Shown here piece after piece: positions 1 to 32,000 of a stretch of 32,000 nucleotides of DNA. Source of the DNA: Candidatus Saccharimonadota bacterium (GTDB lineage Bacteria > Patescibacteriota > Gracilibacteria > Absconditabacterales > Absconditicoccaceae); contig OZ246420.1 of NCBI GenBank assembly GCA_965231145.1, positions 390,001 through 422,000 on the forward strand. The letters are read 5' to 3'. Position numbers and translations under genes: made by a program. The notes beneath the pieces were generated by a model that saw nothing but the letters and a program-made list of their open reading frames with translations, was not told where the DNA came from and made no database searches. Positions within the stretch are counted from its first letter, which is position 1. Each line of letters starts with the position of its first letter.

Positions 1-1
1 G

Positions 2-688
2 ATCTGTCAGGGAATGGGTTTCATTATTGAGTACGGAAAGGATGTGGTAACGAAATATGAAAATTTCTATTCGGTTAATATCCCCGCAACACATCCTGCA
101 ACTGAAATGCACGATACATATTTTCTTTCTCAATTAGACCCTGACGGAGATAATTTCGTGCTTCGTACACAAACATCTGCGATGCAAAATGATCTCATGA
201 AGCGCTACGGCGCACCACTGAAAGCGGTTGTTCCGGGAAAAGTATATAGAAATGAGAGTACTGATGCGTCGCATGATACTGTATTCCGACAGCTCGAAGG
301 AATGGTAATAGATAAAAACATGAGTATTGGACACTGTAAAGAAATGCTCACATCGTTACTTTCTGCTATCTTTGGAAAGAGTATGACGATTAGGATGAGA
401 CCCGCATATTTCCCTTTCGTAGAACCAGGTTTTGAGATAGATGCGAGTTGTCCTATCTGTGAACAGAAAGGATGTTCGCTTTGTAAGCAGACTGGTTGGA
501 TTGAGATTGTTGGTGCTGGTATGATTCATCCACGTGTCTTGGAAGAAGGAGGAATAGACAGTAAAGAGTATACTGGATTTGCCTTTGGTATGGGTATCAA
601 TAGAGTTGTTTCTATCAAATATGCTATAAAGGATATCAGATATTTCACCAATGGTGATCTGAGGTTCCTGAAGAGCTTCTCTGCGTAA
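2..688 (+). CDS. pheS: Phenylalanine--tRNA ligase alpha subunit, C-terminal catalytic part (5' end is upstream of the window)
   Basis: Frame 2 is open from the window edge. The translation carries a PheS-type class II core (FPFVEPGFEID, GWIEIVGAGMIHPRVL, GFAFGMGINR). TAA stop at 686-688 is followed by a hairpin and T-run. Confidence 0.9.
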   Translation: MCQGMGFIIEYGKDVVTKYENFYSVNIPATHPATEMHDTYFLSQLDPDGDNFVLRTQTSAMQNDLMKRYGAPLKAVVPGKVYRNESTDASHDTVFRQLEGMVIDKNMSIGHCKEMLTSLLSAIFGKSMTIRMRPAYFPFVEPGFEIDASCPICEQKGCSLCKQTGWIEIVGAGMIHPRVLEEGGIDSKEYTGFAFGMGINRVVSIKYAIKDIRYFTNGDLRFLKSFSA

Positions 689-707
689 TAGCACTATTCA
701 CTATAAG

Positions 708-736
708 AAGAGACTGCATCATCAGTCTTTTTTCTT
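708..736 (+). terminator. Rho-independent terminator after pheS
   Basis: Hairpin agactg-catcat-cagtct (711-728) followed by TTTTTTC. Confidence 0.6.
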
Positions 737-823
737 ATAAAAACTCTCCATTGGCTCAATAATTCTTTACTTTTACCTTTTCTTGTATACGATTGAACTG
801 GTTTTATATTTGTTTTGATACTT

Positions 824-1849
824 ATGAAATACTTTGCACTGGTAACGCGTTGACTTGAAGATATCGCCTTAGAGGACTTACAGGCGAATTTTTCAGATGT
901 GAAACTTATTTCTCATGCGTATAAGAGAATCATTTTTGAGTATGCAGGAAACCCTGAGGATCTTTTATCTTTGAGATCGGTTGATGATCTCTTTTTTTAT
1001 GTCGATACATTAACCGTAGGTAAGTATAGAGAGACGCTCATAACGCTTAAAGAGTACTTGATGCTTATGAAGTTAGGACATATTACCCAGGCAATTCAGA
1101 AGCTGAGAGGTGCGAAAGAACCATCGTTTTCCGTGTCGGTGAGTAATGTTGGCGACAAGAATTATACGCCAAAAGAAATCAAAGAGATTGCTGTAGCAGG
1201 TATTGGATCCGCTTTTGATTGGCATGAAAGAGAAGATGGAGAGCAATCATGTAATATAAGAATTTTCATCGAAAAAGAGGAGTGTCTGATCGGCGTAAGA
1301 GTCGCGGCTGCGCCGCTCCATAGAAGAGAGTATAAGACAGCGACGCTGCCTGGGTCGCTGAAAGCACCGATTGCTTATGCAATGCTGAAAGTTGCTGGAG
1401 TAAAACAAGGTTCTGTCGTCCTTGATCCGATGTGCGGAGTAGGAACCATAGTGCTGGAAGCAGCAACGCTGACGAGTAATATTATTGCTGGAGACATGAA
1501 CCAAGAAGCGTTACAGATCGTCCAAGATAGCAATACGACTGATGCAGATATTGCTTTTTGCCAATGGGATGCACGTCACATGTCACTTGATGCTTCATCT
1601 ATAGATCATATTGTGACTAACCTTCCATTTGGAAAACAGATCCCCATAGAGGAGCCGGAAGCATTTTTCTCTGCATTGCTTACAGAGTTTATAAGAGTGC
1701 TTAAACTTAGTGGAAATATCGTGCTTTTAACGATGCATAAGGAGATTGTTTTAAAGGTGTCGACTGAGCTTTGATTGCATATTATTTCTGAAACAGAAAT
1801 TAGTTTATTTTGACTGAACCCGTCAATTCTTCTTATCGAGAAAAAATAG
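824..1849 (+). CDS. THUMP-domain SAM-dependent RNA methyltransferase (341 aa under code 25)
   Basis: The track shows only 899..1774. ATG 824 is in the same frame, and reading TGA at 851, 1772 and 1811 as sense gives one frame ending at TAG 1847-1849. The N-terminus MKYFALVTR[TGA]LEDIALEDL fits the TxxGLE start of THUMP methyltransferases. It also has SAM motif I (VLDPMCGVGTIVLEAA) and the NLPFG motif. Confidence 0.8.
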
Positions 1850-1963
1850 TTATCTCTTCTGTCTATTGAGTGGTCTTTCTGGCAAAAAAGCCTTGTATTC
1901 TTTAAAATTTTGGTTACATTGTAGATATAGTATCATTAATTTAGATTTTGTCAACTAATTGCT

Positions 1964-3505
1964 ATGAGAGATACATTGAAGTTTATTATTCAGGTAGCCG
2001 TTATTGTATTTGTAGGGTGGTTCCTGGTGAAATTTACGACGATAGATGATTCCATCATCTCATTTTTTCGCGCAAATAGTACGGTTATGACATGAAATGT
2101 TTCAGTTATCAATAACGGAGGAGATATTGTAGCCGGTGACGGCGCGTCGTGTACGACTCCATGGGGTGAAACACTCAATCATGGAACGTATATCATCGCC
2201 TATGAAAGCACGCAGTCATGTAAATATGAAAAGAGATTTTGTAATAATGGATATCTTGAAGGAACTTATTCATCAGACCACTGTAATTCACCTGAAGGCA
2301 TCATCCAAAAGACTGTCGTAAAACCCGTTATTTCTAAGATTGCATATGGTTATGTGCAGGGGACAACACAAAGCAATTATAGTTCTCCGAGCCTTACCAA
2401 TGGTAATGGAACAGTAACCATCATCAACTCATGGAATAATACGAAAGGGAATCCAACGACTATTTCAGCAAATGATAGTAACTATAAGAAGCCAACAGCT
2501 TATAAAAACTATGACCTTACACAGCATGGATGTACAACGCCATGGGGAAGTTATATAGATAGCAGCGAATGGGTTATTGCCTATAAGTCACCAAAGCCAG
2601 CCTATGCAGGAGCTTCATGTACGTATGAAAGAAGAACATGTTTCCAGGGTACGCTTGGTGGAAGTTACATCTATCCAACATGTACACTTGCTAACAATAA
2701 CACTATCTATAATAATTATGGTCAGGATTACTATTATCCAACTTCAGTCACAAACAGATCTTGTATAACACCATGGGGACAGTCAGTAAGAAATGGTTCT
2801 CGTGTTTATGCGTACAGATCATCATACTCTTCATCAAGCTATGGATGTCAGGGAGAGTATAGAACTTGTAGAAATGGTTACCTCGATGGTAGTTACCAGT
2901 ACAGCTCATGTAATAACTATGATAATGGTTGTCACTATGGTAACTGTGGAGGAAATGACTATGGTAGAAGCTGCTCACTTCCATGGGGAGGTAGCATAGC
3001 AGATGGGTCATCAGTAACAGCGTACAACAACTCATCAGCACCATGTTCAAGTGAAAGAAGAACATGTAGAAATGGCTATCTTGAGGGTAGTTATCAGTAT
3101 AGTTCATGTAATAATACACCAACATATAGTTCTTGTTCACTCCCATGGGGAGGTTCTATTCAGAACGGACAGACAGTAGAAGCTTACCAAAACTCATCAG
3201 CTCCATGTTACAAAGAGGTAAGAACATGTTACAATGGTTCGCTTGGTGGAAGCTTTCAGTATGCATCATGTAACCCTGGAACAAATCCAACAGGCGGATC
3301 AGATACATATGGTAGCTGGCAAAGTGCTGGTGACAAGGAAGGAAACGTTGATAGCCTTGATACTTGTAACTCTAATGCAACATCGCCATATACGTGTGGA
3401 TCAGAAAGCTCAAATAGCTGTACTGACTACCAGAAAATTAATTGTACATCATTTTCTCCTATGATCTGTTCATATCAAACAAGAGCGGTATCGTGTGTCA
3501 AATAA
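1964..3505 (+). CDS. Secreted/anchored cysteine-rich 'C-x2-PWG' repeat protein (513 aa under code 25)
   Basis: ATG 1964 shares a frame with track ORF 2354..3505, joined through one TGA at 2093-2095. N-terminal hydrophobic helix (FIIQVAVIVFVGWFLV), then five Cys-rich modules and a Cys-rich tail. TAA stop at 3503-3505, with a terminator downstream. Confidence 0.75.
2150..3271 (+). repeat. Five tandem ~46-51-aa protein modules: C-x-[TL]-P-W-G-x(~14)-A-Y-x(5-11)-C-x2-E-x-R-x-C-x-[NQ]-G-x-L-x-G-[ST]-[YF]-x(3-4)-C
   Basis: Modules run from first to last Cys codon at 2150-2284, 2531-2683, 2762-2911, 2972-3109 and 3134-3271. Each has four conserved Cys, for example CSLPWGGSIADGSSVTAYNNSSAPCSSERRTCRNGYLEGSYQYSSC. 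Confidence 0.8.
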
Positions 3506-3545
3506 ACTCAAAGAGTAGAAAGCAAAGAGCAAAATTATTATGGTA

Positions 3546-3575
3546 AAAATCCTGCAATATCGCAGGATTTTTTCT
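3546..3575 (+). terminator. Rho-independent terminator after the PWG-repeat gene
   Basis: Stem atcctgc (3549-3555) pairs with gcaggat (3562-3568), followed by a T-run. Confidence 0.7.
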
Positions 3576-3628
3576 TGAAAGAAAAGCGCTTATTCGTATG
3601 ATTATCAATACATCTAAACATTACATGT

Positions 3629-3745
3629 ATGAGACCACAACCACGTAAAAATTCGCTCAAGAAGAAGGTAATTAGCAAAATCCGATATGCTAAAGTTGTT
3701 CGGCACTGCACACCCAACCGCTATCGCGGTCTTCGCTGGAAGTAG
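3629..3745 (+). CDS. Possible 38-aa highly basic small protein (MRPQPRKNSLKKKVISKIRYAKVVRHCTPNRYRGLRWK)
   Basis: ATG to TAG ORF below the track's size cut-off, followed 20 nt later by a strong terminator. I recognise no family, and it could equally be an untranslated RNA. Confidence 0.2.
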   Translation: MRPQPRKNSLKKKVISKIRYAKVVRHCTPNRYRGLRWK

Positions 3746-3766
3746 TTCTAAAAGACAATTGTATTC

Positions 3767-3792
3767 AGATCCCGTTTCGGGGTCTTTTTTTT
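3767..3792 (+). terminator. Rho-independent terminator
   Basis: Hairpin agatccc-gtttc-ggggtct (7 bp including one G-U pair) followed by T8. Confidence 0.6.
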
Positions 3793-4080
3793 ATGCTTGA
3801 TATAGCATAGTTATCAAAAAGAGGTCCATTTCGCATGTCTGCGCATATCATTTTTTATATGTCAAACAACTATATCACAAAATTCTTTTTACTGCTACAC
3901 CCTTTTGCGAAATCCCGAAAAATCTCTAATATAGAACTATCACAAAACCTAGAGAAAAGGTTGTAGCCTGTCTTTGGATGTTGCGATCGAGGTATCCCTC
4001 GTTAAACTCGTTATCACTCCTATGAAAGCATATGAGGATAATAATTAACTCTGGTTTGATGAGGTTTTCTTCAAGATCAA

Positions 4081-4180
4081 GTGGCTGACTGTATTTCTTT
4101 CATCCTCTTCATCTTGGCGAAAGCCACCTCATCGGATCATAGTGATGAGGTGACTGTATTCAGTCATCTTTTTCTTTATT
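4081..4180 (+). other. Three consecutive hairpins ending in a T-run; candidate small structured RNA 3' end
   Basis: Stems are gtggct (4081-86)/agccac (4122-27), cctcatc (4127-33)/gatgagg (4144-50), and tgactg-tatt-cagtca (4151-66) followed by tctttttctttatt. There is no convincing ORF, and I saw no RNase P, SRP or tmRNA signature motifs. Confidence 0.25.
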
Positions 4181-4205
4181 AAAAAAAATCCTCGCCAAGC
4201 GAAGA
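4181..4205 (-). terminator. Rho-independent terminator after mnmA
   Basis: The minus strand reads tcttcg-cttgg-cgagga then T8. It starts 3 nt after the mnmA TAG stop. Confidence 0.5.
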
Positions 4206-4207
4206 TC

Positions 4208-5251
<1,044 letters not shown>

Positions 5252-5527
5252 GGGTTGAAGTATATTTTTTTATAACAAAAAAACAATGAAATATCATTTC
5301 ACAGAAAGAAAAAATAGAGCTTATTTATTGTATTCAATTTCTTTTATAATAGCTTAATAGAGCCATTATAATGGAGTGGTGGTTTCTGAAAAAACAATGG
5401 TTCTCGATCGCTTACGACGACACAAGAAGAGTGGAGACACATCCGGAAATTTACTTTTGGGATACTTACTGTATATCTAAGCGCTTTTTCAGTGCAAGCA
5501 AAAAGAGCATCTTCCTGTAATTATGGA

Positions 5528-5555
5528 TTGACTTGTTTTCCATATTTCATATAAA
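5528..5555 (+). promoter_or_regulatory. Candidate sigma70-type promoter for adk
   Basis: TTGACT (5528-5533), 16-nt spacer, TATAAA (5550-5555), about 27 nt upstream of the adk ATG. Confidence 0.35.
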
Positions 5556-5582
5556 TATGAAACAAAAACACATAATTGAAAT

Positions 5583-6164
5583 ATGAAACAGTTAGTATTA
5601 ATTCTCTTTGGACCACCAGGGTGTGGCAAAGGCACACAAGCAGAAAATGTTGTGCAACAATATGGGCTACTTCACATCAGTACAGGAGATTTACTCCGGG
5701 ATGAAATAGCTGCTCAGACTGATCTGGGTAAAGAAGCAAAAAAGCACATGGATCTGGGAGAGCTTGTACCAGATGAGGTGGTGATGAAAATGATCAGTGA
5801 ATACATTGCTGCTAACTCTGATGCTCCAGGATTCCTTTTTGATGGATTTCCCCGTACTAATGCACAAGCTGAGTTTCTTACTGCGCTTTTGCAGGAAAAA
5901 CTAATAGAACTTATTGGTCTTATAACCTTGGATGTGCCAGAAGATCTCCTTGTTGAGCGTTTGGTGCAACGAGGAATAGAGAAAGGTCGTACTGACGATA
6001 CTCCGGAGGTTATCCGAGACCGTCTCAAAACCTATGCTACCAAAACTATGCCAGTGCTTGAATATTATACAAGTATTGGTAAAAAAATTGTCAGTCTTGA
6101 TGGCGTAGGACACGTTAAAGTCGTTTTTGCGCGTATTGTCAGTGCATTAAACGAGATGATGTAA
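5583..6164 (+). CDS. adk: Adenylate kinase (short-lid form, 193 aa)
   Basis: Intact ORF with P-loop GPPGCGKGTQ, the ISTGDLLR and DGFPRT motifs, and a TAA stop. Confidence 0.95.
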   Translation: MKQLVLILFGPPGCGKGTQAENVVQQYGLLHISTGDLLRDEIAAQTDLGKEAKKHMDLGELVPDEVVMKMISEYIAANSDAPGFLFDGFPRTNAQAEFLTALLQEKLIELIGLITLDVPEDLLVERLVQRGIEKGRTDDTPEVIRDRLKTYATKTMPVLEYYTSIGKKIVSLDGVGHVKVVFARIVSALNEMM

Positions 6165-6188
6165 GTGAAAACCAAATAATTGTTATGT

Positions 6189-6220
6189 AAAGCCGGGTAA
6201 TCCCGGCTTTTTCTTTTTCG
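6189..6220 (+). terminator. Rho-independent terminator after adk
   Basis: Hairpin aagccggg-taat-cccggctt (6190-6209) followed by tttctttttc. Confidence 0.7.
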
Positions 6221-6308
6221 GAGAAAAAGATGAGGAGAAAGGTGAGAATTACTGCAAATTCGTTGTTATGAAGCCATTTGTAGATGGTCTTTTTTGATGG
6301 GTCATTTT

Positions 6309-6337
6309 TTGCGTTTTTGTGCTATTTCGAGTATAAT
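6309..6337 (+). promoter_or_regulatory. Candidate sigma70-type promoter for the PilB-like gene
   Basis: TTGCGT (6309-6314), 17-nt spacer, TATAAT (6332-6337). Confidence 0.4.
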
Positions 6338-6381
6338 AAATACGTTAGATTTTTTACGGAAGTTTTTCTCGAAAAACCGCA

Positions 6382-7959
6382 ATGGTAAACCAATTGACGA
6401 AGAAGATACTTGAGCAGGAGGATGTGAAGGCGTTACAGCCTGATTTTTCGTTCGTTAAACTTCTTCCCAGAGAGATAGCTTCTAAGGCTCAGACCATAGT
6501 GTTTGATGGGGCAAAAAGTAACCTTATGCTGTTGACGACAAATTTCAATGCAGCAGCAGTTAACTCTATCGTGCAGCAATTGACCGTAAAAGGGTACAAG
6601 CCAGAGCTTTACTATACCGATCCATTTTCTTTTGAAATAGCGTTGGGGTGGTATGACCAGATTGAGAAGAACGAGGCAAAGGCTGCAGAAGATAAAGCTG
6701 CGCAGCAAAATGCCCTTGGTAAATCTGCAGAAGAACTTCTCAAGAAGCTCTATGATGAAAAACAGAACTATGAAGATGGTCTGTTTCTTCATGAAATTAT
6801 TAGACTTGCATACCAGTCTGGAGCATCAGATCTTCATTTTCAGCCAGAGCAGGAGAAGATTGCGATGCGTATGAGAAAGGACGGTATCATGAAAGATGTG
6901 TTGGACTTTACGCAGGCAGAGTTTAAGAAATATCTTTTGAAGCTGAAGTTTATGTCAGGAGCAAAGATGAATATTGATTATCTGCCGCAAGATGGACGTT
7001 TTGACTTTCAGGTTGATATCAATGGTTTAAAGAAGCAGATTGACGTGCGTGTGAACTTCATGCCAGGACTGAGAGGAGAGGGGATAGTTATGAGATTCCT
7101 TGATGCACAAGCGGGTATTATGACATTTACGGATATTGGATTTTTGCCGGAAAGTATCAAAGTCATGAAGGAACAGATGGCAAAGAACTACGGTATGATC
7201 CTTATGACTGGTCCTACTGGTTCGGGTAAAACAACAACACTTTACTCTATGCTCCAGTATTTGAATAATTCAACAAAGAAGATTATTACGCTTGAAGAGC
7301 CGGTGGAGTTTGAAATTCCTGGTATCGAGCAATCTCAGATAAATCCGCTCAAGGGTTATACGTATGAAGAAGGTTTGAAGTCGATTCTCCGTCATGATCC
7401 GGATGTAATCCTCGTGGGAGAAATACGTACCAAAGAAACAGCAGAAATTGCCCTTAATGCGGCTCTTACTGGTCACTTGGTTCTTTCTACGCTCCATACC
7501 AACTCAGCTATCGAAGCAGTCTCCAGACTTGTCAATCTTGGTATCCCTGGATATCAGTTAGCTCCAGCACTCAATCTTGTGATTGGACAAAGACTCGTAA
7601 GAAAGCTCCATACATGCGCTACAAAGCGTGAGGCGACACTTCCTGAACAGCAAGAGATCAAAGAAGTGATTCGTCATATCCATGAGATGGATCCAACTCG
7701 TAAAATCGATTTTGACGGACATATCTGGAGTGCTGTAGGTTGTGAGGAGTGTGGTCACGATGGGTATCAGTGACGTCTTGCTGTAGTAGAGACATTTGAC
7801 GTTAATAGCGACATCAAAGATATGATCCTCAATGGAAAAAATACTCTGGATGTCTATGCAGAAATGCGTCAGCATGGCTATCTGACTATGAAAGAAGATG
7901 CATATATTAAGATGCTTGAAGGTAAGACAACGTTAGAGGAGATAAGAAGAGTATTGTAG
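6382..7959 (+). CDS. Type II/IV secretion / type IV pilus assembly ATPase, GspE/PilB family (525 aa under code 25)
   Basis: N-terminal T2SSE_N-like region, Walker A GPTGSGKTTT, LVGEIR, and a His box (TGHLVLSTLHTN). The track ORF ends at TGA 7771-7773 inside CEECGHDGYQ[TGA]RLAVVE (the GYxGR motif). The frame continues 62 codons to TAG 7957-7959. Confidence 0.9.
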
Positions 7960-7985
7960 TCTTTATATTTCTTTTTCATTACAAT

Positions 7986-8492
7986 ATGGAACGTTATTAT
8001 ATTGGCAGCAGAAAAGCAGTAGAAAAAGAGGAAGAAAGAGAGCGGTATATGAATACTATCTCTGATCTTCAGGCAACATTATTTTCTACTGAGAAGGTAA
8101 TACTTGATCAAATAGATCGTGATATAGATGGGGCTGTAAAGTTATATATAAAGCCATTATTTGCTGATAATCATAAAGATCTTATTGTTACAAGAGTAAA
8201 AAATACTATTAAAGATTATCTCAACGAATGATTATTGAAGCAACCACCTGGTTTTTGGGAGTATTTTTTCTCGGGCGAGTTTGCCTACCATTTCTCCTAT
8301 CGGATTAGCTATAACAAGAACATCGTAGATCATTATTATGCTCATAAGGATGTAGATAAATACGAAGATGTGTTGATTGACTCTTTTAAAGATGCTGCGG
8401 AGCAGGTGCTTGAACAATATAATGAGAACGAGAAAAATAAATCAAAGAAAATTATCAATGAAGTAAAAGAAGTAGATATTGGTCTAAATTAA
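7986..8492 (+). CDS. Hypothetical protein (168 aa under code 25)
   Basis: Track ORFs 7986..8231 and 8235..8492 are in the same frame, joined by TGA 8229-8231. It sits 27 nt downstream of the PilB-like gene. No recognisable motifs. Confidence 0.5.
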
Positions 8493-8544
8493 CGAATAAC
8501 ATCATCAAAACATATTCCTAAACAATCGGGAATATGTTTTTATA

Positions 8545-11500
8545 TTACTTCAACGTTCTCATCAAAAGATCCATAACGTCAATTCTACGATTCTTTATGA
8601 TCCTTAGGCGAGAGGTTTCATCATATCTTTTAAGAATAATCTGCAGCTCATTTGTGCTGAGAGTATCGTATGGTCTGAAACTCGGTGTAAGTGTATTGGC
8701 TGTTGAGCCTCTTCCCATGAGACCGAGATTACAGATGTCTTGTATGACGCTTCTTACTGACTCGTTAATACTTTCATCAATATCTTGGTATGCATAAATA
8801 TTACATTCGCTACGAGGTTCGATTTCCTGCTGTGCTACATTTTTTACGTAGTTGACGATCATCGTAGCAGCTTCATACCTTTGTACTGGCACATAGAGTC
8901 TTGCTCTGCTCAGTGGCATAGTTGTCACGCCATTATCATGTGCCCATCTATAGACACTTGCAGGCGATGGATTTGTACCCATGTTTCCTCTATCTGGTAT
9001 CGGTTCATTTCCTGTTTCAATAGGTTTAGATTGGCTTTCTGCCGTAAGTATAGGTCTTGTATTGAGATTAAATGTCGGAGAAGCTCCGTCTTTGCCTGTA
9101 GCGACATTTGCGCGTTCTGGAAGAATAGTATCTATCCATGCATATGTGCCGGTAAGTGTATTGTTCGAATGATCGCTATCGTATCCAGACCAGAGAGTAA
9201 ATGTGAAGTCGTAGATTACCCCGGTTGTGGTATCTATGACAAAAGCTCCGGTAAAGAGAATAGTTGCATCATTTTGTGCAGAACTACTTGGGAGGATAGT
9301 ATATGTATATATTCCACTACCAAGTGATGTCCATCAGTTATTGTTGCTTGCAGAAATCATTCCGGTACCAATATCCACTCTCAGAGAACCAGTGAATGAA
9401 GCACTTGCTTCTCCTTGTGAGTAACGTGCTCCCAGAGTAAGAGTTGAACCTGTCATTTGAGTTCCTGATGTTGGAGAGAGGACAATGCTATTAAGTCTGC
9501 TGTCGCTGAGTATCGTCTGTGTATCTTCCCAGTTTACCTGATATGTATCCATGATGTCTAGCTCAGTACTTGCTATAACAGCTCTTGCAAGATGGTTGTA
9601 AGAAACATCTAATACATTGAGATTGCTGAGTGAAGAGAGAGTATTGCCAGGTATAGTAATAAGTTCATTGTGAGCAATGGAGAAGAATTCCAAATTACTA
9701 ATATTGAGAATGGTTGTTGGGAGCGTAGAGAAGTTATTTGTACTTATGTCTACTGCTGTAAGATATGGAAGTGAAGCAATGCTACTTGGGAGAGAAGAAA
9801 GATTGTTTGCAGAGAGGTCTATTCAGACAATATGTCATCCTGCGCAGCTTATGCCTTGCCAGTCACATATATTACTAATAGCGTTAGTACCCCAAGCCTG
9901 AGACCAACCACTCATGTTTGCAACTGTTGTTCCTGAAAGGGCAGTAGCAAAGTTTACTATTGTCTTACATTCATTTTCTGATATATCGAGCACTCATGCG
10001 CACGTACTTATCGTAACGCTTGATGCGTCAGTTGTCGCAGTTCTTATATCTCCTATATTTCCCATGAGATCTTGATATGAGATCGCTATACTTATAGCTC
10101 CTGCCGATACATTATTGTCAATTTCAAGCTCAGCTGTATAACAGTAGCTTTCGCATACTGTTTGTGAGACGCTAGCGCTTTGGCCTCATAGCGAAACGGC
10201 AAGAGTACTCATGTTCAATTGTTCATTTGATCTGAACGTCAGAGTAATAGTATCTCCATTTTCGCCAATCGTTGGATTCGTATTGTCTGTGCCTATGTGG
10301 ATAGTATCGAGCAAAGGTTTCTGTGTGTCTATATTTACTGTTCCGCTTGTTACCGCTGTTCTTACGGCGCCTATATTTCCTGCAAGGTCTGCATACGATA
10401 TACGAATGCCTGCGATACCATTGTTTGTAGTACCATCCACCGTAATGCTTCCTGAGTAACAGAATCCATCGCAGCTCATTCTTTGGAGATTTGCTGATCT
10501 TCCTGCTATGAGTCCAGACAGGCTTCCGGTCATGAGCGCTTCGCTTGCTGTAAAGAGGAGTGTTATTTTATCTCCTGATTTTGCACCTGTAGAATAGATG
10601 TTATTTGAAAAAATGAAGATATTTGAAAGAGTAGGAACAGATGCGTCTATACTTACTGATGAACTATCAGTTGTTTCTGTGATAGTTCATCCTGTGTTGC
10701 CTGCAGCGTCTTTATATGATACCGCTAATGCTACTGTTCATGAGGTGGTAGTACTGTCTACGACAATGCTTCCTGAATAACAGAACCCCGGACAGTTAGA
10801 CATCCTTACTACCGATCCGGACTTATTTGCTATACTGAGAGAGATCGATCAGGTGAGGAGGATTTCATCCGTTGTGAAAGATACCATGATAGTGTCGCCA
10901 GATCTTGCAACTCATGTTTGTGAGTTTGATGAGCGTATGTTTGCGGATAATAGAGCAGGTATTTGGTTGTCTATAGTTACTGAAGATCAATCAGTTACTG
11001 TAGTAAATTGAGTCCCAGAAACACCTATCATGTTTGTATAATCTATAGTGAATGAGACTGGATTACTGAATGCCTGAGACACCTGTGCTGTCGCAGTATA
11101 ACAATGAGATCCGCATGATCCGGTAGCAATACTAGCTTGCTGTCAATTTATGTCTACATTTATGTTGTTGATATCCAATTGTTCAGAACCTGTAAATGAA
11201 AGTATGATATTGTCTCCAGATTTTGCCAATGAGGTATTGTTTGCATTGTTAGAAGCGATATGCACATAAGTAAGCGTCGGTGCTTCTCTGACTACTTGTA
11301 CTGATGAGCTATCTGTTGTAGAAATATGAGTTACTCATGAGTTTCCAAATAAGTCGCTGTAAGAGATTGATATATCAAGTTCTCCATCAGAGAAATTACT
11401 ATCAATCGTAACAGTAGCGGTATAACATATCCCGCCACATGATGCCTCTTCAAGTGTTGCAGTTTGTCATCCTATAGTCACGTTTGCGCTGGTAAGATCA

Positions 11501-14500
11501 ATTTGTTCATCAGTCTCGAAGCTTAGTGTGACATCGTCTCATTCTACGGCGATAGCAGTATTGTCATTTGATGATGCAATAGATGCCATGACGATCTGAG
11601 GAGCTATTGTATCAATAATTACTTCCGAACTATCAGTAGTTGATGTCATGGTATTGGAGGTGTTTCACCTGTCATCTACATAGCTCACAGATATATCAAC
11701 AGTGCCATTTTGGGTTCCATTATCTACGATGATGGTTCATTCAAAGCATGTATCAGAACAACCTCTTATCATGTTTGCCGATTCTCCTGCTATGGTTGCA
11801 GAGATAGTATCAGCGTCAAATAATTTATTTGTTCGTATGTACAACGTTATGGTGTCTCATGATACTGCCTGAGTAGAATTTGTATTATTGGATGATGTAA
11901 TAGATACTTCATCAATGGTTGGCATACGCCCATCTATAGAAATACCCATATATATACCTGTAAAGACGTTATTGGGATTGCCAGCAAGATCGGTGGCTGT
12001 AACACTAAAGAGGGGATTTCCTACTGCCATTTGTTCATTTGCAAGAGTAGTGAGTGTATAACAAATACCTCCACAGTCTACACTTTGTAGCGTTCCTGTC
12101 TGTCACGCAATAAGCACGTGTATACTTCCTGAAATCAGTGGTTCATCGCTTTCGAAATATATTGTGAGTGTATCTCCTGAAATAGCTATCGTTGGGTCAG
12201 TATTATCCGAACTGATGTTCATTTGACTTATATTTACAGGAGTGGTATCTATGGTGATTGCATCATAATTGAGCCCAGTAGAAGACTGATTTCCAAAAGT
12301 GTCATATATATCTACTTCCAAGTAGAGAGTGCTATTGCTGTTGTTATTATCTATGACGAGAGCTCCAGAATAGCAGAATTCACCACAGTTCATTTTTTGT
12401 ATATTTACTGTTTCGCCATCAATAGTTACATGCGAAAGGCCTGTTGCTATAGCTTCATCTGTCTGAAACAGAACTGTTACCGTATCGCCTGATTTTGCAA
12501 ATGAACTATTTGGATTGGTAGAAAAAGCACTAATATTATAAATAATAGCAAGAGTATTGTCTATGGTGATCGAAGATCCGTCTGTTGTGGAGTATGTCTC
12601 TCCTGCGTTTTCATAACTGTCTGTATAGTAAAGATAGAATGATGCAAGTCAGTCTGACCGATAAGGAAGAGCTATTACTGATCATGAGTAACAATATGTC
12701 TCACATGAAATTGCTGTAAGATTTGATATGCTTTCGCCATTGATATCTGCATAGAAGCTAGATAATGATATCTCTTCATCGCTTTTGAAAGTAAGTGTTA
12801 TAATGTCCCCACTCTTTGCGGTTTGGTTAGAAGTAACATTGTTCGATTGTAGATGAATATCAGAAATTGCTGGCGCTCTTGTATCAATGTATACTGCGCT
12901 GTCTCAGGTCTCTAAACTAGTAAAGGTTGTTGTATTTCCCGCAAGATCATTGTATTGCACGAAGAGAGATGCATGTCACTGCTCGCTGTTTCCGCTTACA
13001 ATAATCTCTCATAGATAACAATAAAAAGGTAGGCATCCCGAAGCCATGGCTCCTGATAGGACGTGTATAGTGCCTGTTTGTCCTGCAATAAGCATTGAAA
13101 TAGTATTTGCTTTCAATGGTTCAAGCGTTTCTATAAATAAGGTTATAATATTGCCTGATATCGCAATATCGCTTGAAAGCGGATTGTCCGAATACATATC
13201 TTTTCAAATAGGAGTTGCTGGCGTATTGTCTGCTGTGACCGATGATCCATCCGTAGTTGCATCAACCCCGTTATGTGCATTACCGAAGCGATCAGTAATG
13301 TTTATCCGGAACGAAATAAGAGTATTTGTTGTGTTGTCCACTACGGTAGAAAAACTATAACAAAAACCATCACTACATGTAAATGATGCTAATGGTAAAG
13401 TAAGGTTATCCATGTTAGCATTATATATAATTCCGTCAGATCGTGTTGTGTCCAATGGTTCATTTGATTTGAATGAAACCGTGACTATGTCTCATGATTT
13501 TGCAAATCCTGTAGAAGAGAGGTTGTTTGACTCGATATGAACATTTGAAATAATCGGCTCTGTATTGTCTATGGTAATTGACGATCCATCTGTTGTCCCG
13601 CTAAATTGTACTCACTCGTTACCTGGCAGATCCGCATAGTCTATATTGATAGACTGGATTCACTCCGAGAAGTTTCAGTCTATTGTTATTTGTCATTGAT
13701 AACAGTATTGGTTGGCGCTTCCTCCACATTCTCATACGCCGACAAAAGAGAGGTGGTCTCCAGTAATTCCTCCAAATATGGGATAGACATAACTTAACTC
13801 TTCTGAAGATAGTATGGTGAAATTTATAGTGTCTCCTATGCGCGCGAAACCTGTATAATTTGTACTGGAAACAGACACATATGGAAGAATTGGTTTTATG
13901 GTATCTATAATAACATATGTGCCGTTATATGTAGCAGATATTATCCCGTTATCAGATACGTTTCCTACTTGGTCTGTATAGTAGATGCTGAAAGTGCCAG
14001 TCCCTTGTGTAGTGCCACTTTGTACTATTACGCTTACATCATAACAGAAAGCCATATTGCACGATGTTCCTGTAGCTGCAGAGTATACTGGAATGCCTGC
14101 TATGTCGCCTGTAATACTATTGGTGATGATAGGTTCGCTTGTGTCAAAGTGGACGGTGATGGTATTGCCTTGTTTTGCAAGAGAATTGTCATTTACATTT
14201 GAAGAAGTGATAGTTACAAACTCATGCTGGGGATTGATAATGTCTACTATGACATACGATCCGTCTGTTGTGCTCGTGTATTCTTCGCTTGGATTTCATG
14301 TTATATCTTTCACAAGAATACCTATCTCTGGTTCGTCGCCAGATCGGTCTTGATCTATAAGAAAAGTGGCTTCATAACAGTACCCATCACAGGCTATCTG
14401 TGAAAGAATTGCTTGAATACTATTGATGTAGACGCCTTGTCCTGGTTCTAGATTTGGCAGATCTATTTCTTCATCGGATTCAAATGAGACAGTGAGTGTA

Positions 14501-17157
14501 TCTCCTAGTCTTGCGTAATAGCTTGGAGTGCGATTTGACTCAATATGAATGTTTGAAAGGGTGGGTGCTATAGTATCAAGAAGCACGCTTGATGCATCGC
14601 TTGTCTGATTAATAGTTTCTCCGGTGTTACCATAGTTGTCATAATAGATGATTTCTACATTTACAAAATCATTGGGTTCTCATGAGCCAGTAACCGTTCG
14701 AATTGCCTGGTAACAATAAGTTCCACATCATATTGGAGATTCGACGATAGAATGACCATTGATAAACACTTCAGCAGAGATGGGTTCGTCAGCCTCAAAG
14801 GTAAGGAAAATATTGTTTCCTACTGAAGCTAATGTAGTATTTGGATTGTCTGATTCGATATGAACCGCTGATATAACAGGTGCGATGCTTTCTATTTCTA
14901 CAGCAGAGCTATCGCTAGTGGCGGTTTCTTCCAATCATGCATTTCCAAATAGATCTTGATAGCCTATAGTAAACTGTGCATTTCACTGTTGAGAATATTG
15001 ATCTATCAAGATGTTTGCTAGATAACAAAATACTCATGGTCCACAGTCACCTTGTGAAGCTGAAGCTGATTGGCCTGCAATAGTAACCGTAAGAGTATTG
15101 AGGTCCAATTCTTCATTTGCAAAGAAACTCAAAGAAACTTCATCTCCAAAAACTGCTATAGCGGGATCATTGGAATTTGTTGACTCGATATGTATGTCAC
15201 TCAACCCAGGAGGATCAAGATCTACTCCATATTGAGTGCTTTCCCAGTCGGGTTGCAGTAAATCCAGTATGTCAGTCTCTGTTGAGGCAAGGTTATTTCT
15301 ATTGAGGTAGTTATACGAAGCATCAATGGACGTGAGAGTGTTTCCTATTTGTGCAAAAAGACCTGCGTCAAGATAACTAATAAGGTTGCCACTAAATCAT
15401 AAAGAGCTAAGATTGGCAAGCGATCAAATTTCTACTGGTAGAGCTGTTAGCTGATTGTTAGAAACATTGAGAGCGGTGAGAGCAGATATGTCATAAATAC
15501 TTGAGTCTATGATAGATATTTGATTATTGCTCACATCAAGAATATTGAGTACGTTGAATGATCCAAGAGTATATAACTCACTAGGAAGAGATGAAATCTG
15601 ATTGTGATTCAAAAAAAGTGATACTAGTCATTGTAAGAGACTTATGCTGGAAGGAATAGAACTAATCTGATTATGTGAAAGATCAAGTAGTTCAAGATTT
15701 GCTATTTCTTCAAGTTCATCTGGCAAGCTGCTGATCTGATTGTTGCTGAGGTGGAGTTGGCTTAATTCAGCTAATCCATTGAAGAAACCGCTTGAGACTA
15801 TCGAGATGTTTGCTCAAGAAAGATCAATAGCGTTTGCTCGTCACTTAGAAGTACAGCTTATGCCTTGCCAGTTACAGATCGTAGTTATGATGGGTGTTGA
15901 TTCAAGTAATGCCGACCATCCAGGAAAAGAAGTAAGATCGCTTCAAGGGTTCTCTGTTGCCAATTGTAAGAGACTTCTACACTGTTTGCCTTCGATGCCT
16001 TTCATGAGATCACAATATTGAAATTGAGAAGAAGTTATATCCCGCTGATAGGTTCAGGTAGTAACATTGTTCTCCATATTGATGTCGTACTGATATTCTT
16101 GACGTCTTTGGCTCAAGAGAAAAAGGAACGGATATATATATCACGTATTTACCTTGCCGCCCAATGTTCAAGTGAAAACAATAGTCCCCGACGATGGCTC
16201 AAATGAAGAAGTGGGTAGCGCATAATAATAGTAGCCACTTGTACTGTCAAATCTCCAGTTTGGATCATTTGCTGGGTCTGGTGTAAGAGTATTGGTATTA
16301 AATCTAAATATAATACTATTTCATAAAACAGAGCCTCCTGATCATAGATTATAATCTACTGCAATGGTAAGTAGTCTATAGTTGTTTTCATATCCAATTT
16401 GTACATTACTCAGTATATTATCATTTTCAAAAGTTTGTGTATTTTGCCAATTTGGTGCATAGGTATCTAGGAAGGTAATAGTGCTTTCAGCAAGCCCGCC
16501 AGTTGTCAGATAATTATTATCAATAGAAAATGTACTTATGCTAGGAATTGCATCAAACGCACCTTCTTCTATCGTAAGAAGATGATTATTATCAAAAGTA
16601 AGTGTGTGAAGAAAAGTAAGATTTCATAATCATATAACAGAAGTAAGTTGATTATCATTGAAAAGAGCTACCTCAAGGTTTCCTAGTCATTGGAGGTCTG
16701 GCATGCTGGTGAGCTGGTTGTGTGACAGATCTAAGCTTGTAAGCAAAGCAAAGCTGCTCAATGTAGAAGGAGCTTGCGTTATATTGGTATGGGAAATTTG
16801 GAGCGAAGAAAGAGACGTAATATTCGCGATAGAGTCTGGTATGACATCGAGTGCGAGGTTTGTTAGAGAAACTTCCGTAATAGAGCCGTTTCTACATGTT
16901 ACTCCTTGCCAGTCACACACCGTGTCGTCCGATGTACTAAGGACGAGCGTTTCAAACCATCCTGGATAATTTGACCAGTCTGCAGAAGTGTTGTTGTCAT
17001 AGATATCTACCAGAGCAGAACATTCTAAAGGATTAACATCCGAGACCTGATTACAATCCATGCCTCCTGTTGCGTGTGCGACATATTGTGGTGCCACCAA
17101 TGAAAATAAGACTACAACAAAGGCTAACAATAAACTTCCAGCTACAATTTTTTTCAT
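8545..17157 (-). CDS. Giant secreted cell-surface protein, 2,870 aa under code 25 (signal peptide, 3 LRR modules, 16 Ig-like repeats, C-terminal anchor-like module)
   Basis: All eleven minus-strand track ORFs between 8545 and 17157 share one frame. I read every frame-1 plus-strand triplet in the gaps and found only 'tca' (TGA), never 'tta' or 'cta', with about 50 TGA by manual count. The N-terminus MKKIVAGSLLLAFVVVLFSLVAPQYVAHA is a signal peptide. TAA stop at 8545-8547. Confidence 0.85.
8548..8990 (-). other. C-terminal ~145-aa anchor-like module of the giant protein (SLH-like pattern)
   Basis: VYRWAHDNGVTTM..RYEAATMIVNYV..ECNIYAYQDID..VIQDICNLGLMG..LTPSFRP. A second copy of this module forms the body of the separate secreted protein at 18959..19576. 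Confidence 0.5.
9517..9990 (-). repeat. LRR module 3 of the giant protein
   Basis: N-cap ENECKTIVNFATALSG..WSQAWGTNAISNICDWQGISC, then ~23-aa LRRs (IDLSANNLSSLPSSIASLPYLTAVDISTNNFSTLP..), then the C-cap DTYQVNWEDTQ. Confidence 0.75.
10000..15231 (-). repeat. 16 tandem ~105-110-aa Ig-like/beta-sandwich repeats (period about 320-335 nt)
   Basis: The recurrent unit is D-[ST]-S-x-V-x-I-D-x3-P-x-[LI]-x4-I-x-S-x-N..A-K-S-G-D-x-[IV]-T-[LV]-x-F..E-x-L..I-[AG]-G-[QE]..C-x(2-4)-C-Y..I-x-Y-x-D-x2-G-N. I counted 16 C-x(2-4)-C-[YF] hairpin motifs, near 15040, 14720, 14390, 14050, 13700, 13380, 13020, 12690, 12380, 12070, 11750, 11430, 11110, 10780, 10460 and 10150. Confidence 0.8.
15232..16020 (-). repeat. 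LRR module 2 of the giant protein
   Basis: N-cap QYCDLMKGIEGKQCRSLLQLATENP[TGA]SDLTSFPGWSALLESTPIITTICNWQGISC, then LRRs (LHLSNNQISSLPDELEEIANLELLDLSHNQISSIP..), then the C-cap LLQPDWESTQ. Confidence 0.75.
16435..17070 (-). repeat. LRR module 1 of the giant protein
   Basis: N-cap CNQVSDVNPLECSALVDIYDNNTSADWSNYPGWFE..VCDWQGVTC, then LRRs (LQISHTNITQAPSTLSSFALLTSLDLSHNQLTSMP..), then the C-cap DTYAPNWQNTQ. Confidence 0.75.
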
Positions 17158-17401
17158 TCAATACAAACGAAAAGCGAATAAATACTTAGTTAATATGATG
17201 AAATACCCATCAATTGCAAAAGATAACATCAAAAAACCATTGAAAAATCTTTCCATATCACCTATACTATGTATAGTTATATACATGGCTCGGAGAGCCA
17301 TTTATGAGAATGAGAGACGATTTGAAAAATACTATGAATTGCGTTTTGCAAATACTCCGTCTTTCAGTATTATTGAAGTATATATTTTTTGATAAAAAGA
17401 G

Positions 17402-18436
17402 ATGAGTTTTTTTGTGTTTAAAGAGAGGGTAGAGGACTTTATCGTAGAAGAAATACTCGAGAAAGAGCCGCTATGAAAAGGTGATTATCACTATATTTTC
17501 ATCGAAAAGAAAAACCTGGCGACGTTTGAGCTTATCAGAAAATTACAGGATGAGTTTGGATTCAATAGGAATATGATTGGTATAGCATGACTGAAAGATA
17601 AGCAAGGTGTCACTCGCCAGTGGCTTAGTTTTCTCAAACGCGATGTGCAAAAGTACTGTCAGGGCATCAATAATCTCCTCGCATTTTTTAGAAAGACATG
17701 AAAGGTGGTAAGCGCGACCTATGGTGAAAAGATGCTTAAGCTTGGTGTCAACAAGGGTAATGGTTTTCATGTTATCCTTCGTAGCGCTAAGAAAAAGGAT
17801 TATGAGAAGATACAGGATGCAGTAGAAAAGATCCTGACAGATATTAAAACCTATGGAGTGCCGAACTACTTTGGTCCACAGCGTTTCGGACATAGAGGAA
17901 ATAATTGGCAGACTGGAGAAAAGCTTGTGAAAGGAGAAATCAGATCACTCAAGTGAGATAATAATACTCTTGTGGAAAAGCGTTTTAAGGTGCAGGCGTT
18001 TGCCAGCTATGTGTTCAATACATATCTGGATATTAGAATGTCGAAAGGTAAGTTGTGGAAATTATTGCCTGGTGATGTGATCATCCCCGCAGATGGACGT
18101 TATACTCACTGGAAAGAAGGGGAGCGTGACAATACCGAGAGAATTACTATTACTGGTCCGGTGATCGGAGACGATCTCGCTCATGCAAAAGACACAGCGC
18201 TTAAACTTGAGGAAGAAGCGTATAAAAAGTTTGAACTTCCGAAGAATATAGAAAAATTATTTCAAAACTTTGGCTTGTTTGGTATACGTCGTGCTATCCT
18301 TATCTATCCTGAAAATATCTCATGGAAGCGGACGAAAGACCGTAATCTCATGCTCTCATTTACTTTGCCTTCAGGAGCGTATGCGTCGGTGCTGATCGAT
18401 GTGCTGGAGCAAAGACTGAAAGAAATGCTTTGATAG
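17402..18436 (+). CDS. truD: tRNA pseudouridine(13) synthase TruD (344 aa under code 25)
   Basis: ATG 17402 shares a frame with track ORFs 17705..17956 and 17972..18433. In-frame TGA at 17474, 17588, 17699, 17954 and 18431. It has the catalytic motif GIA[TGA]LKDKQGVTRQW and NYFGPQRFG. The last TGA is immediately followed by the real stop, TAG 18434-18436. Confidence 0.85.
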
Positions 18437-18456
18437 ATGTCGAAGCATTTTTTTAT
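18424..18456 (+). terminator. Rho-independent terminator after truD (stop codon lies in the loop)
   Basis: Stem aatgctt (18424-30) pairs with aagcatt (18443-49), followed by a T-run. Confidence 0.5.
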
Positions 18457-18485
18457 AAAAAAATAGCCAGTCTGTAAACAGACTG
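18452..18485 (-). terminator. Rho-independent terminator after the acidic-repeat peptide gene
   Basis: Stem cagtctg (18468-74) pairs with cagactg (18479-85), and the minus strand continues with a T-run (plus-strand A-run 18454-63). Confidence 0.5.
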
Positions 18486-18516
18486 ACTGTAGTAACTTCA
18501 TTGTCCTGGCCCCAGA

Positions 18517-18777
18517 TTAGGTAGTTGCCGTTGTTTCATCGCCACCAGTGTTGGTTGTTTCGTCGCCGCCGGTATTGGTTGTTTCATCGCCACCAGTGTT
18601 GGTTGTTTCATCGCCACCAGTGTTGGTTGTTTCGTCGCCGCCGGTATTGGTTGTTTCATCGCCACCAGTGTTGGTTTCGTCTTTCCCTATGCAATTGCTG
18701 GCCGGTGCCTTTTCGTCCGATGTGTAGCCGCCGCTTGATGCCGTGTGTCCGTGGTCAAATAAGAATGTTTTTTTCAT
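18517..18777 (-). CDS. Small acidic Thr/Gly-rich tandem-repeat protein (86 aa): MKKTFLFDHGHTASSGGYTSDEKAPASNCIGKDE(TNTGGDET)n TATT
   Basis: ATG 18777 is preceded by AAGAG, one of the rare SD-like sequences in this window, and by a TTGACA-16-TATCAT promoter. TAA stop at 18517-18519, with a terminator downstream. The repeat units differ only at synonymous sites. Confidence 0.6.
   Translation of the reverse strand: MKKTFLFDHGHTASSGGYTSDEKAPASNCIGKDETNTGGDETTNTGGDETTNTGGDETTNTGGDETTNTGGDETTNTGGDETTATT
18533..18676 (-). repeat. Six 24-nt tandem units in two sequence variants, ordered A-B-A-A-B-A
   Basis: On the plus strand A is gtttcatcgccaccagtgttggtt and B is gtttcgtcgccgccggtattggtt. The 4 differences per unit are all third-codon positions on the minus strand (aac/aat, act/acc, ggt/ggc, gat/gac). 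Confidence 0.9.
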
Positions 18778-18805
18778 GACTCTTAATTTTTTTTGGTGAG
18801 GCTCT

Positions 18806-18833
18806 ATGATAATCAATCAATAATATTTGTCAA
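18806..18833 (-). promoter_or_regulatory. Candidate strong sigma70-type promoter of the acidic-repeat peptide gene
   Basis: The minus strand reads TTGACA (18833-18828), 16-nt spacer, TATCAT (18811-18806). Confidence 0.45.
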
Positions 18834-18958
18834 TGGTTATTTCTTATGTGTGCTATATAGATATGACAGTCTAAAATAAGCACTAAAAGCTATTTTCCCT
18901 TGCAATGTGTTCGACTCTCTGTAGATAGGAAACATTTATTCTCTGTTTCTCTACAGGT

Positions 18959-19576
18959 ATGAAAACCTTTCATAAAAAATCTCTTATTTTCCTTGTTCCA
19001 GCATTAGGCTTGATATTTTTCACATCTGCCTTCTCCTACGGTAAAACTATTACCACGTTTTCCTCAAATAATCCTTCGCTTATAAGTGATCAAGAAGGTT
19101 ATGATCGGGCTTATACCAATAACATTACGACACAGCCGAAGGCTCTCGCAAACCTTACTGGTTCTGTCAGAAGATATGAACTCGCAAAAATGATGTCAGA
19201 GTTTTATACTACTGTCATGGGCTACGCTATAACACCAAATCCAGCATGTGATATAACGCTATTTTCTGATTACGGGACTTTTAATCTGGAAATGAAAACA
19301 TATATAAAGAATATATGTGATATGGGTATCATGGGCTGGAACGCTAAAAAAACTGCATTATTGCCTTCATTTCAGGCTAATATGGTTCTATCAGCTATAG
19401 ATTTCAATACGATCATGATAAGATACATTAGGATGGCACGTATAAACTATAGCTTTAGACTTCCTAAAGTAGTAACGAGAAGTGATGTCTTTCGCTTTCT
19501 CTATGATATGGGTAAATATCAGACTCCACAGCAGCCAGGGCAGGGGGGTGTACAAAATAATGCATTAGGACAATAA
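18959..19576 (+). CDS. Secreted protein consisting of a signal peptide plus one anchor-like (SLH-like) module, 205 aa
   Basis: Intact ORF with signal peptide MKTFHKKSLIFLVPALGLIFFTSAFSYG. The body aligns by eye with the giant protein's C-terminus (YDRAYTNNITT../RYELAKMM../ACDITLFSDY../IKNICDMGIMG../LLPSFQ). Confidence 0.7.
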   Translation: MKTFHKKSLIFLVPALGLIFFTSAFSYGKTITTFSSNNPSLISDQEGYDRAYTNNITTQPKALANLTGSVRRYELAKMMSEFYTTVMGYAITPNPACDITLFSDYGTFNLEMKTYIKNICDMGIMGWNAKKTALLPSFQANMVLSAIDFNTIMIRYIRMARINYSFRLPKVVTRSDVFRFLYDMGKYQTPQQPGQGGVQNNALGQ

Positions 19577-19584
19577 TATAAAAT

Positions 19585-19612
19585 AATTCCTTTCCGAAGG
19601 AATTTTCTTTTA
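19585..19612 (+). terminator. Rho-independent terminator
   Basis: Hairpin aattcctt-tccg-aaggaatt (19585-19604) followed by ttcttttac. Confidence 0.6.
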
Positions 19613-20258
19613 CAAAGACATATTATTATACAGTGATAATTTCATGCATAGAAAATATTAAAAGAGGAGTGTACATGTCACAGACACAAGTCGACACACT
19701 CTAATTGTTGAAAAGTGGCTCCCCTGGGCATTGTGATAAAAATGATATAATATATTTTCATGTGAATAGAAATAATAACTAGTGTGTATTTTACATAAAC
19801 ATGGGGAACCAGGGGTTATATAATCCCCTTAAGGCTGATATATGAAAAACATACCCAACCTTGCACAAGATATATTGTGCAATGTAAGAACATGACCAAG
19901 GGTAGGGTCCGTAGAATAAAATCCACACAGGAAAAAATATAAAATTATAACGTGATTTATTGTGCGCCATATAAAATATATAATCCTGCGTTCAAAATAT
20001 GTAAGCATAAAATTTCTCTATCCTTATTCCTCTGCTCACTATTTCAAAATAATAAAAAATCATGAAAAATGCTGTTTTTCATGATCTAGATTTGATGATT
20101 TCTGGATGCGGGTGGACCCAAGTGCCACCCAGAGTTCAAAAACTGCCTGAATAGAAAAAGGGTAGTTTGTACCTATGAAAATGGGGTAGTTACTCCCCTG
20201 TTTTAGAAAAACTAAATAATAGATAGTATTTATTAGTAACTATTTCCAATTATTATTG

Positions 20259-20558
20259 CTACCACGTAGAATATTCTAAATTATTTATATCAGATTCAAT
20301 ATTATCCATATTATATTGAACGTCGTCTATATTTGATTGTACATTATCTATGCTATCTTGTGCATTATATATGTCATCTTCGGCGTAATCCATTCTATTT
20401 TTGAGATCATCAATCTCATATTGCATATCGTAGATATCACTTTTTAATCAATATATTTCGTCTTCTAATGCTGAAATTCTTTTACCCGTTTTAGATGTAC
20501 AACCAGATAAAATAAGGCTAAAAATGAGTGTTATTAACAATGTGGCTTTTTTCATCAT
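20259..20558 (-). CDS. Small coiled-coil lipoprotein (99 aa under code 25)
   Basis: Absent from the track because it is split by TGA 20448-20450. MMKKATLLITLIFSLILSGC carries a lipobox (L-S-G-C). The rest is an acidic heptad-like sequence (ISALEDEIY[TGA]LKSDIYDMQYEIDDLKNRMDYAEDDIYNAQDSIDNVQSNIDDVQYNMDNIESDINNLEYSTW). TAG stop at 20259-20261. Confidence 0.6.
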
Positions 20559-20577
20559 AGAAAATTTGCATCTAAAA

Positions 20578-20859
20578 TTATTTACAATATGACTTGTCTA
20601 CATATGTTTTATTTCCACTATTATTTACATAGTAACATCCGTCTTTAGGTCACTTAATATATTTAATGGTAATCTTCTTAGTTGAAGGTAGCTTACAGTA
20701 TGACTTATGGCAATGATATTGATCTGTCTTATAGCCGTATCTTGCACAGTTTGTCCTGCAATAATGACCTCCATTAGAATCTAATCCACCAGGACTAGCA
20801 AAGGTGAAGCTTGTGATTCATACTAATGTAGTAATAAGCAATAAAAGTGCTTTCTTCAT
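20578..20859 (-). CDS. Secreted YHYH-motif protein with a C-terminal GPxxGxYY basic motif (93 aa under code 25)
   Basis: Absent from the track because of TGA at 20818-20820 and 20650-20652. Signal peptide MKKALLLLITTLV[TGA]ITSFTFA, then SPGGLDSNGGHYC..YGYKTDQYHCH (YHYH-family pattern), then IK[TGA]PKDGCYYVNNSGNKTYVDKSYCK. TAA stop at 20578-20580, 19 nt before the lipoprotein start. Confidence 0.65.
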
Positions 20860-21013
20860 GCCGGCTAAATGAAAGAATAAATATGGCTAAAGATTATCCT
20901 TATGGGATATTATTACAACATAAATAAGATATTGTAATTATGTTTTTGTGTATTTTCACTCCTCCGCCGCTTCGGAGGGCCAATTTGAATTTGTGTACGA
21001 TCATATTTTTATA

Positions 21014-21038
21014 TAAAAAAAAAGGAGCTTTCGCTCCC
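21014..21038 (-). terminator. Rho-independent terminator after the DEAD-box helicase gene
   Basis: Stem ggagc (21024-28) pairs with gctcc (21033-37), and the minus strand continues with T9 (plus-strand A-run 21015-23). Confidence 0.6.
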
Positions 21039-22313
21039 CTATCTTCCATGAGATCTTTTCTGGTTGTGTCACCATTTTTTGCCTTCGTTTCTATGATTAC
21101 TATTTGGGTGGGCTCTTCCTGAAGATCATGTATTTCTTGGTGGTCTTTGTTGCTTCTTTGGAGTTGGTGTATAGACGCCGTTTGTATAAGGATGATCTTT
21201 TACTACCGGGATATCTTGTTTAATAAGTTTTTGAATCTCTTTGATGTGCTTTTTCTCTTCTGTGTCAGAGAATACAATAGCTTTCCCTTGTGCTCCTGCG
21301 CGTCATGTACGACCTATGCGGTGCACATATGTTTCTGGTTCGGTAGGAACATCATAGATGAATACATGAGATAGCAAATCAATATCAATACCTCTTGCTG
21401 CAATATCTGTTGCGACAAGAACTCTTATTTTCTTTTCTTTAATATCTTTCAACGCATTTTGCCTTGCGCCTTGTGACTTGTTTCCATGAATAGCAGCAGC
21501 TTTAATCCCCGCTTTTGCAAGAACAGTTGTTACCTTGTCTGCTCCATGTTTTGTCCTCGTAAATACGATAGCATTTTCTATGCTTGTGTCTTTCAGAAGA
21601 TGTAAGAGAAGATCTTTTTTATCTTGTTTTTCTACGTAATAGAGCGATTGTCAAACTGTGTCTACTGCGGATGAGACAGGAGTGATTTCCACTTTCACAG
21701 GATCTTTCAATATCGTATGAGCAAGCTCCAATATTGCTTTTGGCATAGTAGCAGAAAAGAAAAGCGTTTGTCTTTTGAAAGGAACTTTAGAAACTATTTT
21801 CTTCACATCATGAATAAATCACATATCTAACATACGATCTGCTTCATCGAGGATAAGCATCTTCACATATCAAAGATTGATATGCTTTTGATTGATAAGA
21901 TCGAGAAGTCTTCCTGGAGTCGCAATAAGTATGTCTACTCCTTTGCGAAGTGTCTTTACCTGTGGTGCTTGTCCTACTCCACCAAATATAACAGTGTGTC
22001 TGAGGCCTGTATGTTTTCCATATGCTGCAAAATTTTCACCTATTTGTATGGCTAGTTCTCTTGTTGGCGTAAGTACAAGTGCTTTGATGCGATCTTTGTC
22101 CTCTCCTCCTTGTGGTGCTGAGTATAACATCTGTAATGTCGGAATAGCAAATGACGCTGTTTTCCCTGTTCCTGTTTGTGCACATCCAAAGAGGTCTTTC
22201 CCTGAGAGTACAACAGGAATTGACTGTGCTTGAATGGGCGTTGGAGTCGTATAACCCTCTGATTCAAGAGCTTTCAGTATCGGTTCAATGAGTTGTAAGT
22301 CGCTAAATTTCAT
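21039..22313 (-). CDS. DEAD-box ATP-dependent RNA helicase (RhlE-like, 424 aa under code 25)
   Basis: I walked the frame from 22313 to TAG 21039-21041 and found 5 in-frame TGA (21069, 21303, 21651, 21819, 21870). Motifs are the Q-motif [23 protein letters not shown][TGA]F, SAT, and HRIGRT[TGA]RAG, with a basic C-terminal tail. Confidence 0.9.
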
Positions 22314-22360
22314 GTTTTAATTATTTCAAGAAGATGGTAAAATTATTTAATCTGCTAGTA

Positions 22361-22388
22361 AGTATACGGTAAAATTGTTATAAGACAA
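22361..22388 (-). promoter_or_regulatory. Candidate promoter of the helicase gene
   Basis: The minus strand reads TTGTCT (22388-22383), 16-nt spacer, TATACT (22366-22361). Confidence 0.3.
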
Positions 22389-22391
22389 ATG

Positions 22392-22413
22392 AAAAAAGAG
22401 GATTTAATCCTCT
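22392..22413 (-). terminator. Rho-independent terminator after tex
   Basis: Stem agaggat pairs with atcctct (22397-22413), and the minus strand then runs into T6. It starts right after the tex TAA stop. Confidence 0.55.
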
Positions 22414-22414
22414 C

Positions 22415-24694
22415 TTATCACCAACTAATATTTCATTTTATGCTGCTTTCGCCTGGTGTCTCTTTCTTAGGCATTGTATTTCTTGGTACTTGTTTAGCTG
22501 CTGGCTTGACTGTTCATTCATTGAGTGTTTTCATGCTCAGACTTACTTTTTCTCTTTCAAGGTCTACTTCCAATACTCTTACTTTTACTTGCATACCTAC
22601 TGATACAACATCACTAGGGTTTGCAACGAAGCGATCTGCGAGCTGAGATTTATGTACGAGTCCATCATTATGTAGACCGATGTCGACAAACGCTCCAAAG
22701 TCCGTTACATTTCTTACTGTCCCATCGAGTACCATACCTATTTGCAGATCTTTTGTTTCAAGAATATCTGATTTAAATGACGGTGGTTCTATGTTTTCGC
22801 GAGGATCTAGTCATGGACGTTGTAGCTCCTTTATGATATCTGAAAGTGTTTCAAAACCTATGTCATATGTGGTAGCCCATGATTGAATAGTCTTTTCATT
22901 TGCTGTTTGAAGCTTAGCGTCAACGAGTGGTAATTGTAGTTTCTTTTTTGTGAGACCAAGCTCTTTTTCAAGGAAGTCATATGTCTTGTCATACATTTCC
23001 GGATGGATGCCTGTTGCATCGAGTGGTTCTTTTCCTCCGATGATACGTAGAAATCCAATACATTGTTCATATGCTTTAGGTCAAAGTCCTTTTACTTTTT
23101 TCAGCTGAGACTTACTAGTAAACATGCCGTTTTCATCACGATAGGTGACAATATTTTTTGCGATAGTGAGAGACAATCATGCGATGTATTGCAAGAGTGT
23201 ATAACTTGCCGTATTCACATCAACGCCAACACTATTCACGACATCCTCTACTCTTTCATCGAGTTTCTCCATAAGAAGTTTCTGATCTACATCGTGTTGA
23301 TATTGTCCTACTCATATAGATTTTGGATCAATCTTTGTAAGTTCAGCAAGTGGATCTTGTACACGATGAGCAATGCTGATCGCTCCTCTGACTGTCACAT
23401 CGAGATGTGGATACTCTTCCTGGGCAAGTTCTGATGCTGAATAGACAGATGCTCCTGCTTCAGAGACGATCATATATTTCGTATCCAGCTTATGCTCTTT
23501 AATGAACTCACTGACAAAGCGTTCTGACTCACGAGATGCTGTACCATTTCCGATAACAATAAGATCAACACTATATTTCTTTATCATATCGAGTAATTTC
23601 TTTTGTGAATTTTGTATTTGTGCATCTCCGTTTGTCGGATAGATGACGTCATTGTAGAGAAATTTTCCTGTCTGGTCTACCACAGCAAGCTTGCATCCTG
23701 TACGGAACCCCGGATCAAAACCAAGTACAGTCAGTCCTCTCACAGGAGGTGTAAGTAATAGATGTTTCATGTTTTCTCCAAAGACCTTTATTGCTGCTTC
23801 ATCTGCCCAACGCTTCTTATTGCTATGTATCTCTCTTTCAACCGATGGCAATAACAATCTTTCAAGTCCGTCTTCAATTGCCTGCTTTAGATAGACAACG
23901 ACGCTACCAGCATTTTTCGGGATAAATTCTTGCTCTGCAAGATCTATAATCCTTGGCATAGAGAATGTAAGACCTGTAGAAAGTTGTTTCTCTTCTTCTG
24001 CTCTGGCTATAGCGAGATATGCGTATGAAGGCATGTCTGCTATCTTTTTGCTATAATTAGCATAGATCTTATAGACTCCATTTTCTTCAAATGTTTTGCT
24101 TGTCTTCGTGGTGAGCACGGCATTATTCTCTTCGAAGGTACGTATGTTGTCACGAAGTGATGGACTATCACTCACCTCTTCAGCAACAATATCTTTTGCT
24201 CATTGGATTGCTTCAGTGCTATCAAATACAGATGTCTTTTTATCTCCCGTATCTTTGATGAATTTCTCTGCTTCCACAATAAATTCTTCTTCTGTGATAA
24301 GACATGTGCGAAGGATCTCAGCAAGAGGTCAAAGCCCTTTGGCTTTAGCGATAGTTGCTTTGGTGTTCTTCTTTTCCTTGAAAGGTCTATAGAGATCTTC
24401 CACTCTTGCAAGTGTCTCTGCAGCCATGATTGCAGCTTCAAGCTCAGGGGTCATAAGTCCCTTTTCAGCTATAAGACGAATGACGTCGAGCTTACGCTGC
24501 TCGAGATTTTTCGTATATGTGTAGATCTCATGAAAGTCGCGAAGCTGTTCGTCAGTTGCCCCTTCAGTTAGTTCCTTACGATAACGAGCGATGAAGGGAA
24601 CGGTATTCCCCTGATCTAAAAGATCTATAATTACCTGTACGGTATTTTTGCTCATGCCTACTTTCTTGACGATGTTTTGTATAAGATCTGCCAT
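22415..24694 (-). CDS. tex: Tex-like transcription accessory protein (YqgF/HhH/S1 domains, 759 aa under code 25)
   Basis: Track fragments 24329..24694, 23312..24175, 22811..22996 and 22514..22735 share one frame. There are nine in-frame TGA (24329, 24200, 23312, 23177, 23081, 22811, 22514, 22433, 22418). Motifs include [11 protein letters not shown][TGA][11 protein letters not shown][TGA][13 protein letters not shown], and the S1 domain [19 protein letters not shown] stop at 22415-22417. Confidence 0.9.
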
Positions 24695-24848
24695 ATCTTT
24701 CCTGTATTATTTTATAAAATCGTACCCGCCAGTATAGCATTTTAGCTGGTAAATACCAGAGATCATACAATCTTTATTTGTGTCTATGTTTGTCTATATT
24801 TCTTCTTCCAAGGGTTGTTATTTCCAATAAAATAACTATCATACTGCT

Positions 24849-25613
24849 ATGAAATCCCTCGCTAAAAACCTTATTTTCTGAGCATGACTTCTTGCGGCAA
24901 CTTCGCTCCCTGATGGGATTTTAGCGCAGACAAATAAAAGAGGTAGAATTCAACTTATAGAAGTATTGGATACGCCAAAAGTGTCTATTAGTAGGATCGC
25001 AAATAAGAAGCCTATAGAAGCTATTAAAAGAAATCCTGAGATAAACAGATCTATCTATAAAAGTATTCATACTCTGGATAGCATGGTATCCAGCTTACAA
25101 AAACGGGATACCGTGAATCATATTGTATGAGAAGATATATGTTTTATCTGGAAAAAAGATGGATGGCAAACTGAACTCACAGTTCATACTGCTACTCCTC
25201 ACGCTTCTACCTATCCTGCAGAAAACCTACTCTATGTCTTTGATTTCGTAAAAACGAAGACAGATGAAAAATGAGATGTTATCTATGGCAATAAGAGAGA
25301 GACAATTCGTCAGTGAGTTTCAAGAAAGATACTTGTAGAAACTATAGGCGGAGAGCTATATGCTTACTATAAAGACTATGATAATAGCAGGTATATGGAT
25401 GTCGCTACTCCGCTCTCTGATACAAAAGTAATGCGATCTGATGCTCCTGATTTTTTTGTTCCAGAAGACGCAGCTAAACGATATGCTTATAGAAAGATCG
25501 GTTCTAAAAAATTAGCGTTTGAGGTTGAGAATATTCGTCTTCTTCTTGAACAAGCAAAAAGAGATTATCTTCATTATATTCATAAAGATAACCCCAAAGA
25601 AAGTATAAAATAA
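24849..25613 (+). CDS. Secreted hypothetical protein (254 aa under code 25)
   Basis: ATG 24849 shares a frame with track ORF 25395..25613. Five in-frame TGA, two of them in the signal-peptide h-region (MKSLAKNLIF[TGA]A[TGA]LLAATSLPDGILAQ). I read the frame through with no TAA/TAG. No recognisable family. Confidence 0.6.
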
Positions 25614-25614
25614 T

Positions 25615-25636
25615 AAGCCGGACATCCGGCATTTTC
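25615..25636 (+). terminator. Rho-independent terminator
   Basis: Hairpin gccgg-acat-ccggc (25617-25630) followed by attttc. Confidence 0.45.
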
Positions 25637-25704
25637 AATTGACAACGAAGGCTGAAAAGCTAAATACTTATTCAATTACTTCTTTATATTCTTATTGTCA
25701 TTCT

Positions 25705-25854
25705 ATGTTAGTGGTCAATGTAATAGGATTACTCTTTCTTATACTTATTATCGTACTTATCGTAAACTACTCTGCATGGTTCTTTATTCTTCTTCTTATC
25801 CTCGTCGTCGCGTATGTAATTGCGCTTGGGAAAGTACAGAGAGAAAAGAAATAA
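25705..25854 (+). CDS. Possible small two-TM membrane protein (49 aa from ATG 25705; the track uses TTG 25639)
   Basis: The hydrophobic sequence MLVVNVIGLLFLILIIVLIVNYSAWFFILLLILVVAYVIALGK could simply reflect AT-rich low complexity. Confidence 0.3.
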   Translation: MLVVNVIGLLFLILIIVLIVNYSAWFFILLLILVVAYVIALGKVQREKK

Positions 25855-25871
25855 GTCGTATATACATGATT

Positions 25872-25900
25872 AAAAAAACTACTCATAAGAGTAGTTTTTT
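25872..25900. terminator. Bidirectional hairpin terminator between convergent small ORFs
   Basis: Hairpin aaactactc-ataa-gagtagttt flanked by an A-run upstream and a T-run downstream. Confidence 0.5.
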
Positions 25901-25907
25901 AGTATGA

Positions 25908-26244
25908 TTATTTTTTAGGATACATGCTGTAGAGGAAGCCTAAGAGGTTTGATTTGGTATTACTAGTCGGAAAGAGGTGGATAGTTGTTCGTATGTATCT
26001 TTGTAAAATGATATTGAGCTCTTGTTTTTTGCTAATAAGACCGTCTATGGCCCGCAAATAAGTGCTTACAGAACTGATAGTAACGAGCTTGTATAAAATC
26101 TCTGATTTCATGTCTTTCTATCCTCTCATTCTTTTTCCTGCTGAGTAATATTTTTTTGCTTCCGTTACTCCACTCTTTCAAAAAGCGAGAGCCGTCTTGA
26201 ATAACGACTTTTTTCTTGTTTTTGAGGAATACAATGAGTTTCAT
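25908..26244 (-). pseudogene. Two overlapping out-of-frame ORFs (26032..26244 and 25908..26111); a frameshifted gene or an overlapping small-gene pair
   Basis: The ORFs overlap by 80 nt with a +1 frame offset. No TGA is involved, so recoding does not explain the split. An A7 run lies at 26149-26155. No family recognised. Confidence 0.25.
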
Positions 26245-26391
26245 AGTAGCTGTTGGTTATGAAGTAAACTTTTTCCCAACATCCGCTTGTTACTCCTTTT
26301 TAGCTATCTTGCAAGAGCAAATAATCTTTATGTAGACGAAAATATCCTAATATGCTATGCAGTATATTGACAGCTGATTTTTCTGATTTAC

Positions 26392-26416
26392 TAAAAAATC
26401 CTGCATTGAACAGGAC
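26392..26416 (-). terminator. Rho-independent terminator after the HTH-TM gene
   Basis: Stem tcctg pairs with cagga (26399-26415), and the minus strand is followed by T6. Confidence 0.45.
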
Positions 26417-26442
26417 TTTTTATAAAATAATAGCTTTTTTTA

Positions 26443-27024
26443 TTATCCTTTGATGAAAATGAAGATGATAATGATAATAATGACAATAAACATAATAGAC
26501 ATCCATACGATGTTTTTTGTTCTTTCTCCTTTATATCCGCTGTAGACTTCTTTGAGCTTTCCCTCAAGTCTTTCCTTTTCTATGAGAAGTTTCTGCTTTT
26601 CTTCAGTATGTTCAGGAAGTGCGATCATGCTTTTCATTCTACCTTCGAGTTCACCAAGCTTTTGTTGGAGAACAAAGATGACTTTGTTCTTGTCTTCAAG
26701 CGCTTTGTCTTTTTCTGTTATTAGTCAGAAAAACTGATCGAGTCTTTCATTGATGCCTTGATTTCCTCCGCCGTTGCTTGAAGAAGAAGGCTTAGCAATT
26801 GCATTATTGCTAGATGAAATAACTTCAGTATACTCTGCGTCCTGACGAAGAAGATTGAAATCATCCTTAATGGTGTCTACTTCTTCTTTTGCAAGAATAA
26901 CTTTATTAGCAACTTTTTTGTATGATAGTTTGCCAGATTTTACATACCTATCAATAGTTCTTGTAGAGACTCCGAGATACTGTGCTGCAGCTTCGCGAGA
27001 GATGTTATAGCTCAAGTCAGACAT
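26443..27024 (-). CDS. Membrane-tethered HTH protein: N-terminal excisionase/MerR-like HTH, Ser/Gly linker, coiled coil, C-terminal TM helix (193 aa under code 25)
   Basis: Track ORFs 26725..27024 and 26443..26637 share a frame, joined via TGA 26725-26727. I walked the gap and found no TAA/TAG. HTH is AAQYLGVSTRTIDRYVKSGKL, and the C-terminal TM is IVWMSIMFIVIIIIIIFIFI. Confidence 0.7.
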
Positions 27025-27028
27025 CGTA

Positions 27029-27406
27029 TTAGAAAATTTTCTTAAGAATTAAAGTGAGAAGAGTGATGATAATTGACAGTATAAATGTCTGTTCTATGCT
27101 TCCGAGGCGAACAGTGATATCCAATCAAAGCATGCTTACGACATACTGAAATGCATAGAGTATGATCATATTGAGGATAATACTTGCAATACCAAGTGTC
27201 AGCATGTTAATAGGAGTAGCCAAGAATTTCAGTATCTTTCTTATCACCCAGTACATCAGCCAGAAGATAGCTCCCAGCAAGAGCAACAACGGTGTTGCAG
27301 CCCATGAAAGAGGCTCTATGGTCAATCCTCACTGAGGAATGTACAAGGCTGTTATGACCAATACGAGCGTATTGATAATGATAGAGAGAACAAGTCAACC
27401 AAGCAT
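27029..27406 (-). CDS. YvlD/DUF360-type ('phage holin 4_2' family) small membrane protein (125 aa under code 25)
   Basis: ATG 27406, with in-frame TGA at 27395, 27329 and 27125, and TAA stop at 27029-27031. Four hydrophobic helices, with the central ..RKILKFLATPINMLTLGIASIILNMIILYAF.. resembling the family pattern. It ends 4 nt before the HTH gene start. Confidence 0.6.
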
Positions 27407-27580
27407 AGTCTGGACATGTCGAGACGAATTAAATGTCGATTTCACCAAAGGTGACGTAAGGTCACTTATAAAAATATTCTTGACAGTTGCAAGAGAAAAT
27501 ATTGACAGATTTTTACTAATATGGACAAAAAAGATTGCCCTTTTACAGGCAATCTTCCTTTATCTTGTATACATATGCTC

Positions 27581-28000
27581 TTAGTTTTTTTTCATGCATT
27601 TCCCGGTAAGGATGCTTGCTACGAAAATGAGTACAAATGTCAGCCAGAAATACCACTGAGTGTAATATTGCAACAATTGCTTCATCCCTTCTATTGTTGT
27701 TCCCCCAGGCATTGCTACGGTCCACATAAGTATGTCCATGATGAATCCTACTATGACCATGTAGATGGCAAAGTAGAATCCATAGATCGTACCTTTCTTT
27801 GTCTTTTTACCACGGAAGTAGAGCCATGCTGCGAGCCAGCAAAGAAGAGCTGCTCCTATTGAAGAAACAATACATAGCCATAATGGTGGCGTACTCATTG
27901 CTGTCATGTCCAATCCGGCTACCGTAGTAGTAATCATACCTACGATCATCGTCAGGATATATGCTAATACTGCAAATCCTATTGCTCTTCGTGCCTTCAT
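27581..28000 (-). CDS. Hypothetical 4-TM membrane protein (139 aa)
   Basis: Intact ORF with no TGA and a TAA stop. It has four long hydrophobic segments. Confidence 0.55.
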   Translation of the reverse strand: MKARRAIGFAVLAYILTMIVGMITTTVAGLDMTAMSTPPLWLCIVSSIGAALLCWLAAWLYFRGKKTKKGTIYGFYFAIYMVIVGFIMDILMWTVAMPGGTTIEGMKQLLQYYTQWYFWLTFVLIFVASILTGKCMKKN

Positions 28001-28038
28001 ATTTCAACGTATTAACTAATAAAACAAACTTACTTATA

Positions 28039-28104
28039 GGGCTAAGGGACGAGGGCAGAGGGATAAGTGTTTTCCCTTATCCCCGATCCCTTTATCCTTA
28101 GTCC
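28039..28104. repeat. G/C-rich imperfect long palindrome between trpS and the membrane-protein gene
   Basis: The perfect core is gggataag (28060-67) pairing with cttatccc (28076-83). The arms extend imperfectly and carry iterated AGGG (left arm) and ATCCC (right arm) motifs. Confidence 0.5.
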
Positions 28105-28114
28105 TTGTATTAGC

Positions 28115-29098
28115 CTATAAGATGAAGCCAACTTTTTTGTATACTTCCTCAATCTTCGCTTGTGCTATCGCTTGTGCCTTAGGTGTCGACTCATTGATAA
28201 TAGCAATAATCTCTTCATCAGTAATCTTATTGTATCTTTCCTGGATTGGTTTTACGAATTCGACGATCTTTTCATAGAGATAATCTTTCACTTCTTTGTA
28301 TCCCATGCCGCCGTCGGTATATCTTTTTCTGATGGCTATATCTTCATCCTTGGTGAGAAATAATTTCAATATATTATACACGTTACACGTGTCAGGATCC
28401 TTCGGCTCCTCTACTCACTTCGTATCCGTAGAAATTACTTTGACCTTCTTGAGAATCGTCTTCTCGTCATCCATTAGACCAATGTAATTATTGTATGACT
28501 TAGACATCTTACGCCCATCGATTCCTGGTACGACAGCAACTGACTCTTCTATCTTAGGTGTCGGTTCTTTCAATGTCTCTCCAAAGAGTTTATTGAATCT
28601 TGCTGCTATGTCACGAGCGTATTCTACATGCTGTTTCTGGTCTTTTCCGACAGGAACAACATCGGTATCATACAATAGAATGTCAGCAGCCATAAGTATT
28701 GGATAGCTGAATACCCCAACTGAAATTTCACCAGCTTTTCCTTTCGCAACAGAATCTTTATAAGCATGCATGCGTTCCGCGGTTCCCATGTTTGTAATGC
28801 ATTGTAATACCCATGCAAGTTGTGAGTGACCAGGAATCATTGCTTGATTGTAAATAAGACTTTTTTTAGGATCTATTCAGCATGCGAGATAGAGTTTTAG
28901 AGCGTTGAAACTATATTGACGTATCTTTTCTGAATTATGAAGCGCTGTCAATGAATGCATGTTAGCAAGGAAGATAAATACTTCATATTCTCCCGACTCC
29001 TGGTATTTAAGCATCTGAGGAATCTGCATTCCAAAGTAATTTCCAATATGAAAATGCTCTCCTGTTGGTTTAAGTCACGTAAGTAATCTCTTCTTCAT
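28115..29098 (-). CDS. trpS: Tryptophan--tRNA ligase (327 aa under code 25)
   Basis: I walked the frame and found in-frame TGA at 29075, 28877 and 28415. Motifs are MKKRLLT[TGA]LKPTGEHFHIGNY (HIGH region), PVGKDQKQH, and GRKMSKS. TAG stop at 28115-28117. Confidence 0.9.
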
Positions 29099-29187
29099 AG
29101 TCGTCTTTTCTAAAAATAAAACTTCTTAGTTATGTTACTTGTGATCAATGATTTTCCCTTATTATATTTCGAATTCAACATTTAGAA

Positions 29188-30141
29188 TTATAATAAGTTC
29201 GCTTCAATAACTCTTCTCGCATTGCTGTAGAGGACTTTTTCTGTAATGATGCTTCCAAACCTCTCAAGCATTTTTGATTCTAGTAACGATATTCCTCTGA
29301 CATCTTCAAAGCCTTTTACCGTTTTGTCTTTTGGTACTCCATGCCAATCAGTTCCAATGCCTACATGATCTTCACCAATACGATTGATGAGATAGTCTAT
29401 CTGATCGAGATACATATCCATCGTCACTTCAGGCTCACTACTTATGAACGGCTGGTAGATGCTGACTCCTACTACTCCGCCATTCGCCGGAAAGAGATCA
29501 AGAATGTCGTCAGGGATATTTCTTTGGTGTGCATGTAATGTATAGACATTGCTATGCGAGTTCAAGATGGGTTTTGTGCTCTGCTGCAAGATCTCTCTCA
29601 TGCCCTGCCAGCTCATATGCGCTGTGTCAATGATCATTCCTCGTTCGTTCATGGCATGCATGACCTCATAGCCAAGTGGTGTGAGTCATGACTCGCTCTT
29701 ATTGCCTCCACTGAGCGGCGTATCGTGATTCCATGTCCGTCCAAATGATCTTACTCACTGATCATACAGAGCTTTCAGCTCACTGACAGAGGCTAATGTG
29801 TCATGTCCTTCTAAGTGAATAAGTATCTTACATCATTCTTTATTGAGATCTTCTTTGTTCATGACAAGAGGGATCTTGCTTCACCAGCTTTTGTAACCAT
29901 CAAGTCATGTTTGAATTCCTGTGCGATTAAATGAGATGACTCTGTTATGTAAGTCCTGCATATCGCCTTCACATGTATATGGTCGGACAGCTCCAAATAT
30001 AAGATCAAAACGATTTTTGTAGTCTTCAAATATCCCCACGTTGCATTGCGGCATAAGTGCTTTTCACTCTTCGCTAAAGAATGCTTCCGGCTTAGATTCA
30101 AATGTCAGGATAAGGTCTTGATGTAAATCTATTATCTTCAT
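29188..30141 (-). CDS. Membrane dipeptidase family (peptidase M19) protein (317 aa under code 25)
   Basis: I walked the frame and found six in-frame TGA (30064, 29905, 29881, 29833, 29755, 29686). Motifs are MKIIDLHQD, ALYDQ[TGA]VRSFGRTWNHD, S[TGA]LTPLG, IIDTAHMS, NSHSN, and GIGTDWHG. Confidence 0.85.
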
Positions 30142-30167
30142 ATAACTTACTTACTTATAAATATAGC

Positions 30168-30237
30168 AGCAATTAGATTATAGATGTTAGATTATAGCAA
30201 AAAGTTGCTAACATCTAAAATCCAACATCTAATTGCT
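30168..30237. repeat. AT-rich compound palindrome between the M20 and M19 peptidase genes
   Basis: The outer stem is agcaattagat (30168-78) pairing with atctaattgct (30227-37). The inner stem is gatgttag (30183-90) pairing with ctaacatc (30208-15). The left arm has TTAGATTATAG twice and the right arm has ACATCTAA twice. Confidence 0.5.
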
Positions 30238-30244
30238 ATGTGGA

Positions 30245-31561
30245 TTAGTTACTAAAGAACAATCTACTAAACTCCAATCCTTTTTCAACACACGATAGCC
30301 TGAAGTTTTCTCCCACTCCGTGCATGTTGCAGTCTTCATTTGCTAGGTCGGCGATGATGACGCTTGCGCCGAGTACTTCTTGGAACATACCAGTCACAGG
30401 AATAGCTGCGCCTACATACCTATAGACAGTCTCAGTATTGTACAGTTCTCCGAGGATCTTCGCCGCTCTTCCGATCTCGACATGTGAGAGGTCGATCATG
30501 ATAGCAGGATATGGGTCGCTAGTCTCTAGTGTATAGTCAACGTAATCTGGTAGTTCTTGTGTAACCCACTCTGAAAATAATGCTATCATGTTTTCAGGAT
30601 GTTGTCATGGAGCGAAACGAAAGTTCATTTTAATGGTTGTTGTTGCAGGGATCGCATTACGATAGCCATTACCCGTATAACCAGATTGGATACCACTTAT
30701 TTGAATCGTTGGTAGTAGTCCATTTGCCGTGACCGGATCATATCCCTCCTGTACAACCAATTTTTTCATCCCTGTCATGTTCTTTACATTTTCTTCATGA
30801 AAAGGAACAGTCTTATTATTTTGTCTCATTTCGTCAGTAATGACACCTACGCTATCATAGTAGCCCGGCACGAAGATTTCATTTTTTTCGTTATACAGCT
30901 TTGAAAGCAACTTCGTTGCTTCGTATGCGCTGTTAGGAGCTATTCCTCCGAAGAGTCCACTGTGTAGATCGACGTTTGCAGTTTTGAGTGTCAGTGTCAT
31001 GTTGCAACCTCCTCTGAAACTTGCTCCAATAGTTGGCGTGGTGTGACCAATGATCTCGCCGTCACTTATTAATACAAGATCACACGAAAGTAAGTCTTTA
31101 TAGTCATCAACAAACTTTGCGAGAAATGGCGAACCGGTCTCTTCGTCTCATTCGATCATGAATTTAACGTTGTACTTTAGCTCCCCTTTCTTGATCAGAT
31201 CAATGATCGTGACGATATGTATCATAATCTGTCCTTTGTTATCGACGGCTCCGCGAGCGACAAGTTTATTGTCTTGGATAATGAGCTTGAATGGATCGTG
31301 CTCCCAGCCTTCGCTGATGTCAGCTGGCTGCACATCGTAGTGACCATAGACCAAATATGTTGGTAAGCTTGGATCGACAACATAGTGCCCATAGACTATA
31401 GGGTTACTGTAGCCAGTGATTGCTTGTGCTACAAAGCCATTGCTTTTGAGAAGATCGACTAAGAAGTGAGCAGTCTTTTCGAGCTCCGGTTTGAATTGTT
31501 CGTCTGTTGAGATTGAGCGAAAGGCAATAAATTGCTGCATTAGTTCTAAGTAGTTTTGCAT
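30245..31561 (-). CDS. M20-family metallopeptidase/dipeptidase (438 aa under code 25)
   Basis: Track fragments 31148..(31561), 30605..31000 and 30245..30589 share one frame, and I walked the gaps. In-frame TGA at 31148 and 30605. Motifs are YGHYDVQP, ARGAVDNKG, and MIE[TGA]DEETGS. Confidence 0.85.
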
Positions 31562-31642
31562 TCTGTATCGTATATAAGAAGATAAATGCAGAGAAAAGTT
31601 TGTGTCATCATAAGAGAATACTCTTTGACAACACAAACGCAA

Positions 31643-31846
31643 TTAATGATAACCAGGATGTACTTTCCCGGCGGTAACAACAATACTGTTATTACGTGCA
31701 GTTTTTTCATTTTGTTCATCTGCTTTGTCATCTGGCTTGTCCGATGAGTTTCTTGTACGTGCAAGATGAATGTCTTCATGAATAGCCCAATGCTTGTTCA
31801 AATGGTACTGCTCTGCTGGCTGCTGTTTTTTGTCTTTTGTGTACAT
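31643..31846 (-). CDS. Hypothetical small hydrophilic protein (67 aa)
   Basis: Intact ATG to TAA ORF with a charged, low-complexity composition. No family recognised. Confidence 0.35.
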   Translation of the reverse strand: MYTKDKKQQPAEQYHLNKHWAIHEDIHLARTRNSSDKPDDKADEQNEKTARNNSIVVTAGKVHPGYH

Positions 31847-31893
31847 AACTTTTTATTTTTGATGATGAGTAATTTTGTTTCAATCTATATAAT

Positions 31894-31926
31894 AAAAAGT
31901 CCCCTGGTGCTTTCGCATAGGAGACT
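31894..31926 (-). terminator. Rho-independent terminator of a minus-strand gene that starts beyond the window end
   Basis: The minus strand reads agtctcct..gc-gaaa-gc..aggggact (GAAA tetraloop, 31926-31898) followed by a T-run. Confidence 0.55.
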
Positions 31927-31932
31927 CGATTA

Positions 31933-32000
31933 TTATCGTGATGACAGTAGTTGTCGGGCTAGAAGGTCTGTAAGTAATATGCCGGCAACTGTGTATCATT
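31933..32000 (-). CDS. Possible 3' end of a minus-strand CDS continuing past the window
   Basis: One frame reads ..[TGA]YTVAGILLTDLLARQLLSSR then TAA (31933-35), 7 nt before the terminator hairpin. Another frame stops at 31959-61, so the frame cannot be fixed from 68 nt. Confidence 0.2.

Follow-up and report, generated by a model that had tools for sequence, protein, structure and literature searches.

The question raised by this locus is in which genetic code its genes are written. The window, that is, the whole stretch of 32,000 nucleotides analysed here, had been proposed in a preliminary description to be decoded throughout by NCBI translation table 25, in which UGA encodes Gly. The explanation that we consider highly probable, taken as a whole, is that UGA would be read as Gly and both CGA and CGG as Trp, that UAA and UAG would be the stops, that the host would be a recoded member of the Patescibacteria, and that the adk gene would be an import. 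The codon meanings rest on alignments with standard-code homologues and on codon-by-codon comparison with two related genomes.

Reading frames and stop codons

A model of 22 genes was built for the window (GC content 38.6%). Its 8,988 codons include 107 in-frame TGA triplets, in good agreement with the earlier count of about 100. TAA and TAG never occur in frame, compared to 385 and 381 such triplets in the two off-frames. As previously stated, genes terminate only in TAA (15) or TAG (7), never in TGA, which supplies 15.7% of the Gly codons of this model. When only TAA and TAG are taken as stops, ORFs of 100 aa or more add up to 19,086 aa, the longest being 2,918 aa, compared to 8,041 aa and 474 aa under table 11. 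Similarly, a greedy set of non-overlapping ORFs takes up 0.913 of the window with TGA read through, at a median length of 206 aa, and 0.638 (median 94 aa) with standard stops; control read-through of TAA or of TAG reached a coverage of only 0.77 and 0.73, respectively. The warning that the standard-code ORF track is misleading is therefore justified (coverage 0.64 against 0.91, in round figures), and all nine TGA triplets quoted at the time lie in frame, on the strand and in the peptide context given for them. The statement that every conserved gene is split turned out to be too broad, since TGA is absent from adk and from the pheS fragment. All together, these data indicate that UGA is a sense codon and that UAA and UAG are the sole stops.

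In principle, in-frame TGAs could stem from pseudogenes, from errors in sequencing, from selenocysteine or from a stop-recoded phage, with no change in a cellular code. Phages with recoded stops are known, and an ORF at 27029-27406 matches the holin family Phage_holin_4_2, but nothing else specific points to a phage, and the window carries housekeeping genes (aminoacyl-tRNA synthetases, tRNA modification, Tex, a helicase) in an order syntenic with a 937-kb MAG contig. Pseudogenes and errors are contradicted by the fact that only TGA interrupts the genes, TAA and TAG never, and by the presence of TGA or GGN at the same sites in related genomes; in addition, two independent assemblies give exactly the same window sequence. 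As for selenocysteine, TGA makes up 1.2% of all codons, is spread over every kind of gene, and aligns to Gly, not to Cys. These four readings were rejected on the basis of TAA/TAG absence, relatives' codons, the two assemblies and gene content, and their probability is practically nil.

As a separate observation, outside the code finding, a candidate structured small RNA was noticed at 3895..4175 on the plus strand, with a plus-strand terminator at 4147-4170. It is kept in two related genomes, L003 and L086, 8 of its 89 pairs are compensatory, and a search for an Rfam match to it returned none.

In-frame TGA codons at glycine positions

A sense UGA might also mean Trp, as in table 4, which is used by Mycoplasmatales and some endosymbionts; tables 4 and 25 are inseparable by ORF statistics alone. 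When the TGA columns were tabulated against homologues, as had been suggested, Gly clearly dominated: among the 32 sites aligned to homologues of solved structure (PDB), 24 correspond to Gly, 8 are variable, and none corresponds to Trp. Eight of the nine sites named in the preliminary description as conserved Gly positions are indeed Gly in standard-code homologues.

Specifically, seven of the eight sense TGAs of mnmA (4208..5251, minus strand) match Gly in three distinct solved MnmA sequences, and two of the five in truD (17402..18436, plus strand) match Gly of E. coli TruD. In the DEAD-box helicase gene (21039..22313, minus strand; six sense TGAs), those at 21819 and 21303 coincide with the Gly of the DMGF and GRTGRAG motifs of CshA, Vasa and Hera. 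Comparison of tex (22415..24694, minus strand; nine sense TGAs) with P. aeruginosa Tex showed Gly at six of seven aligned TGAs, the seventh being Pro at the alignment edge. The only sense TGA (7771) of the pilB/T2SSE ATPase gene (6382..7959, plus strand; Pfam T2SSE 3.4e-106) lies in a GYQ[TGA]R context corresponding to GYKGR of PilF, and the IE[TGA]DEE stretch of the M20 peptidase gene (30245..31561, minus strand; two sense TGAs) corresponds to EGMEE in CNDP2 and CNDP1. The THUMP/UPF0020 tRNA methyltransferase gene (824..1849, plus strand; Pfam UPF0020) has three sense TGAs, at 851, 1772 and 1811; the one at 1772 matches Gly of Trm14, and the one at 851 falls one residue beyond the alignable region. 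In the M19 dipeptidase gene (29188..30141, minus strand; six sense TGAs), TGA columns are Gly in 113/120 and 116/120 homologues.

In trpS (28115..29098, minus strand; three sense TGAs), the TGA at 29075 corresponds to GGN in 71 of 72 standard-code genomes and the one at 28877 in all 72, while relatives have TGA or GGN there. A column test on 80 genomes, comprising 72 standard-code and 8 recoded TrpRS sequences, gave a comparable result: at the columns of the 41 TGA occurrences found in the recoded set, standard-code sequences have 73% Gly and 0% Trp, compared to a Gly background of 6.7%. Finally, codons of the window were paired with those of the closest genome, GCA_030429145.1, in which TGA is matched by TGA in 11 cases, by GGN in 26, by TGG in one and by other codons in 10.

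Against table 4 therefore stand the PDB-aligned sites, the TrpRS columns and the codon pairs (26 GGN versus one TGG); in addition, reading TGA as Trp would put Trp at 1.9%. About one third of public MnmA homologues do show W at the TGA columns, an artefact arising because gene callers chose table 4. Table 4 was rejected by these column statistics, and we regard it as vanishingly improbable. In conclusion, as judged from these comparisons, UGA is a sense codon for Gly, and not for Trp or Sec, nor a sequencing error.

CGA and CGG codons in native genes

An all-codon check flagged TGA, CGA and CGG only, the remaining codons behaving as standard. Outside adk, 11 CGA and 10 CGG codons are present. 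Over all genes, CGA occurs at 1.6 and CGG at 1.2 per 1000 codons, both rare compared to AGA (16.6), the main Arg codon of the window. Roughly 12 of 25 CGA/CGG codons are informative. In the closest genome, none of eight aligned window CGA/CGG codons has an Arg or Lys partner, as opposed to 91 of 112 AGA/AGG/CGT/CGC codons (Fisher p = 5e-6), and three of the eight are paired with TGG, versus 0/112 other Arg codons (p = 2e-4); the others are paired with CGA/CGG or Leu codons. The reverse test, starting from the relative's CGA/CGG codons, yielded Arg or Lys partners in 0/18 cases versus 94/108, and a TGG of the window in 10/18. The same pattern emerged from the comparison with L086, in which all three aligned window CGA/CGG codons are paired with CGG, and in which the Trp of the PheS GWIE motif is written CGG; the window has Trp there, as does E. 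coli PheS. In addition, a conserved-Trp column of TrpRS holds CGA in one sequence (L009) and CGG in another (L046).

Gene by gene, the columns facing native CGA and CGG are Trp, Phe or Leu. The 3' part of pheS (228 aa; 2..688, plus strand; Pfam tRNA-synt_2d 1.5e-74) has a CGA at 287-289 (aa96), which corresponds to TGG in GCA_030429145.1 and to CGG in L086. In mnmA, the CGA at 4415-4417 (aa279) falls in a column of W40/L22/I17/R12, Trp being the commonest residue, and is matched by TGG in the closest genome, while the CGG at 4409-4411 (aa281) falls in one of W47/F40/R12/Y10. The M19 gene, which also has a CGA at 29983-29985, shows TGG in the closest genome opposite the CGA at 29641-29643 (aa167; column L71/V15), and CGA in the relative opposite the CGG at 29737-29739 (aa135; column L99). 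The truD CGG at 18329-18331 (aa310) aligns with a Trp of E. coli SWNWW and with CGA in the relative, its column being mixed (F22/W16/R15/L11).

Repeat-containing genes provided further sites. A giant LRR/repeat surface protein of 2870 aa (8545..17157, minus strand; LRR Pfam matches; 16 repeats of about 107 aa each) contains 50 sense TGAs and eight CGA/CGG codons: its CGG at aa372 lies opposite a Trp of a paralogous module, its CGA at aa820 lies in an I/V/L column, and at its CGAs at aa440 and aa1775 Arg or Lys would also fit. Its C-terminal domain is shared by a secreted protein (18959..19576, plus strand; alignment score 161, versus 29 +/- 5 for shuffles), whose CGG at 19106-19108 (aa50) is opposite the Trp of YRWAHDNGVTT. 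A Cys-rich protein with C..TPWG repeats (1964..3505, plus strand; no Pfam match; one TGA, nine TGG) has orthologues in both L003 and L086; at four of its TPWG repeats the Trp codon is TGG in the window and CGA in L003, and one of these four sites is CGA in L086 as well. Thus, the previous remark that conserved Trp positions use TGG holds for some sites, other Trp positions being written CGA or CGG.

These observations bear directly on plain table 25, in which UGA is Gly and the rest is standard, with CGA and CGG as Arg. This reading would be in line with the adk gene, whose CGG and CGA fall exactly at invariant catalytic Arg positions, with the two giant-protein CGAs where Arg or Lys is plausible, and with the failure to find a Trp-type tRNA(UCG) on as much of the window's contig as was accessible. 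However, native CGA/CGG codons never face Arg or Lys codons and face TGG three times, all three matches in L086 and its GWIE Trp are CGG, Trp or hydrophobic residues occupy the MnmA and M19 columns, and adk looks foreign. Plain table 25 is hence unlikely: the earlier proposal was right about UGA, not about CGA and CGG, which do not behave as Arg in native genes. The code in use would most probably be, as the best explanation overall, the extended Absconditabacteria code (UGA = Gly, CGA/CGG = Trp).

The adk exception

Three codons depart from the CGA/CGG = Trp pattern, all in adk (5583..6164, plus strand). Its CGG at 5697-5699 (aa39) and its CGAs at 5970-5972 (aa130) and 6015-6017 (aa145) lie on columns with Arg in 119/119, 119/119 and 59/119 homologues, respectively, and the gene is an intact ORF of 193 codons retaining all catalytic motifs at the nucleotide level. 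If adk were native and functional, CGA and CGG would have to be readable as Arg. Its nearest homologues, however, are from Bacteroidota (52-60% identity) and sit in Bacteroidota-type or other non-CPR gene contexts, and none of its eight Arg codons is AGA. At the same locus, L086 has a degenerate homologous adk-like ORF, with CGG at the GDLLR-Arg position.

These features suggest a probable acquisition of adk from a Bacteroidota-like donor using the standard code. The gene would keep CGG and CGA in the donor's style at its catalytic Arg positions, and the cell would misread these codons as Trp. Alternatively, CGA and CGG might be decoded ambiguously or by context, as both Trp and Arg, so that native genes and adk would both partly work. 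The integrity of adk with CGG/CGA on essential Arg positions, the CGG in the decayed L086 ORF, and the comments of Shulgina & Eddy on a possibly complicated CGG history in Gracilibacteria (PMC8629427) are compatible with this; yet a second decoding tRNA has no direct evidence, native genes never use CGA/CGG at Arg sites, which fits unambiguous Trp, and adk is best explained as a xenologue. We consider ambiguous decoding very unlikely. That adk works, CGA/CGG being read as Arg in adk and as Trp in native genes, is itself unlikely, its milder form being a mistranslated horizontal import. If adk works, a reassigned sense codon would have to be decoded ambiguously or according to context; a mistranslated adk would be a direct snapshot of the genetic-code barrier to gene transfer, with the decayed L086 homologue as the usual outcome. 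In either case, adk offers a concrete test case of how a recoded genome handles genes imported from standard-code neighbours.

tRNAs and lineage of the host

No tRNA was found within the window. On the same contig, a tRNA-Arg(GCG) maps 1.2 kb upstream of window position 1 (L001 3137-3211), and no tRNA(UCG) was detected in the 4.4 kb preceding the window, where relatives carry one. The two closest genomes both carry a tRNA(UCG) adjoining tRNA-Arg(GCG) (L003 18207-18279, L086 6140-6212); it has Trp-type identity elements, namely A1:U72, G73 and U20 (no A20) if the acceptor stem is read as the canonical 7 bp, ARAGORN drawing an 8-bp stem. A tRNA-Arg(GCG) in place of ACG/ICG for CGU/CGC, along with rare CGA/CGG and low GC, agrees with the extended code, although tRNA-Arg(GCG) is found across CPR and hence is weakly diagnostic (PMC8629427). 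No tRNA-Gly with anticodon UCA, for which G1:C72, C2:G71, G3:C70 and U73 would be expected, was detected in loci of recoded relatives totalling about 130 kb. By extension from relatives and literature, UGA would be read by a tRNA-Gly(UCA), with release factor 2 lost; CGA and CGG would be read by a tRNA(UCG) of Trp identity (A1:U72, G73, no A20), leaving only CGU and CGC to tRNA-Arg(GCG).

The best named matches are Candidatus Gracilibacteria (MnmA 60%), Candidatus Absconditabacteria (TrpRS 63%) and Absconditicoccus praedator (MnmA 56%), and in-frame TGA in trpS is limited to relatives with Gracilibacteria or Absconditabacteria names. The suggestion of a recoded lineage is thus supported, the nearest relatives being MAGs so named and likewise containing in-frame TGA; clade membership is drawn from best matches, the closest genome being labelled simply "bacterium". 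The window would come from the chromosome of an uncultured bacterium belonging to the Patescibacteria clade with recoded UGA, i.e. Absconditabacteria/Gracilibacteria in NCBI, or class JAEDAM01 (Absconditabacterales and BD1-5) in GTDB. Its code would depart from the standard at three codons (UGA to Gly, CGA and CGG to Trp), with UAA and UAG as the only terminators.

Implications and comparison with known code variants

The choice of table has practical consequences. Annotation with table 11 shatters the genes, as Logan did for one of two identical contigs; table 4 puts Trp in place of Gly, an error present in about one third of the clade's public MnmA homologues; and even table 25 gives Arg in place of Trp at about 22 positions of the window. 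UGA = Gly is already known, table 25 being the Candidate Division SR1 and Gracilibacteria code (Campbell et al. 2013; Rinke et al. 2013; cited in PMC8629427). The additional CGA/CGG = Trp reassignment, predicted by Codetta for Absconditabacteria (Shulgina & Eddy 2021, eLife; PMC8629427), has so far been based mainly on one computational screen, and gains independent codon-level support from the three related genomes compared here.

By comparing the window with known systems, table 4 (Mycoplasmatales, Hodgkinia, Zinderia and others) shares a sense UGA and UAA/UAG stops, and gives the same ORF lengths and coding density as table 25, but its UGA is Trp, whereas the UGA columns of the window are Gly and never Trp at aligned sites. 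Table 25 shares UGA as a Gly codon and UAA/UAG as sole stops, and its lineages are, like the source of the window, low-GC, small and CPR-type, the window's nearest relatives being named Gracilibacteria or Absconditabacteria; its CGA and CGG stay Arg, whereas they behave as Trp in native genes of the window. The Codetta code of Absconditabacteria differs in that adk in the window uses CGG and CGA as if Arg, and in that no Trp-type tRNA(UCG) was found on the accessible part of the window's contig. Nevertheless, the window's two closest genomes have a tRNA(UCG) with G73 and lacking A20, CGA and CGG are rare with AGA as the main Arg codon, tRNA-Arg(GCG) replaces ACG, and all three reassignments of this code are also seen in the window.

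UGA Is Read as a Sense Codon

When only TAA and TAG were taken as stops, the open reading frames (ORFs) of at least 100 amino acids in the window added up to 19,086 aa, the longest being 2,918 aa, whereas under translation table 11 (UGA as a stop) the total was 8,041 aa and no ORF exceeded 474 aa. In a greedy non-overlapping set, leaving TGA open led to an ORF coverage of 91% of the window with a median length of 206 aa, compared to 64% and 94 aa when TGA was treated as a stop. As a control, TAA or TAG was opened instead of TGA, and coverage reached just 77% and 73%, respectively; therefore, the gain is specific to TGA.

Of the 8,988 codons in the 22-gene model of the window, 107 are in-frame TGA, in line with the roughly 100 sense TGA estimated in the preliminary description. 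In-frame TAA or TAG are completely absent, compared to 385 and 381 in the other two frames, and the genes end with 15 TAA and 7 TAG terminators. Pfam and PDB searches backed the identities of PheS, a THUMP/UPF0020 methyltransferase, MnmA, Adk, PilB and TruD, as well as those of a DEAD-box helicase, Tex, TrpRS and the M19 and M20 peptidases; the homologue alignments pass through the TGAs and span the full length of the homologues. All nine triplets singled out in the preliminary description are indeed TGA, in the frame and on the strand of the named gene and surrounded by the peptide assigned to them. The statement that every conserved gene is split by TGA was slightly over-stated, since adk has none. 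Selenocysteine, pseudogenes or sequencing errors, and a recoded phage were all rejected as the source of the in-frame TGAs.

Some gene ends deserve a separate mention. The truD tail (18431-18436) reads ML-TGA-TAG and the tex tail (22415-22435) K-TGA-NISW-TGA-TAA, the terminal TGAs falling outside the alignment in both cases. The mnmA tail (4208-4243) reads Q-TGA-DELL-TGA-S-TGA-LIQ-TAG, and these TGAs align to Gly.

UGA Encodes Glycine

The meaning of UGA was assessed through three kinds of evidence, all independent of the annotation of recoded genomes. Specifically, 32 TGA sites could be aligned to homologues of solved structure from standard-code organisms, and at 24 of these sites all the references shown have Gly. 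The remaining eight are variable positions (E/Q/K/S/D/A/N/H/R/C/P). Gly was found at 7/8 aligned TGAs in MnmA, 6/7 in Tex, 2/4 in both the DEAD-box helicase and TruD, 2/3 in TrpRS, 2/2 in M19, 1/2 in M20, and 1/1 in both PilB and THUMP. Eight of the nine sites for which a Gly position had been claimed beforehand are Gly in the structure homologues; the THUMP TGA at 851 lies one residue beyond the alignment edge.

The second kind of evidence comes from the trpS DNA of 80 species-representative genomes plus the window. Only eight sequences carry at least two in-frame TGA, namely the window and seven relatives named as Absconditabacteria, Gracilibacteria, Patescibacteria or, probably wrongly, Peribacteria. 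Among the remaining 73, one (locus L019) has a single TGA and 72 have none, the latter being used as the standard-code TrpRS reference set. The 41 TGA occurrences in the eight sequences are spread over 20 columns, which in the 72 standard-code sequences hold on average 73% Gly, against a Gly background of 6.7%.

Finally, we compared the window codon by codon with its closest genome, GCA_030429145.1, whose proteins are 42-86% identical to those of the window and partly syntenic. Out of 48 codon pairs involving TGA, 11 are TGA/TGA and 26 match TGA with GGN (mostly GGA), the rest consisting of a single TGA–TGG pair and 10 pairs with other codons. TGA accounts for 15.7% of the Gly codons, and taking it as Trp would imply an implausible Trp content of 1.9%.

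In conclusion, structure alignments, TrpRS columns, codon pairs and Trp content together establish that UGA encodes glycine in the window, as proposed in the preliminary description, and exclude table 4 (UGA as Trp), given that Trp occurs at 0/32 aligned sites and at 0% in the trpS columns, and that TGG is the partner in just 1/48 pairs.

CGA and CGG Behave as Tryptophan Codons in the Native Genes

In Absconditabacteria, the Arg codons CGA and CGG have been predicted to be translated as Trp, a reassignment suggested as possibly extending to some Gracilibacteria (Shulgina & Eddy, eLife 2021, PMC8629427). The window contains 14 CGA, 11 CGG and 62 TGG in frame. In the genes other than adk, none of the eight CGA/CGG codons alignable to GCA_030429145.1 is paired with an Arg or Lys codon, compared to 91/112 for AGA/AGG/CGT/CGC (Fisher p = 5e-6). 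Three of the eight are paired with TGG (PheS aa96, MnmA aa279 and M19 aa167) versus 0/112 (p = 2e-4), while the other five face CGA or CGG (four cases) and TTA (one case). A comparable result was obtained in the reverse direction, where CGA/CGG codons of GCA_030429145.1 are paired with a window TGG at 10/18 sites, as in the repeated 'C.TPWG' motif of a Cys-rich protein, and with Arg or Lys codons at 0/18 against 94/108 (p = 2e-13).

A third genome, represented by a 149-kb JGI contig (L086), was located via a conserved non-coding element. All three window CGA/CGG codons alignable to this contig are paired with CGG. In addition, the PheS 'GWIE' motif has CGG in L086 and TGG in the window, at the position where E. 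coli PheS presumably also has Trp. When all codons were screened against the two relatives, the standard meaning was never matched by the partners for exactly three of them, TGA, CGA and CGG; for every other codon at least 40% of the pairs match, with a median of 71%.

The composition of the protein columns is consistent with the codon pairs. The columns occupied by CGA and CGG are mostly aromatic or aliphatic in MnmA, with W40/L22/I17/R12 at aa279 (CGA) and W47/F40/R12/Y10 at aa281 (CGG), and aliphatic in M19, with L99 of 120 at aa135 (CGG) and L71/V15 at aa167 (CGA). The preliminary statement that conserved Trp positions use TGG was slightly over-stated, some Trp positions being written CGA or CGG. 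In TruD, the CGG at aa310 corresponds to a Trp of the E. coli 'SWNWW' sequence; its column, F22/W16/R15/L11, was obtained with the TGA-free C-terminal half as query (131 aligned residues from 150 representatives), and this mixed composition weakly favours CGG as Trp. In TrpRS, where the window has no CGA/CGG at the conserved Trp column, the trpS loci L009 and L046 show CGA and CGG, respectively. The CGG codons at aa372 of the giant protein and at aa50 of ORF 18959-19576 each lie opposite a Trp of a paralogue. The CGA at aa820 of the giant protein falls on an I/V/L core position of its 16-fold repeat, the one clear hydrophobic column of the repeat alignment; aa1239, which had also been assigned to a hydrophobic column by eye, was dropped, as MAFFT did not reproduce this assignment.

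The adk Gene Is an Exception

The adk gene (5583-6164, +) shows a different pattern. CGG39 in the 'STGDLLR' sequence and CGA130 in the LID both occupy columns that are Arg in 119/119 homologues, and the column of CGA145 is Arg in 59/119. Several traits point to a foreign origin of adk. None of its 16 Gly codons is TGA, and AGA, which makes up 51% of the Arg-box codons window-wide, is used for 0/8 Arg codons. The nearest homologues, 52-60% identical, belong to Bacteroidota (Saprospiraceae, Chitinophagaceae) and have non-CPR gene contexts, two being adk-obg and one lying beside PagL and a T9SS-tail protein; neither Gracilibacteria nor Absconditabacteria appeared among the named matches in the best 120. 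An adk identical to that of the window (P0121) is present on a 1.1-Mb NCBI contig.

At the same locus, GCA_030429145.1 has an mnmA-pilB interval without any gene, and L086 (~12230-13080, +) carries a degenerate adk-like ORF, which has lost the P-loop Lys and changed GFPR to GFPA, with nine CGA/CGG codons, one at the GDLLR position. Judging from these sequences, the most economical reading is that adk is a xenologue of a standard-code donor, whose CGA/CGG codons would now be misread as Trp. The gene would then be seen at successive stages, with the window copy intact, the L086 copy decaying and the GCA_030429145.1 copy gone. If adk were instead functional, the cell would also need to read CGA/CGG as Arg, which we consider improbable.

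Candidate Decoding tRNAs

Searches of the window for tRNAs and Rfam families returned none. Two Logan contigs match the window at 100% identity. One of them reaches 4.4 kb further upstream and carries a tRNA-Arg(GCG), reading CGU and CGC only (L001 3137-3211, +), 1.2 kb before the first position of the window. Since the GCG anticodon is used across the whole CPR (PMC8629427), this tRNA is compatible with CGA reassignment, and was set aside as a diagnostic mark of it.

Both relatives carry a tRNA(UCG) directly upstream of the equivalent tRNA-Arg(GCG), in GCA_030429145.1 (L003 18207-18279, -) and in L086 (6140-6212, +). With a canonical 7-bp acceptor stem, these tRNAs show A1:U72, discriminator G73 and U20; ARAGORN draws an eighth U-G pair, and the 7-bp stem is inferred from the U8/G10 geometry. 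Given this stem, they would display the bacterial Trp pattern without the Arg determinant A20, according to the criteria of PMC8629427. On the window's contig, no tRNA(UCG) was found at the equivalent place beside tRNA-Arg(GCG), and nhmmer with a relative's tRNA(UCG) as query gave no match in the window and its contig flank. A tRNA(UCA) was sought in ~130 kb of recoded relatives' loci, where only Arg(GCG), (UCG) and ordinary tRNAs were detected.

Other Features of the Window

The N- and C-terminal LRR modules of the giant secreted protein (8545-17157, -; 2870 aa, 50 TGA) are paralogous (score 309). The protein also contains 16 tandem repeats, each ~107 aa long and bearing a C..C[YF] motif, and its last ~150 aa form a domain common to ORF 18959-19576 (score 161 versus 29 +/- 5 for shuffles). 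The Cys-rich secreted protein (1964-3505, +), with about six 'C.TPWG...C..G.L.G.Y....C' repeats, matched no Pfam family and has orthologues in both relatives; its Trp is TGG in the window and mostly CGA in GCA_030429145.1. A tandem repeat (18530-18676), either 6.1 copies of a 24-nt unit or two perfect 72-nt copies, lies inside a possible small minus-strand ORF (18517-18777) encoding GGDETTNT repeats.

A ~280-nt non-coding element (3895-4175, +), convergent with mnmA, is kept in three related genomes at roughly 80-86% identity (also L003 12105-12415, -; L086 10745-11040, +). Its three-sequence consensus fold has -91.9 kcal/mol and 8/89 compensatory pairs, with many G-U pairs possible on the + strand only, and the 3' end bears a covarying terminator hairpin with a U-tract (4147-4170). 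No Rfam family reached its gathering score, and the matches at E<1 were just noise, in agreement with a by-eye signature check for RNase P, SRP, tmRNA and 6S, which found no convincing match. The element is a candidate clade-specific small RNA. In addition, ~165 nt after a promoter-like site (3575-3602, +; TTGAAA-16-TATGAT) lies a strong terminator on the + strand (3767-3785 plus T8), and the interval contains no convincing ORF. The region 3575-3792, for which conservation in the relatives was not found at nhmmer sensitivity, may represent a second small transcript.

Comparison with Public Annotations and Known Codes

About one third of the MnmA homologues of the clade (P0001-P0120) show Trp at TGA/Gly columns in public data, the result of gene calling with table 4. 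In Logan, gene calling on the identical DNA (L001, L002) used table 11 for ERR4405440, which fragmented the genes, and a TGA-sense table for ERR4405439.

The reading of UGA as Gly corresponds to NCBI table 25, a code that has been known in SR1/Absconditabacteria and Gracilibacteria since 2013 (PMC8629427); in GTDB these lineages form class JAEDAM01. The window agrees with this table in the meaning of UGA, but departs from it at CGA and CGG, as all other codons are standard in table 25. Accordingly, the initial proposal of code 25 and of an SR1/Absconditabacteria/Gracilibacteria lineage was right about UGA and probably about the lineage, but the code was incomplete, considering that CGA/CGG never pair with Arg/Lys codons of the relatives. 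The window fits instead the extended Absconditabacteria code, in which UGA is Gly and CGA/CGG, as predicted in 2021, are Trp (PMC8629427).

Follow-up and report, generated by a model that had tools for sequence, protein, structure and literature searches.

Reading frame, genetic code, and source organism

The 32-kb stretch of DNA analyzed here (the window) carries on its minus strand a single complete coding sequence of 8,613 nt (8545..17157), which begins with ATG at 17157 and, when read with code 25, consists of 2,870 sense codons followed by a TAA stop at 8545-8547. The original prediction had described an uninterrupted 8.6-kb gene for a 2,870-aa protein, with about 50 TGA triplets counted by hand and 11 or more apparent fragments, and the frame bears this out: the computed number of in-frame TGA codons, all read as Gly, is 50, a search of all 2,870 codons for a TAA or TAG that would break the frame found none, and under code 11 the ORFs of at least 60 aa left in this frame number exactly 11. 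Upstream of 17157 the frame stays open for another 48 codons, to a second ATG at 17301. This ATG is absent in a syntenic full-length ortholog (P0001), and three 1-nt indels distinguish the two sequences upstream of 17157, while the sequence surrounding ATG 17157 is conserved. Because of this local conservation, the upstream indels and missing ATG in the ortholog, and the hydrophobic segment at aa 3-29, we retain the predicted start at ATG 17157 and reject 17301. A hairpin with a 13-bp stem (8507..8540) follows closely on the stop codon, in the gap that separates the giant gene from a convergent ORF at 7986-8492, and is probably a bidirectional terminator.

Three independent lines show that TGA encodes Gly. 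In an alignment of the 16 internal repeats of the giant protein, the columns that contain TGA are 43% Gly, against a background of 6.8%, and have no Trp. In MnmA and DEAD-box genes, TGA stands where the PP-loop (SGGxDS) and the motifs MLDMGF and HRIGRTGR, respectively, have an invariant Gly. Finally, when TGA codons are compared with the ortholog, 45 of 73 aligned pairs are TGA-Gly and a further 18 of 73 are TGA-TGA. Trp in the giant protein is encoded by TGG (n = 16), for example in its C-x-W-x-G motifs.

The ortholog, 69% identical, is also intact: its frame contains 46 TGA codons and is nowhere interrupted by TAA or TAG. Synonymous sites are almost saturated between the two, and dN/dS lies between 0.07 and 0.21 (about 0.1) in every module, a comparison that points to purifying selection. 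An intact ortholog and a dN/dS of about 0.1 throughout the modules show that this is a functional gene rather than pseudogene debris. How the locus could be taken for a pseudogene field, or for a frame that follows code 11 or code 4, so that TGA means stop or Trp and no single Gly-containing protein of 2,870 aa exists, is easy to see from its annotation: code 11 yields only the fragments described above, public code-11 gene calls contain homologous fragments (P0121-P0123), and in one pipeline the TGA codons of the ortholog were rendered as Trp. We nonetheless consider that there is next to no chance of this being correct, since neither frame is broken by a TAA or TAG, the low dN/dS extends across the TGA positions, and in the alignments TGA is matched by Gly but in no case by Trp. 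The expectation that standard annotation would miss such a gene is true of code-11 callers only, as the TGA = Trp pipeline did call P0001 at full length.

The best named matches to the pilus ATPase PilB, encoded next to the giant gene, are from Absconditabacterales (58% identity), Vampirococcus lugosii (57%), SR1 RAAC1 (53%), and Gracilibacteria (52%), which points to an Absconditabacteria-like source organism (SR1/Gracilibacteria, code 25). This clade placement uses PilB alone, as the 32-kb window has no 16S or ribosomal protein genes; tRNA genes, among which a tRNA-Gly with anticodon UCA would be expected for code 25, were also sought in the window and none are present. With identities of only 57-58% to named members of the Absconditicoccaceae, PilB places the organism in a different genus or family.

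Signal peptide, LRR modules, and β-rich domain

The module order proposed originally was essentially right, and what has changed is the identity of some of the domains. The protein opens with a predicted signal peptide read from the sequence (aa 1-29; 17071..17157, minus strand), with MKK, a hydrophobic core, and an AHA/TGG cleavage site. In a Kyte-Doolittle window analysis the segment at aa 3-29, ending AHA/T, is the sole hydrophobic segment of the protein, in agreement with the signal peptide predicted there, and neither an LPXTG-like motif nor a further membrane-spanning segment was found in the 2,870 residues. The protein is strongly acidic, and each of its 46 Cys belongs to one of 23 patterned pairs. 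Taken together with the signal peptide, we infer that the protein is exported.

Three leucine-rich repeat (LRR) modules had been predicted, and Pfam LRR families match well above their gathering thresholds: LRR_8 at 1.5e-27 and 95.6 bits (cutoff 27), LRR_4 at 84.4 bits, and LRR_14 at 85.2 bits. All three modules lie on the minus strand and rest on these matches and on their LRR units, in module 1 also on Cys positions. Module 1 (aa 33-247; 16417..17061) runs from a 4-Cys N-cap ending in CDWQGVTC to a C-cap ending in NWQNTQ, module 2 (aa 380-646; 15220..16020) from a 4-Cys N-cap ending in CNWQGISC to a C-cap ending in DWESTQ, and module 3 (aa 2385-2548; 9514..10005) from a 4-Cys N-cap ending in CDWQGISC to a C-cap ending in NWEDTQ. 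Module 2 has the most LRR units in succession and also contains the best stretches for LRR_8, LRR_4, and LRR_14. The cap motif C-x-W-x-G-[VI]-x-C is seen by eye three times. Of the other Pfam families named in the original prediction, LRRNT_2 (PF08263) matches one N-cap weakly (E = 0.22, 12.2 bits, cutoff 20.7) and the other two caps not at all, and Big and SLH have no direct match; NCBIfam returned nothing significant for the LRR caps.

Modules 1 and 3 are each followed by a β-rich domain. The 2 segments had been described as different domains, a nonrepeat domain of about 140 aa and a Thr/Gly-rich domain, a distinction that must be abandoned: copy 1 (aa 248-378; 16024..16416, minus strand) and copy 2 (aa 2549-2680; 9118..9513, minus strand), the latter part of the former Thr/Gly-rich domain, are homologous (E = 1e-9). 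Copy 2 is followed by a Pro/Thr/Gly/Asn-rich linker (aa 2681-2735; 8953..9117, minus strand), which at 51% identity is the segment least conserved in the ortholog. Profile searches of Pfam, NCBIfam, and PDB sequences gave no family match for the β-domain, and a relationship to DUF11/CLIPPER was dismissed at an hhalign probability of 0.2%.

This arrangement invites comparison with Listeria internalins and related LRR adhesins, with which the giant protein shares a capped LRR solenoid that can serve as a binding surface, followed by a β-rich domain, repeats, and a wall anchor. It differs from them in having 3 LRR modules rather than 1, in lacking LPXTG or GW anchors, and in its 4-Cys N-caps with the plant-like C-x-W-x-G-[VI]-x-C motif. 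If the microbiome sampled were animal-associated, the protein might act, like an internalin, as an effector against a eukaryotic host or animal tissue rather than against a bacterial host; LRR modules with Cys-capped N-termini followed by a β-rich domain do resemble internalin architecture, and Absconditabacteria are found in oral microbiomes. We regard such a target as improbable. The Absconditicoccaceae that have been cultured or observed attack bacteria (PMC8080830, PMC13059738), the anchors that internalins use are missing, and a relationship between the β-domain and the internalin-type inter-repeat domain was not demonstrable in the Pfam, NCBIfam, and PDB profile searches.

Ig-like repeats

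The center of the protein (aa 650-2384; 10006..15210, minus strand) consists of 16 tandem repeats, recognized by Cys hairpins, alignment, and predicted fold. The predicted 16 repeats of about 105 aa are recovered as 16 hairpins of the form C-x(2-8)-C-[YF] spaced 104-117 aa apart, and the hairpin is invariant in 29 of 29 repeat copies of the 2 orthologs. Mean pairwise identity among the 16 repeats is 31%. Long near-identical DNA repeats were not found within the gene, which makes it unlikely that assembly has distorted the number of 16, and collapse of the repeats during assembly was ruled out on the same grounds.

Structure prediction on a single repeat had been suggested as a check, and the AlphaFold2 model of repeat 15 is all-β with a pLDDT of 95.7, from an alignment to which a few Trp-for-Gly mistranslations in P0001 add slight noise. 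Its best structural matches are Ig-like domains, at TM-scores up to 0.57 that are generic for this fold. Sequence families reach the repeats only indirectly. Pfam Big families have no match on the full protein or on repeat 15, NCBIfam gave for the repeats only a far sub-threshold match to "tail_200_repeat", and an indexed search with the repeat profile returned only four short fragments. Among members of the repeat alignment, however, Big_12 matches 5 of 30 (1.2e-6) and Big_13 matches 3 of 30, and the repeat profile matches at least 10 repeats, with E-values down to 4e-20, in P0005, a 4,627-aa Big_12/Big_13 adhesin with a T9SS sorting tail. In giant surface proteins, repeats of the Big_12/Big_13 type are strung together into stalks, as is proposed here too, but in the giant protein the C-x(2-8)-C-[YF] hairpin replaces the N-x-W-x-A-x-Y strand turn of that type. 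We therefore read the repeats as β-sandwiches of the Ig-like type that are distant relations of Big_12/Big_13 and carry a Cys hairpin specific to this lineage.

A divergent, putative SLH-type anchor

The C-terminal module (aa 2736-2870; 8548..8952, minus strand) is predicted to have five helices and contains two invariant Cys. It had been proposed as an anchor-like module of about 145 aa, and the anchor part of that proposal finds its basis in the fold: the AlphaFold2 model (pLDDT 94.2) was compared with PDB folds using Foldseek, and the best 15 matches are all SpaA-SLH or Sap-SLH, at TM-scores of 0.53-0.66, with later matches falling below 0.4. The Foldseek E-values are modest (5e-3 and weaker), yet SLH is the exclusive hit. 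A direct Pfam SLH match (PF00395), on the other hand, is absent at E <= 1 from the C-terminal 168 aa and is also lacking for the first member of the anchor alignment, NCBIfam found nothing significant for the module, and when the anchor profile was run against PDB sequences, SbsB and SpaA came up at no better than E = 0.27-0.76, which is not significant. Intermediate sequences close part of this gap. The anchor profile defines a family of 710 cluster representatives, and Pfam SLH matches 13 of 27 aligned members (best 1.5e-6), the only recurrent family among them. Since Pfam misses the giant protein and the PDB sequence search is not significant, the SLH assignment rests on the fold together with these intermediates, which place the module in a divergent SLH family.

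In Firmicutes SLH proteins such as B. anthracis Sap/EA1 and P. alvei SpaA, the only ones that the predicted anchor fold matches, a helical SLH domain of about 140-170 aa holds the exported protein on the wall. SLH domains hold S-layer and S-layer-associated proteins on the wall noncovalently, and B. cereus IlsA has the same combination of LRR and SLH as the giant protein. Canonical SLH domains have three TRAE-type motifs and bind a pyruvylated secondary cell-wall polymer that depends on CsaB. Compared with the Firmicutes domains, the module here is compact (about 135 aa) and Pfam-divergent, with two invariant Cys and one TRAE-like motif without Arg: its three motifs read QRYE, STNE, and RRID, where relatives have TRAE, TRAE, and TRAD, so that Arg is retained in QRYE and RRID and lost in STNE. 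In other proteins the same module carries diverse extracellular passengers, namely DUF11, β-helix, β-propeller, Flg_new, Big, fn3, or LRR domains. As a predicted SLH domain, the module would anchor the giant protein to the cell wall. The window also contains a separate, related gene on the plus strand (18959..19576) for a paralogous small secreted protein of 205 aa, with a signal peptide and the same SLH-like module (E = 2e-19, 33% identity).

Evolution of the gene and its genomic slot

The slot between PilB and TruD in which the giant gene lies is variable, and two more distant relatives lack the gene there. A functional tie to the adjoining PilB was considered and dropped: the adjacency is not conserved in those relatives and therefore carries no information on function. 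Scans of genome contigs with the C-terminal region and with PilB yielded no confirmed relatives, the patterns having come from poorly conserved stretches, and neither did a scan of metagenome contigs. At 0.218, the dN of the giant gene is the highest among its syntenic neighbors (0.02-0.15 for the others), and the number of Ig-like repeats has changed, with 16 here against 13 in the ortholog. High dN, a changing repeat number, and absence from the slot form a pattern typical of host-interaction genes.

An arms race with phages could likewise account for the fast evolution and the presence/absence variation, and the range of ligands open to Ig-like and LRR domains is wide. On such a reading the protein would serve on the surface as a defense or decoy, binding phages, proteases released by the host, or other threats. 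We find this very hard to credit, since the Pfam scan of the protein revealed no protease-inhibitor or known defense domains and, at a dN/dS of about 0.1, diversifying selection is not seen at the scale of modules.

The same observations bear on whether the protein is instead a structural component of the envelope, for instance an S-layer-associated fiber that sets envelope spacing or one that glues the organism's own cells together in stacks. S-layer proteins are classically anchored by domains of the SLH type, an Ig stalk of such length and uniformity would suit a spacer, the small protein encoded nearby has an SLH-like module alone, and Vampirococcus cells have been described as stacked, with a surface that is fibrous and sticky (PMC8080830). 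But LRR modules, of which there are three, are ligand-binding scaffolds rather than lattice formers, and a core structural element would not be expected to be missing from two relatives or to evolve faster than its neighbors. Members of the anchor family that carry the module N-terminally in proteins of about 1,000 aa look more like S-layer proteins proper. A structural role is accordingly a minority reading, one that we would not adopt but take seriously.

A model for the giant protein

We consider it somewhat more likely than not that the giant protein is an exported surface fiber of a code-25 organism, held on the wall through a divergent SLH domain, and that it recognizes or attaches to host or prey cells. 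Under this model the N-terminal signal peptide would direct Sec export, and the C-terminal SLH domain would provide a noncovalent hold on the cell wall. The 16 disulfide-clamped Ig-like domains could then form a stiff stalk, some 60 nm long when fully extended, that projects a head of LRR1, the first β-domain, and LRR2 outward and leaves LRR3 and the second β-domain near the wall. The LRR modules would supply ligand-binding surfaces, most likely to recognize a host or prey cell and attach to its surface.

This adhesin model is the best explanation of the architecture and agrees with what has been proposed for related organisms. A class of giant surface proteins has been defined by a length above 1,500 aa, the presence of a signal peptide or a membrane segment, and domains of the adhesion type (PMC13059738), and in Absconditicoccaceae such proteins, together with 8-10 SLH proteins per genome, have been proposed to act in host contact (PMC8080830, PMC13059738). 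With 2,870 aa, an N-terminal signal peptide, and LRR, Ig-like, and SLH-like modules, the giant protein belongs to this class.

A more specific and distinctly speculative version, which we think is probably wrong in at least some part, is that the protein is a host-range determinant of an epibiotic predator. The gene would be a lineage-specific cassette in a variable slot, in which a fast-evolving distal LRR head and a changeable number of Ig domains (16 versus 13) tune the prey surface recognized and the distance to it, while a hitherto unrecognized, Cys-bridged SLH variant binds a Patescibacteria-specific wall polymer and not the pyruvylated polymer of Firmicutes.

Relation to known giant proteins and implications

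Giant proteins have been described in Vampirococcus lugosii, Absconditicoccus praedator, and Strigamonas methylophilicida, members of the same epibiotic or predatory code-25 lineage, where they likewise exceed 1,500 aa and have signal peptides and adhesion domains; each genome also encodes several SLH proteins (PMC8080830, PMC13059738). The domains reported for these Absconditicoccaceae examples include WD40, TPR, PKD, DUF11, integrin, fn3, and others of the kind, with no mention of LRR, whereas the protein described here has three LRR modules, 16 Ig-like repeats with a Cys hairpin, a β-domain that occurs twice, and an SLH variant missed by Pfam. The protein class itself has thus already been reported for the Absconditicoccaceae, and current views are not overturned.

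What the locus adds is a set of newly outlined parts, among them the Cys-hairpin variant of the Big_12/13 Ig-like repeat and the β-domain that follows LRR modules, and a clear example of a gene of this kind being cut to pieces by code-11 calling. The divergent SLH-like anchor family, with about 700 sequence clusters mostly missed by Pfam, may aid the search for surface proteomes in code-25 genomes. Epibiotic Patescibacteria depend wholly on attachment to another cell, and we know of no attachment protein from this group with a defined ligand. The giant gene, with three LRR heads, an Ig stalk, and an SLH-type anchor as clear modules, would offer a well-delimited candidate for such a protein.

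An intact reading frame in which TGA encodes glycine

The minus-strand frame from 17157 to 8545 spans 8,613 nt, in which 2,870 sense codons precede a terminal TAA. Neither TAA nor TAG interrupts it, so it is the single uninterrupted gene that had been predicted. It contains 50 in-frame TGA codons, against about 50 by the earlier manual count, and under code 11 it falls into 11 in-frame ORFs of at least 60 aa each, in agreement with the 11 or more fragments anticipated. The further claim that standard annotation would hide the gene is correct for code-11 gene callers only, since a pipeline reading TGA as Trp gave the ortholog as one protein. The code-11 annotation problem can be seen directly in short-read contigs from Logan ERR4405439, which correspond to window positions ~18650-29500 and break ~300 bp upstream of an ORF at 18959: their code-11 gene calls fragment Tex, the DEAD-box helicase, and TrpS.

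Because repeat alignment, housekeeping motifs, and ortholog codon pairs agree as 3 independent lines, we conclude from sequence comparison that the giant gene and its neighbors use genetic code 25, with TGA as Gly. Where one copy in the repeat alignment has TGA, the other copies have Gly in 43% of cases against a 6.8% background and never Trp, and 2 nearly invariant Gly columns are filled by TGA in the remaining copies. The consensus motifs of the MnmA PP-loop and of DEAD-box helicases contain universally conserved glycines, and TGA occupies these positions in the neighboring MnmA (SG-TGA-VDS) and DEAD-box helicase (MLDM-TGA-F and HRIGRT-TGA-R). Codon pairs between the giant gene and its ortholog are TGA/Gly codon in 45 cases, TGA/TGA in 18, and anything else in 10. 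TGA makes up 23% of Gly codons in the giant gene and 13% in its neighbors, and TGG serves as the Trp codon 16 times in the giant gene. In-frame TGA also occurs in the housekeeping neighbors PheS, a methyltransferase, MnmA, Adk, a PilB-type ATPase, and TruD, as well as in the DEAD-box helicase, Tex, TrpS, and peptidases.

Purifying selection across the entire gene

An indexed protein search recovered an ortholog, P0001 (2,583 aa, 3,710 bits), on a 23-kb contig from another sample that shares the gene order of the window: TruD, giant gene, small ORF, PilB-type ATPase, MnmA, Cys-rich protein, methyltransferase, PheS. Its source translation had TGA as Trp; at the codon level, 46 TGA lie in frame and both TAA and TAG are absent. 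The 2 proteins are 69% identical, with a single clean 316-aa gap in the ortholog that corresponds to 3 missing repeat units (13 repeats versus 16 in the window). By the Nei-Gojobori method, pS is ~0.70, which is near saturation, and pN is 0.19, giving a dN/dS of ~0.11 overall and 0.07-0.21 module by module; because dS is saturated, any bias in these ratios would be upward. The entire 8.6-kb frame is thus under purifying selection, which excludes a pseudogene. Its dN of 0.218 is nonetheless the highest among its syntenic neighbors (0.023-0.146), and PilB is 96% identical between the 2 genomes. Within the giant protein, the anchor and LRR3 are least diverged (82% identity). Among structured regions, identity is lowest in the distal Ig repeats (58%), and only the 55-aa linker falls below them (51%).

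The frame remains open for 48 codons upstream of 17157, reaching an ATG at 17301. In aligned upstream regions, the sequence surrounding the ATG at 17157 (GTATTGAATGAAAA) is conserved between both orthologs, three 1-nt indels lie 5' of it, and the 17301 ATG is absent from the ortholog. TruD and the giant gene are transcribed divergently, and the intergenic region that separates them contains a perfect 15-nt palindrome (TGGCTC-GGA-GAGCCA, 17286-17300), where chance would be expected to produce none. The palindrome is unchanged in the ortholog's locus although its flanks diverge, and it may act as an operator or form a regulatory hairpin. Just past the stop codon, a hairpin with a 13-bp stem (8507-8540) lies between convergent genes.

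Modular architecture

All modules lie on the minus strand. The signal peptide (aa 1-29, 17071-17157) includes the sole hydrophobic window of the protein (aa 3-29; MKK, a hydrophobic core, and AHA|T), which has no LPXTG motif or second membrane segment. It is followed by LRR module 1 (aa 33-247, 16417-17061), a β-domain (aa 248-378, 16024-16416), LRR module 2 (aa 380-646, 15220-16020), 16 Ig-like repeats (aa 650-2384, 10006-15210), LRR module 3 (aa 2385-2548, 9514-10005), a second β-domain (aa 2549-2680, 9118-9513), a linker (aa 2681-2735, 8953-9117), and the C-terminal anchor (aa 2736-2870, 8548-8952). The 3 predicted LRR modules match Pfam strongly (LRR_8 at 1.5e-27, LRR_4 and LRR_14 at ~5e-24), and each has an N-cap with 4 Cys ending in C-[DN]-W-Q-G-[VI]-[ST]-C that resembles LRRNT_2, which Pfam reports for one cap only, at E=0.22. 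What had been described as a ~140-aa nonrepeat domain and a separate Thr/Gly-rich domain are instead 2 homologous copies of one β-domain (BLASTP E=1e-9; also phmmer), each directly after an LRR module and without a Pfam, NCBIfam, or PDB-sequence match. DUF11 was considered for this domain, and no relation was found. The 46 Cys form 23 patterned pairs: LRR caps account for 12 residues, Ig hairpins for 32, and the anchor for 2. Acidic residues far outnumber basic ones (304 D/E versus 86 K/R), and Ser, Thr, and Asn are abundant, both as expected for an extracellular protein.

The predicted number of 16 repeats was correct, with a hairpin broader than the proposed C-x(2-4)-C-Y: with TGA read as sense, C-x(2-8)-C-[YF] occurs 16 times at a spacing of 104-117 aa, where ~105 had been given. 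Mean pairwise identity among the aligned repeats is 31%, and DNA-level repeats within the gene are at most 57 nt long and 61-77% identical, so the repeats are unlikely to have been collapsed or mis-joined during assembly, which makes their number, 16, credible. No Pfam model matches the repeats directly. An AlphaFold2 model of repeat 15, built on an alignment of TGA-free window repeats, the 13 P0001 repeats, and related repeats from the proteins P0005 and P0124 and from fragments, is confidently all-β (pLDDT 95.7, pTM 0.86). Foldseek against the PDB returned only generic Ig-like sandwiches (among them ICAM-1, NPC2, antibody V domains, and the siglec domain of GspB), with a best TM of 0.57 and none at E<=1e-3, in keeping with the Ig-like prediction. 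The same repeat type occurs in P0005 (4,627 aa, with a T9SS tail) and P0124, which have N-x-W-x-A-x-Y where the giant protein has its Cys hairpin. Since members of the repeat alignment match Big_12 (5/30, 1.2e-6) and Big_13 (3/30), the repeat is placed with the Big_12/13 group as a diverged branch whose hairpin is lineage-specific and probably closed by a disulfide.

A divergent SLH-type anchor

The C-terminal module is homologous to a small secreted ORF at 18959-19576 on the plus strand (E=2e-19, 33% identity). This 205-aa ORF, free of TGA, consists of a signal peptide and the same SLH-like module and may encode a free wall-binding protein. An exhaustive search of 1.84 billion cluster representatives with a three-sequence profile matched 710 proteins at E<=1e-3 and 126 at E<=1e-10, in which the ~112-aa core either forms the C-terminal part of a large protein or occupies aa ~30-135 of a ~1,000-aa one, accompanied by diverse extracellular passengers (DUF11, β-helix, β-propeller, Listeria-Bacteroides repeats, Big, fn3, LRR). 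Among the best 150, Trp stands at conserved Gly positions in at least 30 and short fragments are numerous, which suggests enrichment in TGA-recoded lineages.

Pfam SLH does not match the window copy, and a profile run against PDB sequences reached SbsB and SpaA at no better than E=0.27-0.76. The AlphaFold2 model has 5 helices (pLDDT 94.2, pTM 0.89), and its top 15 Foldseek matches are all SLH domains, from SpaA-SLH (Paenibacillus alvei) and Sap-SLH (Bacillus anthracis), at probability 0.85-1.00 and TM 0.53-0.66, after which TM drops below 0.4. Pfam SLH occurs in 13/27 aligned family members (best 1.5e-6), with no other recurrent family. The TRAE-like motifs are QRYE, STNE, and RRID in the giant protein and TRAE, TRAE, and TRAD in relatives. 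From the Foldseek matches and these 13 members, we conclude that the "anchor-like module" of the original prediction is a divergent SLH-type domain that would attach to the wall.

A variable genomic slot

The PilB-type ATPase finds its best named matches in Absconditabacterales (58%), Vampirococcus lugosii (57%), SR1 RAAC1 (53%), and Gracilibacteria (52%), with up to 76-79% identity in other, closer relatives. Two relatives with a PilB 77-78% identical, more distant than the genome of the ortholog, lack the giant gene at this position: in GCA_030429145.1 (10001-12659) TruD follows PilB directly, and in an SRR32417865 contig (5588-10058) 2 small unrelated ORFs lie between them. No further copies were found in reference genomes or JGI metagenome contigs, and matches from other samples were limited to a few code-11 fragments (P0121 and P0122). 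With the slot empty or otherwise occupied in relatives, the highest dN, and no further copies found, the giant gene is thus a rare accessory gene specific to its lineage, evolving fast but under constraint in a slot of variable content.

Adenylate kinase (5523-6164, plus strand) separates MnmA from PilB in the window and is absent throughout the 19-kb ortholog locus, and the 168-aa ORF adjoining the giant gene's 3' end (7986-8492) is unrelated to its 240-aa counterpart there, so several variable slots flank PilB. That locus also carries, a few kb from the ortholog, another large surface protein (1,161 aa, 18660-19154, running off the locus) with LRR and DUF11/CLIPPER domains, so LRR surface proteins may be concentrated locally in this lineage.

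Other secreted-looking ORFs occur in the window. One at 1964-3505 on the plus strand (513 aa), with an N-terminal hydrophobic segment and about 6 Cys-rich repeats of the form C-x-[TL]-PWG...AY...C-x2-E-x-R-x-C-x-NG-x-L-x-G-x-Y...C, matches neither Pfam nor NCBIfam, is 91% identical to its counterpart in the ortholog locus (dN/dS 0.07), and looks like an unannotated secreted repeat protein. Two small minus-strand ORFs within 20259-20859 have signal-peptide or lipoprotein-like N-termini; that at 20259-20558 has acidic D-x-x-Y-x-x-Q-type heptad-like repeats and that at 20578-20859 is Cys- and Tyr-rich.

A possible role in attachment

For this family, 8-10 SLH-domain proteins per genome are reported, alongside many >1,500-aa surface proteins with adhesion domains (PMC13059738), and the giant protein resembles the Absconditicoccaceae surface proteins already described in being giant, exported, SLH-bearing, and encoded in a code-25 genome. 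It differs in its 3 LRR modules, since PMC8080830 and PMC13059738 name no LRR among the domains of such proteins. These modules are new particulars, as are the Cys-hairpin variant of the Big_12/13-like repeat, the β-domain after LRR modules without a family match, and the compact SLH variant family largely missed by Pfam. An internalin-like role toward a eukaryote is a reading we consider improbable, and a defensive decoy is more improbable still.

The intact gene, codon reassignment, purifying selection, modules, and 2 folds are established features. Building on them, the protein would be exported by Sec and held noncovalently to the wall by its SLH-like domain, with the 16 Ig-like domains forming an extended stalk of roughly 60 nm, assuming ~4 nm per domain. 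Such a stalk might instead belong to a structural or self-stacking envelope fiber, which strikes us as unlikely. In the attachment model that we prefer, the stalk would hold out the head (LRR1-β-LRR2, at the N-terminus) toward a ligand borne by another cell. The original proposal of a giant adhesin or host-interaction protein remains the best reading of the architecture and exported-type features, and we hold it with moderate confidence; attachment itself is what we infer, and it would probably be directed toward a bacterial host or prey.

Follow-up and report, generated by a model that had tools for sequence, protein, structure and literature searches.

The Vsa and Vlp proteins of Mycoplasma combine a conserved N-terminal segment with in-frame tandem repeats that change fast between strains and species; as lipoproteins, they carry a signal peptide and a lipobox, and they are often encoded by phase-variable multigene families. 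A tract of octapeptide repeats is found in a family of phage proteins of 270–330 amino acids, which have a DUF7666 (PF24703) N-domain, 10–25 octapeptide repeats and a conserved C-domain, matching phrog_18079 with E values down to 6e-56. One of its members is Bbp36 of Bordetella phage BPP-1, in which GenBank labels the repeat tract “variable region 2” (VR2). As described in PMC2884959, which cites Liu et al. (2002, 2004), VR2 is a 24-bp element present in 9–20 copies depending on the isolate, and the gene is non-essential. GenBank annotators call members of the phage family “ice nucleation protein”; the ice nucleation protein (INP) of P. borealis, in the account given by PMC9418140, has about 65 sixteen-residue repeats. 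Our search of the literature returned nothing on DUF7666 and nothing on the sample accessions.

Here, we analysed a small gene on the minus strand of a stretch of 32,000 nucleotides (the window). Taking the explanation as a whole, we consider it probable that this is a lineage-specific, separately transcribed small-protein gene of code-25 Patescibacteria, in which a conserved head is followed by a fast-evolving acidic tail. The ORF is placed at 18517–18777 on the basis of the ATG at 18777–18775, and it encodes 86 amino acids followed by a TAA stop, with no TGA codons; a TTG at 18816 is an in-frame alternative start upstream of this ATG. The product consists of a non-repeat head of 34 residues (MKKTFLFDHGHTASSGGYTSDEKAPASNCIGKDE; 18676–18777, minus strand), supported by codon log-odds and the orthologue sequence, six copies of the octapeptide TNTGGDET (18532–18675, minus strand), detected by TRF and a pattern search for the 24-nt units, and a C-terminal TATT, which together with the TAA stop occupies 18517–18531 on the minus strand in the sequence and the ORF list. 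The small gene is single-copy.

Which frames look open at this locus depends on the genetic code, and the use of TGA as a sense codon in this genome was overlooked in the initial annotation. When TGA is read as sense, the ORFs add up to 57 kb in place of 24 kb, the standard code leaving long ORFs sparse, and one of them has 2,919 codons with 51 in-frame TGAs. TGA occupies universally conserved glycines, such as those in DEAD-box motif VI (HRIGRT[G]RAG), the MnmA PP-loop (SG[G]xDS), and others, and therefore the genome uses code 25 (TGA = Gly), as in Gracilibacteria and Absconditabacteria. Code 25 opens one more minus-strand frame over the repeat (frame C, 18257–18889, 211 codons), so the coding frame needed to be re-established. 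Codon log-odds trained on about 7,100 codons of confident window genes gave the whole small ORF +0.57 bits/codon in its own frame (frame A) and negative values in all five other frames. The head (residues 1–34) scored +0.283 bits/codon in frame A, as compared to +0.285 ± 0.128 for real genes, and −0.29 to −0.59 bits/codon in the other five frames. Frame A is also the sole frame that is open under code 25 in both of the species compared below. The standard code alters which frames look open in such genomes, and frame calls there need a check of the code.

Upstream of the ORF, a sigma-70-type promoter (18806–18833, minus strand) consists of a −35 TTGACA at 18833–18828, a 16-nt spacer and a −10 TATCAT at 18811–18806, with a consensus score of 11/12. 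It had been called the best promoter match in the window, but it is tied with two further 11/12 matches; as both of these lie within the coding sequence of the giant gene, TTGACA-16-TATCAT is the best intergenic match, and the claim stands in that narrower form. An A-rich 5′ leader (18778–18799, minus strand, read from the sequence) carries an SD-like AAGAG, and SD-like motifs are indeed rare here, the majority of window genes having no SD. On the 3′ side, an intrinsic terminator (18455–18488, minus strand) separates the small ORF from the gene of TruD, which is convergent with it and has its end at 18436; the terminator is formed by a hairpin at 18488–18465 with a 10-bp stem (five G-C pairs) and a 4-nt loop, followed by the T-run ATTTTTTTAT, and agrees with the earlier reading that the gene has a terminator of its own. 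With its own promoter and terminator, the small gene is an independent transcription unit.

Within the gene, TRF reported a minus-strand array at 18530–18676 with a period of 24 (6.1 copies, 86% matches) and, at the same place, with a period of 72 (2.0 copies, 100% matches). A degenerate pattern for the 24-nt unit gave six matches, against 0.00 expected from 100 shuffles. In gene orientation, unit A reads ACC AAC ACT GGT GGC GAT GAA ACA and unit B reads ACC AAT ACC GGC GGC GAC GAA ACA. The two units differ at four positions, each time by a C/T transition that falls on the third position of a codon in the minus-strand frame, so that frame A has four synonymous differences and no non-synonymous one, and TNTGGDET is unchanged. 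By chance, four differences would all occupy the eight third positions of a given phase with a probability of 0.0066, or 0.02 when any of the three phases is allowed. These four synonymous differences are a sign of translation in frame A, not of conservation of the octapeptide. The units follow each other in the order A-B-A-A-B-A, i.e., as two 72-nt super-units that are 100% identical, which shows that the array arose from an A-B-A triplet through a very recent 72-nt duplication. The initial annotation had described both the six units in two variants with four synonymous third-position changes and the duplication of a 72-nt super-unit, and TRF and the pattern search bear out this description.

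The evolution of the gene could be followed in one orthologue. When the TGA-free, divergent 205-aa neighbour was used as a query, we found a single homologue with 56% identity, located on L006, a Logan contig of 3.8 kb from SRR24524804. L006 likewise reads TGA as sense, and the DNA of its DEAD-box helicase is 80.8% identical to that of the window, which makes it a relative at the level of the genus. The order of genes is the same, with the small gene on the minus strand, the homologue of the 205-aa protein on the plus strand and the DEAD helicase on the minus strand. The small gene in L006 encodes MKKTFLFDHGQTTAGGYTPKDEKAAPSTCKGKDE-NATEEEPAATTEEEPGATAITSDSNQDDNNQDDDNQEG... and is cut by the contig end. 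Its −35 and −10 hexamers, together with the flanking sequence (CCATTGACAAATA...ATTGATTATCATAGAGCCT), match those in the window exactly, as do the first 32 coding nucleotides; in the leader, the A-run is kept and the AAGAG is not. The two heads have in common MKKTFLFDHG, GGYT, DEKA, one Cys and GKDE, and over the 34 codons of the window and L006, dN is 0.083 and dS is 0.86 (omega about 0.10). These substitution rates point clearly to purifying selection on the 34-residue head.

The tail of L006 is composed of (TEEEPxAT)x2 and then of NQDD-type 15-nt repeats, with no similarity to TNTGGDET and no GG sites. It is also made of in-frame tandem repeats, with periods of 24 nt (1.9 copies) and 15 nt (2.9 copies), the 15-nt array running into the contig end. 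Both tails are acidic and free of K and R, and the net charge is −13 for the window protein and −12 for the partial L006 protein. While this picture of tail evolution comes from two sequences, the single orthologue being cut at the contig end, their comparison demonstrates a tail that, as judged from its repeats, evolves very fast via in-frame minisatellite expansion and replacement. On the same comparison, the tail appears to be constrained only in bulk, namely to be acidic, K/R-free, hydrophilic and of low complexity, with TNTGGDET as its apparent recent, lineage-specific filling. As the promoter and head are conserved and the tail is replaced, selection appears to preserve the head and, of the tail, the bulk properties, but not the octapeptide. 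The initial annotation had proposed that selection acts on the TNTGGDET peptide and had named, beforehand, non-synonymous repeat variation in relatives as the finding that would speak against it. Such variation was found in L006, which keeps the promoter and head and has a wholly different acidic tail, and the proposal is not supported.

Look-ups of the exact small protein, of its TTG-start version and of two TruD fragments returned no record, and the gene is absent from a collection of 5.8 billion protein sequences. A word-indexed search with the peptide returned low-complexity matches only, and an N-terminal profile search returned no homologue. None was found in JGI metagenome DNA, scanned both for the small gene and via TruD, by tblastn of the peptide against phages, or by a DNA pattern search of viral contigs. 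NCBIfam, PDB and PADLOC gave no match to the small protein, and neither a structural nor a defence-system match was found. The same-strain Logan contigs have 100% identity to the window and stop within the repeat, and they are silent on variation in copy number. The full-length protein is not on record because these contigs end inside the repeat; the gene is missing from the protein collection because short-read assemblies break in repeats and gene callers truncate or miss it. The one relative found in GTDB, in a search via TruD (L004, a “Patescibacteria group bacterium” MAG, 66% identity), is more distant than L006 and has another gene 3′ of TruD and no repeat, and therefore the phylogenetic range of the small gene may be narrow.

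The protein has a pI of 4.05 and, with the charge given above, it is the short, very acidic, Thr/Gly-rich product without a signal peptide that had been described from the sequence. Its mass is 8.7 kDa, and the 54 residues that follow K32 contain no tryptic site. No signal peptide, lipobox or hydrophobic segment was found in either orthologue, the maximum of 9-residue hydropathy being 0.04 in the window protein and −0.29 in that of L006; secreted proteins of the same genome reach 2.4–3.6 and have normal Sec signals. A cytoplasmic location and high expression of the protein are probable. Its gene forms a divergent pair with that of the 205-aa protein, which is secreted and has a C-terminal domain in common with an adjacent LRR surface protein of 2,870 aa. 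Further neighbours include PheS, an RNA methyltransferase, a Cys-rich secreted protein, MnmA, Adk, a PilB-type ATPase, TruD, the DEAD helicase, Tex, TrpS, and M19 and M20 peptidases.

Several other readings of the locus have to be weighed against that of a conserved head with a fast-evolving acidic tail. The locus could encode a small or structured RNA, consist of iteron-like binding sites repeated at the DNA level, or have its real ORF in frame C, given that the 211 codons of frame C are open with TGA as sense and that the locus is GC-rich compared with the genome. However, frame C has a codon score of −0.65 bits/codon, it makes the A/B differences non-synonymous, and it contains a stop in the orthologue, and we rejected it as a real ORF. 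We also rejected a non-coding RNA, as the small-gene locus has no match in Rfam at gathering thresholds, with chance-level matches only at E ≤ 10, and the fold of the predicted transcript is no more stable than that of shuffled sequences (MFE z = +0.24). The N-terminal peptide, moreover, is under purifying selection, with many synonymous changes, and we give this set of readings an almost negligible probability. The codon scores, the openness of the frame in both species and the lack of an RNA signal therefore lead to a protein-coding gene in frame A, and the initial annotation was right in taking it for a genuine, separately transcribed protein gene in this frame. Such a gene might still specify a RiPP- or bacteriocin-type precursor, in which a conserved leader is followed by a hypervariable core (possibly several cores) that is processed and exported; the pairing of a conserved head and a hypervariable tail matches the classic leader/core layout, and the gene is small and strongly promoted. 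What makes this very improbable is that no gene for a C39 peptidase or ABC exporter, a radical-SAM, lanthionine or cyclodehydratase enzyme or a glycosyltransferase was found in the 32-kb window, the neighbours being housekeeping and surface proteins; that the tails differ from known cores in being long, polyacidic and Cys-free; and that the genome is of about 1.1 Mb, with its contig measuring 1.107 Mb, small genomes of this kind rarely carrying RiPP pathways. The earlier idea of a precursor cut at GG sites loses its ground with the GG-free tail of the orthologue and with a C39 peptidase/ABC exporter and a glycosyltransferase both missing from the 32 kb. A surface-exposed or secreted protein of variable size, comparable to Vsa/Vlp or to acidic-repeat lipoproteins and anchored or exported via Cys29 or an unconventional N-terminal signal, would agree with the conserved Cys followed by an acidic repeat tail, as in the small lipoproteins P0001 and P0129, and with the secreted divergent partner that shares a domain with the LRR surface protein. 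But neither orthologue has an h-region or a lipobox, and the frame is preserved through changes of repeat number, so there would be no on/off switching; we regard this reading as quite unlikely, if less so than the precursor.

The remaining alternative starts from the phage proteins. When 1.84 billion representatives were searched exhaustively with HMMER, 170 matches at E ≤ 1e-3 were obtained, nearly all of them to residues 30–85; the best, with E down to 2.8e-28, lie over the repeat, and most belong to the DUF7666/Bbp36 family. A profile of 649 repeat units of this family reads S/A-T-L/N-T-G-G-D/Y/N-x, and the window unit, T-T-N-T-G-G-D-E, fits its six conserved positions in register. The period of 24 bp is the same as that of VR2 in phage BPP-1 (PMC2884959), and the small protein has weak matches to phrog_18079 (E = 0.022) and to gp5 needle models. 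The tail could accordingly be read as a polar beta-solenoid or beta-helix of the Bbp36 VR2/DUF7666/phrog_18079 type, and the gene as a truncated, domesticated or minimal relative whose product self-assembles. The flanking domains of the family are absent, however. An HMM of the N-domain (HGGFxWP...APDW...CGxGLHG...GKVKF), built from 20 full-length DUF7666/Bbp36 family members, and an HMM of the C-domain of about 45 aa (W.D....R....AYVGEdGIkp..Y) found no match at E ≤ 100 in any of the six frames of the window, translated with code 25 for the N-domain; a Pfam search of the peptide gave no DUF7666 match, and the window ORF stops with TATT and the stop codon straight after the repeats. Residues 1–33 score 0.6 bits against an HMM of the pre-repeat segment of the family, a value that 172 of 3,000 shuffles reach or exceed. 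A decayed full-length DUF7666/Bbp36 gene was therefore rejected, there being no remnants of the N- or C-domain in any frame and no significant similarity of the N-terminus. The unrelated Thr-rich acidic linkers P0031 (TTVGDETT) and P0001 (GGDETTV) match per unit equally well or better. For the gp5/VgrG triple-stranded beta-helix (PF22178, PF06715), the score is 21.6 bits against a Pfam cutoff of 30.9, and one of nine permuted-unit controls matches Gp5_trimer_C at 18.6 bits; homology to the T4 gp5 needle was rejected as evidence, as the match is below threshold and is reproduced by a permuted-unit control. Single-sequence AF2 gave no fold for the peptide (pLDDT 48, no secondary structure) or for P0006, a member of the octapeptide-repeat family (pLDDT 34), and the Pfam Ice_nucleation model had no match to the peptide at E ≤ 10. 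The orthologue, finally, has no such octapeptide, and therefore the motif is a recent one, in a tail whose sequence is not constrained otherwise. We consider a phage-type solenoid relative unlikely. Because the flanking domains of the family are absent, the orthologue lacks the motif and unrelated linkers fit equally well, the resemblance to the phage octapeptide probably reflects convergence on a common polar octapeptide. Given the close fit to the phage STNTGGDx octapeptide, and with the single-sequence AF2 models uninformative for the peptide as well as for P0006, the tail might nevertheless adopt an ordered beta-solenoid, and not be disordered.

How a protein with a conserved head and a fast-evolving acidic tail may work can be outlined from its composition and pattern of conservation, and we offer this outline as a tentative one with rather less than even chances. 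The 34-residue head would be a short docking or metal-binding motif, with the invariant His9 and Cys29 as candidate residues, and would position a polyanionic, disordered tail that acts by bulk electrostatics and hydration. The tail might serve as a divalent-cation binder or buffer, as a mimic of nucleic acid or of another polyanion, or as a hydrated spacer; of these roles, the binding of cations had also been raised in the initial annotation, and we regard it as possible. A bolder extension, which we think improbable, is that the gene represents an abundant, unannotated family of code-25 epibionts that combines the head with a rapidly re-invented polyanionic tail, and whose tail has here converged on the T-x-T-G-G octapeptide of phage Bbp36 and INP-like proteins. 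If this were true, the tail could self-assemble as a beta-solenoid, or mimic nucleic acid or cations in interactions with a host or a phage; the family would also be systematically missing from databases, since assemblies break in its repeats, and could be far wider than two copies.

Besides illustrating the need for a check of the code, the gene is of interest in two respects. As a real, conserved and probably highly expressed gene of the candidate phyla radiation that is unseen in databases, it is an example of a systematic blind spot. It also provides a clean case of a selected N-terminal module whose tail has been swapped wholesale for other in-frame minisatellites, with acidity and hydrophilicity kept, and this contrast between head and tail helps in thinking about the evolution of disordered tails. 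The gene neither opens a long-standing question nor reveals a new mechanism.

In comparison with known systems, the small gene shares with Bbp36 and the other DUF7666 proteins a 24-bp in-frame tandem unit that encodes an octapeptide of the form [ST]-T-x-T-[GA]-G-x-x. The phage proteins, however, are encoded in the early region of their genomes and are 270–330 aa long with conserved N- and C-domains, whereas the small gene is chromosomal, lies amid housekeeping genes and lacks both domains. The unrelated proteins P0001, an 82-aa lipoprotein with five copies of [AT]GGDETT[VA], and P0031, with 15 copies of TTVGDETT, come close in another way: their GGDETT is near-identical, their period is also eight residues, both are hydrophilic, acidic and of low complexity like the small protein, and P0001 is of similar overall size. 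Their repeats follow a Sec or lipoprotein signal or act as linkers in large multidomain proteins, while the small protein has no signal and differs from them by an unrelated N-terminal module. Ice-nucleation repeats (AGYGSTxT in 16-residue coils) have in common with the tail a period of eight residues and a T-x-T followed by small or Gly residues; here, in contrast, there are six units (48 residues) with a D-E and without a Tyr in every unit, and no Tyr ladder, membrane anchor or capping domains. Like the Vsa/Vlp proteins of Mycoplasma, the small gene joins a conserved N-terminus to a fast-changing in-frame repeat region, although it is single-copy and its product has no export signal. Taken together, the small gene represents a new, lineage-restricted small-protein family of a general kind, a conserved module with a variable repeat tail, that is already familiar from such systems.

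The genome to which the window belongs uses genetic code 25, in which TGA is read as glycine. Invariant glycine positions in DEAD-box motif VI and in the MnmA PP-loop are encoded by TGA, and a majority of the genes in the window look fragmented when the standard code is applied. Examples of genes read under code 25 lie on the minus strand at 8545-17301, 21039-22313, and 4208-5251.

Comparison of the small repeat gene with its orthologue on L006, a 3.8-kb Logan contig from a genus-level relative (SRR24524804), revealed zero substitutions between the two species in the promoter, the leader A-run, and codons 1-10 (18746-18833, minus strand). Because none of the approximately five synonymous sites in the first 10 codons has changed, whereas the synonymous p-distance across codons 11-34 is 0.69, the sequences suggest an extra constraint at the nucleotide level on the translation-initiation region. 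At its other end, the gene converges with the TruD gene, and the two 3' ends (18437-18490) appear to form back-to-back terminators with a common palindromic T7-A-T-A7 tract. The hairpin of the small gene is strong and was scored, while that of TruD (AATGCTT...AAGCATT) is weaker in a by-eye reading, a score having been given to the small gene's hairpin only.

Conservation was also found in the ORF-poor, AT-rich intergenic gap at 19577-21038, where a block of about 350 nt (19850-20210) shares 72% identity with L006:1318-1670 and contains several hairpins that are perfectly conserved between the two sequences. The folding of this block gave MFE z-scores of -3.5 on the plus strand and -4.5 on the minus strand, and compensatory changes were present at 5 of the 60 predicted pairs in a comparison limited to two sequences, the window and L006. 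An Rfam search of the block returned no match. It is a candidate for either a structured RNA specific to this lineage or a cluster of regulatory hairpins. The same gap holds degenerate 21-nt tandem repeats at 20273-20380 (about 3.8 and 2.1 copies), overlapped by a minus-strand run of promoter-like matches.

Among the larger products, a secreted protein of 2,870 aa (8545-17157, minus strand) carries LRR blocks at either end, along with numerous repeat modules that contain Cys and are each about 100 aa long. At its C-terminus lies a domain of about 115 aa that also occurs in the secreted 205-aa product of the small gene's divergent neighbour (18959-19576, plus strand; 32% identity, E = 4e-19), and neither copy of the domain had a match in Pfam. 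Likewise, no Pfam match was obtained for a membrane-anchored or secreted protein of 513 aa (1964-3505, plus strand), which contains about six Cys-rich repeats of the form C..PWG....G....AY......C..E.R.C.NG.L.GSY.Y.SC. In a 194-aa protein (26443-27027, minus strand), an HTH_17 (excisionase/MerR-like) domain at the N-terminus is accompanied by a coiled-coil region and, at the C-terminus, a transmembrane helix; the DNA flanking its gene (25614-26442) is AT-rich and ORF-poor and may be a mobile-element remnant.

The short-read Logan contigs of both organisms stop within the repeat tail of the small gene, at window position 18647 (the start of L002 and L003, contigs of the window's own strain) and at position 1 of L006. 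Because these assemblies end in the tail, the gene is truncated in the contigs and missing from protein collections. Repeat-containing small genes of this type represent a systematic blind spot of short-read assemblies and of protein collections.
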